Source: Mytilus californianus (taxonomy: Eukaryota). Taken from it: a DNA stretch of 64,000 nucleotides. This document shows positions 1-64,000 of the stretch, in pieces. Each line of letters starts with the position of its first letter. Positions within the stretch are counted from its first letter, which is position 1. The position numbers were made by a program, and so were the translations under genes. The notes below the pieces were generated by a model, which did not search any database, had not been told where the DNA came from, and was given only the letters and a program-made list of their open reading frames with translations. The stretch spans positions 92,775,982-92,839,981 of the forward strand of contig NW_026262679.1 of assembly GCF_021869535.1 (NCBI RefSeq), in the 5' to 3' direction.

Positions 1-32
1 GGATTGCTTTTCCGGCGATGGCATCAACAATT
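1..32 (+). CDS. Tentative partial exon of the WD40-repeat gene at the window edge, phase-compatible with the next exon
   Basis: Open frame DCFSGDGINN ends at a GT (33-34, 'gttaag'). Ending in phase 1, it joins exon 350-527 in frame. It is too short to verify. Confidence 0.2.
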
Positions 33-349
33 GTTAAGTTTTCTGCTTAAGTTAGTTTGATAGGAACTACTTGTGATAGATCATTGATATCTAATATAAA
101 GTTGCATTACTATCAGTACATATCAGTTTGACAACTATTTTGAGGCCCTTCCCCCTAGGACATGGTCCAGTGACTGTATTAAATTGTTGAGAAACATAGT
201 GAAATAAAAATTTGACTTTACCTCGTAAAAAGCACAAGGGAAAACTTGAATAGCTGGCCATTTTTCCTGTTACTAAAGTTTGTATAATAGATTTTATATT
301 TTTGGGTTGATATAAGTATACTATATATTCACTATTTTATGATTTTCAG

Positions 350-527
350 GCATACAAGTAGAAGAATTACATAATTTACTAAGTATACACGACATATTGA
401 CAAATGATAAATTCAAAATGGACGATATAAGAAACATTAAATTGACACCTGAACAGATGTTGCCTGCTGCTGTGTTCGGTCACTTGAGGAGGTCCCTAGA
501 GACATTCCTGAACCCAACTGACAGTTG
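350..527 (+). CDS. WD40-repeat gene exon (pre-WD region), ...IQVEELHNLLSIHDILTNDKFKMDDIRNIKLTPEQMLPAAVFGHLRRSLETFLNPTDSW
   Basis: Acceptor ttttcAG at 348-349 and donor GTAAGT at 528. Only one frame is open. The end phase matches the next exon. Confidence 0.7.
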
Positions 528-1004
528 GTAAGTCTTCTATATTTTCATAAAGGTGTAACGTTCAAGACAATGATTTGCTATCCTTTTTTCACCCATTAAT
601 TCTAAGTAAAATCAAAAGTCTTGAGATGTCAGTAACTCTTGAAATGAGTATTTTATCTTTTGAAGGAGTGATAATTGTAAATATTCTCAAAATGTTTTAG
701 TCGAAATCTTGTCCTTCTTTCCTTGTTTATAGCATCACAAAATGTAACTAATCACCATATTTTTTCTTGTGATGAGCAACCCTTCTATAGCCATCTGTTG
801 AGGATGAAAAGCTTACCCTTTTGGAGTGCCTTATTTCACCACCATGTTTCTTTGTGTGCATAATTTGTATTATGTTTTCATCCGTTTTCTGTAGTGTTTT
901 GAAAGCTGTTTTGTCTATTTTGTCCTTTTTTGTGGTACTGTCTGTCCTTTAACTTAAATGTGTGACAGCCTCATTGCTATATTCTTATGTTTTTATAATA
1001 ACAG

Positions 1005-1111
1005 GAACAGTAGACTAACACTGGCTCATAAAGACATAGAGGCTGCAGTGAGACAGAGGTACATGAAGGGTTCTTCAGACTTGGAAACTAAATACCATTC
1101 TCTGCTGGCAG
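1005..1111 (+). CDS. WD40-repeat gene exon: NSRLTLAHKDIEAAVRQRYMKGSSDLETKYHSLLAG
   Basis: Acceptor AG at 1003-1004 and donor GTAAGT at 1112. Phase is continuous with the flanking exons. Confidence 0.75.
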
Positions 1112-1777
1112 GTAAGTACATACAAAATATGTTATTTTTATTACCATATGCTAGCCTTCTAGGTTACCCAGTCATTATTCAACAGTGAAACAGATTAATT
1201 TGTCATCAATTCATGAATTTATTGTAAACTTCGAAATTTTCTTCAGGGGTGTATTTTTGCTAATATTCCCCCTTGTACATTTAATCTTAAAGGAGGATTA
1301 CAATAAGGAACTAAGAATTTATAGAAAACATGGAAATATAATCTCCCATAAAGGTTTTGTCCTAGAAATCTTAAAATTTTTACTCCTCAAATTTTTGAAT
1401 TGTTGACCTTTGAAGTTGTAAGAGTAGACAGCTCTGTTGTACAACACTACAACTTTTAATATGAATTAGTTAAATGACAAAATTTACATAAGTTAAGGTG
1501 CAATAAAAATCAGTAAAGGACAGCACTTTCCTCTCAAATACCAGAATAATTAGATTTGTTTCAGTGTGGATTGTTACAATTTCTAGATCACTGAACAGCA
1601 AGAGTAACAGAAAAATTTATAGAAAAACCAATATGAAACATCTTCTTTGGCAAAAAACTCCTACGAGGTGAAAATAATTTTTCCATTTTTATCTACTTTT
1701 ATATCACAAGTAACACTTGTTCTTGAAGTTGAAAAGTGATGCATTGATCTTAACTTTTATTTTTTGTATTTTGATAG

Positions 1778-1866
1778 GCTACTTTTTCCAACTGGCTGAT
1801 CCAGGCAAAACCAATAGTTTCAGTGGAAATGATCCTAGAGCCTTTACAGAACTGCCATTCCATTTG
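1778..1866 (+). CDS. WD40-repeat gene exon: YFFQLADPGKTNSFSGNDPRAFTELPFHL
   Basis: Acceptor tgatAG at 1776-1777 and donor GTGAGT at 1867. Phase 1 in, phase 0 out. Confidence 0.75.
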
Positions 1867-2269
1867 GTGAGTGTGTATTTTATAGTGGTCAAGTTTCAGA
1901 GAAACTAAATTTTATACATGCAGCAAAAGTATGGGCTATATTGCATTTATCTTGTCTATTTGTTCATCCAACAATTATTTCCGTCATTTTTTTCTCAGGT
2001 CATCCTGGACCGAATGACTTCATATTTAGTCAGCAGCTTGACTGTGATGAGTTGTAATGTGTTAGCATTTTTCACATAAGTTGGACACATACTATTACTT
2101 CTTGTTTTCCTATCCTTTAATTGTTCAATGTATTGAATATACTAAAATAAAATCTTCATACATTTCTTAGTACTACTGAATAGATTTTTTTCATGTTTGG
2201 TCAGCAGCTTAACAGTGATGAGTTGTAACATGTGAACATTATTCGGAATTGTTAGTTACCTACTTCCTG

Positions 2270-2350
2270 TTTGACAATACTTTGAATTACGAATGTTGGG
2301 TATGCTTAAAACAACAACAATTACTTTGAATTACGATTGTTGGGTATGCT
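2270..2350. repeat. Local tandem duplication of about 44 bp (two units) in an intron
   Basis: 'tttgaattacga(a/t)tgttgggtatgctta(a/g)aacaacaaca'. Confidence 0.6.
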
Positions 2351-2628
2351 TAGAACAACAACAACAGCATTCTTGTTTAATCTAAAACGGTTATTCAAAA
2401 TTAAGATTTGCTGCTCACTTCCAAAATTAAGTTTACATTAAATTTTCTTTACACTTAAACAAAAAGAAGACCTGTTTCAAAATATGAGGTCATACTCTCA
2501 TTTCAGTCTGCAGTAAGTCAAGAGAGATGAAATTAAAATTACACTGTTTTAATACTATGATATATAAAATGTTTTGTGTAACAATAATTTGCTGAACTTT
2601 TAATATGATGCTTCTTTTTATATTATAG

Positions 2629-2743
2629 GTTTATTGTGGTGAATTTAAAGAGCTACAACGTTTACTTTGTAATCTGAATTTCATACACGCCAAATGTCAG
2701 CTAGGATTGGCCACACATTTAATGGATGACTATCAAGATAAAG
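2629..2743 (+). CDS. WD40-repeat gene exon: VYCGEFKELQRLLCNLNFIHAKCQLGLATHLMDDYQDK
   Basis: Acceptor tattatAG at 2627-2628 and donor GTAAAA at 2744. The frame is open. Confidence 0.75.
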
Positions 2744-3689
2744 GTAAAAAAATATACATTACCTGTCTGTATCCCTTCACATGCATAACAATTTTTATGA
2801 AGAAGAGAAATATAATAAGATAAAATTTTGAAACCAAAATTGATTTGACAGAACAGGATTACATTGGTTGCAATGAATTACTATGATTTCCCAGTCAAGT
2901 AAAAACAGATAATTTCATATGTGAAAACTTTTCCAATTAAATCACTCCTCTGACATTATACTATAATGGTTGTTGTTACATCAAAAAGCAGCAGGAACGT
3001 AAAGATAAGATAAGAACACTTTATTTTGATTCGGCATAAGTTAAAAGACATAACACAAGCTCTAAGGAGCTTTTGACGGAATATAAAAACATATACATAA
3101 CATAAAAACAGTCTAATTTGACATATAAAACAATCTGTTATACGAAGTTAAATCTCACTTACATAGCATGCAATAAAAAATTTAGCAACAAATTTAAAAT
3201 GAAATAAAACATGCTAGACCAGAGCAATCAAAAGCAACATAAATAATAAACATCTCCAGAATTATCTGCAAGCAGAACAGTGACATTTCAAACCGTTCCA
3301 GGACTGAACAAGACTTTTAAAATGTGAAAAACTATTTTCAGTCCTGAACGTGTTTTAAAAAATATATAGTTCCTTGCATTTTCTGCTTTATCTACATTGA
3401 AAGTAAATGTAATAAAAAGAATAATAGTAAGAGGTCAATTAAAGCCTGGTAGTTTAATCTTACCCTCTCCTTTGAAATGTTATCTTACTGTCCTGTATGA
3501 ACTTTTAATTGATAGAAATATTAAAGTTTCCCCAACTGAAAGTTTTTACATTATCACAAAGCAAATTTGCTATTATTTACAAATATAGGCTTCTTTCTGT
3601 TATTTGGGGTGAATATATCCCACATGTTTTATATTCTGATATCCAAATCTATCTTCCATTATAAAGTAAAATGTTTTGATTGTTTTCAG

Positions 3690-3795
3690 CACTGACAAAC
3701 AAAGCATCCGAGAGAGAACAGAACAAAATGATGAACACGGAGGAAGTCAAACAATACAAAATGTTTGTATCCAGACAGATACATGTATTGAATGG
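3690..3795 (+). CDS. WD40-repeat gene exon: ALTNKASEREQNKMMNTEEVKQYKMFVSRQIHVLNG
   Basis: Acceptor ttttcAG at 3688-3689 and donor GTATGT at 3796. Phase is consistent. Confidence 0.75.
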
Positions 3796-3877
3796 GTATG
3801 TAGATTAATTATCTCAGGGCTAGTCTATTAGAATGAATGTGAAATGATAGAAAGGGAATATAAGAATAAGAAGATGT

Positions 3878-4050
3878 GGTATGATTCCCAATGAGTCAAC
3901 TCTCCACAAGAGACCAAATGACAAAAAAATTAACAAATATAGGTCACTGTACGGCCTTCAACAATGAGCAAAATCCATACCGCATAGTCAGCTATAAAAA
4001 GCCCCGAAATGTAAAACAATTCAAACGAGAAAAAACTAAGTTTATTTGTG
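3878..4050 (+). mobile_element. SINE-like repeat, head-only copy in a WD40-gene intron
   Basis: 'gtggtatgattcccaatgagtcaactctccacaagagaccaaatgac...ggccttcaacaatgagcaaaatccataccgcatagtcagctataaaaagcccc'. Confidence 0.65.
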
Positions 4051-4423
4051 GACATGGTCCTTGGTCATTTGGTTATTGAAGGATTTATGGACATTACCCA
4101 TTTGATGCATGCAAAATTACTCAAAGAAATTATATTGGTTGGTGAGGGGGTTGCATTTGGAAGCCCATTTTCAACACTCCCACTGTTGTCCATCCAAACA
4201 GCATTCACCAGTTTAAACCTTTAAAAAATCTGTTTCTCAAGAACGAATGACCGATTTGAAACGAAACCTTACTAATGCCATCAGATGCGATGTGGATTGA
4301 GTACTTGATTTTAATATCCACACTCATGTAAAGATTTTAGTGAATTTAATTCATTATTTGTAGTAGGTCTTAATTTTGAATAAGATATTTTTATATAATT
4401 TAATGCTTGTTACTTTATTTCAG

Positions 4424-4592
4424 ATATCCTGCATTGACTTGGCAGCAAGCTATCAATGAGCCTGACGCATCTAGAGTTCACAAGGATGCTATTGATAGTG
4501 GAGAGGTGACTAAGAGTCAAGGATACATGTCATGGAATAACAAACCAAACACAACTGATCCATGTTATATGACCATCAGTAATCTGCCTCAG
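4424..4592 (+). CDS. WD40-repeat gene exon: YPALTWQQAINEPDASRVHKDAIDSGEVTKSQGYMSWNNKPNTTDPCYMTISNLPQ
   Basis: Acceptor tttcAG at 4422-4423 and donor GTAATG at 4593. It lies inside track ORF 4407-4697. Confidence 0.8.
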
Positions 4593-4975
4593 GTAATGTT
4601 AAACTGGGCTATTGACCTTTTTATGCCCCACCTAGGGGCATTATATTTTCGGTCTATGTGTCTGTCCATATATTTTTTGTCTAGGAAGTTAATATAAGAT
4701 TATTAAACATTAGATAAAACTCAAAAGTTACTTTTAAGTAGAATTAAATGCAAGGTCTAACACGTGTATTTATTATCACATTTTTCGCAAGAGCTGCAAA
4801 TCAGAGCTTCCTGAAATTTTGCGTCAAGCATGTTTTGAGTAATCATTTGATAATTTGTGTACTCAGTCATTAGGGTCTATCAGTGACATTTAAATTGTTT
4901 AGTTAATTGTCAAAGGAAATTGAAGTCCTGTACAGGTGATTATCAATTATATGAATTTGTGATCTCTCCTCAGAG

Positions 4976-6757
4976 TTTTTATATGACCGCAAAAATTTTT
5001 GCGGTCGTATATTGGTATGACGTTGGCGTCATCGTCGTCGTTGTTGTCTTCGTCCTGCGTCATCCGAAGACACATTGGTTTTCGCACTCTAACTTTAGTT
5101 TAAGTGAATGGATCTCTATGAAATTTTACCATAAGGTTCAATACCACAAAAAGAAGGTTGGGATTGATTTTGGGGGTTATGGTACTAACAGTTAAGGAAT
5201 TAGGGGCCAAAAAGGGGCCAAAAATAAGCATTTTTGTAACTTCCAGACAAAACTTGTGTGTTAGTGTATGGATCTCTCTGACATTGTACCACAAGGTTCC
5301 ATATCACAAAGGGAATGCTGGGATTGATTTTGGGGGTAATTGCCTCAAAATATTAGGAATTAGGGGCCAAAAAAGGGGCAAAAAACAAGCATTTTTCTAG
5401 TTTCATGACAATAACTTGTGTGAAAGTGTATCCATCTTTCTGAAATTGTACTACAAGGTTCCATATCACAAAGGGAAAGCTGGGTTTGAGTTTGGGGGTA
5501 ATTGCCCGAAACGTTTAGGAATAAGGGGCCAAAAAGGGGCCAAAAATAAGCATTTTTCTAGTTTCCAGACAATAACTTGTGTTCAAGTGTATGGATCTCT
5601 CTGAAATTGTACTGCAAGGTACCATACCACAAAGGGAAGGCTGGGATTGAGTTTGGGGGTGATGAATCATAAGGGGGTTCAAAAAATTGGGGGGGGGGGG
5701 ATTTTTTTTTTTTCCTTTTTTTTTTCTTTTAAAATTTTCCATTTTAAGTTGGTTATTTCTGATTTATATTTAAAAGCAAATAACAATGATATGGTAGGAG
5801 ATACACACCAAACAGGATGTGTAAATTATTATATAATAAGTATTGTGCAATAGCAAGAAATTTTCAATTGCACAGTATTGCACAATAGCAAGAAATCTTC
5901 AATTGCACAGTATTGCGCAATAGCAAGAAATCTTTAATTGCACAGTATTGCGCAATAGCAAGAAATATCCAATAGCACAATATTGCGCAATAGCAAGAAA
6001 TTGTCAATTGTGCAGTATTGCGCAAAAGAAGATACTTCGTATAAATTGCTTATTTCTTGACCAATTTCAATGGGGTTTTATTCTTGAATTCTTGGGGTTC
6101 TTTAATATGCTGAATCTAACCGTGTATTAAGTTTTTGGATTTTGGGCCCCATTTTTAAATTGGTCCACATTGAGGTCCAAAGGGTCCAAAATTAAACTAA
6201 GTTTGATTTCATCAAAAATTGAATTCTTAGGGTTCTTTGATATGCTGAATCTAAACATGTATTTAGATTTTTGATTATGGGCCCAGTTTTCAAGTTGGTC
6301 CAAATCGGGGTCCAAAATTAAACTTTGTTTGATTTCAACAAAAATTGAATATATGGGGTTATTTGATATGCTGAATCTAACCATGTATTTAGATTTTTGA
6401 TTTTTGGGCCCCGTTATCATTTTTGTCCACATTGAGGTCAAAAGGGTCCAAAATTAAACTTTGTTTGATTTCATCAAAAATTGAATTCTTGGGGTTCTTT
6501 GATATGCTGAATCTAACCATGTATTTAGATTTTGGATATTGGACCATAATAGGTGAATGTCCAATTTAAAATTTTTAAGTTCTTAGACCACATTCATTCT
6601 GTGTCAGAAACCTATGCTGTGTCAAATATTTAATCACAATCCAAATTCAGAGCTGTATCAAGCTTGAATGTTGTGTCCATACTTGCCCCAACTGTTCAGG
6701 GTTCGACCCCTGCGGTCGTATCAAGCTGCGCCCTGCGGAGCATTTTATTTTTTATTT
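4976..6757 (+). mobile_element. Composite non-autonomous element, family A, copy 1. Its parts in order: hairpin head, GTC-rich microsatellite, roughly 146-bp satellite in 4 units, G/T homopolymer, 35-bp repeat array, roughly 135-bp satellite in about 4 units, conserved tail.
   Basis: Head palindrome 'gaccgcaaaaatttttgcggtcgtata'. The tail reads '...ccccaactgttcagggttcgacccctgcggtcgtatcaagctgcgccctgcggagcattttatt'. It shares the same ordered modules with 12493-14585 and 25882-29300. Confidence 0.8.
5843..6035. repeat. 35-bp tandem repeat (about 6 units), each unit near-palindromic. The same array occurs at 13388-13610 and 26793-27020.
   Basis: 'tattgcgcaatagcaagaaatcttcaattgcacag' is repeated directly with no spacers. 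Confidence 0.85.
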
Positions 6758-6778
6758 GTATATTATTTTTTTTAATAG

Positions 6779-6874
6779 CCAGTGACTTGTGTAGCTGTAT
6801 CCAAAGATAGCAGATACTTTGCCTGTGGTGGAATGGACTGTATGGTCAGACTGTATGATTTCAATACAGGAAAG
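6779..6874 (+). CDS. WD40-repeat gene exon, first clear WD repeat: PVTCVAVSKDSRYFACGGMDCMVRLYDFNTGK
   Basis: Acceptor ttaatAG at 6777-6778 and donor GTAAAT at 6875. It is 32 codons long and in phase 0. Confidence 0.8.
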
Positions 6875-7230
6875 GTAAATAAGGTTCTGTTAAAATGAAT
6901 AAAAGGTGCTGTGAGGTATACATCAGTGAGGAAATAACAAAAAACACCCAATAAAAAACCAGAAGACATCTTTATTGATAACATATGGTCTTCAACAATA
7001 TGTAAGTCTCTCTACAATATGCCAAGCTCAAACTAGTCCTGTGTCTAGAAAACTACCAAATTTTCTGGACTGTAAATCTATGAGGTGGATAGGTGGAAGG
7101 GTTGATTTTTTTTTGGCCAGAATCCTGGAAAAATCTTACGACAGGTCAAAGTGACGGATAAGTTAAGGGTCCAAAATGTATCCACTGATAAGTTTTGGTA
7201 AGTATAAGCTCAAGAAAGAATGTATTTTAT

Positions 7231-8112
7231 TAGTCCCCTACCCACGAAGTTGAAAAGGACTTATGGTTTGCACTCTGTCCGAGTGTCTGTCTGTCTGTCC
7301 ATCAGTCAGTCCGGCAAATCAGTTTTCCACACTTTTTTTCTTCATGCTTGAAGATATTGATTTGATATTTGGTATATAGTTTTATCATGACTAGTTACAG
7401 ATCAAGTTCAAATTTTGTTCCGGTCTGATGATTTTGTGCAGAGTTATGGTCCTTGGACTTAGGAAATTCACGCAAGTAAAAGTTTTCCACACTTTTTTTT
7501 GTCATGCTTAAAGATATTGATTTGATATTTGGTATATAGTTTTATCATGACTAGTTACAGATCAAGGTCGAATTTTGTTCTGGTCTGATGATTTTATGCT
7601 GAGTTATGGTCCTTGGACTTAAAAAATTCACGCAAGTTATCAGTTTTCTGCACTTTTTTTGTCATGCTTAAAGGTATTAATTTGATTTTTGGTATATAGT
7701 TTTATCATGACTAGTTACAGATCAAGTTCAAATATTGTTGCGGTCTGATGATTTCGAGCAGAGTTATGGTCCTTGGACTTAAAAAAATTCAAGAAAGTAA
7801 ACAGTTTTCCGCATTTTTTTTCAACATGCTTGAAGATATTGATTTGATATTTGGTATATAGTTTTACCATGACAAGTTACAGATCAAGTTCAAATTTGGT
7901 TCAGTTCGGATGATTTTGTTTGGCAGAGTTATGGTCCTTGAACTTAGAAAATTCACTCAAATAATCTGTTTTCCACACTTTTTTTTGTTATGCTTGAACA
8001 TGTTGAAGATATTGATTTGATATTTGTTATAAAGTTTACACCATGACAAGTTATAGATCAAGTTAAAATTTTGTCCAAGTACAATGGATTTTTAACCGGA
8101 AGGGGACTATGT
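7231..8112 (+). mobile_element. TIR-flanked element carrying a GTC-rich microsatellite and an internal tandem array of about 125 bp in about 6 units
   Basis: The TIR is 'tagtcccctaccc' at 7231 and 'ggaaggggacta' at 8098, with a possible TA target duplication. The internal unit is 'cagttttccacactttttttgtcatgcttaaagatattgatttgatatttggtatatagttttatcatgactagttacagatcaag...'. Confidence 0.65.
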
Positions 8113-8488
8113 ATTGCCATGCAATACTCTCAGAATGCTTGTTCTATTTAAAATGCAATACTCTTAAATTTACGACTTTCAAGATAATATTCTGTTTGCA
8201 AAATAAAGCCGCAGTTACTTTGTATATGATCAGGTTAGCCATAATGCAAAATCTAAATTGCTTTCCCCATAATGTGCCGCAATTCATACTGTTTAAAACA
8301 TTTGTCATCTGTTTAGGACATCATATTATTTTAATTTGATTTATTTGTTTTGGGGGATTTTTTTGTTGTTTTCCAATCTCTCCATACATTTATATGCTTA
8401 TTTTTCTAGGCAATGCATACGTTTAATAGAACATGTATCTATTAATTTCAACCTTTAGAAGACATACTACTTACTTTATTGTTTTTAG

Positions 8489-8613
8489 GAGCTCCATACA
8501 TTTAGAGGTCATGCTAATGCTATCACCAGTGTGTGTTTTGTTGGACAGTCCATGTTATGTAGTGCTGGATTAGACAATGCTGTCAGTGTTTGGCATATAG
8601 ATCAAGGTCACAG
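8489..8613 (+). CDS. WD40-repeat gene exon: ELHTFRGHANAITSVCFVGQSMLCSAGLDNAVSVWHIDQGHR
   Basis: Acceptor ttttAG at 8487-8488 and donor GTACTT at 8614. It carries a GH...VW WD40 signature. Confidence 0.85.
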
Positions 8614-11311
8614 GTACTTTCAAATATCCTTTTGATTTTTATAGATAGTTTTGATAATTTGTAGACTTATTCAAGAACAATTAAGTTTCCAATATCTTTT
8701 GGACTTCAAAGGAGTAAGTTCATGAAGGCTTAAATTTGGCCCTAAGATTTTGATGTGTTTTTAATCAGGCCAAAATACTACAAATTTCACATAGAAATAG
8801 TTGTGATATAACTATTAATACAAAAAACTTCTTTTTGGCACTTCTCATTTAAAACGACGAAGAAATGGCCCCTCAAGTATGCATTATTTATGTTGTAACG
8901 TCAGTTTCGGTCAAATTTTTCTTAACAGTTTTTAACATAAATAACTTTGGCTGCCACCCCTGATCCTTTTGTGTCGGTATTCAATATCATCATTGGCAAC
9001 TTTTGGCTACTTGACATTTTGGATCCTAGGTTGGGGCGAAGGGTTTCTTCAATCTTTTAGGGTTGAAATATTCACACAATCATCGTTTTTGGACAATATA
9101 TCCAAAATGTACTGACTTTGAAACCTGGAATGCAGCCTTATGAAGAGACTTGTTTAACCTAGTAGTAAGGCTTTTGAAATAGATCCATTTAATAACCAAA
9201 TATTGGCCATTTTGAAATTTTATGATAAACTTGAAATTCAAGGCCATATTTGGCTTAAGGTAGCACTACAGTCTAACAATGATTTTTTGAAGATATTTTT
9301 TTTATCACATAATTTTGAAGTAAGTATTATTCTGCACAGTTTGTAAAAATCCCAAAGTCATTATCATATCACAACAGGGAGTAAATTGATAATGAACTTA
9401 TGTAAATAAAAGCACATGTAATTGATCTAAATATATAGGCATTTGGGAGGGGCTAATATGTCAATCATCTGTTGATACCAGTGTCCAGCTGTTAATCCCT
9501 GACCACAAGATAAATATCTCATTGCATTGCAACAAAACTAATTTATAAAACATGGAAGTTTAGAACAGAGAAAAAGAAAAAGATATGAATAGGAAAAAAT
9601 TTAAAGGGAAAAAATCTACCAAAATGAAAAAAAAACTATGGAAAAGAGTGTGAAAGTATCTTTGAAAGCCTCTGACTGCCTGTATAAATTTCTCGTCTTT
9701 GGTCTTCTACATTTAAAAATAATTTTAGGCATTTTAACTAATTTTAAGTTTATGTGAAATTTTTTCATTCCATGAAACTCATAAATCATGTTGGACAGTC
9801 TATTTTCAAGAAGGGGATGGTCTTGATCTTTTTATGGACATGTATTTTAATTTTAATATTTTAGCTAATTTCAGTCATCATGGTCATATTATATTTCTTT
9901 TTAAAATTCAAATGAAAAGTATTCTTTATAGTGAGAATAATGATGTTAAATATTAATTATGATGCAGCTGGCCAATCCTGTTATTCTCTTATCTTAGACT
10001 GTCTTTTCAGAGGCGGAGCTTTGTCTTTATTTAATTACTACATCACAGATGTTGGTCAAATCTGTGACGTCAAACTCCCGCCAAATGCCAAGTTAGTGTT
10101 ACACAGTGCACACAAAATGCAAATTTTACAGCATTAGAGCATCAAAGACACAATGTTTAGTGGTTCTATTGATAAAGTAATGGTGTCAAAACCCTCCTGG
10201 GGTGTTCCCAGTGGAATTTTTGTATTTATGTGGCATTTATAGGGGTTCTTAAGAGGAAATTCAGTTTTAAGGTCATTTCTCAGAATAATTTTTCATGAGA
10301 ATTGTAAGGAAAAAATGAAAATAGAAACGTTATGGGTACCCCCTTTGTCTTGACTTTGATATATGTGATTGAAGGGAGTATTTTCTACAATACCGTGTCC
10401 CAGTTTTTGGATAATTTGTTTCTAAATGAATTTATAGGTCTCCAAAGATGAAAGGTGAAATGAGGTTTGGCATCCAGCAGTAAAAATAATATATCTTATT
10501 ACTGGAGGCATATATCAAAAATCTGATACACGGTTTTGTAGATTGTGAATGGTTGATTAAAGGGATGAAAACAAATTTTTACTACCATTTGACCTGAATG
10601 TGCCATTTTCATCCAAGTTGGAAGACCACTTTATTGGCAATTAAGGAGCTATATTTTGAGATTAATCATACCAAAAATAAATTTATCTATAGATTAAGAA
10701 AGAGTTATATTTCAGCTTTAAAATGAATTAAAGATTTTAAAAATCCATTGAGTAGTTTTGGAGAAATTAATCTTTAAAGACTGTTGGTTGGAGTCAGAAA
10801 ATTCTGACTGTAGTGCTACCTTAAAGAGAACCTTGTCCATTAGACCACAATCTTAAATTTACTAATTAAGAAAATCAATTACATGTTAATTAATTACATT
10901 TCACAGTCTCAAAAATTATCCCTGACCCTATCAGGACTAAAGTAATGAGATTCCCATAATGCAACATCATTTCTGAATTTGTCCATTTTACTATGTATAT
11001 CATCCTCCATTTACTAGATGAATAGATCCAAAATGTTTAGATAGTTGTTCAAGTCGTAATGTTTGCTTTGCATAGTATATCCAACCAGGTAATTTAAATG
11101 ATCTTAGGATCAATTATGACCTTGATACATTAACATATTTCATTTTTAAAAATGATTGATTATTTTCTAAAAGCAGATGACACAGATGTCTTTACCCTTG
11201 CAAAGGTGAAAACATTTTTGCGATATCTTTCAGATTTATGTAAAATTATGGTGATTAAAAAGGAAAAATATTGTTAAATTTAGACTTTAAGAAAGTGTGT
11301 TTTTTTTGTAG

Positions 11312-11461
11312 GATACATGTTTTGAGTCAGCACAATAGAAGAGTACAGTCAGTTGCCTCAGACAAGGCTGGAAAATTCATTGCATCAGCTTCATGGGATT
11401 GTACTGTGAAAGTATGGAATGCTGTTAAAGGGGACAAATCTTGTGAATTATTGGTTGGAAG
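11312..11461 (+). CDS. WD40-repeat gene exon: IHVLSQHNRRVQSVASDKAGKFIASASWDCTVKVWNAVKGDKSCELLVG
   Basis: Acceptor ttgtAG at 11310-11311 and donor GTAAGA at 11462. It falls inside track ORF 11271-11465 and contains the WD motif 'SWDCTVKVW'. Confidence 0.85.
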
Positions 11462-11597
11462 GTAAGAAAAATTAAAATCTTGTACCCTTCACAAATATTT
11501 GATATGGATTTATGATTGTTTATGGGTATATAGAGATGTACAAAAACATTGTGATATTTGTGCAAATTAAGATAGAAAGGGTAAAACAAGAAAAAAG

Positions 11598-11812
11598 TAC
11601 TGTAAATTCAGAAATTATTACGATGTCTTTATTATTGCGAAAAATGCGATAGGGTTATAATCGCAATAATTTAAACTCGCATTTTGAAATTTTTTTTGTG
11701 AATTAAACAGGATTTTTCTCAATATCGCAAAAATTAAAATCGTATTTTAGTCTAAAATGACAAAATCGCAATAATAAATGCACGCAATAATTTCTGAATT
11801 TACAGTATCCAC
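11598..11812. mobile_element. MITE of about 215 bp with TIR 'ctgtaaattcagaaattatt(a/g)cg'
   Basis: Left end 'ctgtaaattcagaaattattacgatg' and right end 'gcacgcaataatttctgaatttacag'. It lies in the intron between exons 11312-11461 and 11918-12023. Confidence 0.65.
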
Positions 11813-11917
11813 AAAAATAAGTTTAACAGTATAAAATTTCAAAGTTAAATTTCTACAGAAATCAAATGTAAAGCTGTTACCATGTACAATTTATATTGAT
11901 TCCTGTGTCAATTTCAG

Positions 11918-12023
11918 CCAAGTGAACTGTGTTGACTTCCACCCAGAAGGTCAGCTGATCGTTACGGGAAGCTGGGATGCAACACTGAAGATCTGGGATA
12001 TATTCCACAGAAAAAGAAAAGCT
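11918..12023 (+). CDS. WD40-repeat gene exon: QVNCVDFHPEGQLIVTGSWDATLKIWDIFHRKRKA
   Basis: Acceptor tttcAG at 11916-11917. The donor GTATGT at 12024 is assigned with less certainty. The WD motif is 'SWDATLKIWD'. Confidence 0.7.
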
Positions 12024-12492
12024 GTATGTATTGCATTGGATATTTAAGGATGTATTTCCATGTTTATAGGAATCTTGTAAAAACATAAACCAGATATTCA
12101 AGGGAATGGAAACATAATTAAAACATTGTGGGGGTATTTTAGATAATTTTGAAGACTTCTTTTACATTAGGGGTCCCTTAATTTAAGGTTTAGGGCAGGG
12201 CTTCCAAAATTATTTTTAGCCAGCCGGACATTTTATATATTATCCTGATTTTAATCCCTTAAGACTAAATAAATAAAAGGCAATTATGGTAATCAGTTGC
12301 CGAGTTGGCCATCCGAATGATTGACATTAAAAAAAAACCGATATTAAACTTTCTTTGATTCAAATTCGAAGTTCTGACATAAACTGTTAAATTGGCAGTG
12401 CATCATTTGAAGTGTGCAACATCAGCGTACTTATATCTGCTTAGACTCTTTATTTGTGCAAAATAACGTTGTCAAAAACTTTACTTTCGTTT

Positions 12493-12545
12493 TTATACGA
12501 CCGCAAAAATTAAAAATTTTTTGGTCGTATATTGGTATGACGTTG

Positions 12546-12577
<32 letters not shown>

Positions 12578-14585
12578 CGGCGTCGTCCGGCGTCGTCCGA
12601 AGACACATTGGTTTTCGCACTCTAACTTTAGTTTAAGTGAATGGATCTCCATGAAATTTCACCATAAGGTTCAATACCACAAAAGGAAGGTTGGGATTGA
12701 TTTTGGGGGTTATGGTACCAACAGTTAAGGAATTAGGGGCCAAAAAGGGGCCAAAAATAAGCATTTTTGTAACTTTCAGACAATAACTTGTGTGTAAGTG
12801 TATGGATCTCTCTGACATGTACCACAAGGTTCCATATCACAAAGGGAAGGCTGTAATTGATTTTGGGGGTAATTGCTTCAAAATTTTAGGAATTAGGGGC
12901 CAAAAAAGGGGCAAAAAACAAGCATTTTTCTAGTTTCATGACAATAACTTGTGTGTAAGTGTTTGGATATTTCTGAAATTGTACTACAAGGTTCCATATC
13001 ACAAAGGGAAAGCTGGAATTGAGTTTGGGGGTAATTGCCCGAAACGTTTAGGAATTGGGGGCCAAAAAGGGGCCAAAAATAAGCATTTTTCTAGTTTCCA
13101 GACAATAACTTGTGTTCAAGTGTATGGATCTCTCTGAAATTGTACTGCAAGGTACCATACCACAAAGGGAAGGCTGGGATTGAGTTTGGGGGTGATGAAT
13201 CATAAGGGGGTTCAAAAAATTGGGGGGGGGGATTTTTTTTTTTTTTTTTTTTCTTTTTTTCCTTTTTTTTTTCTTTTAAAATTTTCCATTTAAAGTTGGT
13301 TATTTCTGATTTATATTTAAAAGCAAATAATAATGATATGGTAGGAGATACACACCAAACAGGATGTGTAAATTATTATATAATAAGTATTGTGCAATAG
13401 CAAGAAATTTTCAATTGCACAGTATTGCACAATAGCAAGAAATCTTCAATTGCACAGTATTGCGCAATAGCAAGAAATCTTCAATTTAACAGTATTGCGC
13501 AATAGCAAGAAATATCCAATAGCACAATATTGCGCAATAGCAAGAAATTGTCAATTGTACAGTATTGCGCAATAGCAAGAAATATTCAATTGCACAGTAT
13601 TGTGCAAAAGAAGATACTTCGTATAAATTGCTTATTTCTTGATCAATTTCAATGGGGTTTTATTCTTGAATTCTTGGGGTTCTTTAATATGCTGAATCTA
13701 ACCGTGTATTAAGTTTTTGGATTTTGGGCCCCGTTTTTAAATTGGTCCACATTGAGGTCCAAAGGGTCCAAAATTAAACTTTGTTTGATTTCAACAAAAA
13801 TTGAATATATGGGGTTCTTTGATATGCTGAATCTAAACATGTATTTAGATTTTAGATTTTTGGCCCAGTTTTCAAGTTGGTCCAAATTGGGGTCCAAAAT
13901 TAAACTTCGTTTGATTTCAACAAAAATTGAATATATGGGGTTCTTTGATATGCTGAATCTTACCATGTATTTAGATTTTTTATTTGTGGGCCCGCTATCA
14001 AATTGGTTCATATTGAGGTCAAAAGGGTCCAAAATTAAACTTTGTTTGATTTCATCAAAAATTGAATTATTGGGGTTCTTTGATATGCCAAATCTAACTG
14101 TGTTTTTAGATTTTTAATTTAGGGTCCCGTTTTTTAAATTTGTCTACATTAAGGTCCAAAGGGTCCAAAATTAAACTTAGTTTGATTTTAACAAAAATTG
14201 AATTCTTCGGGTACTTTGATATGCTGAATCTAAACATGTGTTTAGATTTTTGATTATGGGACCAGTTTTCAAGTTTGTCCAAGTTGGGGTCCAAAATTAA
14301 ACTTTGTTTGATTTCAACAAAAATTGAATATATGGGGTTCTTTGATATGCTGAATCTAACCATGTATTTTGATTTTGGACATTGGACCATAATAGGTAAA
14401 TTAAAAAAATTGAAGTTCTTAGACCACATTCTTTCTGTGTCAGAAACCTATGCTGTGTCAAATATTTAATCACAATCCAAATTCAGAGCTGTATCAAGCT
14501 TGAATGTTGTGTCCATACTTGCCCCAACTGTTCAGGGTTCGACCTCTGCGGTCGTATCAAGCTGCGCCCAGCGAAGCATTTTATT
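12493..14585 (+). mobile_element. Composite element family A, copy 2. It has (GTC)12, 4 units of the 146-bp repeat, a 35-bp array and about 6 units of the 135-bp satellite.
   Basis: Head 'tatacgaccgcaaaaattaaaaattttttggtcgtata' is a perfect 9-bp-arm hairpin. The tail reads '...gcggtcgtatcaagctgcgcccagcgaagcattttatt'. Confidence 0.8.
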
Positions 14586-15294
14586 AAATCTAAACCGGGT
14601 GTTATCTTGACAATGGTAAAACATGGACCAGAGACTGATACGTAAATTCCGTGTACGTTTACAAAGCATGAATGAGTGTAAGTAGCTCTTTCTACGTTAT
14701 TTCTTCAAGAAAATATTCGAAATAAACGTGAGATAAAGGTATCAATGACAATTTAAGCATTTTTTTAAGGAATTAGGATGCATAATTAAATTTCATGTCT
14801 CTGGTTCAAACAACGTGGTTATGACGATTTTTCATTTTCACCTTTTTAATTTTTTCATCAAATCATATTTGTAAACGTATTTCTGATAATTTAAATCTTT
14901 TTGACTAAATTAATTAGATGCAAACCGCTGAAATGTAAGAAAATAACTTTGAATAGACCGATCAATGTCCGGTTAAAAATAGTTTACCTGTCACCTGAAC
15001 AGGTAAATTTCAGCTGTTGGACAACTAATTAGCCTTGATTAAAATGAGAAGGTATTAAAGTAGGGTTTGTATTGATAGTACTTAATGATCATGTCACTTT
15101 TATGACCGGAAATGTGTGGCTGTTAAAGGCAAAAGGTTGGGTCAAAAAGATCGCGAATTATGTTAAAATGACCGTCTCTTAAGCCTTGAAAACTAAAAAG
15201 TAGATGTCTGTTTCATGCTTTGCCCAGCCGGACTTTTACCGAACATTATACAAATGTCCGGAATATATGACCGTTTTGGAAGCCTTGGTTTAGG

Positions 15295-15405
15295 GTTCAT
15301 TTATGGTTAAGGTAAGGTTAGGGTTTGTTCTAGGTTAGAGTTAGGTTAAGGGTCAGTGTTGGTTACAGGTATGGTATGGGTGAGGGTTAGTTTAATATAG
15401 CCCTA
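15295..15405. repeat. Degenerate hexamer array resembling a permuted telomeric TTAGGG repeat (interstitial telomere-like sequence)
   Basis: 'ggttaaggtaaggttagggtttgttctaggttagagttaggttaagggtcagtgttggttacaggtatggtatgggtgagggttag'. It immediately precedes the 15440 element. Confidence 0.5.
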
Positions 15406-15439
15406 TATGGGTTGGGATCCCTAAGGTAATATAATGCCA

Positions 15440-16440
15440 TTTATGTCGAGCCTTCGACTTTAGTCGAAAAAGCAAGGCATAGCGATCCTACATTCCGTCG
15501 GCGTCGTTGTCGTCGGCGGCTTCCACAAATATTCACTCTGTGGTTAAAGTTTTTGAAATTTTAATAACTTTCTTATACTATCCTGGATTTCTACCAAACT
15601 TGGACAGAAGCTTGTTTATGATCATAAGATAGTATCCAGAAGTAAATTTTGTAAAAATAAAATTCCATTTTTTCCGTATTTTACTTATAAATGGACTTAG
15701 TTTTTCTGCCGGGAAATATTACATTCACTCTGTGGTTACAGTTTTTAAAATTTTAATAACTTTCTTAAACTATCCTGGGTTTGTACCAAACTTGGACAGA
15801 AGCTTGTTTATGATCATAAGATAGTATCTAGAAGTAAATTTTGTAAAAAAATAAATCCATTTTTTCCTTATTTTACTTTTAAATGGACTTAGATTTTCTG
15901 CTTGGAAACAACACATTCACTCTGTGGTTAAAAGTTTTTAAAATTTTGATAACTTTCTTATACTATTTTGGATTTGTACCAAACTTGGACAGAAGCTTGT
16001 TTATGATCAAAAGCTAGTATCTAGAAGGAAATTTTGTAAAAAAATAAATCCATTTTTTTCGTATTTTACTTTTAAATGGACTTAGATTTTCTGCCAGGAA
16101 ACAACATATTCACTCTGTGGTTAAAGTTTTTAAAATTTTAATAACTTTCTTATACTATTTTGGATTTGTACCAAACTTGGACAGAAGCTTGTTTATGATC
16201 AAATGCTAGTATCTAGAAGGAAATTTTGTTTTTTTCCAGTTAACATTACATTCAGTCTACAGTTAAAGTTTTTAAACATTTATTAGATTCATAAACTATC
16301 CTGGATTTTTACCAAACTTGGGCAGAAGCTTCCTACAATCAAAAGATAGTATCAAGAGGAATATTTTTATTGATTTACTTCCTCGTTTTTGTTGAGCCTG
16401 CGATTAACAGAAAAAGTAGGCGAGACACTGGGTTCCGCGG
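15440..16440 (+). mobile_element. Composite element with head 'tgtcgagccttcgactttagtcgaaaaagca', a (GTCG/GGCG) microsatellite, a tandem array of about 185 bp in about 5 units, and a tail 'ttgttgagcctgcgattaacagaaaaagtaggcgagac' that partly repeats the head
   Basis: The unit '...cattcactctgtggttaaagtttttaaaattttaataactttcttatactat..tggatttgtaccaaacttggacagaagcttgtttatgatca.aag.tagtatctagaag.aaattttgtaaaaaaataaatccattttttc.tattttacttttaaatggacttagattttctgcc.ggaaa' is repeated head-to-tail. Confidence 0.65.
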
Positions 16441-17197
16441 AACCCTTACGAATTTTTGGTTATTGTTTTTCAGAGGATGATGCAACAGTCAAATTATATT
16501 TAAATATGGTATCGGGTCTGCAAAATGTGCATTTTCTCCCATTTTTCTCCTCAAATGCATGAATTTATATTCAGACTACCCCTTAACAGTGCCTATCCAG
16601 GATTTTGAGGATAGGGGGCATAATTGTGCATAATGGTAGAAAAACAGGTGAGCGTAGTGATTAAAAAATGTTTTGATGATTTTATGCCACAAATTTTTTT
16701 CCAGTCAAAGTGGTTCACCTTCTACAACCTCCTGAGTCTGCCAATGCTTAATATACAGAAAAGTTGCAAGGGCTAAATGGCAACTTCCTTGAACATTTTC
16801 ATTAGGAAACAGTAAAGATGTATTTATGCCTTTTAAAAAGCTGGACTGATTACAAGGAAGAGGTCATTCATTTGAAAATGGTGCTATTTCAATCAAGGTT
16901 AAGAAGGTTACATACTGTCAACTCTAATTTGTATATAACACTGACCTATAATCATATATTTAGACTCAATCCAATTATTATTAAGACAATTACTAATGAT
17001 TACTCAAATCCATTGAATTATTGAATAGTTTGTGACGTAATTAGAATAAACTTTTGAATGATCACATGAAAATAGTACATTTTATGAACTTTTTGGTAGA
17101 ATAATTAAAATTTCTTGTAGAATTATAACAAGTCTGCACTTGTTTGAAATTAAAATTTAGATACTAGTTACTAGTCATATAAATTTTCTTCTTTCAG

Positions 17198-17317
17198 GTG
17201 TTACGTGGACACAAGACATCAGTCAGGGATGTAGCCTATTCTCCATCAGGACGTCACATTGCCTCGGCCTCTTTAGATGGTGATGTTAAACTCTGGTCAG
17301 CCTTCAATGGAACCCAG
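17198..17317 (+). CDS. WD40-repeat gene exon: VLRGHKTSVRDVAYSPSGRHIASASLDGDVKLWSAFNGTQ
   Basis: Acceptor tttcAG at 17196-17197 and donor GTAAAC at 17318. It is 40 codons long. Confidence 0.85.
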
Positions 17318-17760
17318 GTAAACAATAGTTTACATTCATGTCAAAGTATAGATGAAAGGAATTGAAGCAATTTGGAAGCTCAAATTGATCTTAAATCAAA
17401 TATATTTCAAAATATCTCAAAATTGCAGAAAGTGTCAGCAAGGCATGGTGTCCATCGTTTATTTTCTTGAGATAGATGACTATTTAACTGAACAATCTCA
17501 ATATGTAGTTAATTTCTAGTCCTGATTATGCATGAAATATTTGCTACTGGACATTAAGGAAGCAACAAACAGCCAATATTTAATTAGGATTGAAGCCAGT
17601 GGATTCCACAAAAACAACAAAAAAGCCAAAATCAGGAGATGTTGTCTCCTATGAAACTTTTAATCTGTATAAAAAAGATGCTTTAATTTCACCATGCTAT
17701 TTCATAGCCTCCTAAAATGTTATGTACCCTCTTAATAAAGTATTGTTTTACTTCCTTCAG

Positions 17761-17859
17761 GTTGGAAATATCCAGGGTCACTCATTACCTATCAACAAAC
17801 TGACGTTCTCTCCATCTGGTAAAGAATTGATTACAGTTAGTGATGATCATAAAGTCAAG
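17761..17859 (+). CDS. WD40-repeat gene exon: VGNIQGHSLPINKLTFSPSGKELITVSDDHKVK
   Basis: Acceptor cttcAG at 17759-17760 and donor GTAATG at 17860. Confidence 0.85.
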
Positions 17860-18594
17860 GTAATGATTTGTGTTTAGTAGTTTATATGAATAAATGGAAA
17901 TGAGAGATAAAGGTCAATGAGACAGCAACCCATCAACACTTGTTTTCCTAGACGTAATATTATGAGGTCGACATAATGCTTTTTCTAGCAATTTTGAAAT
18001 GTATAAAGTCTTTACAGAAATTTATTTTTGAATTTAATTGAAGTCCCAATATGTAAGCTTCAACTTTGATGTTTCTCTGTCTGACCTTTTTCAGTCAGCA
18101 TTTTATTTTTATAATGTGGATTGAGGAAAATTTGTACTTTCCTATTACTTGAATTAGTTGTTGTGACATATTCTGCAAACAAGCCTTTATGAATTTGGGT
18201 ATTTTGGTTCAATGCTTGCACTTAATATTTTGTGGCTCATCTATGCATAAAAAAACCATAAGAAGTAGTAGTCTACTAATGATTATGAATCTACAGTAGA
18301 CATAATTCAGAAATCTATGTTGTTGGTGAGGCTGGCACATCTTTAGATACATCCTCTAGAATTCACTCAGGGCTTTTGCAGGAAAAAATGTGAGGAGAGT
18401 TGAACGCCTTATGATATTTTTTTCCGTTGGTAAGGGGTGGAAGCAAATACATTTATGTAACAAATGAAAATTAAAATTAATGGTTATGGGTGGTGTGTTA
18501 TAAAAAAAGTTTTGTCTAATCCCTCCATACATCTTTTTCCTGGAAAAACCCTCAGGAAAAAAATCTATAATATATGATATTTTTGAATATAAAG

Positions 18595-18742
18595 GTATGG
18601 TCTGGTAACCTTGGGAAACCAGTACAATGTATTGGTATGGAGGAACATGGTGCAGCCATGTCAGTAGCACTTCACCCAGATTGTGATGTTGTATTTGTTG
18701 GATACCACAGTGGAAATATTAGAGCTTTTGACGTAATGACAG
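18595..18742 (+). CDS. WD40-repeat gene exon: VWSGNLGKPVQCIGMEEHGAAMSVALHPDCDVVFVGYHSGNIRAFDVMTG
   Basis: Acceptor ataaAG at 18593-18594 and donor GTAAAA at 18743. It lies within track ORF 18574-18825. Confidence 0.8.
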
Positions 18743-19190
18743 GTAAAATTGAACTCTTTATTTTAATGGTTAGAGAAGCAACAGAGAATGTGTCCACTAT
18801 CAGTCCTCTGCAACATATATGCTGATATAAAGCCACAGCAAATCAAACAACAATGCATCAATCAAATTCAGACTATTTTCTGTACTCACCTGGTGGAGGA
18901 AATTCAGGGTTGTTATGAAGTAAATATAACTATTGTCACCCTTGGTTGGTGAATATATAGGATGTCAAAGGAAATCTTACAAATGTCATCATCATGTGAT
19001 AGATATTTGACCAATCAGAAATATTCTTAAATGACGAGGTTTGATAATATACCATATCCATCTTAGACTATCTTGATCCTTCATGTGGACTTAAATCATT
19101 TGTCAGTAAAATTGAAAGGCATGAGAAATTTTACTATTATTAAGTTGAAAAAATAGTCACTATTTTGTTATTGGTCTATATTGATTGTAG

Positions 19191-19294
19191 GATGGGAAAT
19201 TTTTGACGAAAAACTCCATACAGCTTCAGTTAGGTGTATCAAATATGTTGGAGATGGTATGGTAGTGGCAGGATCAGATGATAATACAATGACT
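19191..19294 (+). CDS. WD40-repeat gene exon: WEIFDEKLHTASVRCIKYVGDGMVVAGSDDNTMT
   Basis: Acceptor attgtAG at 19189-19190 and donor GTAAGT at 19295. Confidence 0.8.
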
Positions 19295-19899
19295 GTAAGT
19301 ATAAATTGTTCCAAAATAGTAATATTGTGATGGAGTGAGATTCCACAATCAGTTGATTATTCTATGTCAGTTAAACACATATTATTATACCTTACATATA
19401 TCATAAACAATTCTATTGGGTAACACGTTATCAAGTGACATGGAATAATTCAGTTAATTTTCATTTAATTGCAAGGAAGGACGAATAACCCTAAAAATTT
19501 ACACCAGTGGTGAATAACCCTATTATTCACCGGTGAATAACCTTTTGAGTTTCTTGATTTGTACACGAGTTATCTTCCATGAAAATGATGTCACAGACAC
19601 AAGTAAAGAAAATGGCAACGTTCACGTTACAGGAAGCCTATTGAGTGACGAGGAAACAAGGCTTTGGAAATGCATCTAGTGCTGAGGATATCTCTTATAA
19701 ACGGTCCTTTTCAGGGCCATCAATATTTTACAAAAAGATTCTACCTTTGTTGTACATACAAGAAATACTAAGACACAAATTTATTTTTGAACGTTAACTT
19801 GTGTTTGTTACGATACAGTAAGGTAAGTGCTTTTTCAATGGTTCAAAAGGCCCTTCCACTGTTAGTTCAGTATAATAAAACAATTGTGGCCCTTTAGAA

Positions 19900-19996
19900 G
19901 CGATGAATATCCAAAATTGTCAACCCTAAAAAATTATTTCACTTCAGGCTGTGCCCTCAGTGAAATAACCTTTTCATGTTGACAATTTTGGATATT
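19900..19996. mobile_element. Short MITE-like hairpin element with about 22-bp TIRs
   Basis: Left arm 'gatgaatatccaaaattgtcaac' and right arm 'gttgacaattttggatattcacc'. A related 'gtgaataacc' motif recurs at 19475-19545. Confidence 0.5.
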
Positions 19997-20720
19997 CACC
20001 TTTTCTACGGGCAATAATTGTATATTGTTAGGAGATGCCACAATCAGTTGATAATTCTATGTCAATTAAACACATATTGTTAGGAGATGCTACAATCAGT
20101 AGTTAATTTTATGTCAGTTAAACACATATCCTTGGAAAACACACTGTATATAACAGTAACATTTTGCTCAGAACAACAGTAGTTATAACATTTCCTTATT
20201 TTAACTATAATGGTAGCTGGGATTGACAAATCATGGTAGGAAATTAAATATAAAAAAAAGATTTGTTATCATTGCCAATGAGACAACTCTCCACCAGAGA
20301 CCAAATGATGTTGAAGTTAGCAACTATAGGTCAAGTCCATATTTTTCCAGAATTTAAGATGGTTGTAGACAAATTTCATCTTGAATATGCATGAAATATT
20401 TGCAACTAGACCTTTAATAGTGATGAACAGTCATTGAGATAAATGATAAGGGGGTGAGTTAGAACCCACTTGTTGTAAGGTGCTTTTGACTGATCTTAAT
20501 TGACTGGGATTGCCAGTTTCCCTGTCGAAGGTCTATGGTTCTCTCCAGTTACTCTGGCTTCCTCCACCAAAAAAACCTAGCTACCCACAATGTAGCCAAG
20601 AGTGCTGAAATTGGTTTTAATAACCAGCAATCAATCACATAACCTTTCATAAACTTTTTTACATTTTCCATTTGCTAGAAGAAGTTTGACTGGTATAATC
20701 AAATAGTTATAATATTTCAG

Positions 20721-20878
20721 ATTACAAGTACAAAAGAATCTTTAGGAGGTATGACACTGACAAACTTCACCAAACCTGTATTATGTGTAGCACTTACCAA
20801 AAAGTTGATGGCTGTAGGATCTGAAGATTTTACTTGTACATTGTTTCCAGCACCAAAGGAAAAGGATTTATCAAAGAA
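20721..20878 (+). CDS. WD40-repeat gene exon: ITSTKESLGGMTLTNFTKPVLCVALTKKLMAVGSEDFTCTLFPAPKEKDLSKK
   Basis: Acceptor atttcAG at 20719-20720 and donor GTAAGC at 20879. Confidence 0.8.
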
Positions 20879-21313
20879 GTAAGCATTCAACAAAAAAATT
20901 GGAAAGGGGGGTGGGGGTCTAAACAGTGTTCTGTCAATTAAAAAATTACTGCCATTTTTTAAGCAAAAAATGTTATTTTCAGTCCTATTTTCTGGATGTG
21001 TCCTTTATTTTCATAAATATGTATCTTGAATATCATTTATACAGATTTTGCCATGATTTTCAAGGTTTAGGTAATTGTTTTCCCTAACACAGGCTCACTT
21101 TGCCATTCTTATAAAAACATGTCCATTTGATATATGGAAGAAAGTGTTGGTTGTAGAGGAATTGTTAACGTCTCTTCCTAATCTCTCACTTTCATTTTCA
21201 GGAAAAAGACCTTACATGCATATGCTTGAATTCTTGATACTTTGAATAATTAAATGCTTTTTTGTGACAAGTGTACTGTTTACTTTATTATGTTTATTTA
21301 TTTATTTTTGCAG

Positions 21314-21419
21314 ATCAAAGCTCAAAGTTTTTTCAACTTTAACAGGCCATGTAGGACCAGTAACCAGCTGTACATTTAACCATGAAGGCTCCTTATTGGC
21401 AACAGCAAGCAGGGATGCA
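21314..21419 (+). CDS. WD40-repeat gene exon: SKLKVFSTLTGHVGPVTSCTFNHEGSLLATASRDA
   Basis: Acceptor tttgcAG at 21312-21313 and donor GTAAGT at 21420. It lies within track ORF 21264-21446. Confidence 0.85.
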
Positions 21420-22139
21420 GTAAGTTTTACTGAAACTGTGATATAATTTGTTTCTTGAAGCTTTAGCAAGTTACTTGGACTTTTTTTTAAAGTTTCATAG
21501 ACATTTTACAATTAATGTATAGAGTTATTATCTGCCTTGCAACATATTTTCAGAAAGGATAAATAAAAATATCGGCTGAGTTTCCAAAACAAATAGTTGC
21601 CAGATAGTAACTTGAGTTGCTTTGCATGAATAGGAGTGAAACTTTATACAAATTGAAGACATGGTGAAGTGGAAGAAGCTTAACAATTTTTGGGGTCAAT
21701 AGGTCTATATTCAGTGCCAACTTTCCACTTATCTGTGACTGATTTTGCAGCAGAATTTAAAAAAAACTAAACATGAATAACAACCAGCATCCTTTTGTGT
21801 CATGTTTAAAATTTGAAAAAAAGATAATTAATGATTACATGCACTTAACAATCTGAGGAAAATTTGCATATAAATGTGTCTATTTTTCGTAGAATACTAC
21901 TTTTAAAAGTGTCTGTATAACTATACACAAGCTAACATCTAGATAGCGAAAATTGACGTGTGATTGAAAAAAACATATTTCTTAAATTTCTATTTTTTTG
22001 TAAATCAATGTACTTTACTAATGATTATTTTGCCATAGTTAGATGTTGAAAAGCTATAAAGTTGTATTATCCATAAATATTTTATATATCTTTTATATTA
22101 TAAATTTTTCACCTGCATCTGTATTAAATATAAAATAAG

Positions 22140-22290
22140 GAAACGTGGTATGATTGCCATTGAGACAACTATCCACCAGAGACCAAATGATGTGGACGAA
22201 AGCATCTATAGGTCACCATACAGCCTTCCAATATGAGCAAAACCCATTAATATAGTAAGCTATAAAAGTTCAGTGGACAAAATCAATATA
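22140..22290 (+). mobile_element. SINE-like repeat, head-only copy in a WD40-gene intron
   Basis: 'gtggtatgattgccattgagacaactatccaccagagaccaaatgatg...'. Confidence 0.65.
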
Positions 22291-22353
22291 AATAAAAAAT
22301 TTGTTATCTTATAATTATTTATGTAATATAATATTTATCCCTTTTTCTATCAG

Positions 22354-22470
22354 AGTATAAGAATTTACCAGGTGACCTGGGAAACAGAACCACTTCTAAT
22401 GAATGTCCTGAGTGATTGTCATAAAGACTGGATAACTGGATGTCAGTGGTCAAATATAGCGGACTTCATA
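22354..22470 (+). CDS. WD40-repeat gene exon: SIRIYQVTWETEPLLMNVLSDCHKDWITGCQWSNIADFI
   Basis: Acceptor tctatcAG at 22352-22353 and donor GTAAGT at 22471. Confidence 0.85.
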
Positions 22471-22953
22471 GTAAGTACTACAGACTTTATAGTAACCCAA
22501 AAGATTGAAGATCTGCGTAAGGTCTCAAATTCTCTTTGTATAAATTTATGGCTTCTAGTACACAGAGACAGTTTTTGGCCCTGCTCCCTTGTTCATGGTT
22601 CAAGAGACTTTGAAAGTTTTGCATAGCTTACATGTTAATTTATGTGTTGCTATTTTACCAGTTTGTTTATTGTCACTAATATGAAGAAAAAAAATTGTGT
22701 ATATAGAAAACAATTTGGGTGCAACTGAAATGTTGATAAGTCCAAATGCAAACAACAATATTAAGCCTGGATTGTTATTTCAGGTAATAATTCTTTGATG
22801 ATTATGTTTAATGTAATGCTGATTGTAAGAATTAGAATAAAGAAAATTACCAAATAAAATTCAGATAAAAATCAGAGAAATGCCTATTAAAATTAAATGT
22901 GTTTGAAATCATAAAGGTCAACTAAATGACCACTAATATTTTTATTTTTTCAG

Positions 22954-23061
22954 GTGACTTCTTCTGTTGATTTCAACTTAAAGGTTTGGGATTCTGCAAC
23001 AGGAACAGAGAAATCAACACTAACAGGTCACATGGCCGGAATTAATGCTATATCCTATAGT
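22954..23061 (+). CDS. WD40-repeat gene exon: VTSSVDFNLKVWDSATGTEKSTLTGHMAGINAISYS
   Basis: Acceptor ttttcAG at 22952-22953 and donor GTAAGT at 23062. Confidence 0.85.
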
Positions 23062-23854
23062 GTAAGTAATTTTCATAAGGAATCAAAATATCTAGGGAAT
23101 TCCTTTGAGCTCAATCAATATGTTGAGTGAACTTAAAATTATCTTTACTCTTTTCTTAAGTACTACTGTACAAGATGACTTCATATTTAGTCAGCCCCTC
23201 AGCAGTGGTGAGTTGTAATAACATAACAATCAATGTCTCTTCAGGAATGCTCGAGGTAAGGTGTGAGCCCTTTCCGATCTGTCAGACACCTACTCCTGGT
23301 TTTCCAATACTTTAGGAAGAGAGGGGGCATACTTAGCATAGTGACATATGCATTTTCAGACTTTTGAACTTGGTTATTTTTTAGCAAACTATTCAAAAGA
23401 CAGTTGTGTAATCAACTCTTCCTTCAGTTTTTCAACCCAGTTCCTTGAAGCTTTACAGAAAGTTTGCTCTCCTATGGAAGTTGTAATTTTTACCATTTTC
23501 CTGAGTGAAAAAACAATTAAATTCTTTATTAAAATGCACACAAACTATTTACTGCGATTTTTCCCTTTGAGTCATTTTGTTTTTACCATTCCCTAATTAT
23601 TGAGAATTCTTTTGTCATAACATAAATCATTACAAATTAAGCAATTATATTACAACTGGTCTTTGATTTCTATTTTATCATTAGCTATTTAAAAAAAGTA
23701 TTGAGTACAAATGTATTGAAATCATTATTGTTCATTTGAAACAGCTTGATATAGAAATGCATACCTAAATTAAGCAGATGGTATTTGAGCAGACCTAAAA
23801 ATTCATCAAAGATACCAGGCTTATTACATTTTAAATAATGCTTGATACTGATAG

Positions 23855-24027
23855 TATACACCTTATCGCTATTTGTCCGCCATTACTGGACATCACACAG
23901 GTTCCCATAAAATTTTGACGTCACAATACAAAATATCTGACGCCACAATGGAAAAGGGATTGTTATATGACGTCAAAAGTTCAAGCGGGACAGATTCTCG
24001 GGTCAGCCGGGAATAGCGATAAGGTGT
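23855..24027. mobile_element. MITE of about 170 bp with 17-bp perfect TIRs and TA target-site duplication (Tc1/mariner-like)
   Basis: Left end 'TA|cacc ttatcgctatttg' and right end 'gaatagcgataaggtg|TA'. It lies in the intron between exons 22954-23061 and 24468-24624. Confidence 0.7.
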
Positions 24028-24467
24028 ATTGAAATAGAATTGACCGCTTTAAACACATGTATGGTTAATGCTGTAAATAAGTAACATATAAGCCTATTTT
24101 AAAAAATAATAATCCAAAATTTTAGTCCACTGTTAAATGCTAGATAATTATTCTTCAGCTCTTAAGGAAATTGGGGAGGGGGGTAAACTGGTTATGTTTG
24201 TCCTTCCTTCCATCCATGTTTCTGTCCATTCTTCCGTCTATGTTTCTGTCTGTCCATTCCCTCTGTCCCATTACTGTTTGATTTTATTTTTCTGAAGAAC
24301 TATTAATCAGAGCTTCCTAAATTTAGGCATCAAGCTTCATGTGAGCAAAATTTACTTTTTGATATATTTTCACATCCATTACTCATAAACTTCCTGTTTA
24401 CCGAAAACTTATAGATTGGGTATCATAAATAAGAAATCTCTCTCAGTTTAACTTGTTTGTTCTATAG

Positions 24468-24624
24468 TATGGTTGTATAGTGTCCTGCAGTAGTGATGGA
24501 GCAGTCAAAGTTTGGTCACAGAAAGGTACAGAGATCACAACACTGTATGGACATACACAGAGAGTCAATGGATGTGATATGATTGTCAAAACAAGCAAAG
24601 ATGAGACAGAAGAGGAAGAAGAGG
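24468..24624 (+). CDS. WD40-repeat gene exon: YGCIVSCSSDGAVKVWSQKGTEITTLYGHTQRVNGCDMIVKTSKDETEEEEE
   Basis: Acceptor tctatAG at 24466-24467 and donor GTAAAT at 24625. It lies within track ORF 24480-24728. Confidence 0.85.
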
Positions 24625-25350
24625 GTAAATATTTTAACACTACTGTTTGTCCAGGGATCTCAAAAAAGCTTTCTTTCAAAATTCAAGAATCTTTGCGTTC
24701 ATTTATTATTGAGATTGTTGCACAATGAGCAACAGTGTGTGGTTGGTTATTGTGGTTTCAGGAAATGCTGAAGACAAAAAATGCCACCATAGTTTAAAAT
24801 ACAAGTTTTAATTTTTGCGAAAACTAATCCTGTTGCACTTTTTGCAATTATCAAAACATTACAAAAATGTCTGTGTTAACAGTATTGTACTATAAATAAC
24901 AAACAAGATAAAAAGAATAGTATAGTACTTTTAAATTTCATTTAGGTATAAATATTTATTCACTTTGTTATCAGAAATATTTTTTCTTCAATTCTTTGCA
25001 AACTGCATTTTTCAATCATAACAATCGATTGTTTTAAGGCACTGAAATATGTAGGCATAAATATAGATGTTGTCATGACACACGTGCAGGCAATATTATT
25101 ATAAAGATATAAAGATCAATTGAAATTAATTAATACTAAATTTCATTGAAACCACTTTATTGTGTCACCTGGCAGTGTCCAGCTGGGGTGATTCAGGGAT
25201 TTCACCTGTAGTAGTCTTGTTTCAGCATTTGTGTCACATTTTAATCCAATTCTCATTGAAAACTGTTAAACAGAATCCTTCAAACTTGCACACATTTCTC
25301 TACATGACTTGAAGTTGTAATGAATATCAATTTGCCATTTTTTTTTAAAG

Positions 25351-25499
25351 ATGCAAACACATCCTGGGCAGATATGGTAGAATCAGCAGAGGCTGCTAAG
25401 AAGGCAAAGAAATCCAAACGTCCAGGTGTGAGGATGGATGATGTACTTGTAGCTACTTGTGGAGATGACGGTACAGTCAGGGTCTGGCAACCATTGCAG
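25351..25499 (+). CDS. WD40-repeat gene exon: ANTSWADMVESAEAAKKAKKSKRPGVRMDDVLVATCGDDGTVRVWQPLQ
   Basis: Acceptor tttaaAG at 25349-25350 and donor GTAAAA at 25500. Confidence 0.85.
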
Positions 25500-25881
25500 G
25501 TAAAATAATGTGCATTTTTTTTTTAGTGTGTTTTTGTCAATTTTAAAGATGTAGGCAAAGGTGGTACCTTATTCAGAGTATCAGATGAGGTTTGTGTGTT
25601 TTTTGTCCCCAGTGCAAGGCTGTGAAGTGGACAGAGAAATACTGGGCTTCCATATGTGCATTTGTGTGTTAGTCTGGTCTTGTAAGCACTCTCATGTGTA
25701 CAATTCTTCAGAATTTTTATGAAATTTGAATCAAAGGTTGATATCAGGAATGTCTCAGATAAGTTCTAAAATAGGTGTGGATCATCTATTTTTATCTCTC
25801 GTGGTTTTGATATGAGTTTGTATTTTCCACAGCTTAGGTTTATTTTTTATAATTGTCTTGTAATTGTTTGTCTGTACATCT

Positions 25882-25957
25882 GTCCTTTTTATACGACCGC
25901 AAAAATTGAAAATTTTTTGGTCGTATATTGGTATGACGTTGGCATCGTCGTCGTCGA

Positions 25958-25988
<31 letters not shown>

Positions 25989-28900
25989 TGGCGTCGTCCG
26001 AAGACACATTGGTTTTCGCACTCTAACTTTAGTTAAAGTGAATGGATCTCCATGAAATTTTACCATAAGGTTCAATACCACGAAAGGAAGGTTGGGATTG
26101 ATTTTGGGGGTTATGGTACCAACAGTTAAGGAATTAGGGGCCAAAAAGGGGCCAAAAATAAGCATTTTTGTAACTTCCAGACAATAACTTGTGTGTAAGT
26201 GTATGGATCTCTCTGACATTGTACCACAAGGTTCCATATCACAAAGGGAAGGCTGTAATTGATTTTGGGGGTAATTGCCTCAAAATTTTAGGAATTAGGG
26301 GCCAAAAAAGGGGCAAAAAACAAGCATTTTTCTAGTTTCATGACAATAACTTGTGTGTAAGTGTTTGGATATTTCTGAAATTGTACTACAAGGTTCCATA
26401 TCACAAAGGGAAAGCTGGAATTGAGTTTGGGGGTAATTGCCCGAAACGTTTAGGAATTGGGGGCCAAAAAGGGGCCAAAAATAAGCATTTTTCTAGTTTC
26501 CAGACAATAACTTGTGTTCAAGTGTATGGATCTCTCTGAAATTGTACTGCAAGGTACCATACCACAAAGGGAAGGCTGGGATTGAGTTTGGGGGTGATGA
26601 ATCATAAGGGGGTTCAAAAAATTTGGGGGGGGATTTTTTTTTTTCTTTTTTTTTCTTTTTTTCCTTTTTTTTTTTCTTTTAAAATTTTCCATTTTAAGTT
26701 GGTTATTTCTGATTAATATTTAAAAGCAAATAATAATGATATGGTAGGAGATACACACCAAACAGGATGTGTAAATTATTATATAATAAGTATTGTGCAA
26801 TAGCAAGAAATTTTCAATTGCACAGTATTGCACAATAGCAAGAAATCTTCAATTGCACAGTATTGCGCAATAGCAAGAAATCTTCAATTGCACAGTATTG
26901 CGCAATAGCAAGAAATATCCAATAGCACAATATTGTGCAATAGCAAGAAATTGTCAATTGTACAGTATTGCACAATAGCAAGAAATATTCAATTGCACAG
27001 TATTGTGCAAAAGAAGATACTTCGTATAAATTGCTTATTTCTTGATCCATTTCAATGGGGTTTTATTCTTGAATTCTTGGGTATTTAATATGCTGAATCT
27101 AACCGTGTATTAAGTTTTTGGATTTTGGGCCCCGTTTTTAAATTGGTCCACATTGAGGTCCAAAGGGTCCAAAATTTAACTTTGTTTGATTTCATCAAAA
27201 ATTGAATTATTGGGGTTCTTTGATATGCCGAATCTAACCGTGTATTTAGATTCTTAATTTTTGGTTCCGTTTTCAAATTGGTCTACATTAAGGTCAGAAG
27301 GGTCCAAAATTAAACTTAGTTTGATTTTAACAAAAATTGAATTTTTAGGGTTCTTTGATATGCTGAATCTAAACATGTATTTAGATTTTTGATTATGGGC
27401 CCAGTTTTCAAGTTGGTCCAAATCGGGGTCCAAAATTTAACTTTGTTTGATTTCAACAAAAATTGAATATATGGGGTTCTTTGATATGCTGAATCTAACC
27501 ATGTATTTAGATTTTTGATTTTTGGGCCCCGTTATCAACTTTGTCCACATTGAGGTCAAAAGGGTCCAAAATTAAACTTTGTTTGATTTCATCAAAAATT
27601 GAATTCTTGGGGTTCTTTGATATGCTGAATCTAACCATGTATTTAGATTTTTTATTTGTGGACCCGCTATCAAATTGGTTCATATTGAGGTCAAAAGGGT
27701 CCAAAATTAAACTTTGTTTGATTTCATCAAAAATTGAATTATTGGGGTTCTTTGATATGCCAAATCTAACCGTGTATTTAGATTTTTAATTTTGGGTCCC
27801 GTTTTTAAATTGGTCTACATTAAGGTCCAAAGGGTCCAAAATTAAACTTAGTTTAATTTTAACAAAAATTGAATTCTTGGGGTTCTTTGATATGCTGAAT
27901 CTAAACATGTGTTTAGATTTTTGATTATGGGCCCAGTTTTCAAGTTGGTCCAAGTTGGGGTCCAAAATTAAACTTTGTTTTATTTCAACAAAAATTGAAT
28001 ATATGGGGTTCTTTGATATGCTGAATCTAAACATGTATTTAGATTTTAGATTTTTGGCCCAGTTTTCAAGTTGGTCCAAGTTGGGGTCCAAAATTAAACT
28101 TTGTTTGATTTCAACAAAAATTGAATATATGGGGTTCTTTGATATGCTGAATCTAACCATGTATTTAGATTTTTTATTTGTGGGCCCGCTATCAAATTGG
28201 TTCATATTGAGGTCAAAAGGGTCCAAAATTAAACTTTGTTTGATTTCATCAAAAATTTCATTATTGGAGTTCTTTGATATGCCAAATCTAACCGTGTATT
28301 TAGATTTTTAATTTTGGGTCCCGTTTTTTAAATTGGTCTACATTAAGGTCCAAAGGGTCCAAAATTAAACTTAGTTTGATTTTAAGAAAAATTGAATTTT
28401 TGGGGTTCTTTGATATGCTGAATCTAAACATGTGTTTAGATTTTTGATTATGGGACCAGTTTTCAAGTTGGTCAAAGGTGGGGTCCAAAATTAAACTTTG
28501 TTTGATTTCAACAAAAATTGAATATATGGGGTTCTTTGATATGCTGAATCTAAACATGTATTTAGATTTTAGATTTTTGGCCCAGTTTTCAAGTTGGTCC
28601 AAATTGGGGTCCAAAATTAAACTTTGTTTGATTTCAACAAAAATTGAATATATGGGGTTCTTTGATATGCTGAATCTAACCATGTATTTAGATTTTTTAT
28701 TTTGTGGGCCCTCTATCAAATTGGTTCATATTGAGGTCAAAAGGGTCCAAAATTAAACTTTGTTTGATTTCATCAAAAATTGAATTATTGGGGTTCTTTG
28801 ATATGTCAAATCTAACCGTGTTTTAAGATTTTTAATTTTGGGTCCCGTTTTTTAAATTGGTCTACATTAAGGTCCAAAGGGTCCAAAATTAAACTTAGTT

Positions 28901-29300
28901 TGATTTTAACAAAAATTGAATTCTTGGGGTACTTTGATATGCTGAATCTAAACATGTGTTTAGATTTTTGATTATGGGACCAGTTTTCAAGTTTGTCCAA
29001 GTTGGGGTCCAAAATTAAACTTTGATTGATTTCAACAAAAATTGAATATATGGGGTTCTTTGATATGCTGAATCTAACCATGTATTTTGATTTTGGACTT
29101 TGGACCATAATAGGTAAATTAAAAAAATTGAAGTTCTTAGACCACATTCTTTCTGTGTCAGAAACCTATGCTGTGTCAAATATTTAATCACAATCCAAAT
29201 TCAGAGCTGTATCAAGCTTGAATGTTGTGTCCATACTTGCCCCAACTGTTCAGGGTTCGACCTCTGCGGTCGTATCAAGCTGCGCCCAGCGAAGCATTTT
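25882..29300 (+). mobile_element. Composite element family A, copy 3. Its 135-bp satellite array is expanded to about 16 units (27040-29110).
   Basis: It has the same head, (GTC)n, 146-bp repeats, G/T tract, 35-bp repeats and tail as copies 1 and 2. Only the 135-bp array length differs. Confidence 0.8.
27040..29110. repeat. Tandem satellite with a period of about 135 bp and about 16 units, internal to family-A copy 3
   Basis: Unit 'ttgaattcttggggttctttgatatgctgaatctaaccatgtatttagattt..gggccc.gtttt.aaattggtc.acattgaggtccaaagggtccaaaattaaactttgtttgatttcatcaaaaa' recurs head-to-tail. The track ORFs on both strands here are artefacts. Confidence 0.85.
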
Positions 29301-29312
29301 ATTGTTTTTTAG

Positions 29313-29524
29313 GCTAATGAGCTTGCCAGTATGTCAGGACACGATGACAGAGTTCTCAGTGTATCATCTGACGCACAGGGAAAATTGTGTACAAGCAGTC
29401 TAGACAAGTCTGTCCGTCTGTGGGCTCCACAATTGTCAACAACAGCATCAGATACAGGACATAATGGATCAGTGACATTTGTCATTTCTATAGAAAATGG
29501 AGCAGGATTACTGACTGGAAGCAG
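29313..29524 (+). CDS. WD40-repeat gene exon: ANELASMSGHDDRVLSVSSDAQGKLCTSSLDKSVRLWAPQLSTTASDTGHNGSVTFVISIENGAGLLTGS
   Basis: Acceptor ttttttAG at 29311-29312, directly after the tail of a composite element, and donor GTATGA at 29525. Confidence 0.85.
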
Positions 29525-30489
29525 GTATGAGATCAGCATAGATTAAAATAGAAAAGATAGATTTATACACGACTACAATCCAATGGAATACTTGACTTAA
29601 TTTTCTCCCATTGGTGGGTGCTCTTTAATACACAGTGCTCTGCCAGTTATTTAAAATGGTTCATACTCCATGAGGGTAAAATTGTCTTGTCCAATAAATA
29701 AGTATTTTCAGGTACTGTAATTAATAGCTAATTCAGTATGACATATAGTTATTGTTAGTACTATTGTTGACCTCTCCAATGATAGGGTTTTTTCACAAAC
29801 TTAAAAGTATATGAGGAAAAAACTCTCCCTCTGTTTGCTCATGAGTTACCAAATTTGTGTCCTGACAATAATATATTTACTTCCATATAAATATTGTAGG
29901 CTTTAAAAAAATTAATTGAGACAATTATTATGTTGATCAGATCAAATATTTCATTATAGGTGAATATCAACAGAAATTATTTAATACATATGTTTTGGGA
30001 AATAAATTTCACAACTAGATAATAAAAGCATAATTTATATTCATTTTTTGGTGCATTTCCTAGTTTAATAATTTTCTCTTCATGGAATTTGACAATAAGG
30101 TGAAATTGAAACTTCATTAACCAAATAAATGTGTCCAACTTTTATTAGAAAAATGTCACCATTTACAATATTTGGTGCTTGGCCAGAATTTCTTTACATT
30201 TAGTGATATGCAACCTTGTTCCAGCTGAGCCTAGAATTGAAATTTTTACTGAAAGTTCCACCAAATTTGAGTGAGTTCTATTGAAAATTTTTTTAAAAGA
30301 TCTGCCTCACTTCAGTCTGATCCGTGATATAAATCCATTGGCTATGGTGGAAAACAAAGACCAGTTACACTTGGACAAAAAATATATGCCGCTTGGACTG
30401 ACAGTCTTTTCTTTTATGAAGGAGACAATAATATATATGATTTTAATGAAGTTTTCCTTTCAGTTTTATATTGTTTTCTTCTGTTGAAG

Positions 30490-30553
30490 GGATGGTGTTG
30501 TAAAGTTCTGGAGCATAGACAATGGCGTATTTGTTTGTGAGAGATCTATGCAG
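30490..30553 (+). CDS. WD40-repeat gene exon: DGVVKFWSIDNGVFVCERSMQ
   Basis: Acceptor ttgaAG at 30488-30489 and donor GTAAAC at 30554. Phase 2 in, phase 0 out. Confidence 0.8.
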
Positions 30554-30861
30554 GTAAACATATCTTCTTGTTATCACTTTTTATTCGTATACATAACTTA
30601 CTTTAACAGGTACAAATCAAATTTCCTTTATTGAATAAAGTTGTATGTATTTCCAAATATAGCATGTTAAACCTGAAAAAAATTCAAACAATTCTTTTGA
30701 TGTTGATTTTTTTAATTCAAATTTCATCATGGCGCACATTTACTCAGTTTTGTTGTGACAGATTTATGAGAAAGTTTAGTCATCTTGTTTTAATGTATGC
30801 TGAAAATGTATAATGATGTTTTTCATTAGCAATTATAAGTTATTCCATTTGTCACTGACAG

Positions 30862-30980
30862 GTTTCCAAGAAGTCTGTTAATGCTGCTTTATTCCAAATT
30901 GACGATCATGTTATAACAGCAGGTGAAGATGGACAAATTGTTTCTTGGTCTGTCACAAGAGATGGCATGAAAATCAAGAG
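30862..30980 (+). CDS. WD40-repeat gene exon: VSKKSVNAALFQIDDHVITAGEDGQIVSWSVTRDGMKIK
   Basis: Acceptor tgacAG at 30860-30861 and donor GTATGT at 30981. Confidence 0.8.
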
Positions 30981-32068
30981 GTATGTTTTTACAATCATGT
31001 AACTTTAATGATGACACCATATCACCAGGAGGTTTCTAGTTTTATCTCTGTTTATCTCTGTCTGTTATTAAGTAATTTCCCTTTGTAAGTGTTTTACAAG
31101 TGTTTAACTCTGACATCAGGAACATAGGCACATGTAAATCTTTGTCATCATTTCGTGTCCATTGTTTTTCTGTCTGTCCTTTGACCATTTTACTCTTCAA
31201 TTCTTCTGAAACCACATTGGCATTTTAAAATTAAGGTAGTAATGATATTTAAAAGATCCTCTACAAATATAAAGCGTCATTAAATGGAATGAAAATCTGT
31301 ACACAAGAGAAAGTCTTTAATTCTGATTAGCCAATTTAAAAAATCTTTGCATCTGAAACTACAAGGCAAAATGTTTTGAAATTTCTTTGGATTGATAAAA
31401 ACAACATCTGTAGCTTGAAGAAATTAGCTCTTTTTGCCAGGGGACTCTACTAGGAACCCCAAGTTTATTGTATTGAGCTATTGTCTAGTATGTAGGTGTT
31501 CCATGGGTAGTGATAGTTACAGATTGTGTTGGTAGATGAATTTACAATTTGTACTCATTTTTCATGAAAATGTTAGCTGTCTTTACAGAAAGAATCATTA
31601 TTAACAAACTAAAAATTACTACAAAAATCTTGGTAAGAAAAAACAATATTTCTCTACAATTGTTGTAAGGGGACAACCATTTGATTTTCTGGGGGTGGGA
31701 AGGAGAATTTTGAAAATGAATAACTAGGCCTAGTAAGAACTGAAAATATATAAGTATGCACAAGACAGGATGAAATTGAATGTTCTGCAACACAAAATGC
31801 AGGAAACAAATGTGTATAAAAATGAGAGGAAAAAAATAAGCATGCATAGAAGCAGATAAAAATAATAGATCAATCTGGGGAAATATCCTCCTGCCTCCCC
31901 TCCCCAGAATATCTAATGGTCACCCCCTACAATGAATCATACTTTAAAATTAAGAAATATATAGCTTCTATTCAATCATCCAAATTTACCTTGAAATTGG
32001 GTGAAGAACAAAAGGTTTTTGTTATGCTATTGTCTATCTACAAAATATAAATTTTGTCTTTATTTTAG

Positions 32069-32206
32069 AATTGAGAAGTCCTCTGTAATAGAAAATGGTT
32101 CAACACCTGTGACTTGTCTGCTACAGTCTACATCCACAGCTCACTTCTTCTCTGGCAATTGGAAAGGGGAAGTAACTGTATATAAGATCAACAGACAGGT
32201 TGAGAG
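32069..32206 (+). CDS. WD40-repeat gene exon: IEKSSVIENGSTPVTCLLQSTSTAHFFSGNWKGEVTVYKINRQVE
   Basis: Acceptor attttAG at 32067-32068 and donor GTACGG at 32207. It lies within track ORF 32001-32219. Confidence 0.8.
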
Positions 32207-33553
32207 GTACGGTCTATGATTATTAGGTGCTAAGTAAAAAAGGGAATGTCAATTACACAGTAACCAAACAATAAAAAACATACAAACAAATGAACATTTA
32301 AATGTTACACTTTGATAATGCTTGGTTCTACTACAAAGTTTGATAACAACATTTTATGTCCATTCTGTCTTTTATTGTAGTACCCTAACCAAAGTTTTGG
32401 GTATATATATGAATCCACTTGTCTATCTATTTGTCCATCTGCCCTTCTGTCAGTCATACATGTACCTTGTTAGTGCATCTTCTAAGCAGATGGACATATA
32501 TTGATGAAAATGTACACAGTTGTAAAATGCTATCAGAAGAAGAGCATATTGTATATATATAATCCCTATCCTGCATGCTGAAGGGGAGATATTCAAACTT
32601 TCTTACTGCAGTGTTGCAATATGTGAGAATAGTCTCTCATTCTCTCATATGTCCAAAAATGTTGAACCGATACTGATTAAATTGTTGTAGAACACTAACT
32701 GAGGATCTCCTTAAAGGATATAATCCTTGTCCAACAAGTTAAAGGGTAGATAATCCATTTTGCTAGTTGGGGTATCCTTTTATCATTTCATTCACTCATT
32801 ACCATAAAGTACCAATGTTTCGGATTACTGAATTGATGATTGTGTGTTCCAGTAACTTTCAAAAGTGTTATTTGGAGAAAAATAAATATTAAGTATGCAG
32901 TTGCATTTTAGATGCAACTACATTAAAGATATTTCAGCAACGTCATGGACTTGTGTAGTTACATTATCTTTGTTTTTGCTGACAGAAATTTTTTTTTCAT
33001 CAAAAGTATAAAAAAAATGAAATGCTAAGAATGGAAAAAAAGAGTTTTAAAATTATAGGAGCCAGCTTTATACAATTGAAGTGGACACATTTTTATGACT
33101 TGATAAATCTAAAAGGTACATTTCAAATCGTTTATCCCTGCTTATGTATCTGCCTAAAATATTTTACACAAACAGAATTTTTGTGACTACCAAACTTTGC
33201 ACAAATGATACTGCAAACAAACAAAAAAAGCAACAAATGAGTTTGATAACATTGTTTAATGTATGCATAAAAGACTCAATTTTGTACCCTAATTAATTGT
33301 AAATCATACTTTGTAGGTCTTATAAAATTGCAATCTTCCTTTATTAAAAAGACTGTCAACACTAAGGTTGTGAGTTCTAACCTTCCTAAGAAAAATGGTT
33401 TTTGACAAAGATTCCGATTTTTAATTATATCCTCCAGGTACTGTGGCTTCCTTGACCAATAAAATAGGCCACCATGATATAGCCATGTGTGCAGAAAGTG
33501 GCATTAAAACACCCAACAATCAATCAAAAATCAATCTTTTTATAATGTTACAG

Positions 33554-33677
33554 AAAATGTATAGTGGATCAAGCAGACTGGATATTAAGTTTGTACCAGA
33601 CAAAGTCTAAACCTGGACATCTCTATGCTACCACTGCTAGTGGAATGGTGATTGAAATGAAAATTACAATGGAGAAG
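33554..33677 (+). CDS. WD40-repeat gene exon: KCIVDQADWILSLYQTKSKPGHLYATTASGMVIEMKITMEK
   Basis: Acceptor gttacAG at 33552-33553 and donor GTAAAG at 33678. Confidence 0.8.
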
Positions 33678-33894
33678 GTAAAGCTTACCAATTACATATT
33701 TTCTTATTTATCTGGACGCAGGTTCTAACAAGGATTGGTATGTTATCACACAAGAACAAATTTGATGTGTAAATCTTTGATTAGAATTTCCTGTTTGTCC
33801 AACATTTTTATTTTCTGCACAGATTTTTGGGAATGTGATAATAAACCTGTATAATTTTGTTCAGTTGCTTTTAAAATTAAACAAAGTTTTCTTT

Positions 33895-34495
33895 TTATGC
33901 CCCCATTGTAGCGGAGGGGCATTAAGTTTACCTAGCCATTGTCAACCTTGTCAGTCTGTTTTCTATTCTCTAACTTTAGTTTGCCTCAACGAAATGTTGT
34001 GAAACTCATACACAATGCTTATTACCACAAAACACGATCAAGTTTGAATTTTGGTGGCATCACTTATACTGTTTTAAAGTTATGCCCCTTTACAAAAGGA
34101 AAAATTGCTGAATTTTTTGTTTCCGTTCTCTAGCTTAAGTTTCCCTCAACCAAATGTTATGAAACTTATACACAATGCTTATTACCACATAATACAGATC
34201 AAGTTTAAATTTGGTGATGTTACTTTAACAGTTCCAGAGTTATGCCAGTTTACAAATGGAAAAATTGCTGAATTTTTTCGTTTCCGTTCTCTTACTTATG
34301 TTTACCTGAACTAAATGTTATGAAACTTATACACAATGCTTATTACTACAAAATACAGATCAAGTACAAATTTAGGTAGGATCACTTTTACCGTTCTTCA
34401 GTTATGTCCCTTTAAAACTTTATATGATATGCAAGCGGGGTCATCATCTGTGTTCCATGGACACATTCCCCATTTATTGTTTTCTATGGTATTCA
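33895..34495 (+). mobile_element. Composite element family B: head 'ttttatgcccc..gtagcggaggggcattaag' (hairpin), three units of about 165 bp, tail '...gggtcatcatctgtgttccatggacacattccccatttatt'
   Basis: Unit 'gtt..cgttctctaactttagtttgcctcaac.aaatgttatgaaact.atacacaatgcttattaccacaaaacacagatcaagtttgaattttggtggcatcactt.tac.gtt.t..agttatgcccctttacaaa.ggaaaaattgctgaattttttgtttcc'. Related copies occur at 42730-43760 and 60465-61090. Track ORFs 33939-34545 are artefacts. Confidence 0.7.
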
Positions 34496-34583
34496 TTTAT
34501 AGGTATATGATTGTGAACATGATTTATTTAATCAAAAAGTTTTAAGAACATACTATGTATCATTCTTGTAACTGTTCTTTCAG

Positions 34584-34757
34584 AAATGCAACATACAAGT
34601 TCACAGCAGGATTTCAATTCCAAACACAGTTGACACAGATGTAGTCATACACAAGAAACAACCAGTTTGGGTACACAGCATTGCTGTTGATAGTAAAGTA
34701 CATATAGTTGGAGACTCCAAGGGACAAATAACCAACTCAACTAAGTCTACAACAAGG
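34584..34757 (+). CDS. WD40-repeat gene exon: KCNIQVHSRISIPNTVDTDVVIHKKQPVWVHSIAVDSKVHIVGDSKGQITNSTKSTTR
   Basis: Acceptor ctttcAG at 34582-34583 and donor GTAGGT at 34758. It is 58 codons long. Confidence 0.8.
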
Positions 34758-36426
34758 GTAGGTATACAAATTTAAAAAGCATTCATGCTCAGAATAATAT
34801 TTTTCACTATTTATTTTTTATCCATCCAATCTGGGTCTATGTCATCACTCTGGATTTTAAGATGGTGAAGAAATCTGTACTATTTCTTCTGTTTCGAATT
34901 TTGTCAACTTAAAACTTGAAATTGACTCTTAGATATTGGCACACATCAAACTCATTTCATCAACTTTAAACAAATTAATGTCTTTCTTTACTTAATGCAA
35001 ATGTGTATATCAAGATTTTTGTCTGCCTCCATACCTCACAGAAAGACTAAAGTATGATTTGAAATAATGCACACAAATCTTCAAATCTTTCCATTTATAA
35101 TAGTGATTTCGATCACTTTAATTGTCATAAGTACTTAAGAAGACATACACAATTTCCTCAGAATTTTGGGAGCAGAGAGTTATAAAACAGTTTAAGGGTG
35201 ACAATTCGATCTGAGTTATTGCAAAAAAGAACAGTTGATATTTTTAAACTAAAGAAAGGTTTATTTTTTTGTTCATCCAAAACACTTTTCTGTATTTACC
35301 TTCATCAAAAATGCTTAAACCCAAACATAATTAAGCCAAAGATGTATAAATACCATAAAACGTGAGGAGCTTTATGACTAAAAAAGATCTTAATAATAGC
35401 AACACACATTGCTCAGTCAAATTTAATGTACCAAGCATTGAACTTTAGTAACTGATTTCTGTAAATGAATTGTCCTGATGACGTCTGCCTGCCAGGAGAA
35501 AGCATGTCGACTAAGTTCAATAAAAGTATTGTCAAATAAAGGTATTTTAAGTTTTGCAATAGTTTGCATTAAGGTATCCACTTTAGGAGACTCTATTGAA
35601 AGTAAACACAACAGAGTTAATTTAATATTTACGGAAATCATAAGATTAACATGCAATTATACCTTACTGGCTGTTGATCAAGTAATAACAGCCTTTGAAC
35701 AACTGTTTGAAAATAGACCCTAGTTGAAAAATGAATTTATAAGACAACATTGTCATATGATCAAAACAAAACTTGATGATGTATTGATTTACTAGCCTAG
35801 AAAAAGGACTGTGATCTTTGATGAGAAAAAAACAAGTTAATAGCTAATCTGAAACTGATCAACTAGTAAGAGACAGTCTCAAAATGAATCAATGGATCCA
35901 ATATGAACAAAAACCATCCACAGTATATAAATAGAGTGCTAGCTCAAGAACCTTTAAACTAGTGTTTCAAGATAGTTCATTCAAGGACCAAACTAGTCAC
36001 ACTCTAGATTGGTTGAGAAGCAAATTTAGATTAAATTTAAAACATCACTCTCTTTATCTGTAGTAGTCAAGTATCAAGAACCATAAATTATTATTAATTA
36101 CCATAGTATGCCATAAGAGTTTTCTTATTCTCCAAGAAAGCATTTTATGACCCTTTCACTTTCCTGATATATTCTTTTGCATAATCAATTTTTATTAAAC
36201 TAGAGTTTGACCCAGATTTCATGGTTCACTAGACATAGAAATGTAATAGTTCTTGCAAGGCGTGATGTCCTAGGAACACATTTTCTTGCTCATTAACTAT
36301 TTAATTACTGGTAAAGGGTATCATTGATATCAAGATCAAATTCTTTTCTTTTCTTTTATTTTTTAAAAAAATATTTAGTTTTTGTTTGTTTGTTTATTAC
36401 TGTATTTTGTTGACTTAAATTTCCAG

Positions 36427-36528
36427 GTGCATGGTGGTGCAGTGACAGCTGTTGATATGACAGATGATCTTATTTTTACTGCTTCTCATGATAGGACAGT
36501 CAAAGTGTGGAATAAAGATATGAAACAG
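36427..36528 (+). CDS. WD40-repeat gene exon: VHGGAVTAVDMTDDLIFTASHDRTVKVWNKDMKQ
   Basis: Acceptor tttccAG at 36425-36426 and donor GTAATT at 36529. It lies within track ORF 36382-36573. Confidence 0.85.
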
Positions 36529-36860
36529 GTAATTTTTATAATTAAGAGATACTATTTGAAGCAAATTTTGTAATGAAAATATTTTTTTACACTTTTCTGA
36601 ATTTTACTGATAAAATAGACTTAGTTTTTTGCAGTTAATATTTACATACAGTCTTGGAATAAATTTTTAAGACATAAATAACCTTCGTGATTTATGAAAC
36701 TTGGACAGAAGCTTCTTCAAGGTCAATTCTTCTTAACTAGGACAGGCTCATCTTTACACTGGAAACTCACTGGGCCTCCTGTTATTAATTTCTATCTCAA
36801 CTGAATATAAACTGTACTTGTTTGCATTTGTTAATAACTGATTTTATGATTCTGTTATAG

Positions 36861-37001
36861 GTTGGTTTATTCTTCTGTCCAGCACCAGTTACCACAATGA
36901 CAATTGTGAAAATTTTACGGAATCTATATTCAGTTGTCTCTCTTGCCTGTGGTGATGAATTGGGTAACATTCATTACTTAACCTGGAGAGGAGGCATATG
37001 A
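36861..37001 (+). CDS. WD40-repeat gene terminal coding exon: VGLFFCPAPVTTMTIVKILRNLYSVVSLACGDELGNIHYLTWRGGI*
   Basis: Acceptor gttatAG at 36859-36860 and in-frame TGA at 36999-37001. An AT-rich 3' UTR follows. Confidence 0.8.
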   Translation, partial: VGLFFCPAPVTTMTIVKILRNLYSVVSLACGDELGNIHYLTWRGGI

Positions 37002-37654
37002 ACAGTAAAGAAAAGAGTTTATTTTCACAGAGAAAGACAATCATACCTCGTTTCCTTATTCTTATAAAGGAGAATTCATTATACTTGACTCTGTAAAAGA
37101 GGGAATTGTAATAACTTGTTGCAATATGCTTTGTGTTGAGGAGATAGAGAAAATATATGAAAAAAAAATGAAGATAAAAAAGAAACTTTGAATATATATA
37201 TTGTATGAATATTGTGGATATTTCTTAAATATTTGATATAGCTTTGTCAATATATGTACTGTCTAACTTATTTTCATACTTTAATTTATATGAATATGCA
37301 TTCTATATGTTTCAGTAATTCACATATTTTCATGATATATACACATAGCACAAATTTACTGTATATATTTATATTATATTATTTATAATTTTTGGAAACA
37401 ATTTTCATTGCATTTAGCATCCAGTCTGTACATTATTTGTAATATGTTTGTGCATGGATAGATGTGTATATCATGAATACACACTCCTGTTGTTACATTG
37501 CAAGTCAGAGACAAACTTTTATAAAAAAAAGTATTTCTACTAAGGTATGATATATACTTTTTTGGTTACTTATATAAAAAAAAAACCTGACTCAAATATT
37601 ACCTATAAGGGGAAAATGTTATGTTAAAGAAAACTTTGCTGTATATTGATCTTT

Positions 37655-37664
37655 AATAAATAAA
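37655..37664 (+). promoter_or_regulatory. Candidate polyadenylation signal (overlapping AATAAA hexamers) about 650 nt after the WD40-gene stop codon
   Basis: 'ctttaataaataaaac' is the first canonical AATAAA downstream of the stop at 37001. There is no transcript evidence. Confidence 0.3.
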
Positions 37665-38289
37665 ACTTTTATACCGGTAATTTATATGATTTAGAATTCT
37701 AAAAATATATATATTGTATGTATGACTTGTACATTGTATGTGCAATTTCTCAAACATTTAATTTTTTTATATCACTGTCTCTACACAGATTGAATATGCT
37801 GTATTATATGTAGATTATCTGTACAATTTTTGGTGTACATATTTTCAGGATTTAGTTGTAATACAATACATAATTGTTATGTTATATTTTTGTTAGTAGA
37901 TTTGGTTCATTGATAGTTAGACAACTTTTATTCATTTATTATTCATTCTTACTTTTGACATTGGAATCTAAAGTCAAGTGTCATAAAAGAATGTCAGAAC
38001 AAAAATGAATGTTTAGAGATTACTTTCTGTATTATTGAACATTTCTTATGTTTTTGAATTAGGCAGGACTTTGTACATAATGTTTTAATATCAATCATTT
38101 ATAAACATTGTGTTAACATTGTGTTCACATAATTTTATAGAGCAAATCACCCTGTATAATTTGTGTTGAATTATTCACAATTCATTAGCATTTAGTTGAA
38201 ATGTGTGTAGTAAACATAGAGTAGTAATGATTTCTAGTGCAATGAACAAATAAAACATTGAGTTACAGTGTTAAATCAGTGTTATTATT

Positions 38290-38465
38290 CTCCCACTTAC
38301 CGGTACTGATGTGGGAGTATGTATTGATAATTTACACTCCCACTTACTGGTATTGATGTGGGAGTATTTATTGATCATTTACACTCCCACTTACCAGTAC
38401 TGATGTGGGAGTATGTATTGATCATTTACACTCCCACTTACTGGTATTGATGTGGGGTATGTCTT
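38290..38465. repeat. Tandem repeat of about 53 bp in about 3.5 units, each containing a 7-bp-stem hairpin (ctcccac...gtgggag)
   Basis: 'ctcccacttaccggtactgatgtgggagtatgtattgataatttaca' recurs. It lies about 1.3 kb downstream of the WD40-gene stop codon. Confidence 0.7.
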
Positions 38466-40962
38466 CATTATTTTCCTCTTTTGTCAATTCCAGTGTTCGT
38501 CTTTCTGTAACTTCTTATAAGCCATTAAAAGTAATTTAAAAGAATTCAGTGTGTAATGGTATAGTGCACCTTATATTTAAGTTTTTTCTCCATCGATTTT
38601 TTATGTTTCCCATAGCAAAATATAAAGTTTGCTATATTGGCAGGAGAGAAGCATTGTATATCCACAATTTTTTTTTAAATAACTGACTTGATTTCAATGA
38701 ATTTGGCCATGGTAACATAATGCCGTTGTGCGTTTCACATTTTTTATCTTAAGAATTTTGGGTTTTCCATAGCAAAACATAGACTTTGTCATACCGGGTA
38801 TGTAAACAAATGGTGGAGCAGGGTTATGACTTTTGTTAACCTTACTCACAGTTTTTATAGTTATCTTTTATGTTACCATTGATTGTGTTTGTTTTCTGCT
38901 AATATTGAAATCCCTAAATGCTATGTGCTCTGGTATTACAGTAAAAATAAAAAGTTATAATTAAGATACCTTCTATAAACTTTTTTTCAGACAAAAAATT
39001 TTGGATGGTGTTTGAACCAAACCAAATTATTGTTAGTTGGAATTTTTGCATATAAAAAATGATACAGTAACAAATCAAATTATCCTACCACAAGTGTATT
39101 GGTTATTCTGGTTAAAATTATACATGTATTTAAAAACTAGACCAAGGTTTATATCTGCAGAATATATATTTCACCTCATTTCTCAGTTTTTGGCCTTGAA
39201 CAATTTCCCACGGTGAAATTATGGTTTTATTGCATTGTTTAAATACATAATTGAAACAAATTTCATTTTGTCAACGATCAGTTTTTTACCTGTGACAAAT
39301 TTATGATTTTTCAATTACACTTCACCTTTTTTTTTAATAATTGTAACATGCATTAAATATGTAAGAAGTTGTTATTTTACTGACCTAGGTATAAGTTAGT
39401 ACCATTGGAACTGAAAATAGATATGCATGTATGACACATCTTTTTGCATAGGTCTCTCATTTAAATGTCAACATTGTTGATCACTCAAACAGAAAAGTAA
39501 ATTATTTTATTGTATAATTTAACAGATTATTTTGCAGGAGGTCTAATTTTATATATAATAAATCTAAACAAGTTGTAAAGTACTTGTCACTTTCTTTGGT
39601 CCAGTTTTTGGAAGATTCCCATATGTTTGATAAAATGTAAATATTTTTTTCAACTTTGCTTGATTTTAGTTTTCAGGATTTTTTAAATATATAATAACAG
39701 ACTATTTGGGGGTTGTTGTTTTTTTTTTTATTTTTGTTATATTTTTTTTTTTTGTCAATTTGTTCATACAATTATTAAATTTTGGGGGTGGTTAAAAAAA
39801 ATCATTAAAATTATTCATATTTTTTGTTCTACAAGAAAAGAAGCTGGTACACAAATATCCTCTATCTGAAAAATTGTGAAAGTGTATTTATAGGTTGTGT
39901 GTCAAAGACAAAAGAGAGAAATATAAATGAATGTTATGTAAGAAAATGAAGGAAGAAAGTAATTGATAAAAGATTGGATTGTGGTTTAACTGTAAAAAGA
40001 TGATATGCTAGAGTGAAAAAAGAGGAACAATGGATGAAGTAAGAAAAAGATAATAATTGGTTGATTGAAAGATGAAAGCAAGAAAAGTACTGGAAGTGCT
40101 GTGTCAGAATGCATGATGAAAGGGAGAAAAATAAAGTTTGAAATGGAAGATTAACAGAAATCTGAGGAATTCCTAAACAATCTTTTATTTAATTTTTTCA
40201 AAGAAAATTTACCATTTACCAACATGGCATTATATTTTGGATAAATTGTCTTTTAAAATTATATGTACCAGTTTTGTGATTTTGGCAATCTTCTACATCA
40301 GAAGCAATAGAAATCACAGATATTTGTTAACATTTTTTGTTGTTATAACTTTGTTTTTGATATTTTGAATAAAAATGATAATAAAACAAATGTTTTTTTC
40401 TTTTTACATTACTTTAAGATTAGAAGTATTTGTTATAACATGTTTTATATTAATGTCTCCTATCAGCTTATGATGATCTTGTTGTGTCGGGCTAAGAATG
40501 TGTGGCCCTTACTTCTAGTAATTTGCAATTAACTTTTCTATGCTATCCAGGTAAGACTTGAGACCCAAAGTAGAATTATATAGAAAATAAAAAAGGCATA
40601 AAAGTTAACAGGACAGTTACAGACCTATAACTTCTAAGAATAGATAAATATGAAATAAAATAGAGATGTTTGATGAACTTCATTTAGACAGCTGCCCAGC
40701 AACACACTGTAACCAAAATAGAAGACATCTACAGGTTACCATACAGCATTTAACAAGAGTCCACTGAATGGGAAGCTTTGAATTACCCAGAGTTTAAACA
40801 ATTTATGAATACATAAAGTAAAATGACAAAAGATTTAGATACTCTATGTTTCAATTACCTCAAGTCTCTCCATTATCTGTGTCAGTAGAAAAGTTGATAA
40901 AGTTTGAAAATGAATCAGAAAAAGTAAACTAGAAAAATCCCTCAATTCAGCTACTGTAAACC

Positions 40963-41153
40963 AACTAATTTCCATGGATACTTTATTTCGCGTTTTACTC
41001 TTTCTAGCTGACTTTGCAGCGATTAAAGTTAGTGATTTTCAAATTTTCTTGATGTAGTTGAATAAGGAAAGATCCAAGTTTTACATAATGTGACAATTTG
41101 TATTCGTGTTATTTTTCTACCTGCAAAAGGCGCGAAATTAGTTGGTTTACAGT
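40963..41153. mobile_element. MITE of about 190 bp with TIR 'ctgtaaaccaactaatttc..gcg'. It shares the CTGTAAA terminus with the 11598 MITE.
   Basis: Left end 'ctgtaaaccaactaatttccatgg...ttcgcg' and right end 'ggcgcgaaattagttggtttacag'. Confidence 0.6.
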
Positions 41154-41309
41154 TTATCAGTATTGCAGAAGACTTCCAGGAAAAAAACTACTTAATATAG
41201 TATATATATAATTATAAAATATCATTTCCAAATATGCTCACCATAACTAAAAGTAAATCCAAATAACTTTGAAATCAGCTGACATTGAAATCATTCTTGA
41301 TTAAACTGT

Positions 41310-41575
41310 GATGTATGTGCTGAATCTAACCATGTATTTAGATTTTGGATATTGGACCATAATAGGTAAATGTTCAAAATCAAATTTTTACGTTTTTTGA
41401 CCACATTCATTCTGTGTCAGAAACCTATGCTGTGTCAAATATTTAACAAAATATCCAAATTCAGAGCTGTATCAAGCTTGAATGTTGTGTCCATACTTGC
41501 CCCAACTGTTCAGAATTTTGACCTCTGCTGTTGTATCAAGCTGCACTCTGTGGAGCATTTCATCCTTTAAGTGTT
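41310..41575 (+). mobile_element. Truncated family-A element: one 135-bp unit plus tail only
   Basis: 'gctgaatctaaccatgtatttagattttggatattggaccataataggtaaatg...cagaaacctatgctgtgtcaaatattt...cagagctgtatcaagcttgaatgttgtgtccatacttgccccaactgttcag...' matches the 3' 250 bp of copies 1-3. Confidence 0.7.
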
Positions 41576-42729
41576 GATCAGATAAATATATATATATAAC
41601 TTATATGACCTTAGATTTAAACCTTGAATTTTTTCAAGGAATGCCAGTTTGAGTATGATCATATAAAAAACAACAGGACTCAGGTTATTTCATGATAAAT
41701 TTAATAACAATAAACCTACCCATTGAAAACAGAAACCAGCTATAACAGATATAATTATAATTATCACAATAAATAAGATGATTTCAACAAGTATGAAACT
41801 AAAACAATAATATATTTAGTATTCCTGATACTAAATTTATACATAAACAAGATACATGTATATATATATATATTCAGTTTATTAGAAAACAACACACATG
41901 TACTCGCTTATTAGAATGTTGATAGATTTTGTTAATTCATCTGTTTTAGTACCTATTCTTCTTGGTAAGTAGTATTTTCCTTTAAGTTGCCTGTAATATG
42001 AAAAATATTTACAGACAAATTACACATAATTAAAAAGACCTATTTTATACTTTATAACATTTCCAATTTAGGCCTTGCAGTCATAAAACTTTTGAGTATG
42101 ATTATCATACTCAGACTCAGAAATCAATCAATCAAAATACTAGATTTGGTTTTTCATGCACAATTTTATGACCATACACCTTCTCAGCTTGTACTAAACT
42201 GGATGAATGTATATGTCAAGTTGAAGCTGCTATCCTGTATGGAGAATCTGATTTAAGTGCAGCTTCTATTCATAATGTTTTAATCCAAGGAAAATATATT
42301 TTTATGGTTTTTCAAGCTGCTAGTACATTGTATATGTCATTTTGTGATTACAGTTCAAAAGCTTCTATACACTTTACACACTTGGGACAGTTGTTAAGGC
42401 ACAAATTGCTCAAAAGTTTTGAGTGTTTATTAAATAGCTACTATGTATTAAATGAAATGAATAAATGCTTTAAATTTATTGAGCCAGACAAGTTGCGACA
42501 AGCTAGTTTTTCAAAGTTATGAAATCAAAACATCATTATAAGATATGGCCCTATTAACCAGTTTCTGAGTACTCAACTCTAACCCTATTATTTTCAACAG
42601 TCAAAAAATGAAATAAACTGCACAACAAAAAATCATTCAAGAAAACTGAGGTAAGAAATTACAGTAGCACAATGAATGTATAAGCTATTATTTCTTTTGT
42701 TGTGGATTTGAAGTAGAAGAAACTAGGGT

Positions 42730-43760
42730 TTTTATGCCCCTGCCGTAGCGGAGGGGGCATTAAGTTTTACCCTTGTCCGTCTGTACGTACGTCCTTCCGT
42801 CCGTCTGTATGTCCCAAAGTTGGTTTCCGTTCTCTAACTTTAGTTTGCTTCAACCGAATGTTATGAAACTTATACAAAATGCTTATTACCACAAAACACA
42901 GATCAAGTTTGAATTTTGGTGGCATCACATTTACCATTGTTGAGTTATGCCCCTTTACAAATGAAAAAAAATGCTGAATTTTTTGTTTCCGTTTTCTAAC
43001 TTTAGTTTGCCTCAACCAAATGTTATTAAACTTACACAAAATGCTTATTTCCACAAAATACAGATCAAGTCTGAATTTTGGTGGTGTCACTTCAACCGTT
43101 GTTGAGTTATGCCCCTTTACAAATGAAAAAAATGCTGATTTTTTTGTTTCTGTTCTCTACCTTTAGTTTGCCTCAACCAATTTATTAAACTTATATAAAA
43201 TGCTTATTACCACAAAATACAGATCAAGTTAGAATTTTGGTGGTGTCACTTCAACTGTTCTGGAGTTATGCTCATTTACAAATGGAAAAATATGAATCTA
43301 ATATCTGTTCTAAAAATATCAATGATGTAATTGTTAAAATTATTTTTTTAAATTGAGTTATCTTCCTTTGTCCATAATTGTAGTTGAATCAACTACAATT
43401 ATGGACAAAATTAATTTTAACAATTACATCAACTACAACCAATGCTTTATACAATGCAATGTTCACTGGAAAAATTAAAACAATCTTTACCCTTCAGTGC
43501 TTACAAGCACTTTGATTAATGTTCTTCAGTGTTGTCCCTTTATAACCTTATATGATATTTTGTTTTCGTTCTCTAACTTAAGTTTGTCTCAACTAAATTT
43601 AATGAAATGTATATATAATGCTTATTAACACTTAACTCAGTTTAAGTTCAAATTTTGGAAGCGTCACTTTTACAGTTCTTGAGCTATGTCCCTTTATAAT
43701 GTTATATGCTAACGGGGGCATCATCTGTGTCCCTATGGACACATTCCCAATTTATTTTAT
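42730..43760 (+). mobile_element. Family B composite element copy. It has head, (GTCCGTCC/GTACGTAC) microsatellite and 3-4 units, and is interrupted at about 43300-43550 by a palindrome-bearing insertion before the last unit and tail.
   Basis: Head 'tttatgcccctgccgtagcggagggggcattaagttttacccttgtccgtctgtacgtacgtccttccgtccgtctgtatg'. The tail reads '...ggggcatcatctgtgtccctatggacacattcccaatttatt'. Confidence 0.65.
43335..43435. repeat. Near-perfect nested palindrome of about 100 bp (foldback or hairpin MITE) inside family-B copy 2
   Basis: 'gatgtaattgttaaaattat...tttgtccataattgtagttgaatcaactacaattatggacaaaattaattttaacaattacatc'. The inner 21-bp arms are perfect. Confidence 0.7.
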
Positions 43761-43799
43761 ATTTTGATGATGATCTGCTGACAGATATCTGAAAACCAA

Positions 43800-44400
43800 A
43801 CATTTTCCAAAATTTCTGTGTATTAATTGCTTGCTGTGACCTTTACCTTTGAGCCAAAGGTGCATTATCAACCAAAGATTGGTAAACATCTGATTTTTGG
43901 CGCCAAAGGATATTGTCTATAAATGAATCTTTTTCCAAAAATGTTTGTCTATGGAAAGGCCTTGTGACCTTTACCTTTGACCTACTAACCCCAAAATCAA
44001 TAGGTGTCTTCTTCTTTCCATGGGTCATTTTTAAGATAAGTTTGATGAAGGTTGGACAGTTCAACATATATCATATGGAAACCATAATTTTAACTCAATT
44101 TTAGTCTATAAATTGCTGCTGTGATATTTTACCTTTGACCAAGTGATCAAAATCAATAGGGTTTTTTTCAACCATAGTGCATTATCCGCTAAAGATTTTA
44201 AGTATTTTTTTCATTCCATTGCACTGTGACCTTGACCACTATGATGACATACAAATACATTATTAATGTTTTTTCTACCAAATGACATCAGCTAGCTAAT
44301 TTTGCTAACCGATGGACATGTGGTTCAACAGAATGTCTGGAAATTCAATTGTAATCTTGACCTTTGACCTATTAACCTCAAAACCAGCAGGGGGATACTT
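43800..44400. repeat. Degenerate tandem/dispersed repeat with a 'gtgacctttacctttgacc' core, possibly related to the 62.5-64 kb satellite
   Basis: The motifs 'tgtgacctttacctttgagcc', 'cttgtgacctttacctttgacctactaacc', 'atcttgacctttgacctattaacctcaaaacca' and 'ctgtgaccttgaccact' recur with similar spacing. Confidence 0.45.
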
Positions 44401-45444
44401 TGCATTATGTTAATTCTCAAATCACCAAGTTTTATAAAGCTATTGTTTATGGTTCAAAAAACCTTATCCAGAAACCTAAATGTTTTCACATGTGTGTTGT
44501 GTGTTTTGTGTTTTATGACATTACAAAAATATCATCACAATTTTGATCAAACCTTTAGTGGGCTAAGGCGTAGGAAAATGTTTTATGGATTTCAAAGTTT
44601 AAATATTAGTACACACAATGTCTTTAGATATTCAACATACCACAAAGCTTCTCTCTTCTGTTTCGTATTATTTGTAGTTCATTCTTCATCTTTAGTATCG
44701 AACACAATACATTTAGTTTTACCTGAAATTGACAGATGGATAAAAAATTGCAAAAAAAGGGCTTAAGTTTGTCCAGAGACCTATATACACATATATATGT
44801 CTCTGGTTTGTCTTTTATCAGCAAAAATATAAATCTAAAGAAAAGGTCGACTTACACTGATTTCATTTCGAGAATAGAAATCATATTTAAGATACTTACT
44901 ATTTTCTATAGAATGGAAATAAGATATAGACCTTTAAATTAAAGTTTTTTTCAAAAGGTTTTGTTCAATAATTTGAATAAATTTAGCATCAATCGACTCA
45001 ACAAAAATCTTACATCATATAAACAAGATGATTGATTTACGATATAAATCGCACATGTATCAACATATTATAACTAGCAAGTTCTAACTCTTAAAAATTG
45101 TCAGGTATAGGTCGGTACAATGTATTAGATTCAATATCGTTCATATGTTCAGAGACATATAATATAATAATTGTATTATATGTCTTTAATATTAGACTCA
45201 TCAAGAAAGATAAATCAACAATGGGATGCTGACCTCAAGACACTTTAGTAGTGTTAATACATTGTTATCTATATATAGAGAGAAGGGAAACTTCTACGTC
45301 ATTTGGTCTCTGTTGGAGATCTGTCTCATTGTCAATCATACCACAACTTCTTATACATTAATTTCAATAATAGGTGAATGACTGTAACGGAGACCAGAGG
45401 GTAGCGGTAGCTTCAGATGCGTTTAGTAGACGTAATTAAGGGGT

Positions 45445-46053
45445 TTAAAATTCTAACAGATGGAGACATACCTGTCTTTCGGTTGCAGCAGTTTTCCTTG
45501 TAATCTTTCCTTTCTTTGAATGAGGATGTTGATGACAAGATTCACGTGCACATGAATGAGGATGCTGATGACAAGATTCACGTGCACGCCTATGCGGGGA
45601 CACAGTTGATTTAGTACCAGTTATTCTTGCAGATTCATTCAACCAGGTATCTATGTTATAGAGTGGTTCATGTGCAGACTCTTCAGTGATTTCGTAGATG
45701 GTGGATTCATGTTTATTTTTCTCTGCGATTGCTGGTTGTATTAAATAGCGCTTTTCCCTCTTTGAAGTGCCTTCATTTTTAATGATTTCTGCATTTTCTA
45801 ACGGCTCTTTGAATATGTAAAGTGTTCTCTTCGGGCTTTTTGGTTGACAGTTGTTATATCTATACTCATTCTTGCTCGATTCTCTTCTCCCCTCTGAAAT
45901 ACTGCTATTGCGGTATTGTTTCTGTATGACTGTTGGATTTTCTGACAATTTTTTAACGCCGGTCGTCAAGGGCGAAATGAAAGGAGTAAGAAATTTTCTT
46001 TTCTGTGATGACTGAGACGACATGGCTATTCTGTAAAATGGCAACAAAGACAT
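45445..46053 (-). CDS. Hypothetical single-exon ORF of 202 aa, basic and low-complexity, with an internal 11-aa tandem duplication (ARESCHQHPHS, twice). Doubtful.
   Basis: It is the longest minus-strand ORF in the intergenic region. No recognisable domain is present. A SINE-like fragment lies immediately 3' of it on the same strand. Internal 33-bp duplication at 45518-45585. Confidence 0.2.
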   Translation of the reverse strand: MSLLPFYRIAMSSQSSQKRKFLTPFISPLTTGVKKLSENPTVIQKQYRNSSISEGRRESSKNEYRYNNCQPKSPKRTLYIFKEPLENAEIIKNEGTSKREKRYLIQPAIAEKNKHESTIYEITEESAHEPLYNIDTWLNESARITGTKSTVSPHRRARESCHQHPHSCARESCHQHPHSKKGKITRKTAATERQVCLHLLEF

Positions 46054-47564
46054 ATAAGCCTGTTGGACAATTCGTCTTTACAAAAAATCAAACGGCTATT
46101 GGAAAATGTACAATAACTATAGCTCATTTTCGTTTTCATACATCGAGAAAAATGGACATTCAAAATTGTTTTAAAGTCAGAACGATTATCAGTAACTCTG
46201 GTCCGCGGAAAAAAGTGAATTAAGTTACAACCACTAACAATGGTAACTTAAAATTCGTAGTTTACGGCCTTTCATATTTTGTTATTGTGTTGTTTGCTTC
46301 CTTGCTGTCTCTTTGACGTTTGTCTCACATTTTTTTATTCATATATAATATTATGCAAACTTGAAACTGATTTTGCAACAGACTATTAAGGTAAAATCAG
46401 TTACAATCACTTGTGATAACAGACGTGATAAAGAAAGTTCTGATACCTGTCCATCCCTAGAAAATAATATAGAACAATAGAATGATATCTTAGGTGTATT
46501 TTGCGTCTTCAGAAAGGCGTATAAGTCCTGAAATTAAATATTCTAGTATTTCAGAACAGAAACGGAAGTATTTTCATTTTCCTTTAAATGCTAAGTTTTT
46601 TTTTCTAGGAAAGTTGCTTTTCATTGAACAAAGTATACAAAGAATTGTATATTGCACGCCAGAACATTACATTAACCTCTGACAAATAGCGTGTTACTAC
46701 AGTCTAAAGTCCGCTTATAAGGAAGTATTTTAAAACAGTCTGCTGATTGCATTTATAGAGTATCATAGTTCCATCTGAAAATTGTTAAAATGTTCCACGA
46801 AGTCCAATAAAACATTCTACAATTAATATTTAGTCTGCAATGGACAAAAAACTAGGAAACAAATTGAAAAAAAAGGATTTAAAACGGCAGTGCATCTATA
46901 CTATGAATTATCTAAGTTAAGTTCAAAGCGAAAGAAAATATCATCGGCGTGTTTTCAAAACTTTTATTTTCAACTTGCAGTAAAAACATCACAAGGCATT
47001 ATAAATTTACTCCACATTATACTCAAGATGTTCACAACACATAAGTCTATTAGATGTCTGTGATAATATGTCTGAATTTTGTCCTTTGTTACTGCTTTAA
47101 ATCTTCAATAGACCTCTAACTGCCATAATTTTCAGATCTTCCCATTCAAAATTAGATATGAGCAACGCTGTTGCCCAACGGATTACCAAAAAGTGTCTTA
47201 TGCACATGTTGATTTAAAGGAAGCATATTACATCATAAATAATTCGATATGTGTAAAATGATAATTTTCGTCAAATATTTCAAAATATATTTTGACATAT
47301 CCGGCAATAACATCGTAAAGGACATTACTGTATGAGATAACCGGTTAATTAAATCATTTTGTTCATCTATCAATAAAAATTAACATATTTTTGAAAGGAA
47401 TGAAGAAATTGACAACTTATGCAATTTCAGGGTGCCAAATAATGACTTTTATGATACATCAGATCTCCCTTTCTCTTGCCTCCTTTGGTGTTTTTAACAA
47501 AATATTTGCTTTATGCAACAGATCTGTTTGAAACCCTCAGACAAACTCATAATTATAATCTATG

Positions 47565-47720
47565 GAGATGTGGTACGATTGCAAATGAGACAACTATCCA
47601 TCAGAGTCCAAATGCAAAGCGGATTAAAACAACTATAGGTCTCCGTACGGCCTTCAATAATGAGCAAAACCCATATCGGCGTATAGTCAGCTATATATAT
47701 AAAAGGACCAGGTATGACAA
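47565..47720 (+). mobile_element. SINE-like repeat, head-only copy
   Basis: 'gtggtacgattgcaaatgagacaactatccatcagagtccaaatgcaaagcgg...ggccttcaataatgagcaaaacccatatcgg'. Confidence 0.65.
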
Positions 47721-49559
47721 CAGATACGTAGATACCGTTGATACGTAAGTTTTGTTTGTTCTTCAGGTCCCTCTTGATTTCATTTCATTATTTAAGAATT
47801 GTTCACGTCATTCAAGTGCATGCAGCATTGCCGAATGTCACGTAATTAGCTATATATAATCCCTTACGTATCACCCTCAAATCAAGAAATTTAATATTTA
47901 TTTATTATTTCACATAAATGAATTTTGACAGAATCGTAGCTTCTTTTGTTGATATATATCAAATTGAGTAACACGGGTTCTACTGTTCCTTAAGGGGCCC
48001 GGCTCTTTTTCCCTGCATGGAACTCGGAACACATATAATTATTTCTTATATTTTTTCAATGTGCTTCTTTAAAAATTCTAATTTTCTAAAACGTATCTTC
48101 ACCTCTGAATATTATCAAAACCATAATATGTAAATTTTACATCAAATACCGCAATTTGGGGAAAATACAATTATATTGATTCAATTTTCCGCTTCCATAG
48201 CATAAGAATTCGAAATATATATTTGAAGAAGAATGCAACGCCCCCCCCCCTGTTTTAATTGTATAAACCAAACAATATTCAATTTATAAAATATACTCTG
48301 ATTTCATGGGGAAACTTCTCACCATTTAAAAAAAATATCAAAGGGGCAATACAAAATTATTTAGTCACAGATTGAGAGACAACCACATTCCTTAAAAGGA
48401 AAAAGACTAAAAAAAAACAGACAATATGCCACAAAACATTACACAGGAAAGTAATGAAAATGAATTGTTGAAAGTCAATTTACATTTAAATTTTACAACA
48501 TAGGTAGATCAAAATTGGACTAACAAAAAGTTAGCTCACTATAATAAGGATTTGAATTGTCGGTTTACATGGTGACGTATATATACAGTTTTAAATGGAA
48601 AATTAAATTTAACCATTATCGAACTGCTTGTCTTTATTCTGTCTCTGCTTCAACGTGTATATGCGGTTACCATGCAGTGGTATTGGCGCTTTATTTGTGC
48701 TTTCTATAATAGTTTTATCATTTGTTTTGTTCGGTTTATGAATGTAGACCAGTATAATTGTATATTTTTTGTCTCTTTATCGGCTTTATGTCATGCTTAG
48801 ACTAGGAATAAAGATGACATGCTCAGATTACAAACATTTTTGTTATTTGACATTTCTTTCCTGGCAATATAATTATCTGTAACGCTGTTGTAATATATGT
48901 GAATATAATTCTTTTCATATTGATCGAATCGGATGCAACAGTTGGACATTTTTTCAATTCGAATGTCACACGCAACTACAAGTTTGCCATCTGTTGATGT
49001 TCGTCATGATTTTTCATATTAAATGTCGTCACCACTTTATACCATCACACATATACATATATTATTTTCGCTTAAATTGCGACATTTACCATATATGGGT
49101 TGTTTACTCGTATTATATTCTACTCCAATTTCCTATTTATTTGTTGTTTATTATACTAGCGTTTAAAAACATCGATGAAAAGAAGATTAAAAAATAGTTA
49201 CTCTACCAGTGCCTGTTTAACAACTGTTTGTTAATTTAACTAAAATATCTGACGGCGATTCAAGTGAATCCCATCCCCATTTGTCCAAAATATATTAAAC
49301 ATCAACTACGCAACATGAAAATGCCGACTTAATCCAGTCGAAAAACGATAAACACAATAATCAAAATGTAATTACACGCAACTATATTGCATGTGTGCAC
49401 GTAACTGCGTTTAATATTACATAATAGTGAGTCTATTATTTTTTTGATAATATTGAAAATCAAGTTGTTCAACGTGAAATCTAACAGTATCTTTAAAAGC
49501 CACAACAAACTGTAATGAGAAATTCGTTTGTTCTTCATAAATATTTTGTGTAACCACCA

Positions 49560-49600
49560 ACCCCCTCCTCCTCCCCCCCCCCCCCCCCCCCCCAAAAAAA
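49560..49600. repeat. Homopolymer tract: about C30 followed by A7
   Basis: 'ccccctcctcctcccccccccccccccccccccaaaaaaa'. Confidence 0.8.
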
Positions 49601-50584
49601 TCTTATTGAAATACAGATTCAGCATGGAAACATGATCTGTATTTAAATCAGATTGACCACCCCTCAAAATTCGGCACGGTCCAACTTACATACTCTGGAC
49701 TTGGGACAGACACATATAGAATATGGCGGGGGTAAACATGTTTGCAGGTTCCAAACCCTATCCTCGCCATAACATGGGCAGTGGTGTAACAGCACAACAA
49801 CAAAAAAGAACAAACTATAAAAACATGTTTTTTTTTTTCATTTCAGAATGGAATTCTGCTGCCAATATTTATCTTCGTCCATCTTATTCTCTGCTTTTAA
49901 GAACGATGATGTTTTCTAGTCGGATCAAAAATAAGGTCGTACACAGTTGAAATGTACTTATACCAAACCAGATAACACGTGTATCTTCAATTTAAATTAA
50001 TTTTTCAATCATAATTAGTAATGTGCAATTTCTCATACTAAATATATATATAAGTTCGACAGAGCTTTTTCTGATATTATCGAACTTTTATTGCATAAAA
50101 TAAAAAAGCTTAACGGGGTTAAGTGATACTATACAATACATTTATACAATATGCCAAAAACATAATAATTTTTATTACTTCGTAATAATAATTGATAAAA
50201 ATGAACATTATATCGAACTAATTCTAATTAAAAATGTGATATATTTAGATTTGGAACTGTGTAAGTATTTTTCATGGTTATTTCATTTTTGAATTATTAA
50301 GAAAAATAAGTTTTAACCGTTGTCCATGTTGACATTTTGTCCCGTGGTGAGCTGAAGACTGTATGGTGACCCCTCGAAATCGTTTGGTTAGTTTTGCAGT
50401 TGGGTTACTGTATCGTGGGCATATAACCCGACATCTCCTTTTATTCGCCATAGACATAATTTGGTTCAAAATAAAAACAACAGAGGTATAGTTTGCTAGA
50501 TGCTTTGATGTAAAACAAAAAATATTTTTTTAACTAGCTACAACGCTTTGCAACATGCATGAGTTAGACCTCTGTATAAAAATA

Positions 50585-51050
50585 AGAAGATGTGGTATAA
50601 TTGCCAATGAGACAACTCTCCAGCAGAGACCAAATGTCATAGAAGTTAACAGCTATAGGCACCGTACGGTCTTCAACAATGCACAAAACCCATACCGCAT
50701 AGTTTGCTATAAAAGGCACCGAAATGACGAATGTAAAACAATTCAACCGATAAAACTAACGGCCTGATTTATGTACAAAATAATGAACGAAAAACGAATA
50801 TGATGTACAGTAACAAACGACAACCACTGAAATACAGGCTCCTGACTTGGGACACGCACATACAGAAAGTGGCGGGGTTAACAAGTTTGAAGGCGCCAAC
50901 CCTCCCCTAACATCGGACAGAGTTGTAACAGTACAACATAATAAAAAGCTATAAAAATCAGTTGAAAAGGGCTTAACTCATCAGATCGATACAAAGCAGA
51001 AATATATAAAAAAAACACAGACCGGACGGGCAGGGTACTTATACATCCCA
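50585..51050 (+). mobile_element. Full-length copy (about 470 bp) of a SINE-like, non-autonomous interspersed repeat. The head is 'gtggtatgattgccaatgagacaactctcca.cagagaccaaatg...' and the tail is '...cagaccggacgggcagggtacttatacatccc'.
   Basis: It is almost collinear with 51925-52400. Truncated copies occur at 3878-4050, 20270-20340, 22140-22290, 47565-47720, 49690-49950 (tail only), 55955-56100, 56215-56370 and 45290-45355 (minus strand). Track ORFs 3891-4079, 47476-47748, 50555-50767, 50564-50746 and 55966-56190 are artefacts of this repeat. Confidence 0.7.
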
Positions 51051-51924
51051 ACAAAAAAAAAACCCACTAAGTACAGATCTGAGAGTACTCACAGTTACTG
51101 ACAGCTAGTTCAAAGCCATTAACAACTAATACAAAATCATGCAACTAAGATTAAAATATCAAACGATCAGTATACATCTAACGTCCAATGGATTTAGTGT
51201 TATGTCGTCATTAACAGTCAGAGAAAATCGATGACCTTATGCAATGCCAAGATACAGGTAACGACAGATTGTAGAGCCATTGATGTGCATATGTATATGA
51301 AAAATAATGTGTAGTTTGATTTTAATTTACTGATAACAAAATCAATATTTATACCAATAAAAACAATTGTCAAAGATCTAATTACAGTGTTGAATTTGTA
51401 ACCTTTTAGAACAAGTTTATTTCAAGGATTGATAAGTTTACCCGGATCGGATCCAAATTTCCGGGTTTGGTAAACAACATCTCCGTAAAAATTAGAATTT
51501 GCTATCCTGTTTAAAATAACAATTTAACCATTTGACGAGTGACGCCGCTCACGATATCCCAGGCAGAGTCCATCATGGACATACGGAGAAAAGATTCTGG
51601 CTAAATATCAAGTCGTTTTGTTCAGTGGCTCCTGATTAAGATTAAAGTGTGACGACAATATGTGTTGCATGTACGAACTTCAGATGAACGAACAGAGGAA
51701 TGGACGGACAAGCTTATTGCAATAATACCCCCACTCAGATGGGGGTTATATTCATTTTCTATCTCGTAAACAACACATAGCTTCATTTCCAATAGAATGT
51801 TGGTATTTGTTAAATACGTCCTTTCTCGTTTTTTTTCGTACAAATACTCGGAATTTGTCAAAACCTCAGGCTTTCTTTACAGCTTTGAGGCTTTTAGACC
51901 TTCTTAATAAAGCTATATAAAAAT

Positions 51925-52400
51925 AAGGAGATGTGGTATGATTGCCAATGAGACAAATATCCACCCAAGTTTAGATGAAGTGGCTGTAAGCAATTATAGG
52001 CAACCGTACAGCCTTCAACAATGAGAAAAACCCATACCGTATAGTCGGCTATAAAAGGCCCCGACATGAAAAATATGAAACAATTCAATTGAGAAAAACT
52101 AATGGCCAGATTTATAACAAAACAATTTACGAAAATAAATATGACAGACATGAACCAACGACAACCACTGAACTACAGGCTACTGACTTGGGACAGGCAC
52201 ATAAAGAATGTGGAGGGGTTAAACATGTTTGTAAGTGCTCAAACCTCCCCTAACCTGGGACAGTGTTGTTACAGCACAACATAAGAACAAACTATAAAAA
52301 TCAGTTGAAAATGGCTTAACTCATCAGATGGATGCAAAGCAGAACAAATCTAACAAAAAACACAGACCGGACGTGGCAGGGTACTTATACATCCCTAACA
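51925..52400 (+). mobile_element. Second full-length copy of the SINE-like repeat
   Basis: Its head and tail are shared with 50585-51050. It is in the same orientation. Confidence 0.7.
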
Positions 52401-54550
52401 ACAATAGGCACAAATAGAACCTAGTTTAAATGAATATATGGACAACTGCATATATTCTCAGTTCAGTTTATAGTACAGATAAAAAAGAACATATTTGAAC
52501 ATATAGATGTTTTGGATTTCAGTTAGCGTAATCTATGTATTACTGGTAAATTATTAGGTCAGGGATTTCGCTACCACAAATTACTTTAAATCTTTACTAA
52601 ATTCTTCCATAGATACAAAGATTTGGTTTGCAAGTTTGGCTGTATCTGTAAAGAAACTTATTTCAAACGGAAAGAGCAGCAGCGTCGTTGTTGTAGTATA
52701 CCAGCAACCAAGTAAAGAGTGAAGAAATTTGTTATGACAATTTGTGTATATACATGTGAATTTAGTTGCCAAATGTGATGTTTAAACCCAAATAGGCCTA
52801 TATGTTTTTTTATGAATTTAGGAATAGTAATTGGAGAAAGTTTTATATGTTGTATAATAATGTACAAAAGAAAAATCATAAGTCAATAAAATTAAATAAT
52901 GATAAAAAAGCCAAAAGGTTTATGTATATTATCATCATTTTTCTTTAAATAAAATAGACGATGAAGATCATTTCTTATTTAAATGTACACAAATGAAAAC
53001 TTAAGACTTGAATTCTTAAAAAAAACCCTATCTATTCAAATATAGATGCTATGGATAACTTGGATAAATTGGTTTTATGTCTTTCATGTCCGTCAGTAAT
53101 GCGGTATGCTGCTACAGAGGAGAGTGGATTCAACAGCTGCATGACATGTACATATATATAAATTCATGTCTTGTATTATATTATTTTTGTGATGCATTAC
53201 TTTACTGTAATGTGTTATTTTGTTTATTTTCATGTATGACATCAACCCCATTGGGGTATAACAGTGCAGTATTTCAACATAATTTTGACTGCTTTTTGCT
53301 AGCCTACCGTAACTGCAGGACTTATGGGAACGCTGTCCAGGAAGACAAACGCCCACGCTTATTAAAACTGGGTTAGCACAAACCAGATCTTACGAAGTAT
53401 CAGTTTTGAAGTCTTTGATTTGTCTTGCGGCTTTGAAGAAAAATACTTGAAAGGTCCAGAAAGAGCATGTGATTAGGTTACTAAAGTCAGTTTTGACGGA
53501 TCTCAACCCTCCCCCTTTTAATGTTTATGATATTCAGTGGACTAACAAAGATCAACAAAGGGAAGATAAAAGAACATACAGGAAAACCAGGAAAAGTACA
53601 AATAAAACAAATGCATCAACTTTTGTTAATTAATTTATCCTGTTTTTTGTGTAAATTTAATAAATAATTATTTTTCGGGCTCCGAAAAAGCAAAATGAGG
53701 ATGTTAAATTTGATGACTATATGCCTTTTTGTGCTTCTTCGTTACATTTGTTTGTTCTTATGGTGATTAAGATGATAACACAATGTTGACTGCTGTACCC
53801 CTATTTTTGACATTTTTACCTATTGTGTCTGTTTGTTTTGTTCACGCATCGTTGTCAATATAATGGAAGTTGATGCGACTGTCATACAAGTGAGAGGTTT
53901 AGCTAGTATAAAACCAGGTTCAATCCACCATTTTCTACAGTAAGAAAATGCCTGTACCAAGTCAGGAATATGACAGTTGTTATCCATTCGTTTGATGTGT
54001 TTGAGCTTTTGATTTTGCCATTTGATTAGGGACTTTCCTTTTTAAATTTTCCTCGGAGTTCAGTATTTTTGTGATTTTACTTTATACCAATCCTTTTGTA
54101 AGACAGTGAGAGCAGACGGCATCGTTGTATTTTGATGAAAATCATTTTGTTATTAAAACACTTTTTTTTTAATTACCTATAGCCAAGTAATCTCATATTT
54201 GTAACTTCCTTACCAATGTTTCGTAAATTATAGGACTGTTTAAAAAACACAGCAAAAAACTCTACGGACAAAAGTACTGTCAACTTTGAACTTTCACCTG
54301 CATACGGTAAAATCTCTGACGTCATTGAAATATGTGTGGATAAACCGCTCCGATTGCGACGATGCATTCATAATCAAAATCATGTTATGAAAACAAGGAC
54401 TAACACAGTGAGAGACAAATCATTGGAAGTGTTTATAAAACTGTATAATTTTATTGTTTTATATGTGGATGAAACAACATTTTTAATTCAACTATTGTGA
54501 TTTTTTATAACAAGTACGTGACGTATGTCAGCTGTTGACTTTTGAAGGAT

Positions 54551-54701
54551 ATGGGTGAAACAAAGCCCAAAGTTGTGATCATCGGTGGAGGGATCTCCGG
54601 GATAGCCTTAGGAGACCATCTCGCTAAAAATGGATTCAAAGATTACGTTATACTTGAAGCGTCAAATAGAACAGGCGGTAGAATTTATACCGTCAATCTC
54701 G
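54551..54701 (+). CDS. First coding exon of an FAD-dependent polyamine/spermine oxidase: MGETKPKVVIIGGGISGIALGDHLAKNGFKDYVILEASNRTGGRIYTVNL
   Basis: It contains the Rossmann dinucleotide-binding motif GGGISG...E...GGR. The start ATG has a good Kozak context (aaggatATGG) with an in-frame TGA nine nt upstream. The donor is G|GTAAGT at 54702. Confidence 0.75.
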
Positions 54702-55954
54702 GTAAGTTATCCGAGTGTAAAATGTATGCCATGGATTCATTTCGTGATAGTTCTGTACGTTCTCGTTTGGAAAAATTGTCACCTTAGCAAAAAGAAAGTA
54801 ACCCAATATCATAGTAAAAATATATTACAATAATATATTAGTATGTTCATTTGTCGGTATCATTAGGCGATTGTGCACGTCTTTGTATTTTACGAAATTA
54901 CATTGCCTGAACTCGATGACACATTTTTAGATTTTTGTGAATGATTGTGTGAAGGTCAAAATAGGACATATGTACGTCTGGCAACAAACCAATCAAATTT
55001 CTACCTATAAATAGAACCAGTTTTACTACAGGGAAATACTGCTACACAAGGAAATCATTTGTTTTCAAGAAAATGTTTGGTAGACACATTATTTTTTCAT
55101 TTCACATGTTCAAAATGTATACTTGGACCTCTTTCCGGATTTTATCAGAATTTTGCAGTATTTTAAATTATCTTCATCCTCTGTATGATGTTGCCATTGT
55201 TGGTATATTTACATGTATATCAAACAGATAAAGAGTTGAGAACACTGGGCCTTGTTGTGGATAGTATACCTAAAAATAATATTAAATAAGAATAATATTA
55301 GACCATTTTAAATGTTAGTACTCTCTTCCCACAATGTTAGGTCAAGTTGAACTATTTTATAAAATATTTTTATATGCAATTTTATTAAATGGCATGCTAA
55401 AAGGTACAATAAGAAAATGTAGATTAATACAATGTCAAATATGACAAAAATATGTGTTACAATATTATTACGTTCACTGTTACTCCAAAAACAGTTTTCA
55501 TGATAAACTCTTGCTGCCAAAATTTACTGTCTGGATAATAATTTTACAAGCCACTATATAGGCTGATGGACCTGAGGCTGAGTGGAGACTAATGTCCTTA
55601 AAATTTTATATTACATGTATTTGATGGTTTGAAATGCTCTTTGAAACTTCACCATACTGTATAGGTAGGATTAAAGATTTTTGCCACATTATTTTCATGT
55701 GGCATTTTTTTAAGCCATGTGTACTGAAGTGGTGCAGTTCTAAATGGCAGCCTGTGTCTTGTCATAGTTTTTGTACCTATTGAACCAGAAACAGACAAGC
55801 GCATGGTACAATTGTACCATGCACATGTCAGTATTATACCACAAGACATCATGATGAGATGTCACTACTTTGCACAATGCAGTATCTATAAGTACAATGG
55901 AAAATTGTTCCCATCATAAAAAATTGTAACCAAATCAATGTTTATATGAAATAA

Positions 55955-56370
55955 GGACATGTGGTATGATTGCCAATGAGACAACTATCCAACAGAGTCT
56001 GAATGAAGCGGATATTAGGAATTATAGGTCAACATACAGCCTTGGACAACAATTAGTAAACTCATACTGTATAGTCATCAGCTATAATTTTTTTATAATA
56101 GGTACAATTTGGGGCCTTTTAATAAAAGGCGCAAATTGTAATTTGTACCTACGTTGTATACATGTATGTACATGTATCATGAAAAATTGAAACCAACTCA
56201 ATGTTAATATGAAACAATGACATGTGGTTTGATTGCCAATGAGACCACTATCCAATAGAGTCCAAATGAAGCGGATATTACCAATTATAGGTCAACATAC
56301 ATGTACAGCCTTCGACAACAATTAGTAAACCCATCTGTACTCTATAGTCAGCTATAAAAGGCCCCACCAT
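55955..56370 (+). mobile_element. Two tandemly arranged head-only copies of the SINE-like repeat (55955-56100 and 56215-56370) in intron 1 of the polyamine oxidase gene
   Basis: 'gacatgtggtatgattgccaatgagacaactatccaacagagtctgaatgaagcggatatt...' appears twice, 260 bp apart. Confidence 0.65.
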
Positions 56371-57622
56371 GACAAAAAAGTCTGGTAGGAAAATGCAATA
56401 TATGTTCTTTGTTATTAGTAAAATATGTAACATGCTTCCTTTCTATTTCTCAGTCTTTTCCCTTTATTTTTCTATAGAAAGCTTATATACAATTAAAAGG
56501 ATTTGGTACATGTATGTTTACCAATGCGACAACAAATCAATAGGGTCTGTATGACGTGGATTTAAGCAACCATAGATCACCCTACAGCCTTCAACAGTGT
56601 GCAAAAATCCAAATAGTCCTGAAGCTTTTAAATATCCATCTTTTTGACATGTTTGAAGAAGTTTATATTATATTACATGTACAAGTAAAAATATCAATGT
56701 ACATGTACATTTATAAATGTAACAATCAGATATTTGTTAAAAAAGAAGTAACTTCAAGTAACGAAGTCATAGTCATATTTATATAATGTTATGTTACATA
56801 TATTGATGGTGCAAAACATTTCCATGGCCATGAATTGGAACATGTACATACACAAGGTTCTCACTAAGGATTTTTGAAGGCGAGTCTTTGGCCATGATGA
56901 GTCCAACAGTGAGAAGAAGAAATTGTATTGCCATACATGTATAATTTATTATTTCAGTCTCTATCACAAAGTAGAGCATGGAAATGACATCAAATTTAGA
57001 TTATTTTTAACTTTTGCTATAAAATGATGATGTGAGTGCTCAATTTATACAACATTTTACAACCTTAATGCACTTTGGACTCACCAGTTTTGAAAATGAT
57101 GAGTCCAGACAGATTTTCACGAGTCCAGGACTCATGGACTTGCCTTAGTAAGAACCCTGCATACATGTAGAATGTAAAACCATTGACCAGAGTATACTTG
57201 TATTCTCTTTGGTACATATGTCACTGCTTTATATAGGATTGACTTTTTGTTCCTTTTATACATATCATTTTTGCACACTCAAACTTTTGAATGTAACCAT
57301 TCTTGTTAAAATCAGTTTATTAACTTACATGTATTATTGTAAACACCCATTTAGTCTTCCTTATTACACTTTCTGTAACCACATATAAACCTGACATATA
57401 AACCTTGCATCTGGTTAAATGATTGTTATGACTACATTTGTACATATATACATTCTTTCTGAAAATGGCACATTAAAAATTGAAGTTATAAATTTTAAAA
57501 ACCAAAGTAAATATCATGTACATGTTAAAGCCAAGAACTCCATTAAAATTAGTAATGTTTTTCGAAGAAAATGAAATTCTAAATCAAGTAATATAACTGT
57601 TTTTAACTATGATGTTTTTCAG

Positions 57623-58538
57623 ATGCCGAAGGCCATAAAGCGGAAATGGGGGCCAATTGGATACACGGCATAGAAAGAAACCCAATTTTTAAAATTGCTG
57701 ATGACAATAATTTGCTAGAATTGAGACATGGTAATAAAGGTCTTCGTAATAAAACATCCTTTAAAATGGAAAACGGAGATGAAGTAACTGAAAAAATAGT
57801 CAATCAAGTAAATTTGAACTATGGGCAACTTATTATGCAAGCAGAGGATTTTTATCAAAGTGGTATGCCCACAATGGAAGAAAATGATAGTGTTGGAGCA
57901 TTTCTGGAACGTGAATATGAAGACACTTTGGAACGGTATACAAATGGTGACCGTCATGTTAGAGAATTGTTGTTTGATCAGCGAAAAAGGCTAGAGTGTT
58001 GTATATCTGGCTGTGATACATTGTCAGAGGTTTCTTTGAGTGAGTTTGGAAGTTATGAAGAACTACCAGGTGTTCATTATACAATCCCACCAGGTTTTAC
58101 TGCAGTTTTAGAAATCCTAAAAAGTAGTATTCCAAAGGAAAATATTTTACTCAATCATCCAGTCAAATGTATACGATGGAATAGACAATTTCCAGAGCCA
58201 GAAAAAAATGTTTATGAATGTTGTGTTGAATGTGAAAACGGTGAAAAATTCTATGCAAATCACGTAATATGTACAGTTTCACTAGGTGTTTTAAAAGCTG
58301 CTTGTGATAGGATGTTTAGCCCACCATTGCCTAAAATGAAATTAGATGCAATTGATGCAGTAGGATTTGGCATTGTAGACAAAGTTATTGTTCAGTTTGA
58401 TGAACCAGTGACAGAGCCCGAATTGTTTCGAGTAGAACTTGTGTGGGACAATGATCTCATTGAAATGAATGATCTGCGACACACATGGTATCGTAAAATA
58501 TACTCCTTTGAAGTGGTACATGACAATGTTTTAGTTGG
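57623..58538 (+). CDS. Polyamine/spermine oxidase exon 2: DAEGHKAEMGANWIHGIERNPIFKIADD...LRHTWYRKIYSFEVVHDNVLVG
   Basis: Acceptor ttttcAG at 57621-57622 restores the frame from exon 1, and the donor is GTGAGT at 58539. The '(E)MGANWIHG' motif is characteristic of amine oxidases of the PAOX/SMOX family. Track ORF 57646-58554 lies in the same frame. The C-terminal exons were not located in the window. Confidence 0.75.
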
Positions 58539-59379
58539 TGAGTATGATAGTTAAAGTGGCATTGTTGCTATCTAGACTGTCTTTTTTTTTCACCTAGATT
58601 GAATCAACGTATGAATAATGAATTTTTAAAGTTTAAATTCTGTTGCTGTGCAGTTAGTAATTTAAAAGACCATCATGACCACTCTAGTATTGCTTCATCA
58701 GTACAAATATCATGTAATAATATATATACTTTAAGTATTATCAATGATTATAAGATACACCTACGAGGACCTTAACCCGATTGGCTGTATCTAATTTACA
58801 CCAAGATATTAAGGTTAATACAAAAGAATGATTTTAATAATTTAGGAGAGGGGTCTTGCAGCAATTTGATATATTTTATGGTAAAGCATGATAAATGCAG
58901 GATATCCAATCTTGGTTTAAAAAAAACTTGCAGAACATTTTTTGTACTACTAGAGAGTCTTGCATGTATGTACGTGAATGTTGGACAATGTAAAATTAGG
59001 AGGCCAAAGTCAGTTTGATTTAGCCATTTATTATTTATTTACTTTTACTGTTCATGTACATGTACATGTACATGTATCTGAGGAAAAGGGTGTTTTGTTT
59101 TTTCCTGAAGTGTTTTGAATAATTTTTCTTTGTGGAGAGATTTTTGTGTAAATATTTCTTTTTCGGATATTTATATTTATTATTAAGTACTGTTATTATC
59201 ATGATTATTATTTAGTTGTTACCATGCATGGTACATTTGTAACAGAACAAAATCAATAGTTACCAGGTGCTACAAATGTATTTGTACATGTACATTGTAT
59301 GTATATACATATACAGTACATTTAGGCATACTAATAATACTTGTGTTTCCACCAACCCAACCAGCCCTAATTTTTTGTC

Positions 59380-60370
59380 ATTTTTATACGCCCGTTTACG
59401 GGACGTATTATGGTATACCCTTGTCCGTCTGTCCGTCCGTCCGTCTGTCTGTCCGTCCGTCATCAACATGTCGGACATTAACTCAAAAATGCTTTAACCA
59501 ATTTGCATAAAACTTTGGTGAATTGTTTATATCTATTGACGTGAGCTCCCTTTGGTTATTATAAATTTTAGATTTTATGTTTCCGAGTTATGGGGTTTTA
59601 TTCATTAAAAAAAGGGGGTTTTCCAGTTTTCGGACAATAACTCAAGAATGCTTTCGCCAACTTGCAAGAAATTGTGGTGAATTGTTTATATCTATTAACA
59701 TGAGCTCCCTTTCAATTTTTATATATTTTAGATTTTACGTTTTTGAGTTACAGGGTTTTATTCATAAAAAAAAGGGGGATTAGTTACAGGGTTTTATTCA
59801 TAAAAAAGGGGGATTTTTGAGTTTTCGGACAAAAAATCAAAAATGCTTTGGTGAATTGTTTATATCTATTGATGTACTCTGTTTAGAATTTTATAAATTT
59901 TACATTTTACATTTCTGAGTTATGGGGTTTTATTCATTAAAAAAGGGGGGATTTTTCACTTTTCGGACAACTTCTCAAAAATGCTGTCAGCAATTCTCAT
60001 GAAACTTTGGTGAATTGTTTATATCTATTGATGTAAGCTCACTTTACATTTTCATAAATTTCTAATATGACATTGAGATTAAATTGAACTTTATTTGTTT
60101 ATAGTCTGACAACAGATTTACTAAGTATTGCGCAACAGCACAGTGTATTGCACAACAGCAAGAAATCTTTAATTGAATATAAATTCAATTCATATAACCA
60201 ATTTCAAGTTCTTTGACTACATTTATTCAGAAACCTATAATATGTCATAAAATATTTAATACAATCCAAATTCAGACCTGTATCAAGCTTGAATATTGTG
60301 TCCATTTTTGCCCCAACTGTTCAGGGTTGGACCTCTGCGGGTGTATCCAGCTGCGCTCAGCGAAGCAGTT
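59380..60370 (+). mobile_element. Family-A-related variant. It has a different hairpin head (tatacgcccgtttacgggacgtat), (GTCCGTCC)n, an array of about 125-130 bp in about 5 units, two 35-bp-type units, then the family-A tail.
   Basis: The tail 'ccaaattcagacctgtatcaagcttgaatattgtgtccatttttgccccaactgttcagggttggacctctgcgggtgtatccagctgcgctcagcgaagcagtttatt' is homologous to the family-A tail. The internal array is unrelated to the 135/146-bp satellites. Confidence 0.7.
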
Positions 60371-60464
60371 TATTTGAACAAGCATTTGTTAAAGTCAGAC
60401 TTTTGAAACCAGTTAAGAAAACTTTTGAAAAATACAAAAATAATAACTATCGTGTATTTTTATG

Positions 60465-61090
60465 CCCCCGCCGTAGCGGAGGGGGCATTAAGTTTTACCC
60501 TTGTCTGTCCGTACGTACAGATGTACGTACGTATATGTACGTCCCAAAATTGGTTTCTGTTCTCTAACTTTAGTTTGCCTCAACCAAACTTTGAAACTTA
60601 TACACAATGCTTATAACCACAAAACACAGATCAAATTTGAATTTTGGTGGCATCACTTTTGCTGTTCTAGAGTTATGCCCCTCTACAAATGGAAAAATTG
60701 CTGAATTTTTCGTTTCCATTCTCTTACTTTAGTTTGCCTCAAACAAATGTTATGAAACTTATACACAATGCTAATTACCACATAACACAGATCAAGTTCG
60801 AATTTTGGTGGTGTCACTTTTGCTGTTCTAGAGTTATGCCCCTTTACAAATGGAAAAATTGCTGAATTTTTTGTTTCCATTCTCTTACTTTAGTTTGCCT
60901 CAACCAAATGTTATGAAACTATACACAATGCTTATTACCACAAAACTCAGATCAAGTACAAATTTGGGATTCGTCACTTTTACAGTTCTTGAGTTACATA
61001 TATGTACATGTATATCCCTTTATAACATTATATGCAAGGAGGGCATCATCTGTGCCCCATTGACACATTCCCCATTTATTTAACTTTTAA
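60465..61090 (+). mobile_element. Family B composite element copy (head, three units, tail), immediately downstream of the family-A variant
   Basis: Head 'ttttatgcccccgccgtagcggagggggcattaagttttacccttgtctgtccgtacgtac...'. The tail reads '...ggagggcatcatctgtgccccattgacacattccccatttatt'. Track ORFs 60289-61083 are artefacts. Confidence 0.7.
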
Positions 61091-62559
61091 AAATATATCT
61101 GATCCAATTTTATAAAAAAATGTTTCCAGAATAAAAGATCTTCAGTTAGGAATGCGATGAGTAAATGATCTCTGTTACATGTACATGTAAGTGTACATTG
61201 TAGGTCTTGCATGCTAATACTGTTCTTCACCCTTGTATTGGGTTCAGAATTTTATGATTTATTACTATCCAGGTTCAACTGGTACTTTAATACATTCATT
61301 CATGTACATCCGTCAATTATTACAAAGGACAAGCTCATCTCGGCCAGGTTTCTGAAAATTTCAAAGCTGGCTTTCAAATTATATAAAAGAGAAAAAAAGA
61401 AGGAAAGGTTGATTGCAGAAAATATGTGAAGCAGTGACTCAACAGAAATGTTGATCATGTTAATCCTCTCAGACAACATGCAGTGAAAACGATTAACTTT
61501 TAAGGTGAAGGGATGGTAAGAAATGAAAATGTAAAGTAATACATGTTCATGTGAAAAGAAAACATATTTGTTTCGGAGGACAGTAACCTGTGATTTGTCC
61601 TTGTGTGACATGAAAGCTGTGCAGTGTTGCATCAATAACTTATATATATATACTCTAACTCTGACAGTAAATTAATTTACCTACCATATTTTGCGAAATT
61701 GGTATTGTTGAAATGTTGTAAATAGATTGTTTTAGAATCATAAATTTGTATTTTTACTGTTCAATTGTGTGTGCATACAATTTTAAATGATCTTTTAATT
61801 TTAAGGGCATCCCCAGTCTGTAGAATTACAAAAGGTAAAGAGTTCATTGCCCGGTCAGTTTTCAGTCAATGGGTTATTTCATGTCTTCTGTATCGATTAT
61901 AATGAAGGCTCAGTGTAGCATTTGCCTTCTTTCAATTGCATCGGTCAATAAACTTTCTGCACAATACTGACCTTGGGTGATGTTGATAATTTTGTGAAGA
62001 GAGAGTTGTTTTCTGTCTTACCCATATGCATGATATGCATGTAAATGATTTTTCTTTCCCCAATATAAGTCAATTATTTTCCCACTATGTTTTGTTAATT
62101 AATTTCATCCTGAGACACTGGAGAATATTTTGGTATTACTTAAAATAATCACTGCTTGTGGCTATAAGCATGGCCACATAAATTCTATTACAAATGTCAA
62201 TGAATGTAATGAGCATACTTTATAATTTTATTTCTTTTTCAAAATTATTCTTTGGTCATTTCTAATGTGTTTGATATTGATTTGAAATTTTCACAAATAA
62301 ATGGCAGAATGTTTAATTATTTTACAACTTTTGTGTCAAAAGAACATTTGTACAAAAAATGTATGGATGTTTCATGAACGGTCATCATGATGTCATGTGT
62401 GTTGGACACAAAATCAAAATTTTTTCATGGCAAATTAGCCAAAGTAGATATGGCACACAGGGATTGCTGTGCTGTATACATATCTCTTGTCTGTTTTACT
62501 GGTCATTCGGTCTTTAACTGGCCTTTGCCCAATATCTGGTGACCTTGGGAATGTCTGAT

Positions 62560-64000
62560 ATATTTAGTGTATGGAATGATTGTTAGGTGAACATGTCCGA
62601 CTGGCAGGTCTCGTCTGACCTTGACCTCATTTTTATGATTCAGTGCTCAATGTTAAGTTTTTCCAGTTTGGTCTATTTCTTGGATACTATAAGCAATAGG
62701 GCCACTATTTGGTGTATGGAGCAATTGTAAGGTGAACATGTCTGTCGAGCAAGTTCATATGACTGTGACCTCATTTTCACGGTTCATTCAAAGGTTAAAG
62801 TTTTGTTGTGTTTGAGTCTGTTTCTCAAGTACTATAATATAAGCAATAGGCCTATTAGGGTCACTATATTTGTTGTATGGATGCTTACAGGGAGTACATT
62901 GTACATGTCTGTCTTGCATGTTTCATTTGACCTTGACCTCATTTTCATATCTCATGGGTCAATTTTAAGGTTTCATGGTTTTGTCAGTTTATCCGATACT
63001 ATAAGCAATAGGTCATTTATATTTGGTCTATGGAATGAATGTAATGTGATCAAGTCTGTCTGGCAGGGTTCTTTTGACTGTGACCTCATTTTTTTGTCAT
63101 TGGTCAATATTAAGTTTTCATGATTACATGTATGTCTGTTTCTTAGATTCTATAATATAAACAATAGATCAACTATATTTGGTGTTTGGAATGATTACAT
63201 GGTATACATAACATGGTGTCTCACAGGGTTCATATGACCTTGACCTCATTTTTATTGTCGAGCCTGCGACAAAACAGAAAGCTCGACATAGGGATAGTGA
63301 TCTGGTGGCGGCGGTGTTAGCTAACTTCTTAAAAGCTTTATATTTTAGAAGATGGAAGATGTGGATGCGTCATACTTTGTATATTGATGCCTTATGTTAT
63401 GAAGTTTCCAGCTGTCGCATGTCCATTGTCCTTGACCTCATTTTCATAGATCTGTGCACGTGACTACTTGAAAAAAAAGTTAAGATTTTTTGTAATGTTA
63501 ATTTCTCTCTTATTATGAGTAATAGGATAACTATATTTGGTATGTGCTTACCTTGCAATGTCCTCATGCCCGTCAGACAGTTTTCACTTGACCTCGACCT
63601 TGTTTCATGGATCAGTGAACAAGGTTAAGTTTTGGTGGTCAAGTCCATATCTCAGATACTAGAAGCAATAGGGCTAGCATATTTGGTGTATGGAAGGACT
63701 GTAAGGTGTACATGTCCAACTGGCAGGTGTCATCTGACCTTGACCTCATTTTCATGATTCAGTGGTTATAGTTAAGATTTTGTGTTTTGGTCTGTTTTTC
63801 TTATACTGTATGCAATAGGTCCACTATATTTGGTGTATGGAATAATTGTAAGGTGTACATGTCTAGCTGGCATGTGTCTTCTGACCTTGACCTCATTTTC
63901 ATGGTTCAGTGGTCCAAGTTAAGTTTTTGAGTTTTGGTCTTTTTTTCTAATACTATATGCAATAGGTCATCTATATTTGGTGTACATGTATGGAAATATA
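62560..64000. repeat. Satellite of about 147 bp with about 9 units, containing a 'tgaccttgacctcatttt' core. It is interrupted at 63245-63330 by a head/tail-like motif ('tgtcgagcctgcgacaaaacagaaagctcgac' plus 'ggtggcggcggtg') related to the 15440 element termini.
   Basis: Unit 'tatttggtgtatggaatgattgtaaggtgaacatgtc.gactggcaggt.tc.tctgaccttgacctcattttcatgattcagtg.tcaatgttaagtttt...gtttggtct.tttcttggatactataagcaatagg.cac' is repeated. Track ORF 62803-63123 is an artefact. Confidence 0.75.

What the first reader, a model, noticed from the sequence alone, without database searches (positions are those of the whole stretch)
350..37001. A 36.6-kb locus encodes the 3' part of a giant WD40 protein with at least 20 repeats, probably TEP1-like
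Twenty-eight exons were reconstructed solely from GT-AG sites and phase continuity. Every junction closes the frame. Most WD repeats are split one per exon or exon pair, with GH...WD signatures throughout, for example 'SWDCTVKVWN', 'SWDATLKIWD', 'LDGDVKLWS', 'DGAVKVWS', 'DGTVRVWQ', 'DKSVRLWA', 'DGVVKFWS' and 'DRTVKVWN'. About 20 or more repeats, preceded by a non-WD region ('VYCGEFKELQRLLCNLNFIHAKCQLG...'), fit telomerase protein component 1 (TEP1) or a NACHT-WD family member. The N-terminal half (TROVE/NACHT, if it is TEP1) would be upstream of the window. An acidic and basic low-complexity insert ('KDETEEEEE...DANTSWADMVESAEAAKKAKKSKRPG') lies between two repeats.
Basis: partly seen in the sequence, partly recalled or inferred. 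Interest (0 to 1): 0.5.

Follow-up and report, generated by a model that had tools for sequence, protein, structure and literature searches.

The report
3' half of a mollusc TEP1 gene

Summary
An independent reconstruction, guided by an intronless transcript from a related species, gives the same span (350-37001): 28 exons, all GT-AG, frame closed, TGA stop, 1192 codons. It is 71% identical to that transcript, with no indel on any of the 27 junctions. Synonymous sites are saturated (pS 0.77, pN 0.18), so the gene is under purifying selection.

The TEP1 reading is supported:
- Pfam's TEP1-specific propeller models pass their cut-offs.
- The non-WD helical part alone finds TEP1/TEP1-like proteins of 2300-2750 aa from scallop to fish.
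- The whole model aligns colinearly to the C-terminus of scallop TEP1-like (49%, 1178 bits) and fish TEP1 (29%, 8e-140), both with TROVE domains.

Repeat count: 20 WD units have support and 21 (3 x 7 blades) is likely.

One correction: the charged insert is a disordered loop inside repeat 13, not between two repeats.

TROVE, vWA, TIR-like NADase and NACHT lie upstream, off the window.

Verdict: an ordinary new member of a known family, of low interest. Side notes are a satellite-carrying repeat element that ends 9-10 nt from one acceptor site, and a spermine-oxidase-like neighbour gene.

The parts
350..527 (+). exon 1 in window (enters in phase 1; end of winged-helix / start of helical domain)
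   Evidence: Acceptor TTTTCAG|GC at 350; aligns to P0001 673-733.
1005..1111 (+). exon 2 (helical domain)
   Evidence: GT-AG junctions with the best fit to P0001.
1778..1866 (+). exon 3 (helical domain)
2629..2743 (+). exon 4 (helical domain; 'VYCGEFKELQRLLCNLNFIHAKCQLG')
   Evidence: Pfam APAF1_C helical domain 42.1 bits (cut-off 22.8) over residues 111-220 of the non-WD part.
3690..3795 (+). exon 5 (helical domain)
4424..4592 (+). exon 6 (linker up to the first blade)
6779..6874 (+). exon 7 (WD unit 1)
8489..8613 (+). exon 8 (WD units 1/2)
11312..11461 (+). exon 9 (WD units 2/3; 'SWDCTVKVWN')
11918..12023 (+). exon 10 (WD unit 4; 'SWDATLKIWD')
17198..17317 (+). exon 11 (WD units 4/5)
17761..17859 (+). 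exon 12 (WD units 5/6)
18595..18742 (+). exon 13 (WD units 6/7)
19191..19294 (+). exon 14 (WD units 7/8)
20721..20878 (+). exon 15 (WD units 8/9). The junction 14 choice is the least certain in the model.
   Evidence: the best pair 19294|20721 keeps the length of P0001, and the runner-up 19298|20737 scores only 4 lower.
21314..21419 (+). exon 16 (WD units 9/10)
22354..22470 (+). exon 17 (WD units 10/11)
22954..23061 (+). exon 18 (WD units 11/12)
24468..24624 (+). exon 19 (WD units 12/13 and the acidic half of the loop insert)
25351..25499 (+). exon 20 (basic half of the loop insert and the rest of WD unit 13)
29313..29524 (+). exon 21 (WD units 13-15); its acceptor lies 9-10 nt after the end of repeat-element copy C
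30490..30553 (+). exon 22 (WD unit 15)
30862..30980 (+). exon 23 (WD units 15/16)
32069..32206 (+). exon 24 (WD units 16/17)
33554..33677 (+). exon 25 (WD units 17/18)
34584..34757 (+). exon 26 (WD units 18/19, degenerate blades)
   Evidence: hhalign is weak or absent for these units; the ortholog AF2 model shows 4 strands for each.
36427..36528 (+). exon 27 (WD units 19/20; 'DRTVKVWN')
   Evidence: Pfam TEP1_C.
36861..37001 (+). exon 28 (WD units 20/21, C-terminus, TGA stop at 36999-37001)
   Evidence: The C-terminus coincides with those of scallop and fish TEP1. Pfam TEP1_C scores 92.4 bits against a cut-off of 32.
24597..25427 (+). charged loop insert of WD unit 13 (KDETEEEEE | intron 19 | DANTSWADMVESAEAAKKAKKSKRPG)
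   Evidence: Disordered (pLDDT < 50) and placed between strands a and b of one blade in the ortholog model. A Trp motif is conserved among invertebrate TEP1s and is absent in the fish sequences.

Best explanation
Window 350-37001 (+ strand) is the 3' part of the single-copy-looking ortholog of TEP1 (telomerase protein component 1, the vault minor protein) in a mollusc, probably a bivalve. It comprises the last 28 exons, 1192 codons, roughly the C-terminal 45-48% of the protein.

Shown here:
- The exons encode the end of the winged helix.
- They encode an APAF-1-like helical domain of about 250 residues.
- They encode about 21 WD40 units, consistent with three seven-bladed propellers, ending in the TEP1-specific C-terminal motif.
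- The gene is intact and under purifying selection.

Inferred from orthologs: the missing 5' part (TROVE, vWA/DUF5920, DUF4062 TIR-like NADase, NACHT NTPase) lies upstream of the window.

How it works rests on the literature, not on tests here. TEP1 sits in vault particles, and in mouse it is required for vault RNA stability and for vault RNA association with the particle (PMC2193651). Its DUF4062/TeTIR domain is an active NADase in a STAND architecture (10.64898/2026.05.01.722283; 10.64898/2026.09.21.753143). By analogy with APAF-1, the WD40 region encoded here is the presumed sensor or auto-inhibitory module, whose ligand binding would license NACHT oligomerisation and NADase activation. The authors themselves mark that last step as speculative.
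For: Gene model: 28 exons, all GT-AG, closed frame, TGA stop. It is 71.2% identical to the intronless transcript L001/P0001, with no indel on any junction; pS is 0.77 (saturated) and pN is 0.18.

Family: PF25047 scores 234.7 bits against a cut-off of 89. PF25048 scores 92-101 bits against 32. APAF1_C scores 42.1 bits against 22.8. phmmer of the non-WD 254 aa against 1.84 billion representatives gives top hits of 2300-2750 aa with the match at about residues 1350-1750. Eight of the ten hits looked up are named TEP1 or TEP1-like, in eight animal lineages. BLASTP is colinear to the C-terminus of scallop TEP1-like (49% identity, 1178 bits, query 20-1188 to subject 1512-2699 of 2701). It is also colinear to the C-terminus of fish TEP1 (29%, E = 8e-140, query 1-1188 to subject 1327-2468 of 2470). 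Both have TROVE at more than 330 bits.

Upstream architecture in P0001: DUF5920, DUF4062, AAA_16/NACHT, HTH_NWD1.

Repeats: 18 of 21 units reach at least 96.7% hhalign probability, against less than 1% for the helical controls. The AF2 model of ortholog P0003 (pLDDT 81.4) shows the four-strand blade pattern for units 2-19.
Against: Nothing contradicts the explanation, but there are limits.
- The TROVE, NADase and NACHT parts are not in the window, so they are inferred from orthologs only.
- No RNA-seq from this species was available. The junctions rest on consensus sites and on a 71%-identical transcript from another species.
- Junction 14 has a near-equal alternative.
- Unit 21 has no profile or structural support of its own.
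- A repeat element ends 9-10 nt upstream of the exon 21 acceptor, which could in principle disturb splicing of this allele.
- The sensor mechanism of the WD40 region is speculation in the literature and was not demonstrated.
Confidence: 0.95

Rival explanations
1. It is a NACHT-WD paralog of the NWD1/NWD2 type (DUF4062-NACHT-WD40 without TROVE), not TEP1.
For: NWD proteins share the DUF4062-NACHT-helical-WD40 layout. P0001's winged helix matches Pfam HTH_NWD1 at 29.5 bits. WD40 similarity is promiscuous: many bacterial WD40 proteins score above 400 bits.
Against: The non-WD region's best hits are TEP1s of 2300-2750 aa, not NWDs. The alignment runs end to end into the TEP1-specific C-terminus, and PF25048/PF25047 are above their cut-offs. 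The near-ortholog P0001 has DUF5920 (the vWA part that follows TROVE) upstream of DUF4062, which the preprint 10.64898/2026.09.21.753143 describes as particular to TEP1.
Confidence: 0.02
2. It is a TEP1-derived pseudogene or a non-functional allele, for example with exon 21 splicing crippled by the repeat-element insertion.
For: Repeat-element copy C ends 9-10 nt before the exon 21 acceptor, and copy A ends about 29 nt before the exon 7 acceptor. No expression data exist for this species.
Against: All 28 exons are open, all 27 introns have consensus-like sites and polypyrimidine tracts, and there are no frameshifts. pN of 0.18 against saturated pS indicates long-term constraint. The C-terminus is intact.
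Confidence: 0.03
3. It is an APAF-1-like apoptosome protein (NB-ARC-helical-WD40).
For: Pfam APAF1_C matches the helical part. APAF-1 chains are among the solved structures hit, at 144 bits.
Against: The APAF-1 match covers only some WD units (query 291-454) and is far weaker than the TEP1 matches at 1178 bits. There are about 21 units here, more than the two WD40 propellers described for APAF-1 (10.64898/2026.05.01.722283). The ortholog carries DUF4062 rather than CARD.
Confidence: 0.005

Closest known systems
TEP1 / telomerase protein component 1 (vault minor protein), e.g. Mizuhopecten yessoensis XP_021378535.1 and Erpetoichthys calabaricus XP_051779112.1
   Same: The helical domain and about 21 WD units are colinear right up to the shared C-terminal motif (QxGxF.C..PV...GD.LGN...L.W). 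Identity is 49% to scallop and 29% to fish. The same Pfam TEP1 propeller families match.
   Different: Only the 3' part is in the window. The invertebrate proteins, including this one, have a longer charged loop with a conserved Trp in blade 13, which the fish sequences lack. This exact sequence is not in the protein collection; the best hit is 65% identical by BLASTP, or 71% in a global alignment.
NWD1 / NWD2 (DUF4062-NACHT-WD40 STAND proteins)
   Same: Same STAND layout, with an effector domain, a NACHT domain, a winged helix, an APAF-1-like helical domain and WD40 repeats (10.64898/2026.05.01.722283).
   Different: They have no TROVE/vWA N-terminal extension. The TEP1-specific C-terminal propeller signature found here belongs to TEP1, and the nearest relatives of the non-WD region are TEP1s.
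APAF-1
   Same: A helical domain (Pfam APAF1_C, 42 bits) followed by WD40 propellers. This is the working model for how a WD40 sensor controls a STAND NTPase (10.64898/2026.05.01.722283).
   Different: APAF-1 has CARD and NB-ARC instead of a TIR-like NADase and NACHT. It has two propellers rather than about three. Sequence similarity is limited to generic WD units.

Membership tests
TEP1 (telomerase protein component 1) | TEP1-specific propeller signatures (Pfam PF25047 Beta-prop_TEP1_2nd, PF25048 Beta-prop_TEP1_C) above the curated cut-offs | tested here: met
   PF25047 scores 234.7 bits against 89. PF25048 scores 101.5 bits on the draft and 92.4 bits on the refined C-terminus, against 32.
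TEP1 (telomerase protein component 1) | The non-repeat region is closest to bona fide TEP1s (a test free of generic WD40 similarity) | tested here: met
   phmmer of the 254 non-WD residues against 1.84 billion representatives. The top hit is scallop TEP1-like at 296 bits and 53% identity. Eight of the ten top hits looked up are named TEP1 or TEP1-like; one is unnamed and one is a Heterostelium 'WD40 repeat-containing protein'.
TEP1 (telomerase protein component 1) | End-to-end colinearity with the C-terminal half of full-length, TROVE-containing TEP1, ending at the same C-terminus | tested here: met
   Query 20-1188 aligns to 1512-2699 of 2701 (scallop). Query 1-1188 aligns to 1327-2468 of 2470 (fish). 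Both partners have TROVE at 354 and 332 bits.
TEP1 (telomerase protein component 1) | About 21 WD40 repeats after an APAF-1-like helical domain (the figure of 21 for human TEP1 is from my memory of its database annotation and was not checked here) | tested here: met
   APAF1_C scores 42.1 bits. 18 of 21 units are supported by hhalign. Units 18-19 are supported by the ortholog AF2 model. Unit 21 rests only on PF25048 and spacing. That gives 20 supported and 21 likely.
TEP1 (telomerase protein component 1) | N-terminal TROVE + vWA (RNA-binding module) | not testable with these tools
   It lies upstream of the window. The 71%-identical transcript P0001 reaches only the DUF5920/vWA part. The scallop and fish orthologs have TROVE.
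TEP1 (telomerase protein component 1) | DUF4062/TeTIR NADase domain followed by a NACHT NTPase | not testable with these tools
   Off the window. In P0001, DUF4062 scores 60.5 bits. The NTPase region matches AAA_16 (31.2 bits), NACHT (19.2 bits) and nSTAND1, all below their cut-offs. The RWG motif is visible in 'VDLRWGVTEEE'.
TEP1 (telomerase protein component 1) | Association with vault particles and vault RNA; NADase activity | not testable with these tools
   These are biochemical properties, known for mammalian TEP1 (PMC2193651; 10.64898/2026.05.01.722283).
NWD1/NWD2 | DUF4062 at or near the N-terminus, with no TROVE/vWA extension | tested here: not met
   Tested on the near-ortholog only: P0001 has DUF5920 upstream of DUF4062. 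The closest full-length relatives carry TROVE.
APAF-1 | CARD + NB-ARC, with two WD40 propellers | tested here: not met
   There are about 21 units, not two propellers' worth. The ortholog has DUF4062/NACHT. APAF-1 chains match only generic WD units at 144 bits.

The most novel reading that the evidence does not exclude
Two small readings remain open. (1) The charged, Trp-bearing loop in blade 13 ((S/N/D)W motif flanked by acidic and basic runs) is conserved from molluscs to amphioxus but lost in fish TEP1. It could be a functional docking or ligand-sensing element of the presumed WD40 sensor in invertebrate vault TEP1. (2) The satellite-carrying repeat element that ends 9-10 nt before the exon 21 acceptor may now supply the branch point of intron 20. 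That would be a tolerated, or even co-opted, mobile-element contribution to splicing of an essential-looking exon.
Probability: 0.1. Interest if true: 0.3.

Novelty: new member of a known kind. Interest (0 to 1): 0.1.

Why it matters
It matters little in itself: this is a correct annotation of a conserved gene in a genome that seems to lack an annotated proteome in the collections searched. Its modest value has two parts. First, TEP1 has just been recast as a STAND-type TIR-like NADase whose WD40 region is the presumed but uncharacterised sensor, so well-resolved invertebrate WD40 regions (21 units, with a lineage-specific conserved loop) add comparative material. Second, it shows that the first-stage reader can reconstruct a 28-exon gene by eye.

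Tried and rejected
- The word-index homology search with the non-WD 254 aa returned a single 140-aa fragment. I replaced it with the exhaustive phmmer search.
I predicted the 866-aa ortholog P0003 instead and projected it through the alignment. It does not cover units 20-21.
- P0189 (1152 aa) was considered as a structural proxy for the whole WD region, but it is only 32% identical to scallop TEP1 and diverges after about 900 residues.
- Foldseek against afdb50 was unavailable.
- dN/dS could not be given as a ratio because synonymous sites are saturated.
- The PDB holds no TEP1 WD region; only generic WD40 proteins and APAF-1 match.
- No tRNA and no Rfam family at gathering score were found anywhere in the window.
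- Pfam finds nothing in the ORF-like frames of the intronic repeat. It also finds nothing in the minus-strand ORFs at 18356-18670, 31542-31847, 25782-26237 and 45448-46077, so there is no sign of nested or antisense genes.
- I rejected a bacterial WD40 or contaminant origin. The bacterial hits reflect generic WD40 similarity, and this locus has 27 spliceosomal introns.

Full report
OBSERVATION. The window is AT-rich (about 32% GC) with only short open frames, as expected for intron-rich eukaryotic DNA. I rebuilt the gene independently. A draft concatenation of exon-like frames retrieved a 1872-aa protein, P0001, at 65% identity and 100% coverage. P0001 is encoded on a 5671-nt intronless Logan transcript contig (L001, run SRR30826392). 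tblastn of P0001 against the window gave 28 colinear blocks from P0001 residue 673 to 1867. For each of the 27 gaps I enumerated GT/GC donors and AG acceptors that keep the frame, and scored the junction peptide against P0001. Every best solution is a GT-AG pair with a good consensus, such as CAG|GTAAGT and a pyrimidine-rich tract followed by CAG or TAG.

The assembled model has 28 exons, starts at the acceptor at 350 (phase 1), ends with TGA at 36999-37001, and encodes 1192 residues. The model is 71.2% identical to P0001 over 1184 aligned residues, with no indel on any junction. Nucleotide identity in aligned codons is 69%, pS is 0.77 (saturated) and pN is 0.18, which means long-term purifying selection on an intact gene. 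Exons are 40.8% GC and introns 31.6%. Only junction 14 (19294|20721) has a near-equal alternative.

WHAT IT IS. Pfam's two TEP1-specific models pass their curated cut-offs. Beta-prop_TEP1_2nd scores 234.7 bits against 89, and Beta-prop_TEP1_C scores 92-101 bits against 32. Because WD40 similarity is promiscuous (bacterial WD40 proteins score above 400 bits), I tested the 254 non-WD residues (exons 1-6) alone. They match Pfam APAF1_C, the APAF-1 helical domain, at 42.1 bits against 22.8. An exhaustive phmmer search against 1.84 billion cluster representatives gave 914 hits. The best were proteins of 2300-2750 aa with the match at about residues 1350-1750. Of the ten best that I looked up, eight are named TEP1 or TEP1-like, one is unnamed, and one is a Heterostelium 'WD40 repeat-containing protein'. 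The named ones come from Mizuhopecten (53% identity, 296 bits), Anneissia, Branchiostoma, Lytechinus, Priapulus, Mya, Tachypleus and Erpetoichthys/Polypterus.

The whole model aligns in one colinear BLASTP alignment to scallop TEP1-like: 49% identity, 1178 bits, query 20-1188 to subject 1512-2699 of 2701. It also aligns to fish TEP1: 29% identity, E = 8e-140, query 1-1188 to subject 1327-2468 of 2470. Both partners carry TROVE (354 and 332 bits) and the same TEP1 propeller families. Upstream of the part homologous to the window, P0001 shows the following:
- DUF5920, at 37.5 bits.
- DUF4062, at 60.5 bits, with the 'RWG' motif.
- A STAND NTPase region, matching AAA_16, NACHT and nSTAND1 (all below their curated cut-offs).
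- An NWD1-like winged helix.

REPEAT COUNT AND ANATOMY. After the helical domain, 938 residues can be cut into 21 units of about 42 residues. Support for these units comes from several sources:
- An HMM built from nine canonical units recovers 14 units above every score from 20 shuffles.
- Profile-profile comparison (hhalign) of ortholog sub-alignments of each unit against a pooled canonical WD profile gives at least 96.7% probability (E at most 4e-10) for 18 units. Unit 19 reaches 18.8%. Units 18 and 21 score at the level of five helical-domain controls, which are below 1%.
- Projected onto my units, units 2-19 show the four-strand blade pattern, including units 18 and 19. Units that show three strands have merged strands in DSSP.
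- Unit 20 has hhalign support (97.7%). Units 20-21 together are covered by PF25048.

So 20 units are supported and 21 (3 x 7 blades) is likely. This agrees with 'at least 20'.

Twenty-two exons encode the 21 units, at a mean of 42.7 aa per exon. Most introns lie late in a unit, between the 'WD' strand and the next 'GH'. The acidic/basic segment (KDETEEEEE / DANTSWADMVESAEAAKKAKKSKRPG) spans the exon 19/20 junction. In the ortholog model it is a disordered loop (pLDDT < 50) between the first and second strands of unit 13, so it lies inside one repeat, not between two. A Trp-containing motif in this loop is conserved in mollusc, echinoderm, amphioxus and priapulid TEP1s but is missing from the fish sequences.

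HOW IT LIKELY WORKS. This rests on the literature and on inference.
- In mouse, Tep1 is required for vault RNA stability and for its association with the vault particle (PMC2193651).
- Two 2026 preprints show that the DUF4062 domain of human TEP1 is an active TIR-like NADase. It sits at the effector position of a STAND protein (TROVE-vWA-TeTIR-NACHT-helical-WD40).
- The same preprints propose, by analogy with APAF-1, that the WD40 region senses an unknown signal and controls NACHT oligomerisation (10.64898/2026.05.01.722283; 10.64898/2026.09.21.753143).
- TEP1 density was not resolved in their vault cryo-EM, and the PDB holds no TEP1 WD region.

The part encoded in this window is therefore the presumed sensor or regulatory module. 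Nothing in my data tests that function.

RIVALS.
- An NWD1/NWD2-type paralog is excluded in practice by the TEP1-only nearest relatives of the non-WD region, the TEP1 C-terminal signature, and DUF5920 upstream of DUF4062 in the near-ortholog.
- APAF-1 shares only the helical-domain family and generic WD units.
- A pseudogene is unlikely given the intact frame, the consensus splice sites and the low pN. However, a repeat element very close to two acceptors leaves a small possibility of impaired splicing, which only RNA-seq can exclude.

SURROUNDINGS.
- Three same-orientation copies of a composite repeat lie in introns 6, 10 and 20, at about 4975-6749, 12484-14585 and 25880-29303. Each has a 5' palindrome, internal arrays of about 35-, 161- and 135-nt units, and a conserved 3' end. 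Copy C is enlarged by satellite expansion.
- The 3' end of copy C lies 9-10 nt before the exon 21 acceptor, and the 3' end of copy A lies about 29 nt before the exon 7 acceptor.
- The 3' terminus of the element recurs at 41315-41563 and 60200-60374.
- No Pfam domain, tRNA or Rfam family was found in the introns or on the opposite strand.
- Downstream on the + strand, from about 54.5 kb, is a flavin amine oxidase gene (Pfam Amino_oxidase 133 bits). Its long exon is 74% identical to scallop 'spermine oxidase-like' and 90% identical to unnamed transcript-derived proteins.
- The scallop protein's longest contig is listed as 3,163,219 bases, the same figure as for scallop TEP1-like. This suggests conserved linkage.
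- The hit pattern points to a bivalve, or at least a mollusc, whose proteome is not in the collections searched.

VERDICT. This is an ordinary ortholog of a known gene: a new member of a known kind, of low interest.

Noticed in passing
window 4975-6749, 12484-14585, 25880-29303 (also 41315-41563 and 60200-60374): A composite non-coding repeat element occurs three times, in the same orientation, inside TEP1 introns 6, 10 and 20. It has a 5' palindrome (TATACGACCGCAAAAAT...ATTTTTGCGGTCGTATA), internal tandem arrays of about 35-, 161- and 135-nt units, and a conserved 3' end (...GCGAAGCATTTTATT). Copy C is about 1.3 kb longer through expansion of the 135-nt satellite. It resembles satellite-carrying Helitron/Helentron-like non-autonomous elements reported in bivalves; that resemblance is from memory and was not tested.
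   Followed up: partly
window 29290-29313 and 6745-6779: The 3' end of the repeat element lies only 9-10 nt upstream of the exon 21 acceptor and about 29 nt upstream of the exon 7 acceptor. The branch point of intron 20 must therefore lie inside the element. This may reflect insertion into T-rich tracts. The effect on splicing is unknown without RNA-seq.
   Followed up: partly
window ~54540-58551 (+), probably continuing further downstream: A neighbouring gene encodes a flavin amine oxidase (spermine-oxidase-like). The first coding exon has the motif VVIIGGGISG, and a 313-codon open frame lies at 57613-58551. It is 74% identical to scallop spermine oxidase-like. That scallop protein's longest contig is listed as 3,163,219 bases, the same figure as for scallop TEP1-like, which suggests conserved linkage.
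   Followed up: partly
window 24597-24624 + 25351-25427 (model residues ~776-812): The charged loop in WD unit 13 carries a conserved (S/N/D)-W motif in mollusc, echinoderm, amphioxus and priapulid TEP1s, but it is absent from the three fish TEP1 sequences aligned. It is predicted to be disordered in the ortholog model.
   Followed up: partly
window 6779-37001, junctions 6-27: Intron positions are quasi-periodic relative to the WD units. 22 exons encode 21 units, and most introns lie 31-37 residues into a unit of about 41 residues (after the 'WD' strand and before the next 'GH'). 14 of the 22 junctions from 6 to 27 are in phase 0.
   Followed up: yes
window 15546-16229 (intron 10); 33936-34376, 42764-43163 and 60407-61080: There are further repeat families. 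One is a tandem array of about 192 nt in intron 10. Another is a dispersed short element whose frames read '...NVMKLIHNAYYHKTQIKFEFWWHH...', present in intron 25 and twice downstream of the gene.
   Followed up: no
window 45448-46077 (-): This is the longest open frame outside the two genes (210 codons, Ser/Lys/Arg-rich). It has no Pfam match and may be an exon of an unrecognised gene or just chance.
   Followed up: partly
L001 1-45: The related species' transcript contig begins with an in-frame TGA, and the called protein starts at a GTG. P0001 is therefore a truncated or partly mis-assembled TEP1 transcript that lacks the TROVE region. It should not be read as a short isoform.
   Followed up: partly

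Follow-up and report, generated by a model that had tools for sequence, protein, structure and literature searches.

Three composite repeat elements, c1, c2 and c3, were found in a bivalve mollusc, within introns of a TEP1-like WD40 gene. They are very probably independent insertions of one HINE family, a non-autonomous, non-coding Helentron derivative, in which a 126/135-bp tandem array changes in length by unequal exchange or slippage.

Boundaries and modular build of the copies

Alignment of the ends, together with BLAST, placed the whole elements at 4976-6749 (c1; 1774 bp, with a 3' oligo-T boundary that is ambiguous up to 6753), 12490-14585 (c2; 2096 bp) and 25886-29303 (c3; 3418 bp) of the window, the 64-kb stretch of DNA analysed here. 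These boundaries fall within 0-8 bases of those in the original prediction, which had proposed three copies with one shared module order. TRF, self-BLAST and end alignment bear this out: all of the modules listed were found, the copies lie on the + strand, as do all features described below, and self-BLAST aligns the three regions collinearly. The common order is oligo-T, a subterminal inverted repeat (subTIR) with a hairpin, a (GTC)n microsatellite, a 161-bp array of 3.5 units, a G/T tract, a 35-bp array, the 126/135-bp array and a tail of ~210-250 bp. Outside the 126/135-bp array, c2 and c3 are 98.2-99.6% identical.

The ends of the copies are sharp; their flanking DNA is mutually unrelated, and similarity stops abruptly at identical terminal sequences, which argues against an origin by segmental duplication, in which one composite block was copied locally without transposition. 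The location of all three copies on one strand, within 25 kb and in one gene is what such duplication would produce, but there is also a truncated copy 12 kb beyond, a related family at a distance of 30 kb and another copy in an unrelated metagenome contig, and we regard this explanation as hardly credible. The truncated copy (41312-41563), identified by BLAST and alignment, belongs to the c1 subfamily; it lacks its 5' part, consists of a terminal partial monomer and the tail only, has a degenerate subTIR and is 91% identical to the c1 tail. The related HINE family, x60 (59381-60374), has a homologous head and tail, approximately two 35-bp-like units, a (GTCC)n tract and an unrelated 159-bp array of 3.6 units, without the 126/135-bp array. 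L001, the independent copy from a contig of a marine metagenome, is 95% identical to c1, and at least four further HINE-type families of the same build are present within the window.

The microsatellite occupies 5019-5054 in c1, where it is degenerate, 12539-12597 in c2 and 25935-25998 in c3, as read from the sequence and, for c2 and c3, from TRF. The first array had been described as four units of 146 bp; TRF gives a 161-bp period with 3.5 units in each copy (5090-5660, 12623-13193 and 26036-26595). It is followed by a homopolymer tract, G12-A-T/C in c1 (5689-5730) and G/T in c2 (13222-13277) and c3 (26625-26680), and then by the 35-bp repeat delimited by TRF, with 5.6 units in c1 (5839-6032), where the 12-bp palindrome TATTGCGCAATA is seen in every unit, and 6.6 units in c2 (13386-13614) and c3 (26789-27017), the latter with a 70-bp dimer periodicity. 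The 161-bp, 159-bp (x60) and 126/135-bp repeats within the window are mutually unrelated.

The claim that only the 135-bp array differs between copies was too strict, as the (GTC)n tract (36, 39 and 54 nt in c1, c2 and c3, respectively), the G/T tract (42, 56 and 56 nt) and the 35-bp array also vary, and there are small indels in the head-hairpin loop and the tail. The 126/135-bp array accounts for 261 of 322 bp (81%) and 1317 of 1322 bp (99.6%) of the differences in copy length. The tail ending gcgaagcattttatt, put forward as conserved, is not found in c1, which ends gcggagcattttatt.

Terminal structures and class of the element

The subTIRs TTTATACGACCGCA and TGCGGTCGTATcAA match at 13 of 14 positions, in agreement with the inverted repeat proposed between head and tail; the 5' one starts at nt 3 of c2 and c3, and the c1 pair carries one additional mismatch. 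Compared with the c family, x60 carries a compensatory A:T to C:G change that involves both its 5' and its 3' subTIR. An inverted repeat (IR), GGTCGTATA, complementary to the 5' subTIR is found 11-17 nt downstream of it, and single-stranded DNA folding predicts a 5' hairpin in c1 (dG -11.9 kcal/mol, z = -5.4) and c2 (dG -10.9, z = -3.9). The 5' subTIR and IR occupy 4978-4991 (TTTATATGACCGCA) and 5003-5011 in c1, 12492-12505 and 12523-12531 in c2, and 25888-25901 and 25919-25927 in c3. At the opposite end the 3' subTIR, 26-39 nt from the 3' end, is followed by a predicted 17-nt stem-loop (GCT.GCG...CGC.AGC) that ends 8 nt from the 3' end and folds identically in c1, c2 and x60; this is a small structure with modest fold z-scores (-0.6 to -2.3). 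These two structures are at 6711-6724 and 6725-6741 in c1, with the element ending 8 nt on in ATTTTATT, at 14547-14560 and 14561-14577 in c2, and at 29265-29278 and 29279-29295 in c3. The elements start with T5 and end with TT, c1 and c3 are located in intronic polypyrimidine tracts, and no target-site duplication is visible at the copy boundaries in the end alignment of these occupied sites.

Matched against the HINE definitions of PMC4067079 and PMC7492417, this anatomy supports the proposed assignment to the bivalve pearl/Helentron-associated (HINE)-type mobile elements. The subTIRs agree with the described 11-15 nt and with a 5' copy set back 2-4 nt from the terminus; the 3' subTIR is in the last ~60 nt and precedes a stem-loop whose distance from the 3' end is within the described 8-35 nt; a complementary IR follows the 5' subTIR after a few nt, as in DINE-1 and Cg_HINE; and in all copies a microsatellite follows the left flank and the central tandem repeats keep a fixed orientation. 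The ends are T-rich and the elements have no coding capacity: their ORFs are read-through of the repeats, and the ten longest gave no Pfam domain above the curated cut-off. Counting against the assignment, the 64-kb window contains no ORF of an autonomous Helentron (Rep/helicase/endonuclease) with matching ends. A search for the subTIR motif in the Cg_HINE supplements, exclusive of the subTIR table itself, matched repeat monomers only.

Several other classes were considered. The termini, 5' TTTTTATA... and ...CATTTTATT 3', are not those of a canonical Helitron (5' TC, 3' CTRR, a hairpin ~11 nt from the 3' end and insertion between A and T). A TIR-MITE would have inverted repeats right at its ends together with a target-site duplication, whereas those of the c family are subterminal and asymmetric and lie beside flanking bases that are not duplicated. 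A tRNA-derived SINE would have a tRNA-like head and a poly(A) or simple-repeat tail; this class is not supported either, as ARAGORN found 0 genes in the window and c2 with its flanks had no Rfam match at E <= 1. Older literature placed pearl-like elements among the MITEs, with a conserved AA dinucleotide 'TSD' (PMC3879986), and Ts do bound the present element on both sides, as might be expected of a cut-and-paste MITE of the pearl/DTC84 type, moved by a DDE transposase and with a putative AA/TT target-site duplication. However, the terminal Ts vary and no target is duplicated (the right flank is AAAT in c2 and GTTT in c3), the inverted repeats are set back unequally, by 3 nt at the 5' end and 26 nt at the 3' end, and the whole architecture fits HINEs tied to Helentron partners (PMC4067079). 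Movement by a DDE transposase is accordingly improbable.

Helentrons are rolling-circle DNA transposons that encode Rep, helicase and endonuclease functions. By what is established for this superfamily, a trans-acting Helentron protein would recognise the terminal structures of the c family: the oligo-T at the 5' end, the subTIR and its complementary IR folded as a single-stranded hairpin, the 3' subTIR and, 8 nt before the T-rich 3' end, the short GC stem-loop. The element would then be moved via a single-stranded intermediate into T-rich targets without target-site duplication, and its body, a (GTC)n microsatellite followed by the 161-bp, 35-bp and 126/135-bp arrays, which are unrelated to one another, would travel as cargo. 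The rolling-circle mechanism and the identity of the partner transposase are putative; mobility and the exact insertion dinucleotide we infer from the element boundaries.

Monomer order and length of the 126/135-bp array

The variable array is a mixture of 126-bp and 135/136-bp monomers. The predicted counts of 4, 6 and ~16 units hold when the partial unit at the array end, which runs into the tail, is counted along with the 3, 5 and 15 full units, while the uniform 135-bp unit does not. As resolved by TRF and monomer typing, the c1 array (6084-6537) has the order A-B1-C-T, with three full units and the terminal partial unit; the c2 array (13675-14376) reads A/B-hybrid, B2, C', D, B1, T, with five full units and a partial unit; and the c3 array (27069-29094) reads A D B1 C, C' D B1 B2, C' D B1 B2, C' D B1, T, with 15 full units and a partial unit. 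Monomer typing also delimits a higher-order repeat in c3, in which four monomers, C'-D-B1-B2, form a 522-523-bp block present 2.75 times (27617-29059), the copies being 96.5-97.7% identical.

Tandem arrays are prone to assembly error, and collapse or expansion might have generated the different unit numbers in the assembled sequence studied here. This is very improbable: divergence of more than 10% between monomer subtypes and of 2-3.5% between higher-order repeat copies suffices for unambiguous assembly, and the arrays are ordered and interpretable, down to a precise hybrid monomer. This hybrid, the first monomer of the c2 array, has an A head and a B tail and thus points to an in-register unequal exchange that removed ~10 units in c2. 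Together with the higher-order repeat, the hybrid junction monomer supports change of array length by unit-level exchange. The corresponding part of the original prediction, satellite-like arrays that change in length, is upheld; expansion or contraction inside individual copies after insertion is not, as the c1 arrangement is shared with L001.

The timing of the array changes relative to insertion must be inferred, and their origin in situ at each locus, as opposed to source elements that already differed in length, is a plausible but somewhat doubtful reading. In its favor, c2 and c3 are 10 monomers apart despite their near identity outside the array, the c2 hybrid records one discrete exchange event, and the common orientation of three copies within 25 kb would allow ectopic exchange; moreover, c1 monomers m02-03 are 98.5% identical to c3 m03-04, above the ~96% of the flanks (Fisher p = 0.048). 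Against it, L001, which is ~5% diverged from c1, has the same array end, ...B1a-C-T, indicating that the short c1 arrangement is older than the c1 insertion; because this independent copy carries it too, the 4-unit arrangement was inherited and not made at the c1 locus. The c2 block shows no significant preference for any of the three c3 higher-order repeat copies (9, 12 and 15 mismatches). In the favored scheme the array alters its length via in-register unequal exchange or slippage between monomers. The 16-unit array very probably arose through amplification of the 4-monomer block (523 bp), the 6-unit array, with its hybrid first monomer, through contraction of a long array of this sort, and the 4-unit arrangement already existed in the source copy of the c1 subfamily.

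Relation to known elements and to host genes

The closest parallel by architecture is Cg_HINE of Crassostrea gigas (Vojvoda Zeljko et al. 2020, PMC7492417), which likewise has an 11-14-nt 5' subTIR with a complementary IR 1-20 nt away, a GTC/GTCY-type microsatellite, central satellite-like arrays in fixed orientation, a 3' subTIR with a palindrome after it in the final ~60 nt and T-rich termini, and often resides in gene introns; it has no target-site duplication, and none is visible here. Its 'group 2' combines related flanks with unrelated arrays, as do the c family and x60; multi-array elements occur in both. The c family differs in that its host, judged by protein identities, is not an oyster, in having three consecutive unrelated arrays (161, 35 and 126/135 bp) where Cg_HINE has one or two, in the short 35-bp unit of one array and in its trinucleotide (GTC)n, the microsatellite of Cg_HINE being more commonly tetranucleotide; this comparison is one of architecture, not of sequence. 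DINE-1 and other HINEs (Thomas, Vadnagara and Pritham 2014, PMC4067079) share the subTIRs, a 5' IR nested with the subTIR, the microsatellite, central tandem repeats, 3' stem-loop, terminal T run and non-coding character, whereas the DINE-1 core sequence is absent from the c family. In mite HINEs the 3' subTIR is ~38-60 nt from the end; that of the c family is slightly closer (26-39 nt), yet inside the 60-bp right flank of Cg_HINE.

Compared by description and not by sequence, pearl (CvA/CvE/CvG; Gaffney et al. 2003), MgE of Mytilus galloprovincialis (Kourtidis et al. 2006) and DTC84 of Donax (PMC3879986) are bivalve elements of similar modular build, in which as many as ~6 core repeats of ~160 bp are combined with a flanking microsatellite and terminal or subterminal inverted repeats; the c family has two extra arrays, with up to 15 units. 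MgE is also found in introns, but it is reported to be without a microsatellite (PMC3879986), which the c family has.

The array expansion and higher-order structure of c3 resemble those of DINE-TR1 in Drosophila, reportedly a Helentron derivative whose internal tandem repeat expanded beyond the usual ~5 units and acquired a higher-order structure. The c3 expansion, by contrast, spans only ~2 kb inside an otherwise intact element and shows no sign of a genomic satellite. A passage of PMC7492417 presents tandem repeat-carrying Helentrons as proposed seeds of satellite DNA and cites emergence of the DINE-TR1 type in Drosophila; array-length variation among the present HINE copies clearly illustrates what oysters, clams and fruit flies have already been reported to show.

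Within the 64-kb window, 11/11 HINE-type elements are in the sense orientation relative to host genes. They contain 0 AATAAA motifs on the sense strand and 2-7 per element on the antisense strand, including the 3' terminus itself. A strong orientation bias of the Helentron-type elements of this genome relative to transcription is conceivable, if unlikely. Were it true, it would imply that integration is strand-specific and targets the T-rich strand of introns, or else that antisense copies are strongly selected against because they would expose poly(A) signals, with sense copies tolerated or even co-opted as splice-acceptor-proximal sequence. Two HINE-type elements adjoin 3' splice sites; c3 ends 9 nt from a splice acceptor, so close that the branch point and polypyrimidine tract must come from the element itself.

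Anatomy of the composite element and its class

The window is AT-rich, intron-rich eukaryotic DNA (~32% G+C), and Tandem Repeats Finder together with self-BLAST resolved within it one composite repeat in three collinear copies, all on the + strand: c1 (4976-6749; 1774 bp), c2 (12490-14585; 2096 bp) and c3 (25886-29303; 3418 bp). Alignment of the ends with their flanks gave sharp edges; the homology opens at TTTTTATA(C/T)GACCGC and closes at GC(G/A)(G/A)AGCATTTTATT, while the flanks of the three copies have nothing in common and display no visible target-site duplication (TSD). Segmental duplication was rejected on the features tested by this alignment and the self-BLAST.

All three copies share the same module order: an oligo-T stretch; a 14-nt subterminal repeat, whose complement follows 11-17 nt further on; (GTC)n; 3.5 units of a 161-bp repeat; a homopolymer tract, G(8-12)-A-T/C; a 35-bp repeat of 5.6, 6.6 and 6.6 units in c1, c2 and c3, respectively, with the palindrome TATTGCGCAATA in every unit; a 126/135-bp repeat; and a tail of about 210-250 bp. 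The collinear arrangement set out in the original prediction is thus borne out, with the correction that the first array, described there as a 146-bp repeat, has a period of 161 bp. No homology of this array to the 126/135-bp repeat, or to the ~160-bp arrays of the other families described below, was detected (z < 2.5 against shuffles). Outside the 126/135-bp array, and counting substitutions only, c2 and c3 are 98.2% identical on the left and 99.6% identical in the tail, and c1 is about 96% identical to either. BLAST identities are lower because of indels in the microsatellite, homopolymer and 35-bp modules; these modules therefore vary too, against the earlier statement that the 135-bp array alone differs, although 261 of 322 bp and 1317 of 1322 bp of the length differences still fall to this array.

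The 5' subterminal repeat, TTTATACGACCGCA, starts at nucleotide 3, and its inverted partner TGCGGTCGTATcAA (13/14 match) occupies the positions 26-39 nt from the 3' end. As single-stranded DNA, the 5' repeat is predicted to pair with the complement close to it in a hairpin (-11.9 kcal/mol, z = -5.4 in c1; -10.9 kcal/mol, z = -3.9 in c2). Immediately 3' of the 3' repeat is a 17-nt GC stem-loop (GCT.GCG...CGC.AGC), which ends 8 nt before the terminal ATTTTATT and has the same predicted fold in c1, c2 and a related element at 59381-60374 (x60), with modest z-scores of -0.6 to -2.3. A compensatory change from A:T to C:G between the subterminal inverted repeat (subTIR) pairs of the c family and x60 supports functional pairing or a common recognition sequence.

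Helentron-associated HINEs are non-autonomous derivatives of Helentron rolling-circle transposons, whose 12-15-nt subTIRs begin 2-4 nt inside the 5' end; the 3' subTIR falls within the final ~60 nt, and the short palindrome after it is 8-35 nt short of the terminus. The termini have T runs, the targets are T-rich or TT and show no TSD, and microsatellites and tandem repeats are optional (PMC4067079). The structural features tested in the c family all agree with this published definition (PMC4067079). The match by description is especially good with the Cg_HINE elements of the oyster Crassostrea gigas, in which an inverted repeat complementary to the 5' subTIR lies 1-12 nt away, the microsatellites are GTCY/GTCC/GTCK and the central repeats measure 140-180 bp; most Cg_HINE arrays stay below 5 units (the longest has 29), in some elements two arrays follow one another, unrelated arrays may sit between related flanks, and intronic positions are frequent (PMC7492417). 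Compared by architecture, the bivalve elements pearl, DTC84 and MgE are also of the same build (PMC3879986, PMC7492417).

Several other classes were considered and rejected: the termini of the c family lack the 5' TC and 3' CTRR of canonical Helitrons, the features tested for TIR-MITEs were absent, and those of SINEs were absent as well, with no tRNA-like or Rfam-recognisable part in the elements. No Pfam-recognisable coding capacity was found in the elements, and no Rep/helicase ORF in the window. As the anatomy matches that of HINEs and the features of these other classes are lacking, the original reading of a HINE/pearl-type element is supported. HINE/pearl-like elements with variable satellite-like arrays are a well-described class, to which the c family, judged by architecture against the named families, adds a new family (or new members). 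It is mildly unusual in its three consecutive unrelated arrays, the higher-order repeat in one copy and a readable contraction footprint. In bivalves, Helentron-derived transposons are already known to be linked to satellite-like DNA; the c family is a further, well-resolved case of this and opens no new question. Its value is for annotating repeats in mussel-like genomes, in which elements of this kind usually stay 'unclassified'.

Relatives in the window and in public collections

A fourth, 5'-truncated + strand copy at 41312-41563 retains the terminal partial monomer and the tail. The x60 element (+ strand), which represents a related family, has a head, TATACGCCCG-TTTA-CGGGaCGTAT, homologous to that of the c family, about two 35-bp-like units, and a tail 84-89% identical to the c-family tail. 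It differs in its (GTCC)n microsatellite, in a 159-bp x3.6 array with no detected similarity to the 161-bp repeat, and in the complete absence of the 126/135-bp array. The whole of this block is extra in the c family, between ...CAATTTCAA and GTTCTT..., and represents either an insertion in the c family or a deletion in x60.

Other families of this build contribute at least four further elements to the window. Three + strand copies of a second HINE family (33892-34478, 42729-43756 and 60457-61080), with a head alone at 4618, begin with TTTTTATGCCCC(C)...GGGGCAT, continue with GTCY/GTAC units and 2.8 copies of a 161-bp repeat, and end in CATTCCCCATTTATT; the copy at 42729 carries an apparent inserted palindromic segment at about 43291-43550. 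A third family, at 7225-8149 (+ strand), combines the head TTTTATTAGTCCCCT and its perfect 3' partner AAGGGGACTA with (GTCT)n, a 160-bp array of 4.6 units and the palindrome GTATTGC-CAT-GCAATAC; this array and the one in the ATGCCCC family are distant relatives (z = 9.7). The element at 15438-c.16500, in which a (GTC/GGC)n tract accompanies 3.6 units of a 192-bp repeat, is of a different type: its head motif, GTCGAGCCTTCGAC...AAAAAGCAAGGC, occurs again in the tail in direct rather than inverted orientation, beside the palindrome GGTTCCGCGGAACC.

Two motifs, one from the tail and one from a monomer, were used to scan public DNA collections. Neither had a match among the viral and prokaryotic genomes; in the metagenome collection the tail motif gave one match, a marine contig (L001, 1-1496) with 1.8x coverage. 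Its first ~512 bp comprise an array end and tail 95.1% identical to c1, cut 8 nt short of the end of the element; the contig then switches to unrelated, bacterial-looking coding sequence, and the join is therefore most likely an artefact of chimeric assembly and not biological.

Monomer order in the variable array

Cutting the arrays at a conserved 19-mer gave 4, 6 and 16 anchors in c1, c2 and c3, so that the full monomers number 3, 5 and 15, with an incomplete last one (T) that runs into the tail. The monomers measure 135/136 bp or, in a variant with a 9-bp deletion, 126 bp, and fall into four clusters at 10% divergence, with sub-variants: A, always first in the array; the 126-bp B, with sub-variants B1 and B2; C together with C'; and D. 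Many contain ApaI (GGGCCC) sites, a possible link to the ApaI satellites of Mytilus.

The monomer order is A-B1-C-T in c1, A*-B2-C'-D-B1-T in c2 and A-D-B1-C / C'-D-B1-B2 / C'-D-B1-B2 / C'-D-B1 / T in c3. The c3 array thus contains a 4-monomer higher-order repeat (522-523 bp x2.75; copies 96.5-97.7% identical), and must therefore have been amplified block-wise. The c2 array opens with A*, a hybrid of an A-type head and a B-type tail, the last 45 nt of which are identical to monomer 11 of c3; B2 comes next, in the same way that it succeeds B1 in the c3 higher-order repeat. In-register unequal exchange, or slippage, that joined monomer 1 to a B1 monomer in a c3-like array and removed 10 monomers is expected to leave such a short product, which makes the c2 array a contraction. 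The c1 arrangement (...B1a-C-T) is common to the independent copy in L001, and was therefore inherited from a subfamily source copy rather than made at the c1 locus.

Both the deletion in c2 and the amplification in c3 may have preceded or followed insertion. Divergence of the higher-order repeat copies does not place the contraction before or after the split of c2 and c3, as the c2 block is not significantly closer to any one c3 repeat copy (9, 12 and 15 mismatches, too few to discriminate). Monomers 2-3 of c1 and 3-4 of c3 are 98.5% identical, against about 96% in the flanks (p = 0.048), a mild excess that hints weakly at exchange between copies. Single copies of the element appear to capture a higher-order repeat being built and an array shortened through one in-register exchange, with array arrangements transmitted via transposition, and c1, c2 and c3 provide a concrete locus for work on array-length polymorphism.

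The minus strand of the array has stop-free frames of up to 173 codons (13712-14113, 27789-28307 and 28303-28725). Pfam returned no family above cut-off for these frames; 126 and 135 are both multiples of 9, and the frames are probably incidental.

Host genes, splice sites and orientation

Copies c1, c2 and c3 lie in introns of a many-exon, + strand TEP1-like NACHT/WD40 gene (343-36570), for which 534 aa of concatenated WD40 exons found only distant relatives, the best being 'telomerase protein component 1' at 38% identity. A second + strand gene (54539-58551) encodes a spermine-oxidase-like amine oxidase (Pfam PF01593), with best named relatives in the bivalves Mizuhopecten (74%) and Tegillarca (70%); its 313-aa exon retrieved 90%-identical proteins only on intronless 1.7-kb transcript contigs. 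These relatives mark the source as a bivalve mollusc, plausibly a mytilid. Between the end of c3 and the downstream acceptor AG (exon start at 29313) there are 9 nt, and the branch point and most of the polypyrimidine tract would have to fall within the element; the corresponding distance for c1 and exon 6794-6877 is 43 nt. These positions are consistent with insertion into polypyrimidine tracts.

All 11 HINE-type elements in the window (starts at 4618, 4976, 7225, 12490, 15438, 25886, 33892, 41312, 42729, 59381 and 60457) lie on the + strand, in sense orientation to both host genes (11:0; p about 0.001 for a 50:50 expectation), and the GTC/GTCY microsatellite heads are oriented 7:0. Dispersed self-matches in the window total ~47 kb in direct and 351 bp in inverted orientation. 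The sense strand of c1, c2, c3 and x60 has no AATAAA, while TTTATT occurs 2-7 times in each, including at the 3' terminus, which reads ...CATTTTATT, or AATAAAATG on the other strand. An intronic copy in antisense orientation would thus present canonical poly(A) signals, which may explain the orientation bias. At the scale of 64 kb the orientation and splice-site pattern is anecdotal; it is also the only part of the analysis that could lead somewhere new.

Two other kinds of repeat were recorded. A dispersed ~140-190-bp family, in which ARAGORN found no tRNA-like part, has eight direct copies (+ strand; 3857-4039, 20243, 22125, 47561, 50572, 51913, 55944 and 56206) and one inverted copy (- strand; 45289-45365). 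Two arrays of a 145-147-bp repeat, at 62561-62837 and 63656-63984, are about 80% identical to each other and unrelated to the HINE arrays.

Follow-up and report, generated by a model that had tools for sequence, protein, structure and literature searches.

In the window, the stretch of 64,000 nucleotides that was analysed, two copies of a repeat family (family A) end just upstream of two predicted 3' splice sites of a WD40 gene. This pattern, first pointed out in a sequence-only reading, is partly confirmed: it is real once the coordinates have been corrected. The known tendency of such elements to insert into T-rich DNA probably explains both acceptor-adjacent insertions, and the outcome is most likely an ordinary one for transposons of this type, involving no new mechanism.

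The WD40 gene and the family-A copies

The gene model is a heuristic one of 25 exons, predicted from the sequence. It is continuous in phase with all exons open, and the gene product matches WD40 families and Apaf-1-like proteins. The two exons concerned and the exons that precede them are as follows.

4425..4592, + strand: upstream exon; donor CAG/gtaatg at 4592; starts at 4450 in the model, while the reading frame favours 4425
6779..6874, + strand: WD40-gene exon, 32 codons, phase 0-0, PVTCVAVSKDSRYFACGGMDCMVRLYDFNTGK
25315..25499, + strand: exon upstream of copy 3, ending ...VRVWQPLQ; donor CAG/gtaaaa; acceptor uncertain, may be 25351
29313..29524, + strand: WD40-gene exon, 212 nt, ANELASMSGHDDRV...LLTGS; acceptor position conserved in related taxa

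The predicted exons 6779 and 29313 are supported together with their acceptors. In-frame TAGs at 6776-6778 and 29310-29312 include the acceptor AG, and the cross-species similarity of exon 29313 begins at its acceptor. That these exons are cargo captured by the element is ruled out, since they belong to a single in-frame gene of 25 exons. A candidate for a third case, in which ttattgtttttcag/AGGATG comes after the family-D tail at 16457, has a stop codon in the phase that the neighbouring exons need and is not an exon.

Self-BLAST and alignments of tails and heads give three full copies of family A in the window, all on the + strand, which is the strand of the gene.

4976..6749, + strand: copy 1, 1774 bp, non-autonomous Helentron (HINE); starts TTTTTATATGACCGC, ends GCATTTTATT
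12490..14585, + strand: copy 2, 2096 bp, within a large intron
25886..29303, + strand: copy 3, 3418 bp, with the 126-136-bp array grown to about 15 units

In the tail alignment all family-A tails have ...GCATTTTATT in common and diverge right after it. The end of copy 1 had been placed at about 6757, 21 bp from the acceptor; the alignment puts it at 6749, with a gap of 29 nt (6750-6778) to exon 6779, and the 8 nt after this end, TTTTATTT, are flank that resembles the element end. The adjacency of the copy 3 tail to the acceptor of exon 29313 stands, with the end at 29303 instead of about 29300 and a gap of 9 nt (GTTTTTTAG). Copy 2 had been given as 12493-14585; it starts at 12490, and it does lie in gene orientation with its tail away from any exon, the next predicted exon being 2612 nt downstream and its 3' flank, AAATCTAAAC, not T-rich. 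Copy 1 represents a different subfamily from copies 2 and 3, with tails 92% identical as against 99.5% between copies 2 and 3. Because the flanks are unrelated and copy 1 is of another subfamily, the insertions of copies 1 and 3 are independent of each other, as had been proposed, and the claim that both run in the direction of the gene is equally borne out. Copy 1 contributes 1774 of the 2186 nt of its host intron and copy 3 contributes 3418 of 3813 nt. From the coordinates, the two introns measured 412 nt and about 395 nt before insertion, and in both 383-386 nt of unrelated intron lie upstream of the element.

Architecture and relatives of family A

From the arrangement of its termini and repeats, family A belongs to the non-autonomous Helentrons (HINEs) of the DINE-1/Pearl/Cg_HINE type and carries satellite arrays. 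A HINE is expected to have a subterminal repeat a few nt from the 5' end whose inverse lies 38-60 nt from the 3' end. Family A starts with T5 followed by an 11-nt subterminal inverted repeat, ATA(C/T)GACCGCA, and in all three copies the 3' subterminal inverted repeat, TGCGGTCGTAT, begins 39 nt from the 3' end. The 5' repeat and a complementary repeat next to it form palindromes at 4980-5011, 12494-12531 and 25890-25927 (DNA fold z from -3.8 to -6.9). Its stem-loop should follow shortly after the 3' repeat, at 8-35 nt from the end of the HINE; in family A the last base of the stem-loop GCTGCGC-CCW-GCGRAGC is 8 nt short of the element end.

4980..5011, + strand: copy 1, 5' subterminal inverted repeat and adjoining complementary repeat; palindrome ATATGACCGCAAAAA/TTTTTGCGGTCGTATAT; DNA fold -12.2 kcal/mol, z=-6.9
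6711..6721, + strand: copy 1, 3' subterminal inverted repeat TGCGGTCGTAT, reverse complement of the 5' ATACGACCGCA-type repeat
6725..6741, + strand: copy 1, 3' stem-loop GCTGCGC-CCT-GCGGAGC, z=-3.65
29265..29275, + strand: copy 3, 3' subterminal inverted repeat TGCGGTCGTAT
29279..29295, + strand: copy 3, 3' stem-loop GCTGCGC-CCA-GCGAAGC, z=-2.9

Between the ends lie a (GTC)n microsatellite, at about +58 to +115, and three tandem arrays with units of 161, 35/70 and 126-136 bp (161-bp x3.5, 35-bp x5.6 and 136-bp x3.4 in copy 1). By inspection, no direct repeat is common to the two flanks of any of the three copies, as a target-site duplication would be. The element ORFs have no Pfam match above the curated cut-off, family A has no Rfam or tRNA match, and no autonomous Helentron ORF (Rep/helicase/endonuclease) occurs within the window. 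A canonical Helitron (5' TC, 3' CTRR, A/T insertion) is rejected, as family A has subterminal inverted repeats and ends in TTTTTAT... on one side and ...CATTTTATT on the other.

The ends TTTTTAT... and ...CATTT(T)ATT are also found in four other families of the window, and a complete family-B copy with matching ends is present in another sample. Exact-pattern scans for the family-A tail returned one chance match among metagenome contigs, which lies in a thiolase gene of bacterial origin; neither prokaryotic genome contigs nor viral contigs gave any match; the scan for the family-B head returned nothing in genome or viral contigs. A spurious ORF across the family-A tail gave no candidate for further 3' junctions, and one across the family-B tail gave only two short contigs, one of them the complete family-B copy, too few for a target-site profile. 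A literature search with exact strings of the family-A arrays and termini found no matching paper.

The bivalve HINEs (Cg_HINE of Crassostrea gigas, Pearl CvA-CvE, MgE of Mytilus galloprovincialis and DTC84 of Donax trunculus; PMC7492417) have the same general plan. Their left flank combines a GTC-type microsatellite with a 5' subterminal inverted repeat and a complementary repeat, the centre is made of satellite-like arrays of about 160 bp, in some cases with more than one array, and the short right flank carries a 3' inverted repeat and a palindrome; the copies insert at oligo-T sites without target duplication and are found in gene introns. Family A differs in having three different arrays, and the likeness is one of architecture, the string searches of the literature having brought up no published element of identical sequence. 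DINE-1/INE-1 of Drosophila and HINE-Mo of the mite Metaseiulus, from another phylum and with no sequence homology claimed, share with family A the subterminal inverted repeats starting TATAC..., an inverted repeat beside the 5' repeat (palindromic in family A and in HINE-Mo), a GTCY microsatellite, central repeats and a stem-loop that follows the 3' repeat within a few nt; they insert at TT, WTT/TT or poly-T targets and often lie in introns (PMC2374699, PMC4067079). The papers on DINE-1 and HINE-Mo contain no report of enrichment at splice acceptors or of an orientation bias relative to genes (PMC2374699, PMC4067079).

Probable T-rich targeting upstream of splice acceptors

HINE/DINE-1-type elements are documented to insert into T-rich or TT sites, and the target is not duplicated (PMC4067079, PMC2374699, PMC7492417). 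As the flanks have T, not A, relative to element orientation, the integration of published HINEs is strand-specific. The pyrimidine tracts before acceptors are among the T-richest sense-strand stretches of an intron, so that insertion just upstream of an acceptor should be several times likelier than at a random intronic site. Near acceptors of this gene T-rich windows far outnumber A-rich ones (156 vs 7), which would impose the sense orientation on insertions there; a HINE landing just upstream of an acceptor would then almost always lie in gene orientation. This probably accounts for two of the gene's seven HINE 3' ends.

Over the 100 nt of 3' flank of the ten HINE tails in the window T occurs 48 times, where 34.9 would be expected (P=0.011, with copies 1 and 3 included); with those two left out, the enrichment falls to 34 T in 80 nt. 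In four of the ten, copy 2 and three others, the 3' flank is not T-rich. T is not enriched in the 5' flanks of the HINEs (39 in 110 nt, 38.4 expected). The element ends are themselves T-flanked (T5...TTTTATT).

The weight of the coincidence can be expressed as the chance that at least two of n insertions fall in the 30 nt that precede an acceptor. A uniform distribution over the introns gives 3.0% per insertion, and hence P=0.003 for two of three and P=0.017 for two of seven, before any orientation factor. Of the T-rich intronic sites 8-17% lie in this 30-nt zone, as against 3% of all intronic sites, an enrichment of 2.7-5.8 times, and T-rich target models for this gene accordingly give 8-17% per insertion, with P=0.02-0.08 for two of three when family A is taken alone and P=0.10-0.35 for two of seven over all HINE 3' ends in the gene; the sample behind these values is tiny, and copies 1 and 3 were picked after the fact. 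The pattern is above uniform chance, but it is not clearly beyond the reported target preference of the family.

Two explanations had been offered in the sequence-only reading. Preferential targeting is the better supported of them, by the HINE architecture, the literature and the T-enriched 3' flanks, whereas use of the element tail as polypyrimidine tract or branch region is needless for copy 1 and may apply to copy 3. A functional analogy only is provided by Alu/L1 insertions in pyrimidine tracts, as in NF1, where a T-rich-targeting element repeatedly strikes the tract or the AG of 3' splice sites, and where the T-rich preference makes acceptors local hotspots (PMC3219598). Those insertions arise by L1-endonuclease retrotransposition with target duplications, whereas family A would move by rolling-circle-type DNA transposition; they also occur in both orientations with documented exon skipping. 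If targeting holds, family A would be a further HINE family behaving like the published ones, and in a HINE-dense invertebrate genome the target preference of a transposon can turn splice acceptors into local insertion hotspots.

Age of the acceptors and possible consequences for splicing

The sequence-only reading had considered that introns lacking the element might use the same acceptors with tracts of their own, and for exon 29313, the only one of the two for which the comparison could be made, this is the case. In two related taxa (L001 and L003), with 80% and 58% amino-acid identity over the orthologous loci, the element is absent and the same acceptor is preceded by a T tract of its own, implying that the acceptor predates copy 3 and was not made by it. 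Loci L001-L006 are all free of the element; divergence of their introns prevents an alignment at the insertion point, with similarity starting 7-8 nt before the exon, and no precise empty site was recovered among them. The matches covered exon 29313 only, with no orthologue of exon 6779. The sequences that now precede the two exons are listed below.

6750..6778, + strand: native intron end after copy 1, TTTTATTTGTATATTATTTTTTTTAATAG; T8 tract, candidate branch adenine A6754, acceptor AG 6777-6778
29295..29303, + strand: terminal CATTTTATT of copy 3; A29301 as putative branch candidate; upstream part of the pyrimidine tract
29304..29312, + strand: native intron remainder after copy 3, GTTTTTTAG; acceptor AG 29311-29312

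Branch-point prediction, applied to the idea that the tails take part in splicing, gives different answers for the two copies. At copy 1 the predicted yUnAy adenine, A6754, lies inside the native 29 nt and the element is not needed; as the native tract and branch candidate are spared, this insertion is probably neutral. At copy 3 the candidate is element-derived. In the AG-free zone before exon 29313 only A29301, 12 nt from the exon, matches yUnAy in full, and all adenines in the 70 nt that precede the exon come from the element. With only 9 native nt left, the ...GCGAAGCATTTTATT of the element would have to supply the branch point as well as the upstream half of the tract, if the acceptor is still used. 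Copy 3 is a natural test of an element replacing a branch point and half of a pyrimidine tract.

The allele with copy 3 could equally be splicing-impaired. That exon 29313 is used less or no longer at all, owing to a hit in the tract only 9 nt before its acceptor, is possible, if somewhat doubtful; such damage concerns the consequence of the insertion and is compatible with targeting as its cause. Of 14 de novo Alu insertions in NF1, 4 hit a 3' splice site at its AG or in its pyrimidine tract and lead to exon skipping (PMC3219598), and in the present gene the original branch region has been moved 3.4 kb away, the copy 3 tail brings in competing AGs and the insertion appears young. Since exon 29313 is 212 nt long, skipping would shift the frame. 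However, the last 30 nt before the exon still have a pyrimidine content of 0.60, the other acceptors of the gene having 0.47-0.70, and the reading frame downstream is intact.

An unlikely explanation replaces targeting by retention: copies whose T-rich, branch-like 3' end (CATTTTATT) takes the place of the pre-acceptor region would be preferentially tolerated or even favoured, the tail being a portable splice-site module and the source of both the enrichment and the sense bias. The loss of every native adenine within 70 nt at copy 3, with the terminal TTTTATT as a full yUnAy match, agrees with this, as do the open state of every exon of the gene, the P=0.02-0.08 that remains for family A alone even with T-rich targeting, and a window-wide sense bias of HINEs that is not explained by the T/A tract asymmetry, which is only 1.1-1.2 fold. 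However, the 99.5% identity between the tails of copies 2 and 3 indicates that copy 3 may be so young that selection has yet to act, A29301 is unusually close to the exon for a branch point, the tail AGs at 29278, 29288 and 29293 could compete as acceptors, and copy 1 requires nothing from the element. The broader proposition that HINE 3' termini (stem-loop, then CATTT(T)ATT) are ready-made 3' splice-site modules, providing a branch adenine and pyrimidines so that sense insertions into tracts are tolerated, is improbable to the same degree. If it were true, HINE tails upstream of acceptors would exceed the expectation from T content genome-wide and be in near-exclusive sense orientation, as in the window, and splicing of exon 29313 would rely on a branch point supplied by the element, either A29301 or one close to it.

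Less likely still is pure coincidence, with insertions effectively random in introns and two of them near acceptors of originally short (~400 nt) introns. There are only two cases, spotted after the fact, the host introns were indeed short, and for four other HINE tails in the gene the measured distance to the next exon is 104-2612 nt; the low probabilities of the uniform model and the T-rich targeting documented for HINEs speak against it. An introner-like origin, in which the element created these introns or acceptors, is hardly conceivable, for although the element forms the bulk of both introns, unrelated sequence lies upstream of it and native acceptor sequence downstream, and for exon 29313 such an origin is ruled out by the orthologous intron and acceptor at the same position in the element-free L001 and L003.

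Nearly all repeats in the window are in + orientation, for which no explanation was found. Literature on an orientation bias of Helitron/DINE-1 elements in introns was searched for, with nothing relevant found. Cg_HINEs occur in both orientations (PMC7492417), whereas all HINEs here are on the + strand. Should it hold genome-wide, this window-wide orientation bias would be the more interesting lead.

Family-A copies and their ends

The window is AT-rich (GC ~32%) and resembles the genome of an invertebrate, probably a bivalve. Self-BLAST with the first family-A element returned three copies in full length and two fragments related to the tail, every one on the + strand. The five tails align to a common end, ...CTGCGGTCGTATCAAGCTGCGCCC(A/T)GCG(A/G)AGCATTTTATT, with total divergence beyond it, and the three heads to a common start, TTTTTATA(C/T)GACCGCAAAAATT..., and this shared end and start fix the coordinates of the copies.

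Full family-A copies, delimited by tail and head alignment
4976-6749, + strand: copy 1
12490-14585, + strand: copy 2
25886-29303, + strand: copy 3

The alignments confirm, with corrected coordinates, the claim of the sequence-only reading that family-A tails lie just upstream of two acceptors of the WD40 gene, in gene orientation: copy 1 is separated by 29 nt (6750-6778) from exon 6779-6874 and copy 3 by 9 nt (29304-29312) from exon 29313-29524. The end of copy 1 had been placed about 8 nt too far, at ~6757 with a spacing of 21 bp; its 3' flank opens with TTTTATTT, a mimic of the element's own terminus. Copy 1 belongs to a different subfamily, because its tail is 92% identical to those of copies 2 and 3, which are 99.5% identical to each other. 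Copies 2 and 3 look young from their sequences. Between the 161-bp and 35-bp arrays in the interior of copy 1 (5685-5730), a G11 run is followed by long T runs (ggggggggggggatttttttttttttcctttttttttt).

Family A is a non-autonomous Helentron (HINE), with every structural hallmark present. The element starts with T5 and has an 11-nt subterminal repeat, ATACGACCGCA, followed at once by the complementary repeat, with which it makes a palindrome (z-scores of the fold, -3.8 to -6.9), a (GTC)n microsatellite and three tandem arrays (161, 35/70 and 126-136 bp). The inverse subterminal repeat, TGCGGTCGTAT, begins 39 nt from the 3' end, and a stem-loop (z = -2.9 and -3.65) ends 8 nt before the element does. 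No target duplication was seen at the family-A copies, and family A gave neither an Rfam nor a tRNA match, nor any Pfam hit that passed the curated cut-off. The arrangement agrees with what has been published for DINE-1 of Drosophila, HINE-Mo of a mite and Cg_HINE/Pearl of oysters, where a GTCY microsatellite also occurs and some elements have several arrays (PMC2374699, PMC4067079, PMC7492417). Family A would be a further family of this well-known kind.

Acceptors of the WD40 gene and their splicing

Exons 6779-6874 and 29313-29524 are each open in a single frame, and the acceptor AG of each falls within an in-frame TAG directly upstream (6776-6778 and 29310-29312). A chain of 25 open segments on the + strand, built with regard to splice sites and phase, picks exactly these two exons, with predicted junctions ...ISNLPQ/PVTCVAVS... 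and ...VRVWQPLQ/ANELASMSGH..., respectively. The predicted product is a multi-WD40 protein whose repeats follow an Apaf-1-like region; its similarity to TEP1 propeller models is sub-threshold. A further WD40-type open segment at 36379-36570 on the + strand (...FTASHDRTVKVWNKD...) suggests that the gene runs past this model, which ends at 34757.

The comparison of orthologous introns proposed in the sequence-only reading could be made for exon 29313, which has orthologues in other-sample contigs with amino-acid identities of 80% (L001, L002) and 58% (L003-L006). Cross-species similarity starts at the acceptor, the orthologous introns have T tracts of their own at the 3' end (tgtttgttttttttttttcattttcag/GCTCAT and cattttttgagtattgtttgtttcag/GCAAAT), and none of the six loci contains family-A sequence. 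The acceptor of exon 29313 predates the insertion of copy 3, since these element-free loci use the same acceptor with their own T tracts. For exon 6779, no orthologue was recovered among the other-sample contigs. Capture of the gene by the element is excluded, since the exons form one continuous in-frame gene; the conservation of the orthologous intron contradicts an introner-like origin for exon 29313, and in both introns the ~385 nt that precede the insertion do not belong to the element.

The likely consequences of the two insertions for splicing are not the same. The sequence left between copy 1 and exon 6779 includes a native T8 tract and an adenine, A6754, with a full match to the branch-point motif yUnAy, 25 nt from the exon with no AG between. 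Because these remain, the element should be dispensable for splicing of exon 6779, and the earlier proposal that the tail is used as tract or branch region is unneeded there. At copy 3 the native remainder is GTTTTTTAG, and all adenines within 70 nt upstream of exon 29313 are element-derived. The tail has AG dinucleotides at 29278, 29288 and 29293; within the AG-free zone one adenine alone, A29301 of the terminal TTTTATT, fits yUnAy in full, 12 nt short of the exon. A6754 is a native branch candidate and A29301 an element-derived one. Since the nearby adenines are all element-derived and A29301 is only 12 nt away, either the branch point and half of the tract now come from the end of copy 3, or the allele splices poorly; use of the tail is necessary by geometry only if the exon is still spliced. 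At 0.60 over the final 30 nt, the pyrimidine content of this acceptor falls inside the span of the other acceptors in the gene. Poor splicing is nevertheless a serious possibility, because Alu insertions into pyrimidine tracts of human NF1, via the T-rich L1 endonuclease target, result in exon skipping (PMC3219598); the apparent youth of copy 3 points the same way.

T-rich targeting as the probable cause of the adjacency

Targeting of T-rich sequence, the other cause suggested in the sequence-only reading, is the best supported by the literature and by site models. Published accounts agree that such elements insert into T-rich DNA (TT, WTT/TT, poly-T) without target duplication, and T residues flank the element in fixed orientation (PMC4067079, PMC2374699, PMC7492417). 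The models were built on the gene with its three family-A copies removed.

Share of candidate sites that precede a predicted acceptor by ≤30 nt
All intronic sites: 3.0%
TT/TT sites: 8.2%
≥7/10 T in the 3' flank: 14.7%
≥12/20 T around the site: 17.5%

Close to acceptors, 156 windows are T-rich and 7 are A-rich, and therefore an element needing T on its own strand takes gene orientation there. The probability that at least two of the three family-A copies lie so close is 0.003 under the uniform model and 0.02-0.08 under the T-rich models; for at least two of the seven HINE 3' ends in the gene it is 0.017 and 0.10-0.35. Given the T-rich probabilities and the choice of the two-acceptor pattern after the fact, target preference with modest luck accounts adequately for two tails beside acceptors.

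Within the window itself, the preference has limited support. For ten HINE tails, the 3' flanks have 48 T per 100 nt where 34.9 would be expected (P = 0.011, in a sample that includes copies 1 and 3), but four of the ten are not T-rich and the HINE 5' flanks in the window show no T enrichment. HINE tails also adjoin T-rich non-acceptor DNA, as shown by the tail of another family, D, at 16457. Acceptor-like ttattgtttttcag follows it, and it was rejected as a third acceptor case since the segment hits a stop codon in the phase that neighbouring exons require.

Other repeats and orientation in the window

At least four further families with like ends (TTTTTAT plus palindrome ... stem-loop plus CATTT(T)ATT) are present in the window.

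Other repeats and the second gene
33892-34478, 42729-43756, 60457-61080, + strand: family B; 5' end TTTTTATGCCCCCGCCGTAGCGGAGGGGGCAT, then GTCY microsatellite and 160-bp arrays; 3' end GGGGGCAT, stem-loop TGTGTCCCATGGACACA and TTCCCCATTTATT
~7226-8149, + strand: family C; subterminal repeats TAGTCCCC/GGGGACTA, stem-loop GTATTGCCATGCAATAC, 160-192-bp arrays
~15441-16457, second head 63249-end, + strand: family D; GTCGAGCC-type repeats, stem-loop GGGTTCCGCGGAACCC, 160-192-bp arrays
59381-60374, + strand: family-A relative, complete, ~1 kb; TTTTTATACGCCCGTTTACGGGACGTAT ... GCAGTTTATT
41315-41564, + strand: 5'-truncated copy (41 kb fragment)
4618-4660, + strand: isolated B-like HINE head; TTTTTATGCCCCACCTAGGGGCAT and a GTCT-rich stretch
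3857-4039, 20250, 22127-22267, 47566-47695, 50575-50755, 51915-52102, 55950-56087, 56222-56365, + strand: SINE-like repeat, ~150 bp, core GATGTGGTATGATTGCCAATGAGACAACTATCCACCAGAGACCAAATG
45289-45365, - strand: reversed copy of the SINE-like repeat
54539-54784 and 57613-58551, + strand: flavin amine oxidase gene (Pfam PF01593, E=5.7e-23)

Nearly all repeats in the window share the + orientation. This applies to each of the 11 HINE heads that could be recognised (4618, 4976, 7226, 12490, 15441, 25886, 33892, 42729, 59381, 60457 and 63249), with one weak - strand candidate at 62182. Self-BLAST of the window gave 162 repeat pairs in direct and 7 in inverted orientation, and all but one short inverted pair trace to the single reversed SINE-like copy, the other eight copies being on the + strand. 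Both identifiable genes are also on the + strand (WD40 gene, 350 to at least 36570; amine oxidase, 54539-58551). Because the intronic excess of T tracts over A tracts is just 1.1-1.2 fold, T-rich targeting does not account for the + bias away from acceptors.

Family B also occurs in an unrelated sample, as a complete copy whose ends are the same (L009 1-537, ENA ERZ27052906), and the end of the first copy in the window (B1) is 104 nt upstream of predicted exon 34584. The '60 kb' tail fragment is part of the family-A relative, which sits 82 nt upstream of the third family-B copy to form a small HINE cluster. The isolated head at 4618 shares an intron with copy 1 and starts only 25 nt past the splice donor at 4592; no matching tail was found. 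The SINE-like repeat, which has no tRNA or Rfam match, also breaks up a family-B array in an other-sample contig (L008 465-556). In the amine oxidase gene, an N-terminal exon is FAD-binding and one long open segment spans 313 codons; the HINE copies downstream of it have the same orientation as the gene.

Follow-up and report, generated by a model that had tools for sequence, protein, structure and literature searches.

Tandem repeats with hairpin and microsatellite heads in a Mytilus californianus window are probably HINEs, non-autonomous derivatives of Helentrons

Several families of tandem repeats in a 64-kb stretch of Mytilus californianus DNA (hereafter the window) begin with similar heads, which raises the question of what kind of element these heads belong to. 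The preliminary description of the locus took the common 5' module for the structure at which one mobilisation machinery recognises the elements or initiates their movement, and named a Rep/helicase Helentron among the candidate partners. A machinery of the Helentron type is supported by the anatomy of the elements, which is that of Helentrons and HINEs, and by three empty insertion sites. Helentrons are a branch of the rolling-circle Helitron superfamily, and their protein combines an HUH Rep nuclease, a PIF1 helicase and an AP endonuclease. We conclude, with a probability of about 0.9, that the window repeats are HINEs, i.e. non-autonomous Helentron derivatives. The heads composed of hairpin, G/C-rich microsatellite and array are standard HINE left ends, and the feature is therefore real but already known and explained: the idea of a recognition module with a Helentron partner is right, not new, since the papers on DINE-1, pearl, DTC84 and Cg_HINE already describe the hairpin, the GTCY microsatellite and the central repeats.

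Twelve repeat elements or fragments were found in the window, all of them on the plus strand, and ten keep a head of common build, in which a T-run is followed by a short subterminal repeat (subTIR) with a nearby complementary copy (the hairpin), a G/C-rich microsatellite and tandem arrays. Translated into HINE anatomy, the left module begins with a few terminal Ts and continues with a subTIR of 7-11 bp and its nearby complementary copy, a short spacer and a (GTC)n, (GTCY)n or (GGC)n microsatellite; the arrays are the "central repeats", and the right module consists of an inverted subTIR copy, a short palindrome and the 3' terminus. The 5' subTIR starts about 5 nt after the beginning of the T-run, 27-34 nt separate its inverted copy from the 3' end, and the palindrome lies 7-16 nt from the end in elements whose end is known. 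This end reads ...TTTAT, except in one element that probably terminates in ...GCTTGTT. All sequences quoted in the preliminary description were found where it had placed them and the copies that it listed exist, but its list was incomplete, and we added a B-type head at 4618, an A copy at 4976, the C element at 59381 and a solo A tail at 41315.

Family A is represented by three complete HINEs. The first (A1, 4976..6748) carries a subTIR at 4981-4991, a complementary repeat at 5000-5010, a (CGT)n tract at 5027-5061, three arrays of 161 bp (5090-5660), 35 bp (5839-6032) and about 130 bp (6084-6537), and a tail with the 3' subTIR at 6711-6721, a palindrome at 6725-6741 and the end ...GCATTTTAT at 6748. 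In the second (A2, 12490..14584), the subTIR ATACGACCGCA (12495-12505) and its complementary repeat (12522-12530) are followed by a (CGT)n/(CGTCGTCCGG)n microsatellite (12541-12599), arrays of 161 bp (12623-13193), 35 bp (13386-13614) and 126 bp (13675-14376), with a T45 tract at 13233-13277, and by the 3' subTIR (14547-14557), the palindrome (14561-14577) and the end at 14584. The third (A3, 25886..29302) has its subTIR at 25891-25901, a (TCG)n tract at 25945-26000, a 126-bp array expanded to 15 copies (27069-29094), the 3' subTIR at 29265-29275, the palindrome at 29279-29295 and the end at 29302. A solo 3' tail of A/C type, belonging to a 5'-truncated copy, occupies 41315..41560. The single C element (59381..60373) shows the subTIR ATACGCCCG (59386-59394), a complementary repeat (59399-59408), a (GTCC/GTCT)n microsatellite (59423-59461), a 159-bp array (59471-60061) and an A-type tail with the 3' subTIR at 60338-60346, the palindrome at 60350-60366 and the end ...GCAGTTTAT at 60373.

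Family B comprises a head only and three longer copies. The head without array (B0, 4618..4700) contains a T-run, the subTIR ATGCCCC (4623-4629), the complementary repeat GGGGCAT (4635-4641) and a decayed GTC tract. B1 (33892..34477) is a decayed HINE with a subTIR at 33897-33904, a complementary repeat at 33916-33922, an eroded microsatellite, a 160-bp array (33966-34414), a palindrome (34450-34464) and the end ...CCCCATTTAT at 34477. In B2 (42729..43755), the subTIR (42734-42741), the complementary repeat (42753-42760), a (GTCC/GTAC)n tract (42775-42808) and a 162-bp array (42823-43290) precede a foreign foldback inserted at about 43292-43554, and the tail includes the 3' subTIR at 43714-43721, the palindrome at 43727-43742 and the end at 43755. 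B3 (60457..61079) consists of a subTIR (60462-60469), a complementary repeat (60481-60488), a (GTCC/GTAC)n tract (about 60497-60540), a 161-bp array (60553-60996), a 3' subTIR (61039-61046), a palindrome (61052-61066) and the end at 61079.

Element E (7226..8143, the 3' limit being inferred) is bounded by perfect 9-bp subTIRs, TAGTCCCCT at 7231-7239 and AGGGGACTA at 8101-8109, which enclose a weak complementary repeat (7255-7263), a (GTCT)n tract (7277-7300) and a 160-bp array (7321-8074); the 3' palindrome GTATTGCCATGCAATAC (8111-8127) is followed by the probable end ...GCTTGTT at 8143. Element F, with a D-type head (15439..16460, 3' end approximate), starts with the hairpin GTCGAGCCTTCGAC (15445-15458), a (CGTCGG)-type tract (15496-15520) and a 192-bp array (15531-16229), and carries further downstream a repetition of the head hairpin in decayed form (16391-16426) and the perfect palindrome GGGTTCCGCGGAACCC (16430-16445). 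Element D (63251..64000) is the 5' part of a HINE that runs beyond the window, with the hairpin TGTCGAGCC...GCTCGACA (63256-63288), a (GGC)-type tract (63304-63316) and a 147-bp array from about 63430. It was inserted into an older D-family 145-bp array without recognisable head (62540..63250), which is common to M. coruscus.

The heads were folded as single-stranded DNA and scored against shuffles. Hairpins that clearly beat the shuffles were obtained for family A (z -4.1 to -6.3), for B0 (z -3.8), B2 and B3 (z -3.4 to -4.8 for these three) and for D at 63251 (z -3.1); the one of C at 59383 was moderate (z -2.5). Those of the decayed B1 (z -1.4) and of F at 15441 (z -1.1, a 5-bp GTCGA/TCGAC stem) were weak, and E at 7231 showed no head hairpin (z +0.7), just the imperfect internal repeat AGTCC..GGACT. 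The two subTIR copies match at 11/11 positions in A2 and A3, 10/11 in A1, 9/9 in E, 8/9 in C and over 7-8 bp in family B. A clean inverted 3' subTIR was not found in F or D, in which the hairpin is repeated at both ends in decayed form. Palindromes were detected at the 3' side of A and C (GCTGCGC..GCGAAGC), B (GTGTCC..GGACAC), E (GTATTGC..GCAATAC) and F (GGGTTCCGCGGAACCC).

Searching the window with TRF at low threshold for G/C-containing microsatellites of period 3 or 4 with at least four copies retrieved seven tracts (5027, 7284, 12547, 25945, 42775, 59423 and 60510), each of which lies 10-50 nt after a head hairpin and before an array, and none elsewhere in the window. As about 1.7% of the window lies within 100 nt of a head, the probability of such a placement by chance is about 1e-12. 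The tracts of F and D are shorter and of (CGTCGG)/(GGC) type. The microsatellite does not follow the hairpin "immediately", as had been proposed, but after a spacer of 10-35 nt. All 13 long-period arrays of the window belong to such elements, and a strict scanner for hairpin plus microsatellite gave no match in any of 20 shuffled windows. That generic microsatellites or satellites happen to stand beside palindromes, or that the repeats are SINE-like retroposons, draws on the repeat-rich nature of the genome and nothing further; given these placements, the copies with defined common boundaries and the presence of the head in 50 independent contigs, its probability is practically negligible.

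The elements are devoid of coding capacity, with no ORF in them matching a family, and neither Rep, helicase nor transposase was detected in the window by a six-frame motif scan and a Pfam scan. ARAGORN predicted no tRNA genes, Rfam matches were absent and no poly-A tail was seen at the elements. A SINE identity was rejected on the lack of tRNA/Rfam match, A-tail and target-site duplication.

The families had been called unrelated, which holds in part. A and C have homologous heads and a common tail of about 250 bp, the spacer ACCCTTGTCCGTC is common to B and C, the D and F heads are homologous, and the B and E monomers have a conserved box in common (z 7-8). The sequences that flank the three A and the three B copies are unrelated, and homology begins in a T-run and stops at ...TTTAT|T. 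Since at least four subTIR types occur in the window (ATACGACCGCA/ATACGCCCG, ATGCCCCC, TAGTCCCCT and GTCGAGCC), the single machinery proposed is better understood as one type, probably provided by several related Helentron lineages.

The modules found here, i.e. subTIR, complementary repeat, GTCY microsatellite, central repeats, 3' stem-loop and TT target, are those of published HINEs (PMC2374699, PMC4067079, PMC7492417, PMC3879986), down to the GTCY/GTCC/GTCK microsatellites and central tandem repeats (PMC4067079, PMC2374699, PMC7492417). Microsatellite and central repeats are frequent in HINEs, not obligatory. The closest description is that of Cg_HINE from the Pacific oyster (Vojvoda Zeljko et al., 2020, PMC7492417), with an identical module order: 5' subTIR, complementary repeat, a short microsatellite of GTCY/GTCC/GTCK or other units of 3 to 8 nt, a spacer of variable length, central repeats that resemble satellites and in some cases form two arrays, 3' subTIR and palindrome. 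Like the mussel elements, Cg_HINE has a T-rich target and no target-site duplication, and related flanks may carry unrelated repeats. Apart from species and sequences, mussel family A differs in its three successive arrays (161, 35 and about 126 bp), its T45 tract and its trinucleotide (GTC)n, and in the mussel elements the distance from subTIR to 3' end is 27-34 nt. The likeness to the Drosophila DINE-1/mini-me/SGM elements, which have a conserved core block and identified autonomous Helentron partners (Yang & Barbash, 2008, PMC2374699; Thomas et al., 2014, PMC4067079), is one of architecture, not of demonstrated sequence similarity.

Bivalve "MITE-like" elements such as pearl (Crassostrea virginica), DTC84 (Donax trunculus) and MgE (Mytilus galloprovincialis) also have core repeats of about 160 bp, a tetranucleotide microsatellite at one array end and flanking modules with 10-20-bp inverted repeats; MgE and pearl were compared by description only, and MgE was reported without a microsatellite (PMC3879986), whereas the mussel families here have one. 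The original classification of pearl and DTC84, the short inverted repeats near both ends and the putative AA/TT target-site duplication of the older literature (PMC3879986) would fit ordinary MITEs moved by a DDE cut-and-paste transposase that recognises inverted repeats. This is very improbable for the window, where the repeats are subterminal, the ends are otherwise asymmetric with an extra palindrome at the 3' end only, no transposase fragment was found, and three pairs of empty and filled sites lack any duplication beyond ambiguous Ts; pearl, DTC84 and MgE were later re-categorised as HINEs, and the literature has moved these elements to Helentrons (PMC4067079, PMC7492417).

Orthologous loci of sister species provided the empty sites, for C, for B3 and for D at its 5' junction. 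M. californianus carries these insertions, which M. coruscus or M. galloprovincialis lacks, and all three fall inside T-runs. C is lacking at the orthologous site of both M. galloprovincialis (CATTTTTTTAAC, compared with CATTTTT[C element]TTGAAC in the window) and M. coruscus. B3 is absent in M. coruscus (GTGTTTTTTTTTTAAC, compared with GTGTATTTT[B3]TTAAC), and at the position of the D head the old monomer runs on in M. coruscus. These differences between species suggest that the HINEs have transposed. A C-type head was also present in 50 metagenome contigs, 46 of which have a G/C-rich tract after the hairpin; 4-5 Ts precede TATACG in 43/50, and in 30/50 the inverted subTIR ACGGGCGTAT is matched further downstream (with two mismatches at most), followed in most of those 30 by a palindrome and a conserved ...CTCTTGTT end.

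Canonical Helitrons belong to the same rolling-circle superfamily as the mussel elements and resemble them in a 3' hairpin near the end, in insertion without target-site duplication, in the frequency of non-autonomous derivatives and in tandem arrangements. It is nevertheless extremely improbable that the repeats are canonical non-autonomous elements (Helitron-N) instead of Helentron derivatives: the elements are bounded by T(n)AT...TTTAT (in one case probably by ...CTTGTT) where a Helitron would have 5'-TC...CTRR-3', they are inserted in T-runs and not at an A|T junction, and they possess subTIRs, which canonical Helitrons lack together with the endonuclease domain. Termini, target and subTIRs are the characters by which Helentrons are distinguished from Helitrons (PMC4067079).

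With the HINE reading, whose consequences lie mainly in annotation, the findings in oyster and clam are extended to M. californianus, about 22% of the window is accounted for by one element class, and, since every long-period array in the window belongs to a HINE, intronic "satellite" arrays of mussels should be read as transposon cargo. From established Helitron/Helentron biology, we infer that a Helentron Rep/helicase supplied in trans would recognise the structured ends, nick the 5' end and peel off one strand until halted at the 3' palindrome, and that the copy would integrate between two Ts without target duplication. The microsatellite and the arrays would be internal cargo, with lengths changing through slippage or unequal exchange.

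Two loose ends may carry greater weight, namely the autonomous partner of bivalve HINEs and their complete sense orientation in genes. The window contains no autonomous Helentron with matching termini, the 120 protein-search matches listed include no Helentron of Mytilus, and a published search for an autonomous HINE partner in oyster failed (PMC7492417). Helentron proteins were retrieved from Ruditapes, Pecten, Ostrea and Saccostrea, all with RGSPH, and matching architecture was observed in clam, scallop and oyster loci. At one Ruditapes locus (L006), an intact ORF of 1272 aa with a Helentron-type Rep motif (EFQQRGSPHIH) and PIF1 and endonuclease domains is flanked on one side by a HINE head with a 16-bp hairpin, a GTC tract and a 153-bp array, and on the other by a palindrome tail of HINE type; neighbouring HINEs have these head and tail modules too. 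This single locus is a concrete candidate for the arrangement of an autonomous bivalve partner, although the 3' subTIR there is degenerate, so that the ORF could be a nested insertion.

One exon of the window is 100% identical to M. californianus spermine oxidase (SMOX), and A3 ends 10 nt upstream of a probable exon (AG at 29311-29312). All 12 window copies lie on the sense strand of two host genes, a side observation that may be new. The availability of targets does not account for the bias, since background T-runs and A-runs are equally frequent. It is unlikely that HINE integration in bivalves itself depends on the strand, as set by transcription or by replication through genes, instead of being random with filtering afterwards; such a bias would follow if an HUH enzyme inserted single-stranded DNA into the non-template strand when this is displaced. 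The ordinary and more likely alternative is selection, since copies in antisense would bring about 7-fold more AATAAA signals into pre-mRNA. The same orientation was seen in 9/9 HINE-related segments of the M. coruscus SMOX locus, in five of five microsatellite-array junctions in or beside the Mercenaria SMOX gene, and in the one copy that a neighbouring minus-strand gene carries in M. edulis.

The window carries a recurrent head, made up of a T-run, a subterminal inverted repeat (subTIR) with its complementary copy (together the hairpin), a spacer and a microsatellite followed by a tandem array, and this arrangement is genuine and well beyond what chance would give. All sequences quoted in the preliminary description were present at their positions, and self-comparison and a pattern scan of the window revealed more copies than it had listed. 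Family A (copies A1 to A3) starts at 4976, 12490 and 25886, with a solo tail at 41315. Family B starts at 4618 (B0, a head only), 33892, 42729 and 60457 (B1 to B3), and the single elements C, E, F and D start at 59381, 7226, 15439 and 63251, respectively. Their 5' ends read T(n)ATACGACCGCA, T(n)ATACGCCCG, T(n)ATGCCCCC, T(n)ATTAGTCCCCT and T(n)ATTGTCGAGCC. With microsatellites defined by TRF at low threshold as G/C-containing tracts of period 3 or 4 and at least four copies, all seven in the window lay just 3' of a head hairpin and 5' of an array, and a strict hairpin-plus-microsatellite scanner gave no match in any of 20 shuffled windows. These counts confirm the proposed hairpin-microsatellite-array head; generic microsatellites scattered outside heads, the alternative first considered, would have appeared elsewhere in the window, where TRF placed none of the seven. 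A count of A-free, GC-rich tracts did not discriminate (20 observed, 7-25 in Markov simulations) and TRF microsatellites were used instead. The 13 long-period arrays of the window were all assigned to these elements.

When folded as single-stranded DNA, the hairpins of A, B0, B2, B3 and D exceeded shuffles in stability by a wide margin (z −3.1 to −6.3) and that of C did so moderately (z −2.5); those of B1 and F were weak, and E had no head hairpin by this comparison. The microsatellite had been described as following the hairpin immediately, whereas a spacer of 10-35 nt actually separates them, and its description as GTC-rich holds in general but not for D, which carries a (GGC)-type tract. 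Between its first and second arrays, family A has a G-run and then an internal T-run of 29-47 nt (5702-5730, 13233-13277 and 26634-26680), which contributes to a strong T>A excess on the top strand of the elements. At 43292-43554 an insertion of about 260 bp breaks the B2 array; it contains a long inverted repeat (TTGTCCATAATTGTAGTTGA / TCAACTACAATTATGGACAA) and probably represents a different class of element, of foldback or MITE type. Directly 5' of the F head there is a degenerate telomere-like tract of about 110 bp (TTAGGG/TTAGGTT variants, 15290-15420).

The tails were as regular as the heads. In family A the 5' 11-base ATACGACCGCA has an inverted counterpart, TGCGGTCGTAT, at 27 nt from the 3' end, which matches perfectly in A2 and A3 and with one mismatch in A1. 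The subTIR pair of E is a perfect 9 bp (TAGTCCCCT / AGGGGACTA), that of C matches at 8 of 9 positions and that of B over 7-8 bp. After every 3' repeat come a short palindrome and the terminus: A ends in ...GCATTTTAT, C in ...GCAGTTTAT, B in ...CCCCATTTAT and E probably in ...GCTTGTT. The 3' ends in the window have forms such as ...TGCGGTCGTAT-N3-palindrome-ATTTTAT and ...GGGGGCAT-N5-palindrome-CCCCATTTAT. Copies of the same family have unrelated flanks, and their homology starts within the T-run and ends directly after ...TTTAT.

This organization is the textbook structure of Helentron-associated interspersed elements (HINEs, the DINE-1 type), already described in bivalves. HINEs are defined by subterminal inverted repeats, a 3'-end stem-loop and a TT target whose terminal Ts vary; microsatellites are frequent in them, as are central tandem repeats (Thomas et al., 2014, PMC4067079). 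In Drosophila, a "GTCY-rich microsatellite" is among DINE-1's shared features in all 12 species studied (Yang and Barbash, 2008, PMC2374699). The 11 Cg_HINE elements of the Pacific oyster have a 5' subTIR, an IR and a microsatellite in LF and a 3' subTIR and a palindrome in RF, with GTCY/GTCC/GTCK microsatellites, sometimes two arrays, and unrelated repeats between related flanks (PMC7492417); clam DTC84 and pearl elements have the same modules (PMC3879986). Every HINE structural feature tested was found in the window elements. Canonical Helitrons were rejected because the elements lack TC...CTRR ends and an A|T target, cut-and-paste MITEs because they lack a target-site duplication, and SINEs because they lack a tRNA, an Rfam match and an A-tail. 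The suggestion that the shared head is a recognition or initiation module of one mobilisation machinery was therefore right, the machinery being most likely of the Helentron type, probably with several related lineages. Individual mussel families may be unnamed; only the autonomous partner and the orientation bias considered below go beyond published knowledge.

The families had also been called unrelated, which stands for most monomer pairs, without detectable similarity, but not for the heads. Those of A and C align, and these two elements have a tail of about 250 bp in common; the hairpin GTCGAGCCTKCGA is common to D and F, and the spacer ACCCTTGTCCGTC to B and C. Among monomers, the ~160-bp units of B and E have a conserved box in common (z 7-8 against shuffles) and A161 resembles A126 (z 5.6); no other pair exceeded shuffles. 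Homology of all A, B and C monomers found no support in the shuffle comparison.

Orthologous spermine oxidase (SMOX) loci were taken from M. galloprovincialis (L009), M. coruscus (L010) and M. edulis (L012), the first two serving for comparison of empty and filled sites. Element C, flanked in the window by CATTTTT and TTGAAC, is absent from M. galloprovincialis, where the empty site reads CATTTTTTTAAC, and also from M. coruscus. B3 lies between GTGTATTTT and TTAAC, and the empty site of M. coruscus reads GTGTTTTTTTTTTAAC. The D head (63251) is inserted at CTCATTT, past which an older 145-bp monomer runs on in M. coruscus. All three are T-run insertions with no target-site duplication. That monomer is the last one of an older 145-bp array belonging to the D family (window 62540-63330; L010 16409-17130); either D targeted a T-run of its own family's array or the arrangement is a tandem copy whose inner 3' end has been truncated. 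Conserved structured ends, unrelated sites and species-specific T-run insertions without duplication are the evidence for mobility. From what is established for Helitrons and Helentrons, a Rep/helicase acting in trans would recognise the 5' hairpin region and nick there, would unwind one strand, terminating at the 3' palindrome, and the single-stranded copy would be joined between two Ts.

The C head consists of a TATACGCCCGT hairpin and a GTATTATGG spacer, and its conservation extends to Ostrea edulis and to 50 metagenome contigs (L013-L062) recovered by pattern scan. The Ostrea head (L007, 20527-20610) aligns base for base with C (window 59381-59470), reading TTTTTATACGCCCGT..ACGGGCCGTATTATG.. 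against TTTTTATACGCCCGT..CGGGACGTATTATGG.. in the mussel, each followed by (GTCC)n. Four to five Ts directly preceded TATACG in 43 of the 50 contigs and a G/C-rich tract followed the hairpin in 46, mostly as (GGGC)n, with (GTCC)n reported in one to a few and (GTCCGGC)n in one, so one head type pairs with different microsatellites and different cargo. The inverted subTIR ACGGGCGTAT was found downstream with at most two mismatches in 30/50 contigs, in most of which a palindrome and the conserved ...CTCTTGTT end follow. The B-type head had no match in the metagenome scan. Pecten and Ruditapes loci had the same architecture with subTIRs of their own, and one head in M. edulis (TTTTTAGCTCACCTG...) matches that of Ruditapes in type. 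GGCGTCC recurs at the 3' edge of the microsatellite in several families. We speculate that the microsatellite is a slippage-prone conserved motif, because it persists from flies to bivalves and other G-rich repeats replace it on the same head. A 9-mer (ATACCCTTG) common to the mussel spacer and a Drosophila Helentron subTIR was dropped, being at chance level by estimate.

Motif regex and Pfam scans detected no Rep, helicase or transposase in the window; the Pfam scan, run on the 93 stop-to-stop ORFs that lie outside the elements and measure 68 aa or more, returned solely WD40/TEP1-like and amine-oxidase exons. A 58-aa Rep-motif query from a supplementary alignment matched 17 short fragments, one of which pointed to a Helentron on Tara metagenome scaffolds that is unrelated to mussels. 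A 738-aa composite Helentron query retrieved bivalve proteins, with no Mytilus protein among the 120 matches listed. The diagnostic EFQxRGSPHxH motif was present in all the Helentron proteins from Ruditapes, Pecten, Ostrea and Saccostrea. No HINE-type head adjoined the ORF at the Ostrea and Saccostrea loci, and the Pecten heads, about 8 kb upstream, were not assignable to the ORF. For the oyster, no Repbase Helentron could be linked to Cg_HINEs (PMC7492417). In Ruditapes philippinarum (L006, JAKTTH010007951.1), an uninterrupted 1272-codon ORF (4977-8795) encodes Rep with the RGSPH motif, PIF1 and an endonuclease. Upstream of it, at 3417, is a HINE head with a 16-bp hairpin, a degenerate GTC tract and a 153-bp array of 5.8 copies, and downstream, at about 8908-8932, a HINE-type tail with the palindrome GGGCCATCATGACCC and the end TCTTGTTTAA. 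The 3' subTIR is degenerate; neighbouring HINEs in this contig have the same tail and the same segment after the microsatellite, along with related arrays. From this single locus, 3417-8937 is a candidate autonomous Helentron carrying the hairpin-microsatellite-array head, and hence a candidate partner of a kind not previously reported for bivalve HINEs.

Pfam matches on open frames revealed a plus-strand TEP1-like WD40 gene, its exons being matched from about 11.3 to 29.5 kb, and placed the first exon of SMOX at about 54.5 kb, also on the plus strand. A further amine-oxidase exon, a 302-codon open frame at 57646-58551, matched the Mytilus californianus spermine oxidase-like protein XP_052101576.1 at 100% identity over 298 residues; identity to other Mytilus species was 97-99.7%. 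With exons of both genes placed, this is therefore mussel nuclear DNA, in an AT-rich (GC about 0.32), repeat-dense window, and most elements are intronic.

All HINE-related segments found lay on the sense strand of the host gene: 12/12 in the window, where plus is sense for both genes, 9/9 at the M. coruscus SMOX locus, 5/5 microsatellite-array junctions at that of Mercenaria (L011), and the one copy at 551-640 of the M. edulis locus, on the minus strand like the neighbouring gene. A literature search found no published analysis of such a bias in HINEs. T-runs and A-runs were equally frequent outside the elements, so target availability fails to explain it. Selection against premature polyadenylation is a plausible and sufficient ordinary explanation, because AATAAA occurs 22 times antisense and 3 times sense in the elements and antisense copies would add the former.

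The A3 3' end (...GCATTTTAT, 29302; window 29294-29313) lies 10 nt upstream of a probable splice acceptor (TTGTTTTTTAG|GCTAATG) serving the WD40 exon at 29313-29525, and A3 therefore adjoins the intron's polypyrimidine tract. A further dispersed repeat, not a HINE, appears as recurrent plus-strand open frames with the motif TAFNNEQNPYRIV at approximately 3900-4000 and at 47455-47745, 50534-50764, 51990-52250 and 55930-56187.

Follow-up and report, generated by a model that had tools for sequence, protein, structure and literature searches.

A putative Helentron-type non-autonomous element with the flanks of a second repeat family and a different central array

Introduction

The window, by which we mean the whole 64-kb stretch of DNA that was analysed, is AT-rich (GC 32%) and eukaryotic. 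It contains three full copies of a repeat family, referred to here as family A, and, at 59381-60374, an element that ends as they do and carries a tandem array of another sequence. The question raised by this locus is how related termini come to flank dissimilar arrays. An earlier note on this DNA described the element as a modular one, in which the tail of family A had been coupled to a different head and a different satellite array. The reading that we favour, with a probability of about 0.78, is that the element represents a single Helentron-type transposon copy of the non-autonomous kind (HINE). It would sit in sense orientation within a spermine-oxidase-like gene, in one of its introns, in the genome of a mollusc, probably a bivalve. 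At its two ends it would be a sister lineage of family A, from which it would differ only in the cargo between the flanks.

Extent and genomic setting of the element

The element, which had been placed at 59380-60370, proved to be real, and its ends were refined to 59381 and 60374 on the + strand by alignments of heads and tails. It is 1 kb long and non-coding. The sole long ORF touching it (60289-60567, 92 aa) gave no Pfam match and continues beyond the tail into the element that follows, and no Rep/helicase ORF was detected, either in the element or in the rest of the 64-kb window, in the ORFs and their Pfam matches. No Rfam family scored at or above the gathering score within 59000-61300, and ARAGORN found no tRNA in the window.

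An ORF of 302 aa at 57646-58554 codes for a flavin amine oxidase (PF01593 in Pfam, E 6e-23) related to spermine-oxidase-like proteins of molluscs. Of the named relatives, that from Mizuhopecten yessoensis is the best, with 74% identity, and the top relatives overall, with 91% and 89%, were found only on short transcript-like contigs. This exon spans residues 51-356 of a 475-residue spermine-oxidase-like protein, and exon 1 corresponds to 54551-54700. The last ~119 residues of the protein were not found up to position 64000, where the window ends. Since these C-terminal residues do not appear before that point and the exons lie upstream, the element most likely lies within an intron of the gene, in sense orientation.

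The copies of family A with which the element was compared are the following:

4976-6749, + strand: A1, full copy, composed of head, (GTC)n, 161-bp x 3.5 array, poly-G/T, 35-bp x 5.6 array, 136-bp x 3.4 array and tail
12490-14585, + strand: A2, full copy with a 126-bp array of 5.3 copies (TRF, BLAST, alignments)
25886-29303, + strand: A3, full copy with a 126-bp array of 15.4 copies (TRF, BLAST, alignments)
41315-41564, + strand: 5'-truncated copy, in which ~75 bp of a last partial unit and a degenerate junction precede the tail (BLAST of 6502-6754 versus 41315-41569, 89.8%)

The last of these had been reported at 41310-41575 as a truncated copy keeping one 135-bp unit plus the tail. The tail is indeed kept; the copy starts at ~41315, however, and the ~75 bp before the tail do not amount to a whole 135-bp unit. 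The alignment showed no homology 5' of ~41313.

A1-A3 share 89-92% identity from end to end, including the 161-bp arrays, and they lie in unrelated flanks, whereas monomers inside a single family-A copy are only 82-85% identical. As the copies are more alike than the monomers within a copy, and their surroundings are unrelated, the array must have belonged to the copied unit. Family A has moved together with its own arrays, and its termini disperse satellite-like arrays. The window holds one copy of the variant at 59381-60374, and the mobility of this element is suggested by the end points that it has in common with family A.

These end points are sharp throughout the family, with TTTTTATA at the start, GCAKTTTATT at the end and unrelated flanks outside. 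In every copy homology opens in a T5 run and closes in TTTATT. Such T-rich junctions would be compatible with T|T insertion. No direct repeat that could represent a target-site duplication was present in the bases flanking the five copies (the element, A1-A3 and 41315-41564).

The left flank is related to that of family A

The left flank of the element comprises:

59381-59385, + strand: 5' terminus, a T-run (TTTTT) in which the homology with the family-A copies starts (four-head alignment, pattern search)
59385-59408, + strand: head hairpin, formed by the 5' subTIR TATACGCCCG (59385-59394), the loop TTTA and the IR CGGGACGTAT (59399-59408)
59409-59422, + strand: conserved linker from the hairpin to the microsatellite, TATGGTATACCCTT, of which TGGTAT is common to family A
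59423-59461, + strand: (GTCY)n microsatellite, GTCC/GTCT, ~9.8 tetranucleotide copies (TRF)

The 5' subTIR begins ~4 nt from the 5' end and is followed, after the 4-nt loop, by the IR. In the DNA fold, the hairpin has a 9-bp stem with one bulge, a dG of -7.1 kcal/mol and a z of -2.6. Its counterpart in family A, TATACGACCGCA...GGTCGTATA, has a 14-bp stem and a z of -6.2. The earlier note was right that this hairpin exists and that the letters of its stem and loop differ from those of family A, and right also about the tetranucleotide microsatellite; it was mistaken in calling the head a different one, since the head carries the signature of family A. This 25-base signature, TTTTTATAYGNCCG-N(3-30)-CGTATWWTGGTAT, matched only at 4976, 12490, 25886 and 59381 in the 64 kb, with 0.00 matches expected from shuffles. 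The alignment of the four heads follows a single order, namely the common TTTTTATA, the hairpin with its conserved flanks, TGGTAT and a GTC-type microsatellite, and the sequence 5' of the T-run is unrelated in all four copies. Because the signature lies on both sides of the hairpin and is unique to these four heads, the head of the element is best described as homologous to, though diverged from, that of family A and not as a foreign one, with the two hairpins as homologous structures.

A mosaic left flank, made of an A-type hairpin and a B-type linker, was also considered. The ACCCTTGTC of the linker is found in the family-B heads at 42759-42808 as well (82% over 50 bp, mostly microsatellite); outside the microsatellite, the likeness to B comes down to just ~7 nt, and the candidate was rejected.

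The right flank is colinear with that of family A

From the end of the array to the 3' end of the element, the following parts were distinguished:

60076-60126, + strand: spacer of 51 bp, with no homologue detected in family A (sensitive BLAST versus A1 and A2)
60127-60175, + strand: ~1.5 family-A-type 35-bp units with palindrome-like TATTGCGCAA / TATTGCACAA (86% to A units, E 1e-7)
60176-60201, + strand: spacer TATAAATTC..ACCAATTTCA, homologous to the spacer that precedes the 126-bp array of family A, with the tail directly after it (global alignment)
60202-60374, + strand: tail, homologous to the family-A tail (BLAST best E 4e-52; alignments)
60337-60347, + strand: positional 3' subTIR GCGGGTGTATC, 27 nt from the 3' end (complementarity matrix, shuffled null)
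60350-60366, + strand: 3' palindrome GCTGCGC-tca-GCGAAGC, 6 bp and one internal mismatch (fold), next to the 8-nt 3' end AGTTTATT

The claim that the element ends in a homologue of the family-A tail, preceded by 35-bp-type units, was confirmed in both parts, with four tails matching at 79-84% over ~175 bp. The homology also extends further 5' than had been described, across the ~1.5 units and a spacer. In particular, 60202-60375 aligned with 6573-6750 of A1 at 83.4% over 181 bp (E 7e-50), with 14407-14585 of A2 and 29125-29303 of A3 at 84.1% over 182 bp (E 4e-52), and with 41386-41563 of the 5'-truncated copy at 79% (E 2e-38). The similarity might have been limited to a short low-complexity stretch and have fallen short of ~150 bp; ~175 bp were matched, and they are not of low complexity. 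In the final 60 bp of the tail, identity to A1-A3 amounts to 85-90%, and over the 11 bp that the published rule for classification considers, the subTIRs are not identical. All five tails keep the palindrome GCTGCGC-nnn-GCGRAGC at 8 nt from the end, and the 3' ends of all copies read GCA(T/G)TTTATT, after which they diverge completely.

The family-A 3' subTIR, TGCGGTCGTAT, is reverse-complementary to the 5' subTIR of family A at 11/12 positions (null ~2e-4, shuffled 12-mers). In the element, complementarity between GCGGGTGTATC and its own 5' subTIR ranges from 8/10 to 8/12, the latter being reached by ~14% of shuffled 12-mers, and its tail pairs with the family-A head at 9/12 positions, marginally above its own head. 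This weak complementarity would suit a copy that is old or has decayed. Relative to family A, a T-to-G change is seen in the 5' subTIR, the IR and the 3' subTIR; we do not take it as compensation between head and tail, as the tail fits the A head equally well.

After excision of the 126-136-bp array of family A, a global alignment showed the right arm of the element (60120-60375) to be colinear with that of A1, in the order 35-bp unit(s), TATAAATT...ACCAATTTCAA, and AAGTTCTT... to the end. This bears on the earlier note's proposal of a family-A tail coupled to another head and array, taken here as a chimera that 3' read-through or end bypass of the Helitron kind would have made. The letters of the hairpin stem and loop, which are unlike those of family A, and a first array that is unrelated by BLAST would both fit such an event. 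However, the A-specific 25-base signature is present on both sides of the hairpin and absent elsewhere in the 64 kb, the entire right arm and not the tail alone is colinear with family A, and the stretch from the array to the 35-bp units shows no trace of another 3' end with a subTIR and palindrome of its own. We consider this explanation very unlikely. Judged from the sequence of its two ends, the element would be a sister lineage of family A rather than a chimera of a foreign head and an A tail.

The same terminal features speak to the class of the element. MITEs have terminal inverted repeats at their very ends together with a TSD, and in SINEs the head derives from a tRNA, 5S or 7SL RNA and includes a pol III promoter. 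An assignment to either class, or to a non-mobile local duplication of a satellite with a conserved junction, could draw on the inverted repeat present between head and tail and on the MITE-like label that bivalve elements of such kind have historically received. Yet the inverted repeats lie inside the ends and at unequal distances from them (~4 nt on the 5' side, 27 nt on the 3' side), a TSD is lacking, no head of tRNA or other RNA-family type was found, and five tails with identical end points lie in unrelated flanks, which excludes a local duplication. These possibilities appear extremely improbable to us, and a Helentron-type, non-autonomous rolling-circle architecture is supported.

Outside the window, a 24-base pattern from the tail matched a single marine metagenome contig of 1.5 kb (L001). 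In this contig a family-A array and tail are fused to unrelated sequence, and it is probably a chimeric assembly. Scans of viral and of bacterial/archaeal genomes with the tail pattern gave no match.

The central array differs from those of family A

The array that lies between the two flanks was resolved as follows:

59468-60075, + strand: central array of ~159-bp monomers x 3.6 (TRF period 159, 70% matches; matches to its own profile with E 1e-31 to 4e-47)
59468-59626, + strand: monomer m1, 159 bp (phasing and alignment)
59627-59821, + strand: monomer m2, 195 bp, with an internal 36-bp duplication (phasing and alignment)
59822-59959, + strand: monomer m3, 138 bp, with a 21-bp deletion (phasing and alignment)
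59960-60075, + strand: monomer m4, partial, ~116 bp (phasing and alignment)

The array had been described as consisting of unrelated units of about 125-130 bp. Its period is 159 bp x 3.6, and the absence of significant similarity to the A arrays holds: neither BLAST at word size 7 nor nhmmer profiles revealed any significant similarity of the 159-bp monomers to the 161-bp or 126-bp monomers of family A. Deep homology with other ~160-bp monomers did not emerge either, with local-alignment permutation tests that were not significant and nhmmer E values >= 0.2. Between its flanks, family A has the 161-bp x 3.5 array, a poly-G/poly-T tract and a ~130-bp spacer, in the place of which the element has the 159-bp array and the 51-bp spacer. 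Family A has in addition, between CCAATTTCAA and AAGTTCTT, the 126-136-bp array (3.4, 5.3 and 15.4 copies), to which nothing in the element corresponds.

These differences could have arisen by vertical divergence only, from a common ancestor with a ~160-bp x 3.6 array. In that case the arrays would have drifted beyond recognition and the termini would have been kept by selection for transposability, with no exchange or capture. The arrays of the element and of family A do occupy the same position, with a similar monomer length (159 versus 161 bp) and copy number (3.6 versus 3.5) and a truncated last monomer in both, and, measured from the left flank, the monomers of the element are in phase with those of families A, B and C. 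The monomer-start box TTTYCRGACAATAACT is common to both, the array opening with TTTTCGGACAATAACT in the element and with TTTCCAGACAATAACT in family A, and sensitive BLAST revealed a 36-bp monomer-junction box shared by the 159-bp monomers and the A 161-bp monomers (78%, E 7e-4). In a rotation test against the monomers of families B and C, register 0 ranked 1st of 161, and the best sub-threshold profile matches of the 159-bp monomers are in register with B monomers. However, the rotation test is biased, the phase having been set by the common start box, and against the monomers of family A the ranks are just 4th, 25th and 74th of 161. Moreover, the flanks are 83-90% identical, including long stretches that are unlikely to be all functional, and neutral arrays should then have stayed at ~75-85%, for which neither BLAST nor nhmmer gave anything significant. 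For these reasons we regard vertical divergence alone as distinctly unlikely.

Replacement of the central array between conserved flanks, rather than a simple drifting apart, is thus the most likely history as far as the alignments can tell, since drift at the rate of the flanks, which are 83-90% identical, would leave the arrays recognisable and they are without significant similarity. The 159-bp array probably came from a donor within the same wide pool of ~160-bp HINE repeats. Replacement or turnover of the array is also a better description of the element than capture by 3' read-through.

A 21-mer of the 159-bp monomer matched only a contig of a Bacteroidales MAG. The contig is plainly bacterial and the match was set aside as due to chance. 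A viral scan with the same 21-mer was empty.

Comparison with known elements

The closest likeness is to the 11 Cg_HINEs of Crassostrea gigas, in which a GTCY-type microsatellite closes the left flank and related flanks may enclose unrelated repeats (group 2: Cg_HINE_3 and _6) (Vojvoda Zeljko et al. 2020, PMC7492417). Like the element, Cg_HINEs have a 5' subTIR, a complementary IR and a GTCY-type microsatellite in the left flank, 140-180-bp monomers in fixed orientation and mostly in <5 copies, a right flank with a 3' subTIR (in the element a positional one) and a palindrome, and T-rich sites without TSD. The host and the sequences are different, and none of the terminal motifs of the element occurs in the supplementary array lists of PMC7492417. 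The right flank is also longer here, with ~250 bp including the 35-bp units versus a ~60-bp RF consensus in Cg_HINEs. Two of the oyster elements, Cg_HINE_10_13 and _11_12, contain two consecutive arrays each (PMC7492417), whereas family A has three (161, 35 and 126 bp). We consider the three-array layout and the long (~250-bp) right flank of family A to be minor variations.

In Drosophila (DINE-1) and mites, HINEs are non-coding and have subTIRs, an IR beside the 5' subTIR, a microsatellite and central repeats, a short 3' stem-loop and a T-rich/TT target (Thomas et al. 2014, PMC4067079). The element has this grammar in common with them, its T-rich ends being compatible with such a target, and no sequence similarity. 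It has its 3' subTIR at 27 nt from the end, compared with 38-60 nt in mite HINEs (PMC4067079), and the complementarity of its subTIRs is degenerate, unlike that of DINE-1 and mite HINEs. A further group consists of the bivalve elements Pearl (CvA/CvE/CvG), MgE and DTC84, summarised in PMC7492417 and PMC11136912. Their conserved flanks enclose as many as about six central repeats of ~160 bp; they occur dispersed in genes and introns, and their classification was later changed to HINE/Helitron-type. They are likened to the element by architecture only.

Canonical Helitrons have 5'-TC ... CTRR-3' ends and insert between A and T (PMC4067079). With them the element shares a 3' hairpin near the end, the absence of TSD and a presumed rolling-circle mechanism. 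Unlike them, it starts with TTTTTATA, ends in TTTATT (...GCAGTTTATT), lies in T-rich DNA and has subterminal inverted repeats. An identity as a canonical Helitron was discarded because 5'-TC, CTRR-3' and the A|T target are absent.

Discussion

The mechanism that we propose draws on what is known of Helitrons and Helentrons. The Rep/helicase(+endonuclease) of an autonomous Helentron elsewhere in the genome would recognise the terminal structures, and the DNA between the termini would be moved by rolling-circle single-strand transfer into T-rich sites, with no target-site duplication. The arrays would travel as passive passengers, their copy number being altered by slippage or unequal exchange. 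At some point the central array of the element would have been replaced between the conserved flanks, as in the 'group 2' Cg_HINEs of the oyster. For that group, insertion of a "filler" or recombination between elements has been named as a candidate route (PMC7492417).

The earlier note had concluded that the termini behave as a cassette that can carry different tandem arrays, by way of rolling-circle capture. Related termini do flank dissimilar arrays, the A copies do disperse theirs, and the architecture is of the Helentron type, so that much of this survives; what falls away is the tail set on a different head, and capture of the Helitron style, by 3' read-through, is not indicated. Terminal modules that disperse various satellite-like arrays by a Helentron-type mechanism, and that leave truncated derivatives, are already published for bivalves and Drosophila (PMC7492417, PMC4067079, PMC11136912). 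The part that would be new, a tail on an unrelated head, is not supported by the comparison of the heads. The element and family A as a pair illustrate the known pattern of "same flanks, different repeats" and add little beyond annotation. They show that this genome, like oyster genomes, has been seeded with HINE families moving short satellite-like arrays into introns. The terminal signatures, 5' TTTTTATAYGNCCG...CGTATWWTGGTAT and 3' ...GCTGCGC-NNN-GCGRAGCAKTTTATT, or in shorter form 5' TTTTTATACGNCCG... and 3' ...GCTGCGC-NNN-GCGRAGCATTTTATT, should be useful for masking and classifying repeats.

The second array of family A deserves a separate comment. The 126-bp array sits exactly between ...CCAATTTCAA and ...CCAATTTAAA(n7)AAGTTCTT, and in the element the sequences that flank it in family A abut as CCAATTTCAAGTTCTT. 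The first and last units of the array grade into the adjoining flank. Its length differs among the copies, and that of A3 contains a recent internal duplication of ~530 bp (94%), which together point to local expansion. The comparison of the element with family A may therefore catch the birth, or else the clean loss, of a 126-bp array in the right flank of a HINE. We offer this as a tentative idea, unlikely as it stands but worth keeping in mind. If the birth of the array were true, some HINE arrays would come from the element's own sequence and not from capture, and three-array HINEs would exist. A short direct repeat, CCAATTTMAA, was noticed at the site where the 126-bp array would have been gained or lost.

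Equally tentative, and independent of the above, is an explanation for orientation, which, if uniform in general, could reflect strand-specific integration or retention of Helentron-type elements. In the 64 kb there are at least 11 HINE-like copies, which make up roughly a fifth of the window, and all 11 point in the same direction, sense to the genes.

Orientation of the HINE-like copies and the host gene

In the whole window, the HINE-like copies (non-autonomous Helentron-type transposons) with readable polarity were all found on the + strand (11/11), and neither self-BLAST nor the microsatellite scan of the window revealed a minus-strand copy. If insertions are assumed to be independent, such a uniform orientation has a two-sided binomial probability of about 0.001. 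The same strand is shared by the exons of the spermine-oxidase-like (FAD amine oxidase) gene and by exon-like sequence lying between the copies of family A. The intron following the second of the two exons is at least 5.4 kb long and is mostly occupied by HINE copies.

HINE-like copies and exons
4976-6749, +, three-array family-A copy A1 (35-bp array 5839-6032)
7226-~8150, +, family-C copy
12490-14585, +, three-array family-A copy A2 (35-bp array 13386-13614)
15435-16460, +, additional repeat-carrying family
25886-29303, +, three-array family-A copy A3 (35-bp array 26789-27017)
33895-34478, +, family-B copy
41315-41564, +, 5'-truncated family-A copy
42735-~43300, +, family-B copy B2
54551-54700, +, spermine-oxidase-like exon
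57622-58539, +, spermine-oxidase-like exon
59381-60374, +, studied element
60456-61080, +, family-B copy B3
62561-63984, second additional family (copy at 63255, +)

Arrays and palindromes of family A

Elements of family A carry three arrays, of 161 bp x 3.5, 35 bp x 5.6-6.6 and 126-136 bp x 3.4/5.3/15.4. The first is colinear from copy to copy; the third differs in copy number and, in A3, contains a higher-order duplication of ~530 bp (94%). In this family the 126-bp array has CCAATTTCAA on one side and CCAATTTAAA on the other (6061-6070, 6560-6569), whereas the studied element has only one CCAATTTCAA, which passes directly into AAGTTCTT (60190-60206). This comparison is compatible with the birth of the array, or its deletion, at a short direct repeat.

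The 35-bp unit includes a perfect 12-bp palindrome, TATTGCGCAATA, and the array may have originated from a HINE 3' stem-loop; in family C, the 3' palindrome is GTATTGC-cat-GCAATAC (8111-8127). The truncated family-A copy has GCTGCAC...GTGGAGC as its 3' palindrome (41539-41555), a G-C pair having been replaced by A-T with preservation of the stem. Since both stem changes are of the CpG-decay type, this is weak evidence of selection on the stem.

Other repeat-carrying families

Family-B elements combine a (GTCY/GTAC)n microsatellite and 160-bp x 2.8 repeats with TTTTTATGCCCCCGCCGTAGCGGAGGGGGCAT as the head and a tail terminating in ...GGGCATCATCTGTGCCCCATTGACACATTCCCCATTTATT. Only 80 bp separate the studied element from the start of B3. 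Immediately downstream of the B2 array there is a 43-bp near-perfect palindrome (97.7%, 43367-43409), beyond which more B-like monomers are located (43540-43700). The two additional families combine heads of type TGTCGAGCCTKCGAC... with CG-rich microsatellites. A 192-bp array is present in one of them. In the other, the head at 63255 is embedded in ~147-bp arrays, and the arrays to its left and right are related (about 71%), which suggests nesting.

A marine metagenome contig

The family-A 126-bp array and tail were also present in a marine metagenome contig (L001, ENA ORXM01052533, 1-510). At ...GCGGAGCAT|CTGG, in the element's final few bases, the contig passes into unrelated sequence that looks coding. 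It probably represents a chimeric assembly of low coverage, but shows that DNA of M. californianus, or of a close species, was present in the sample.
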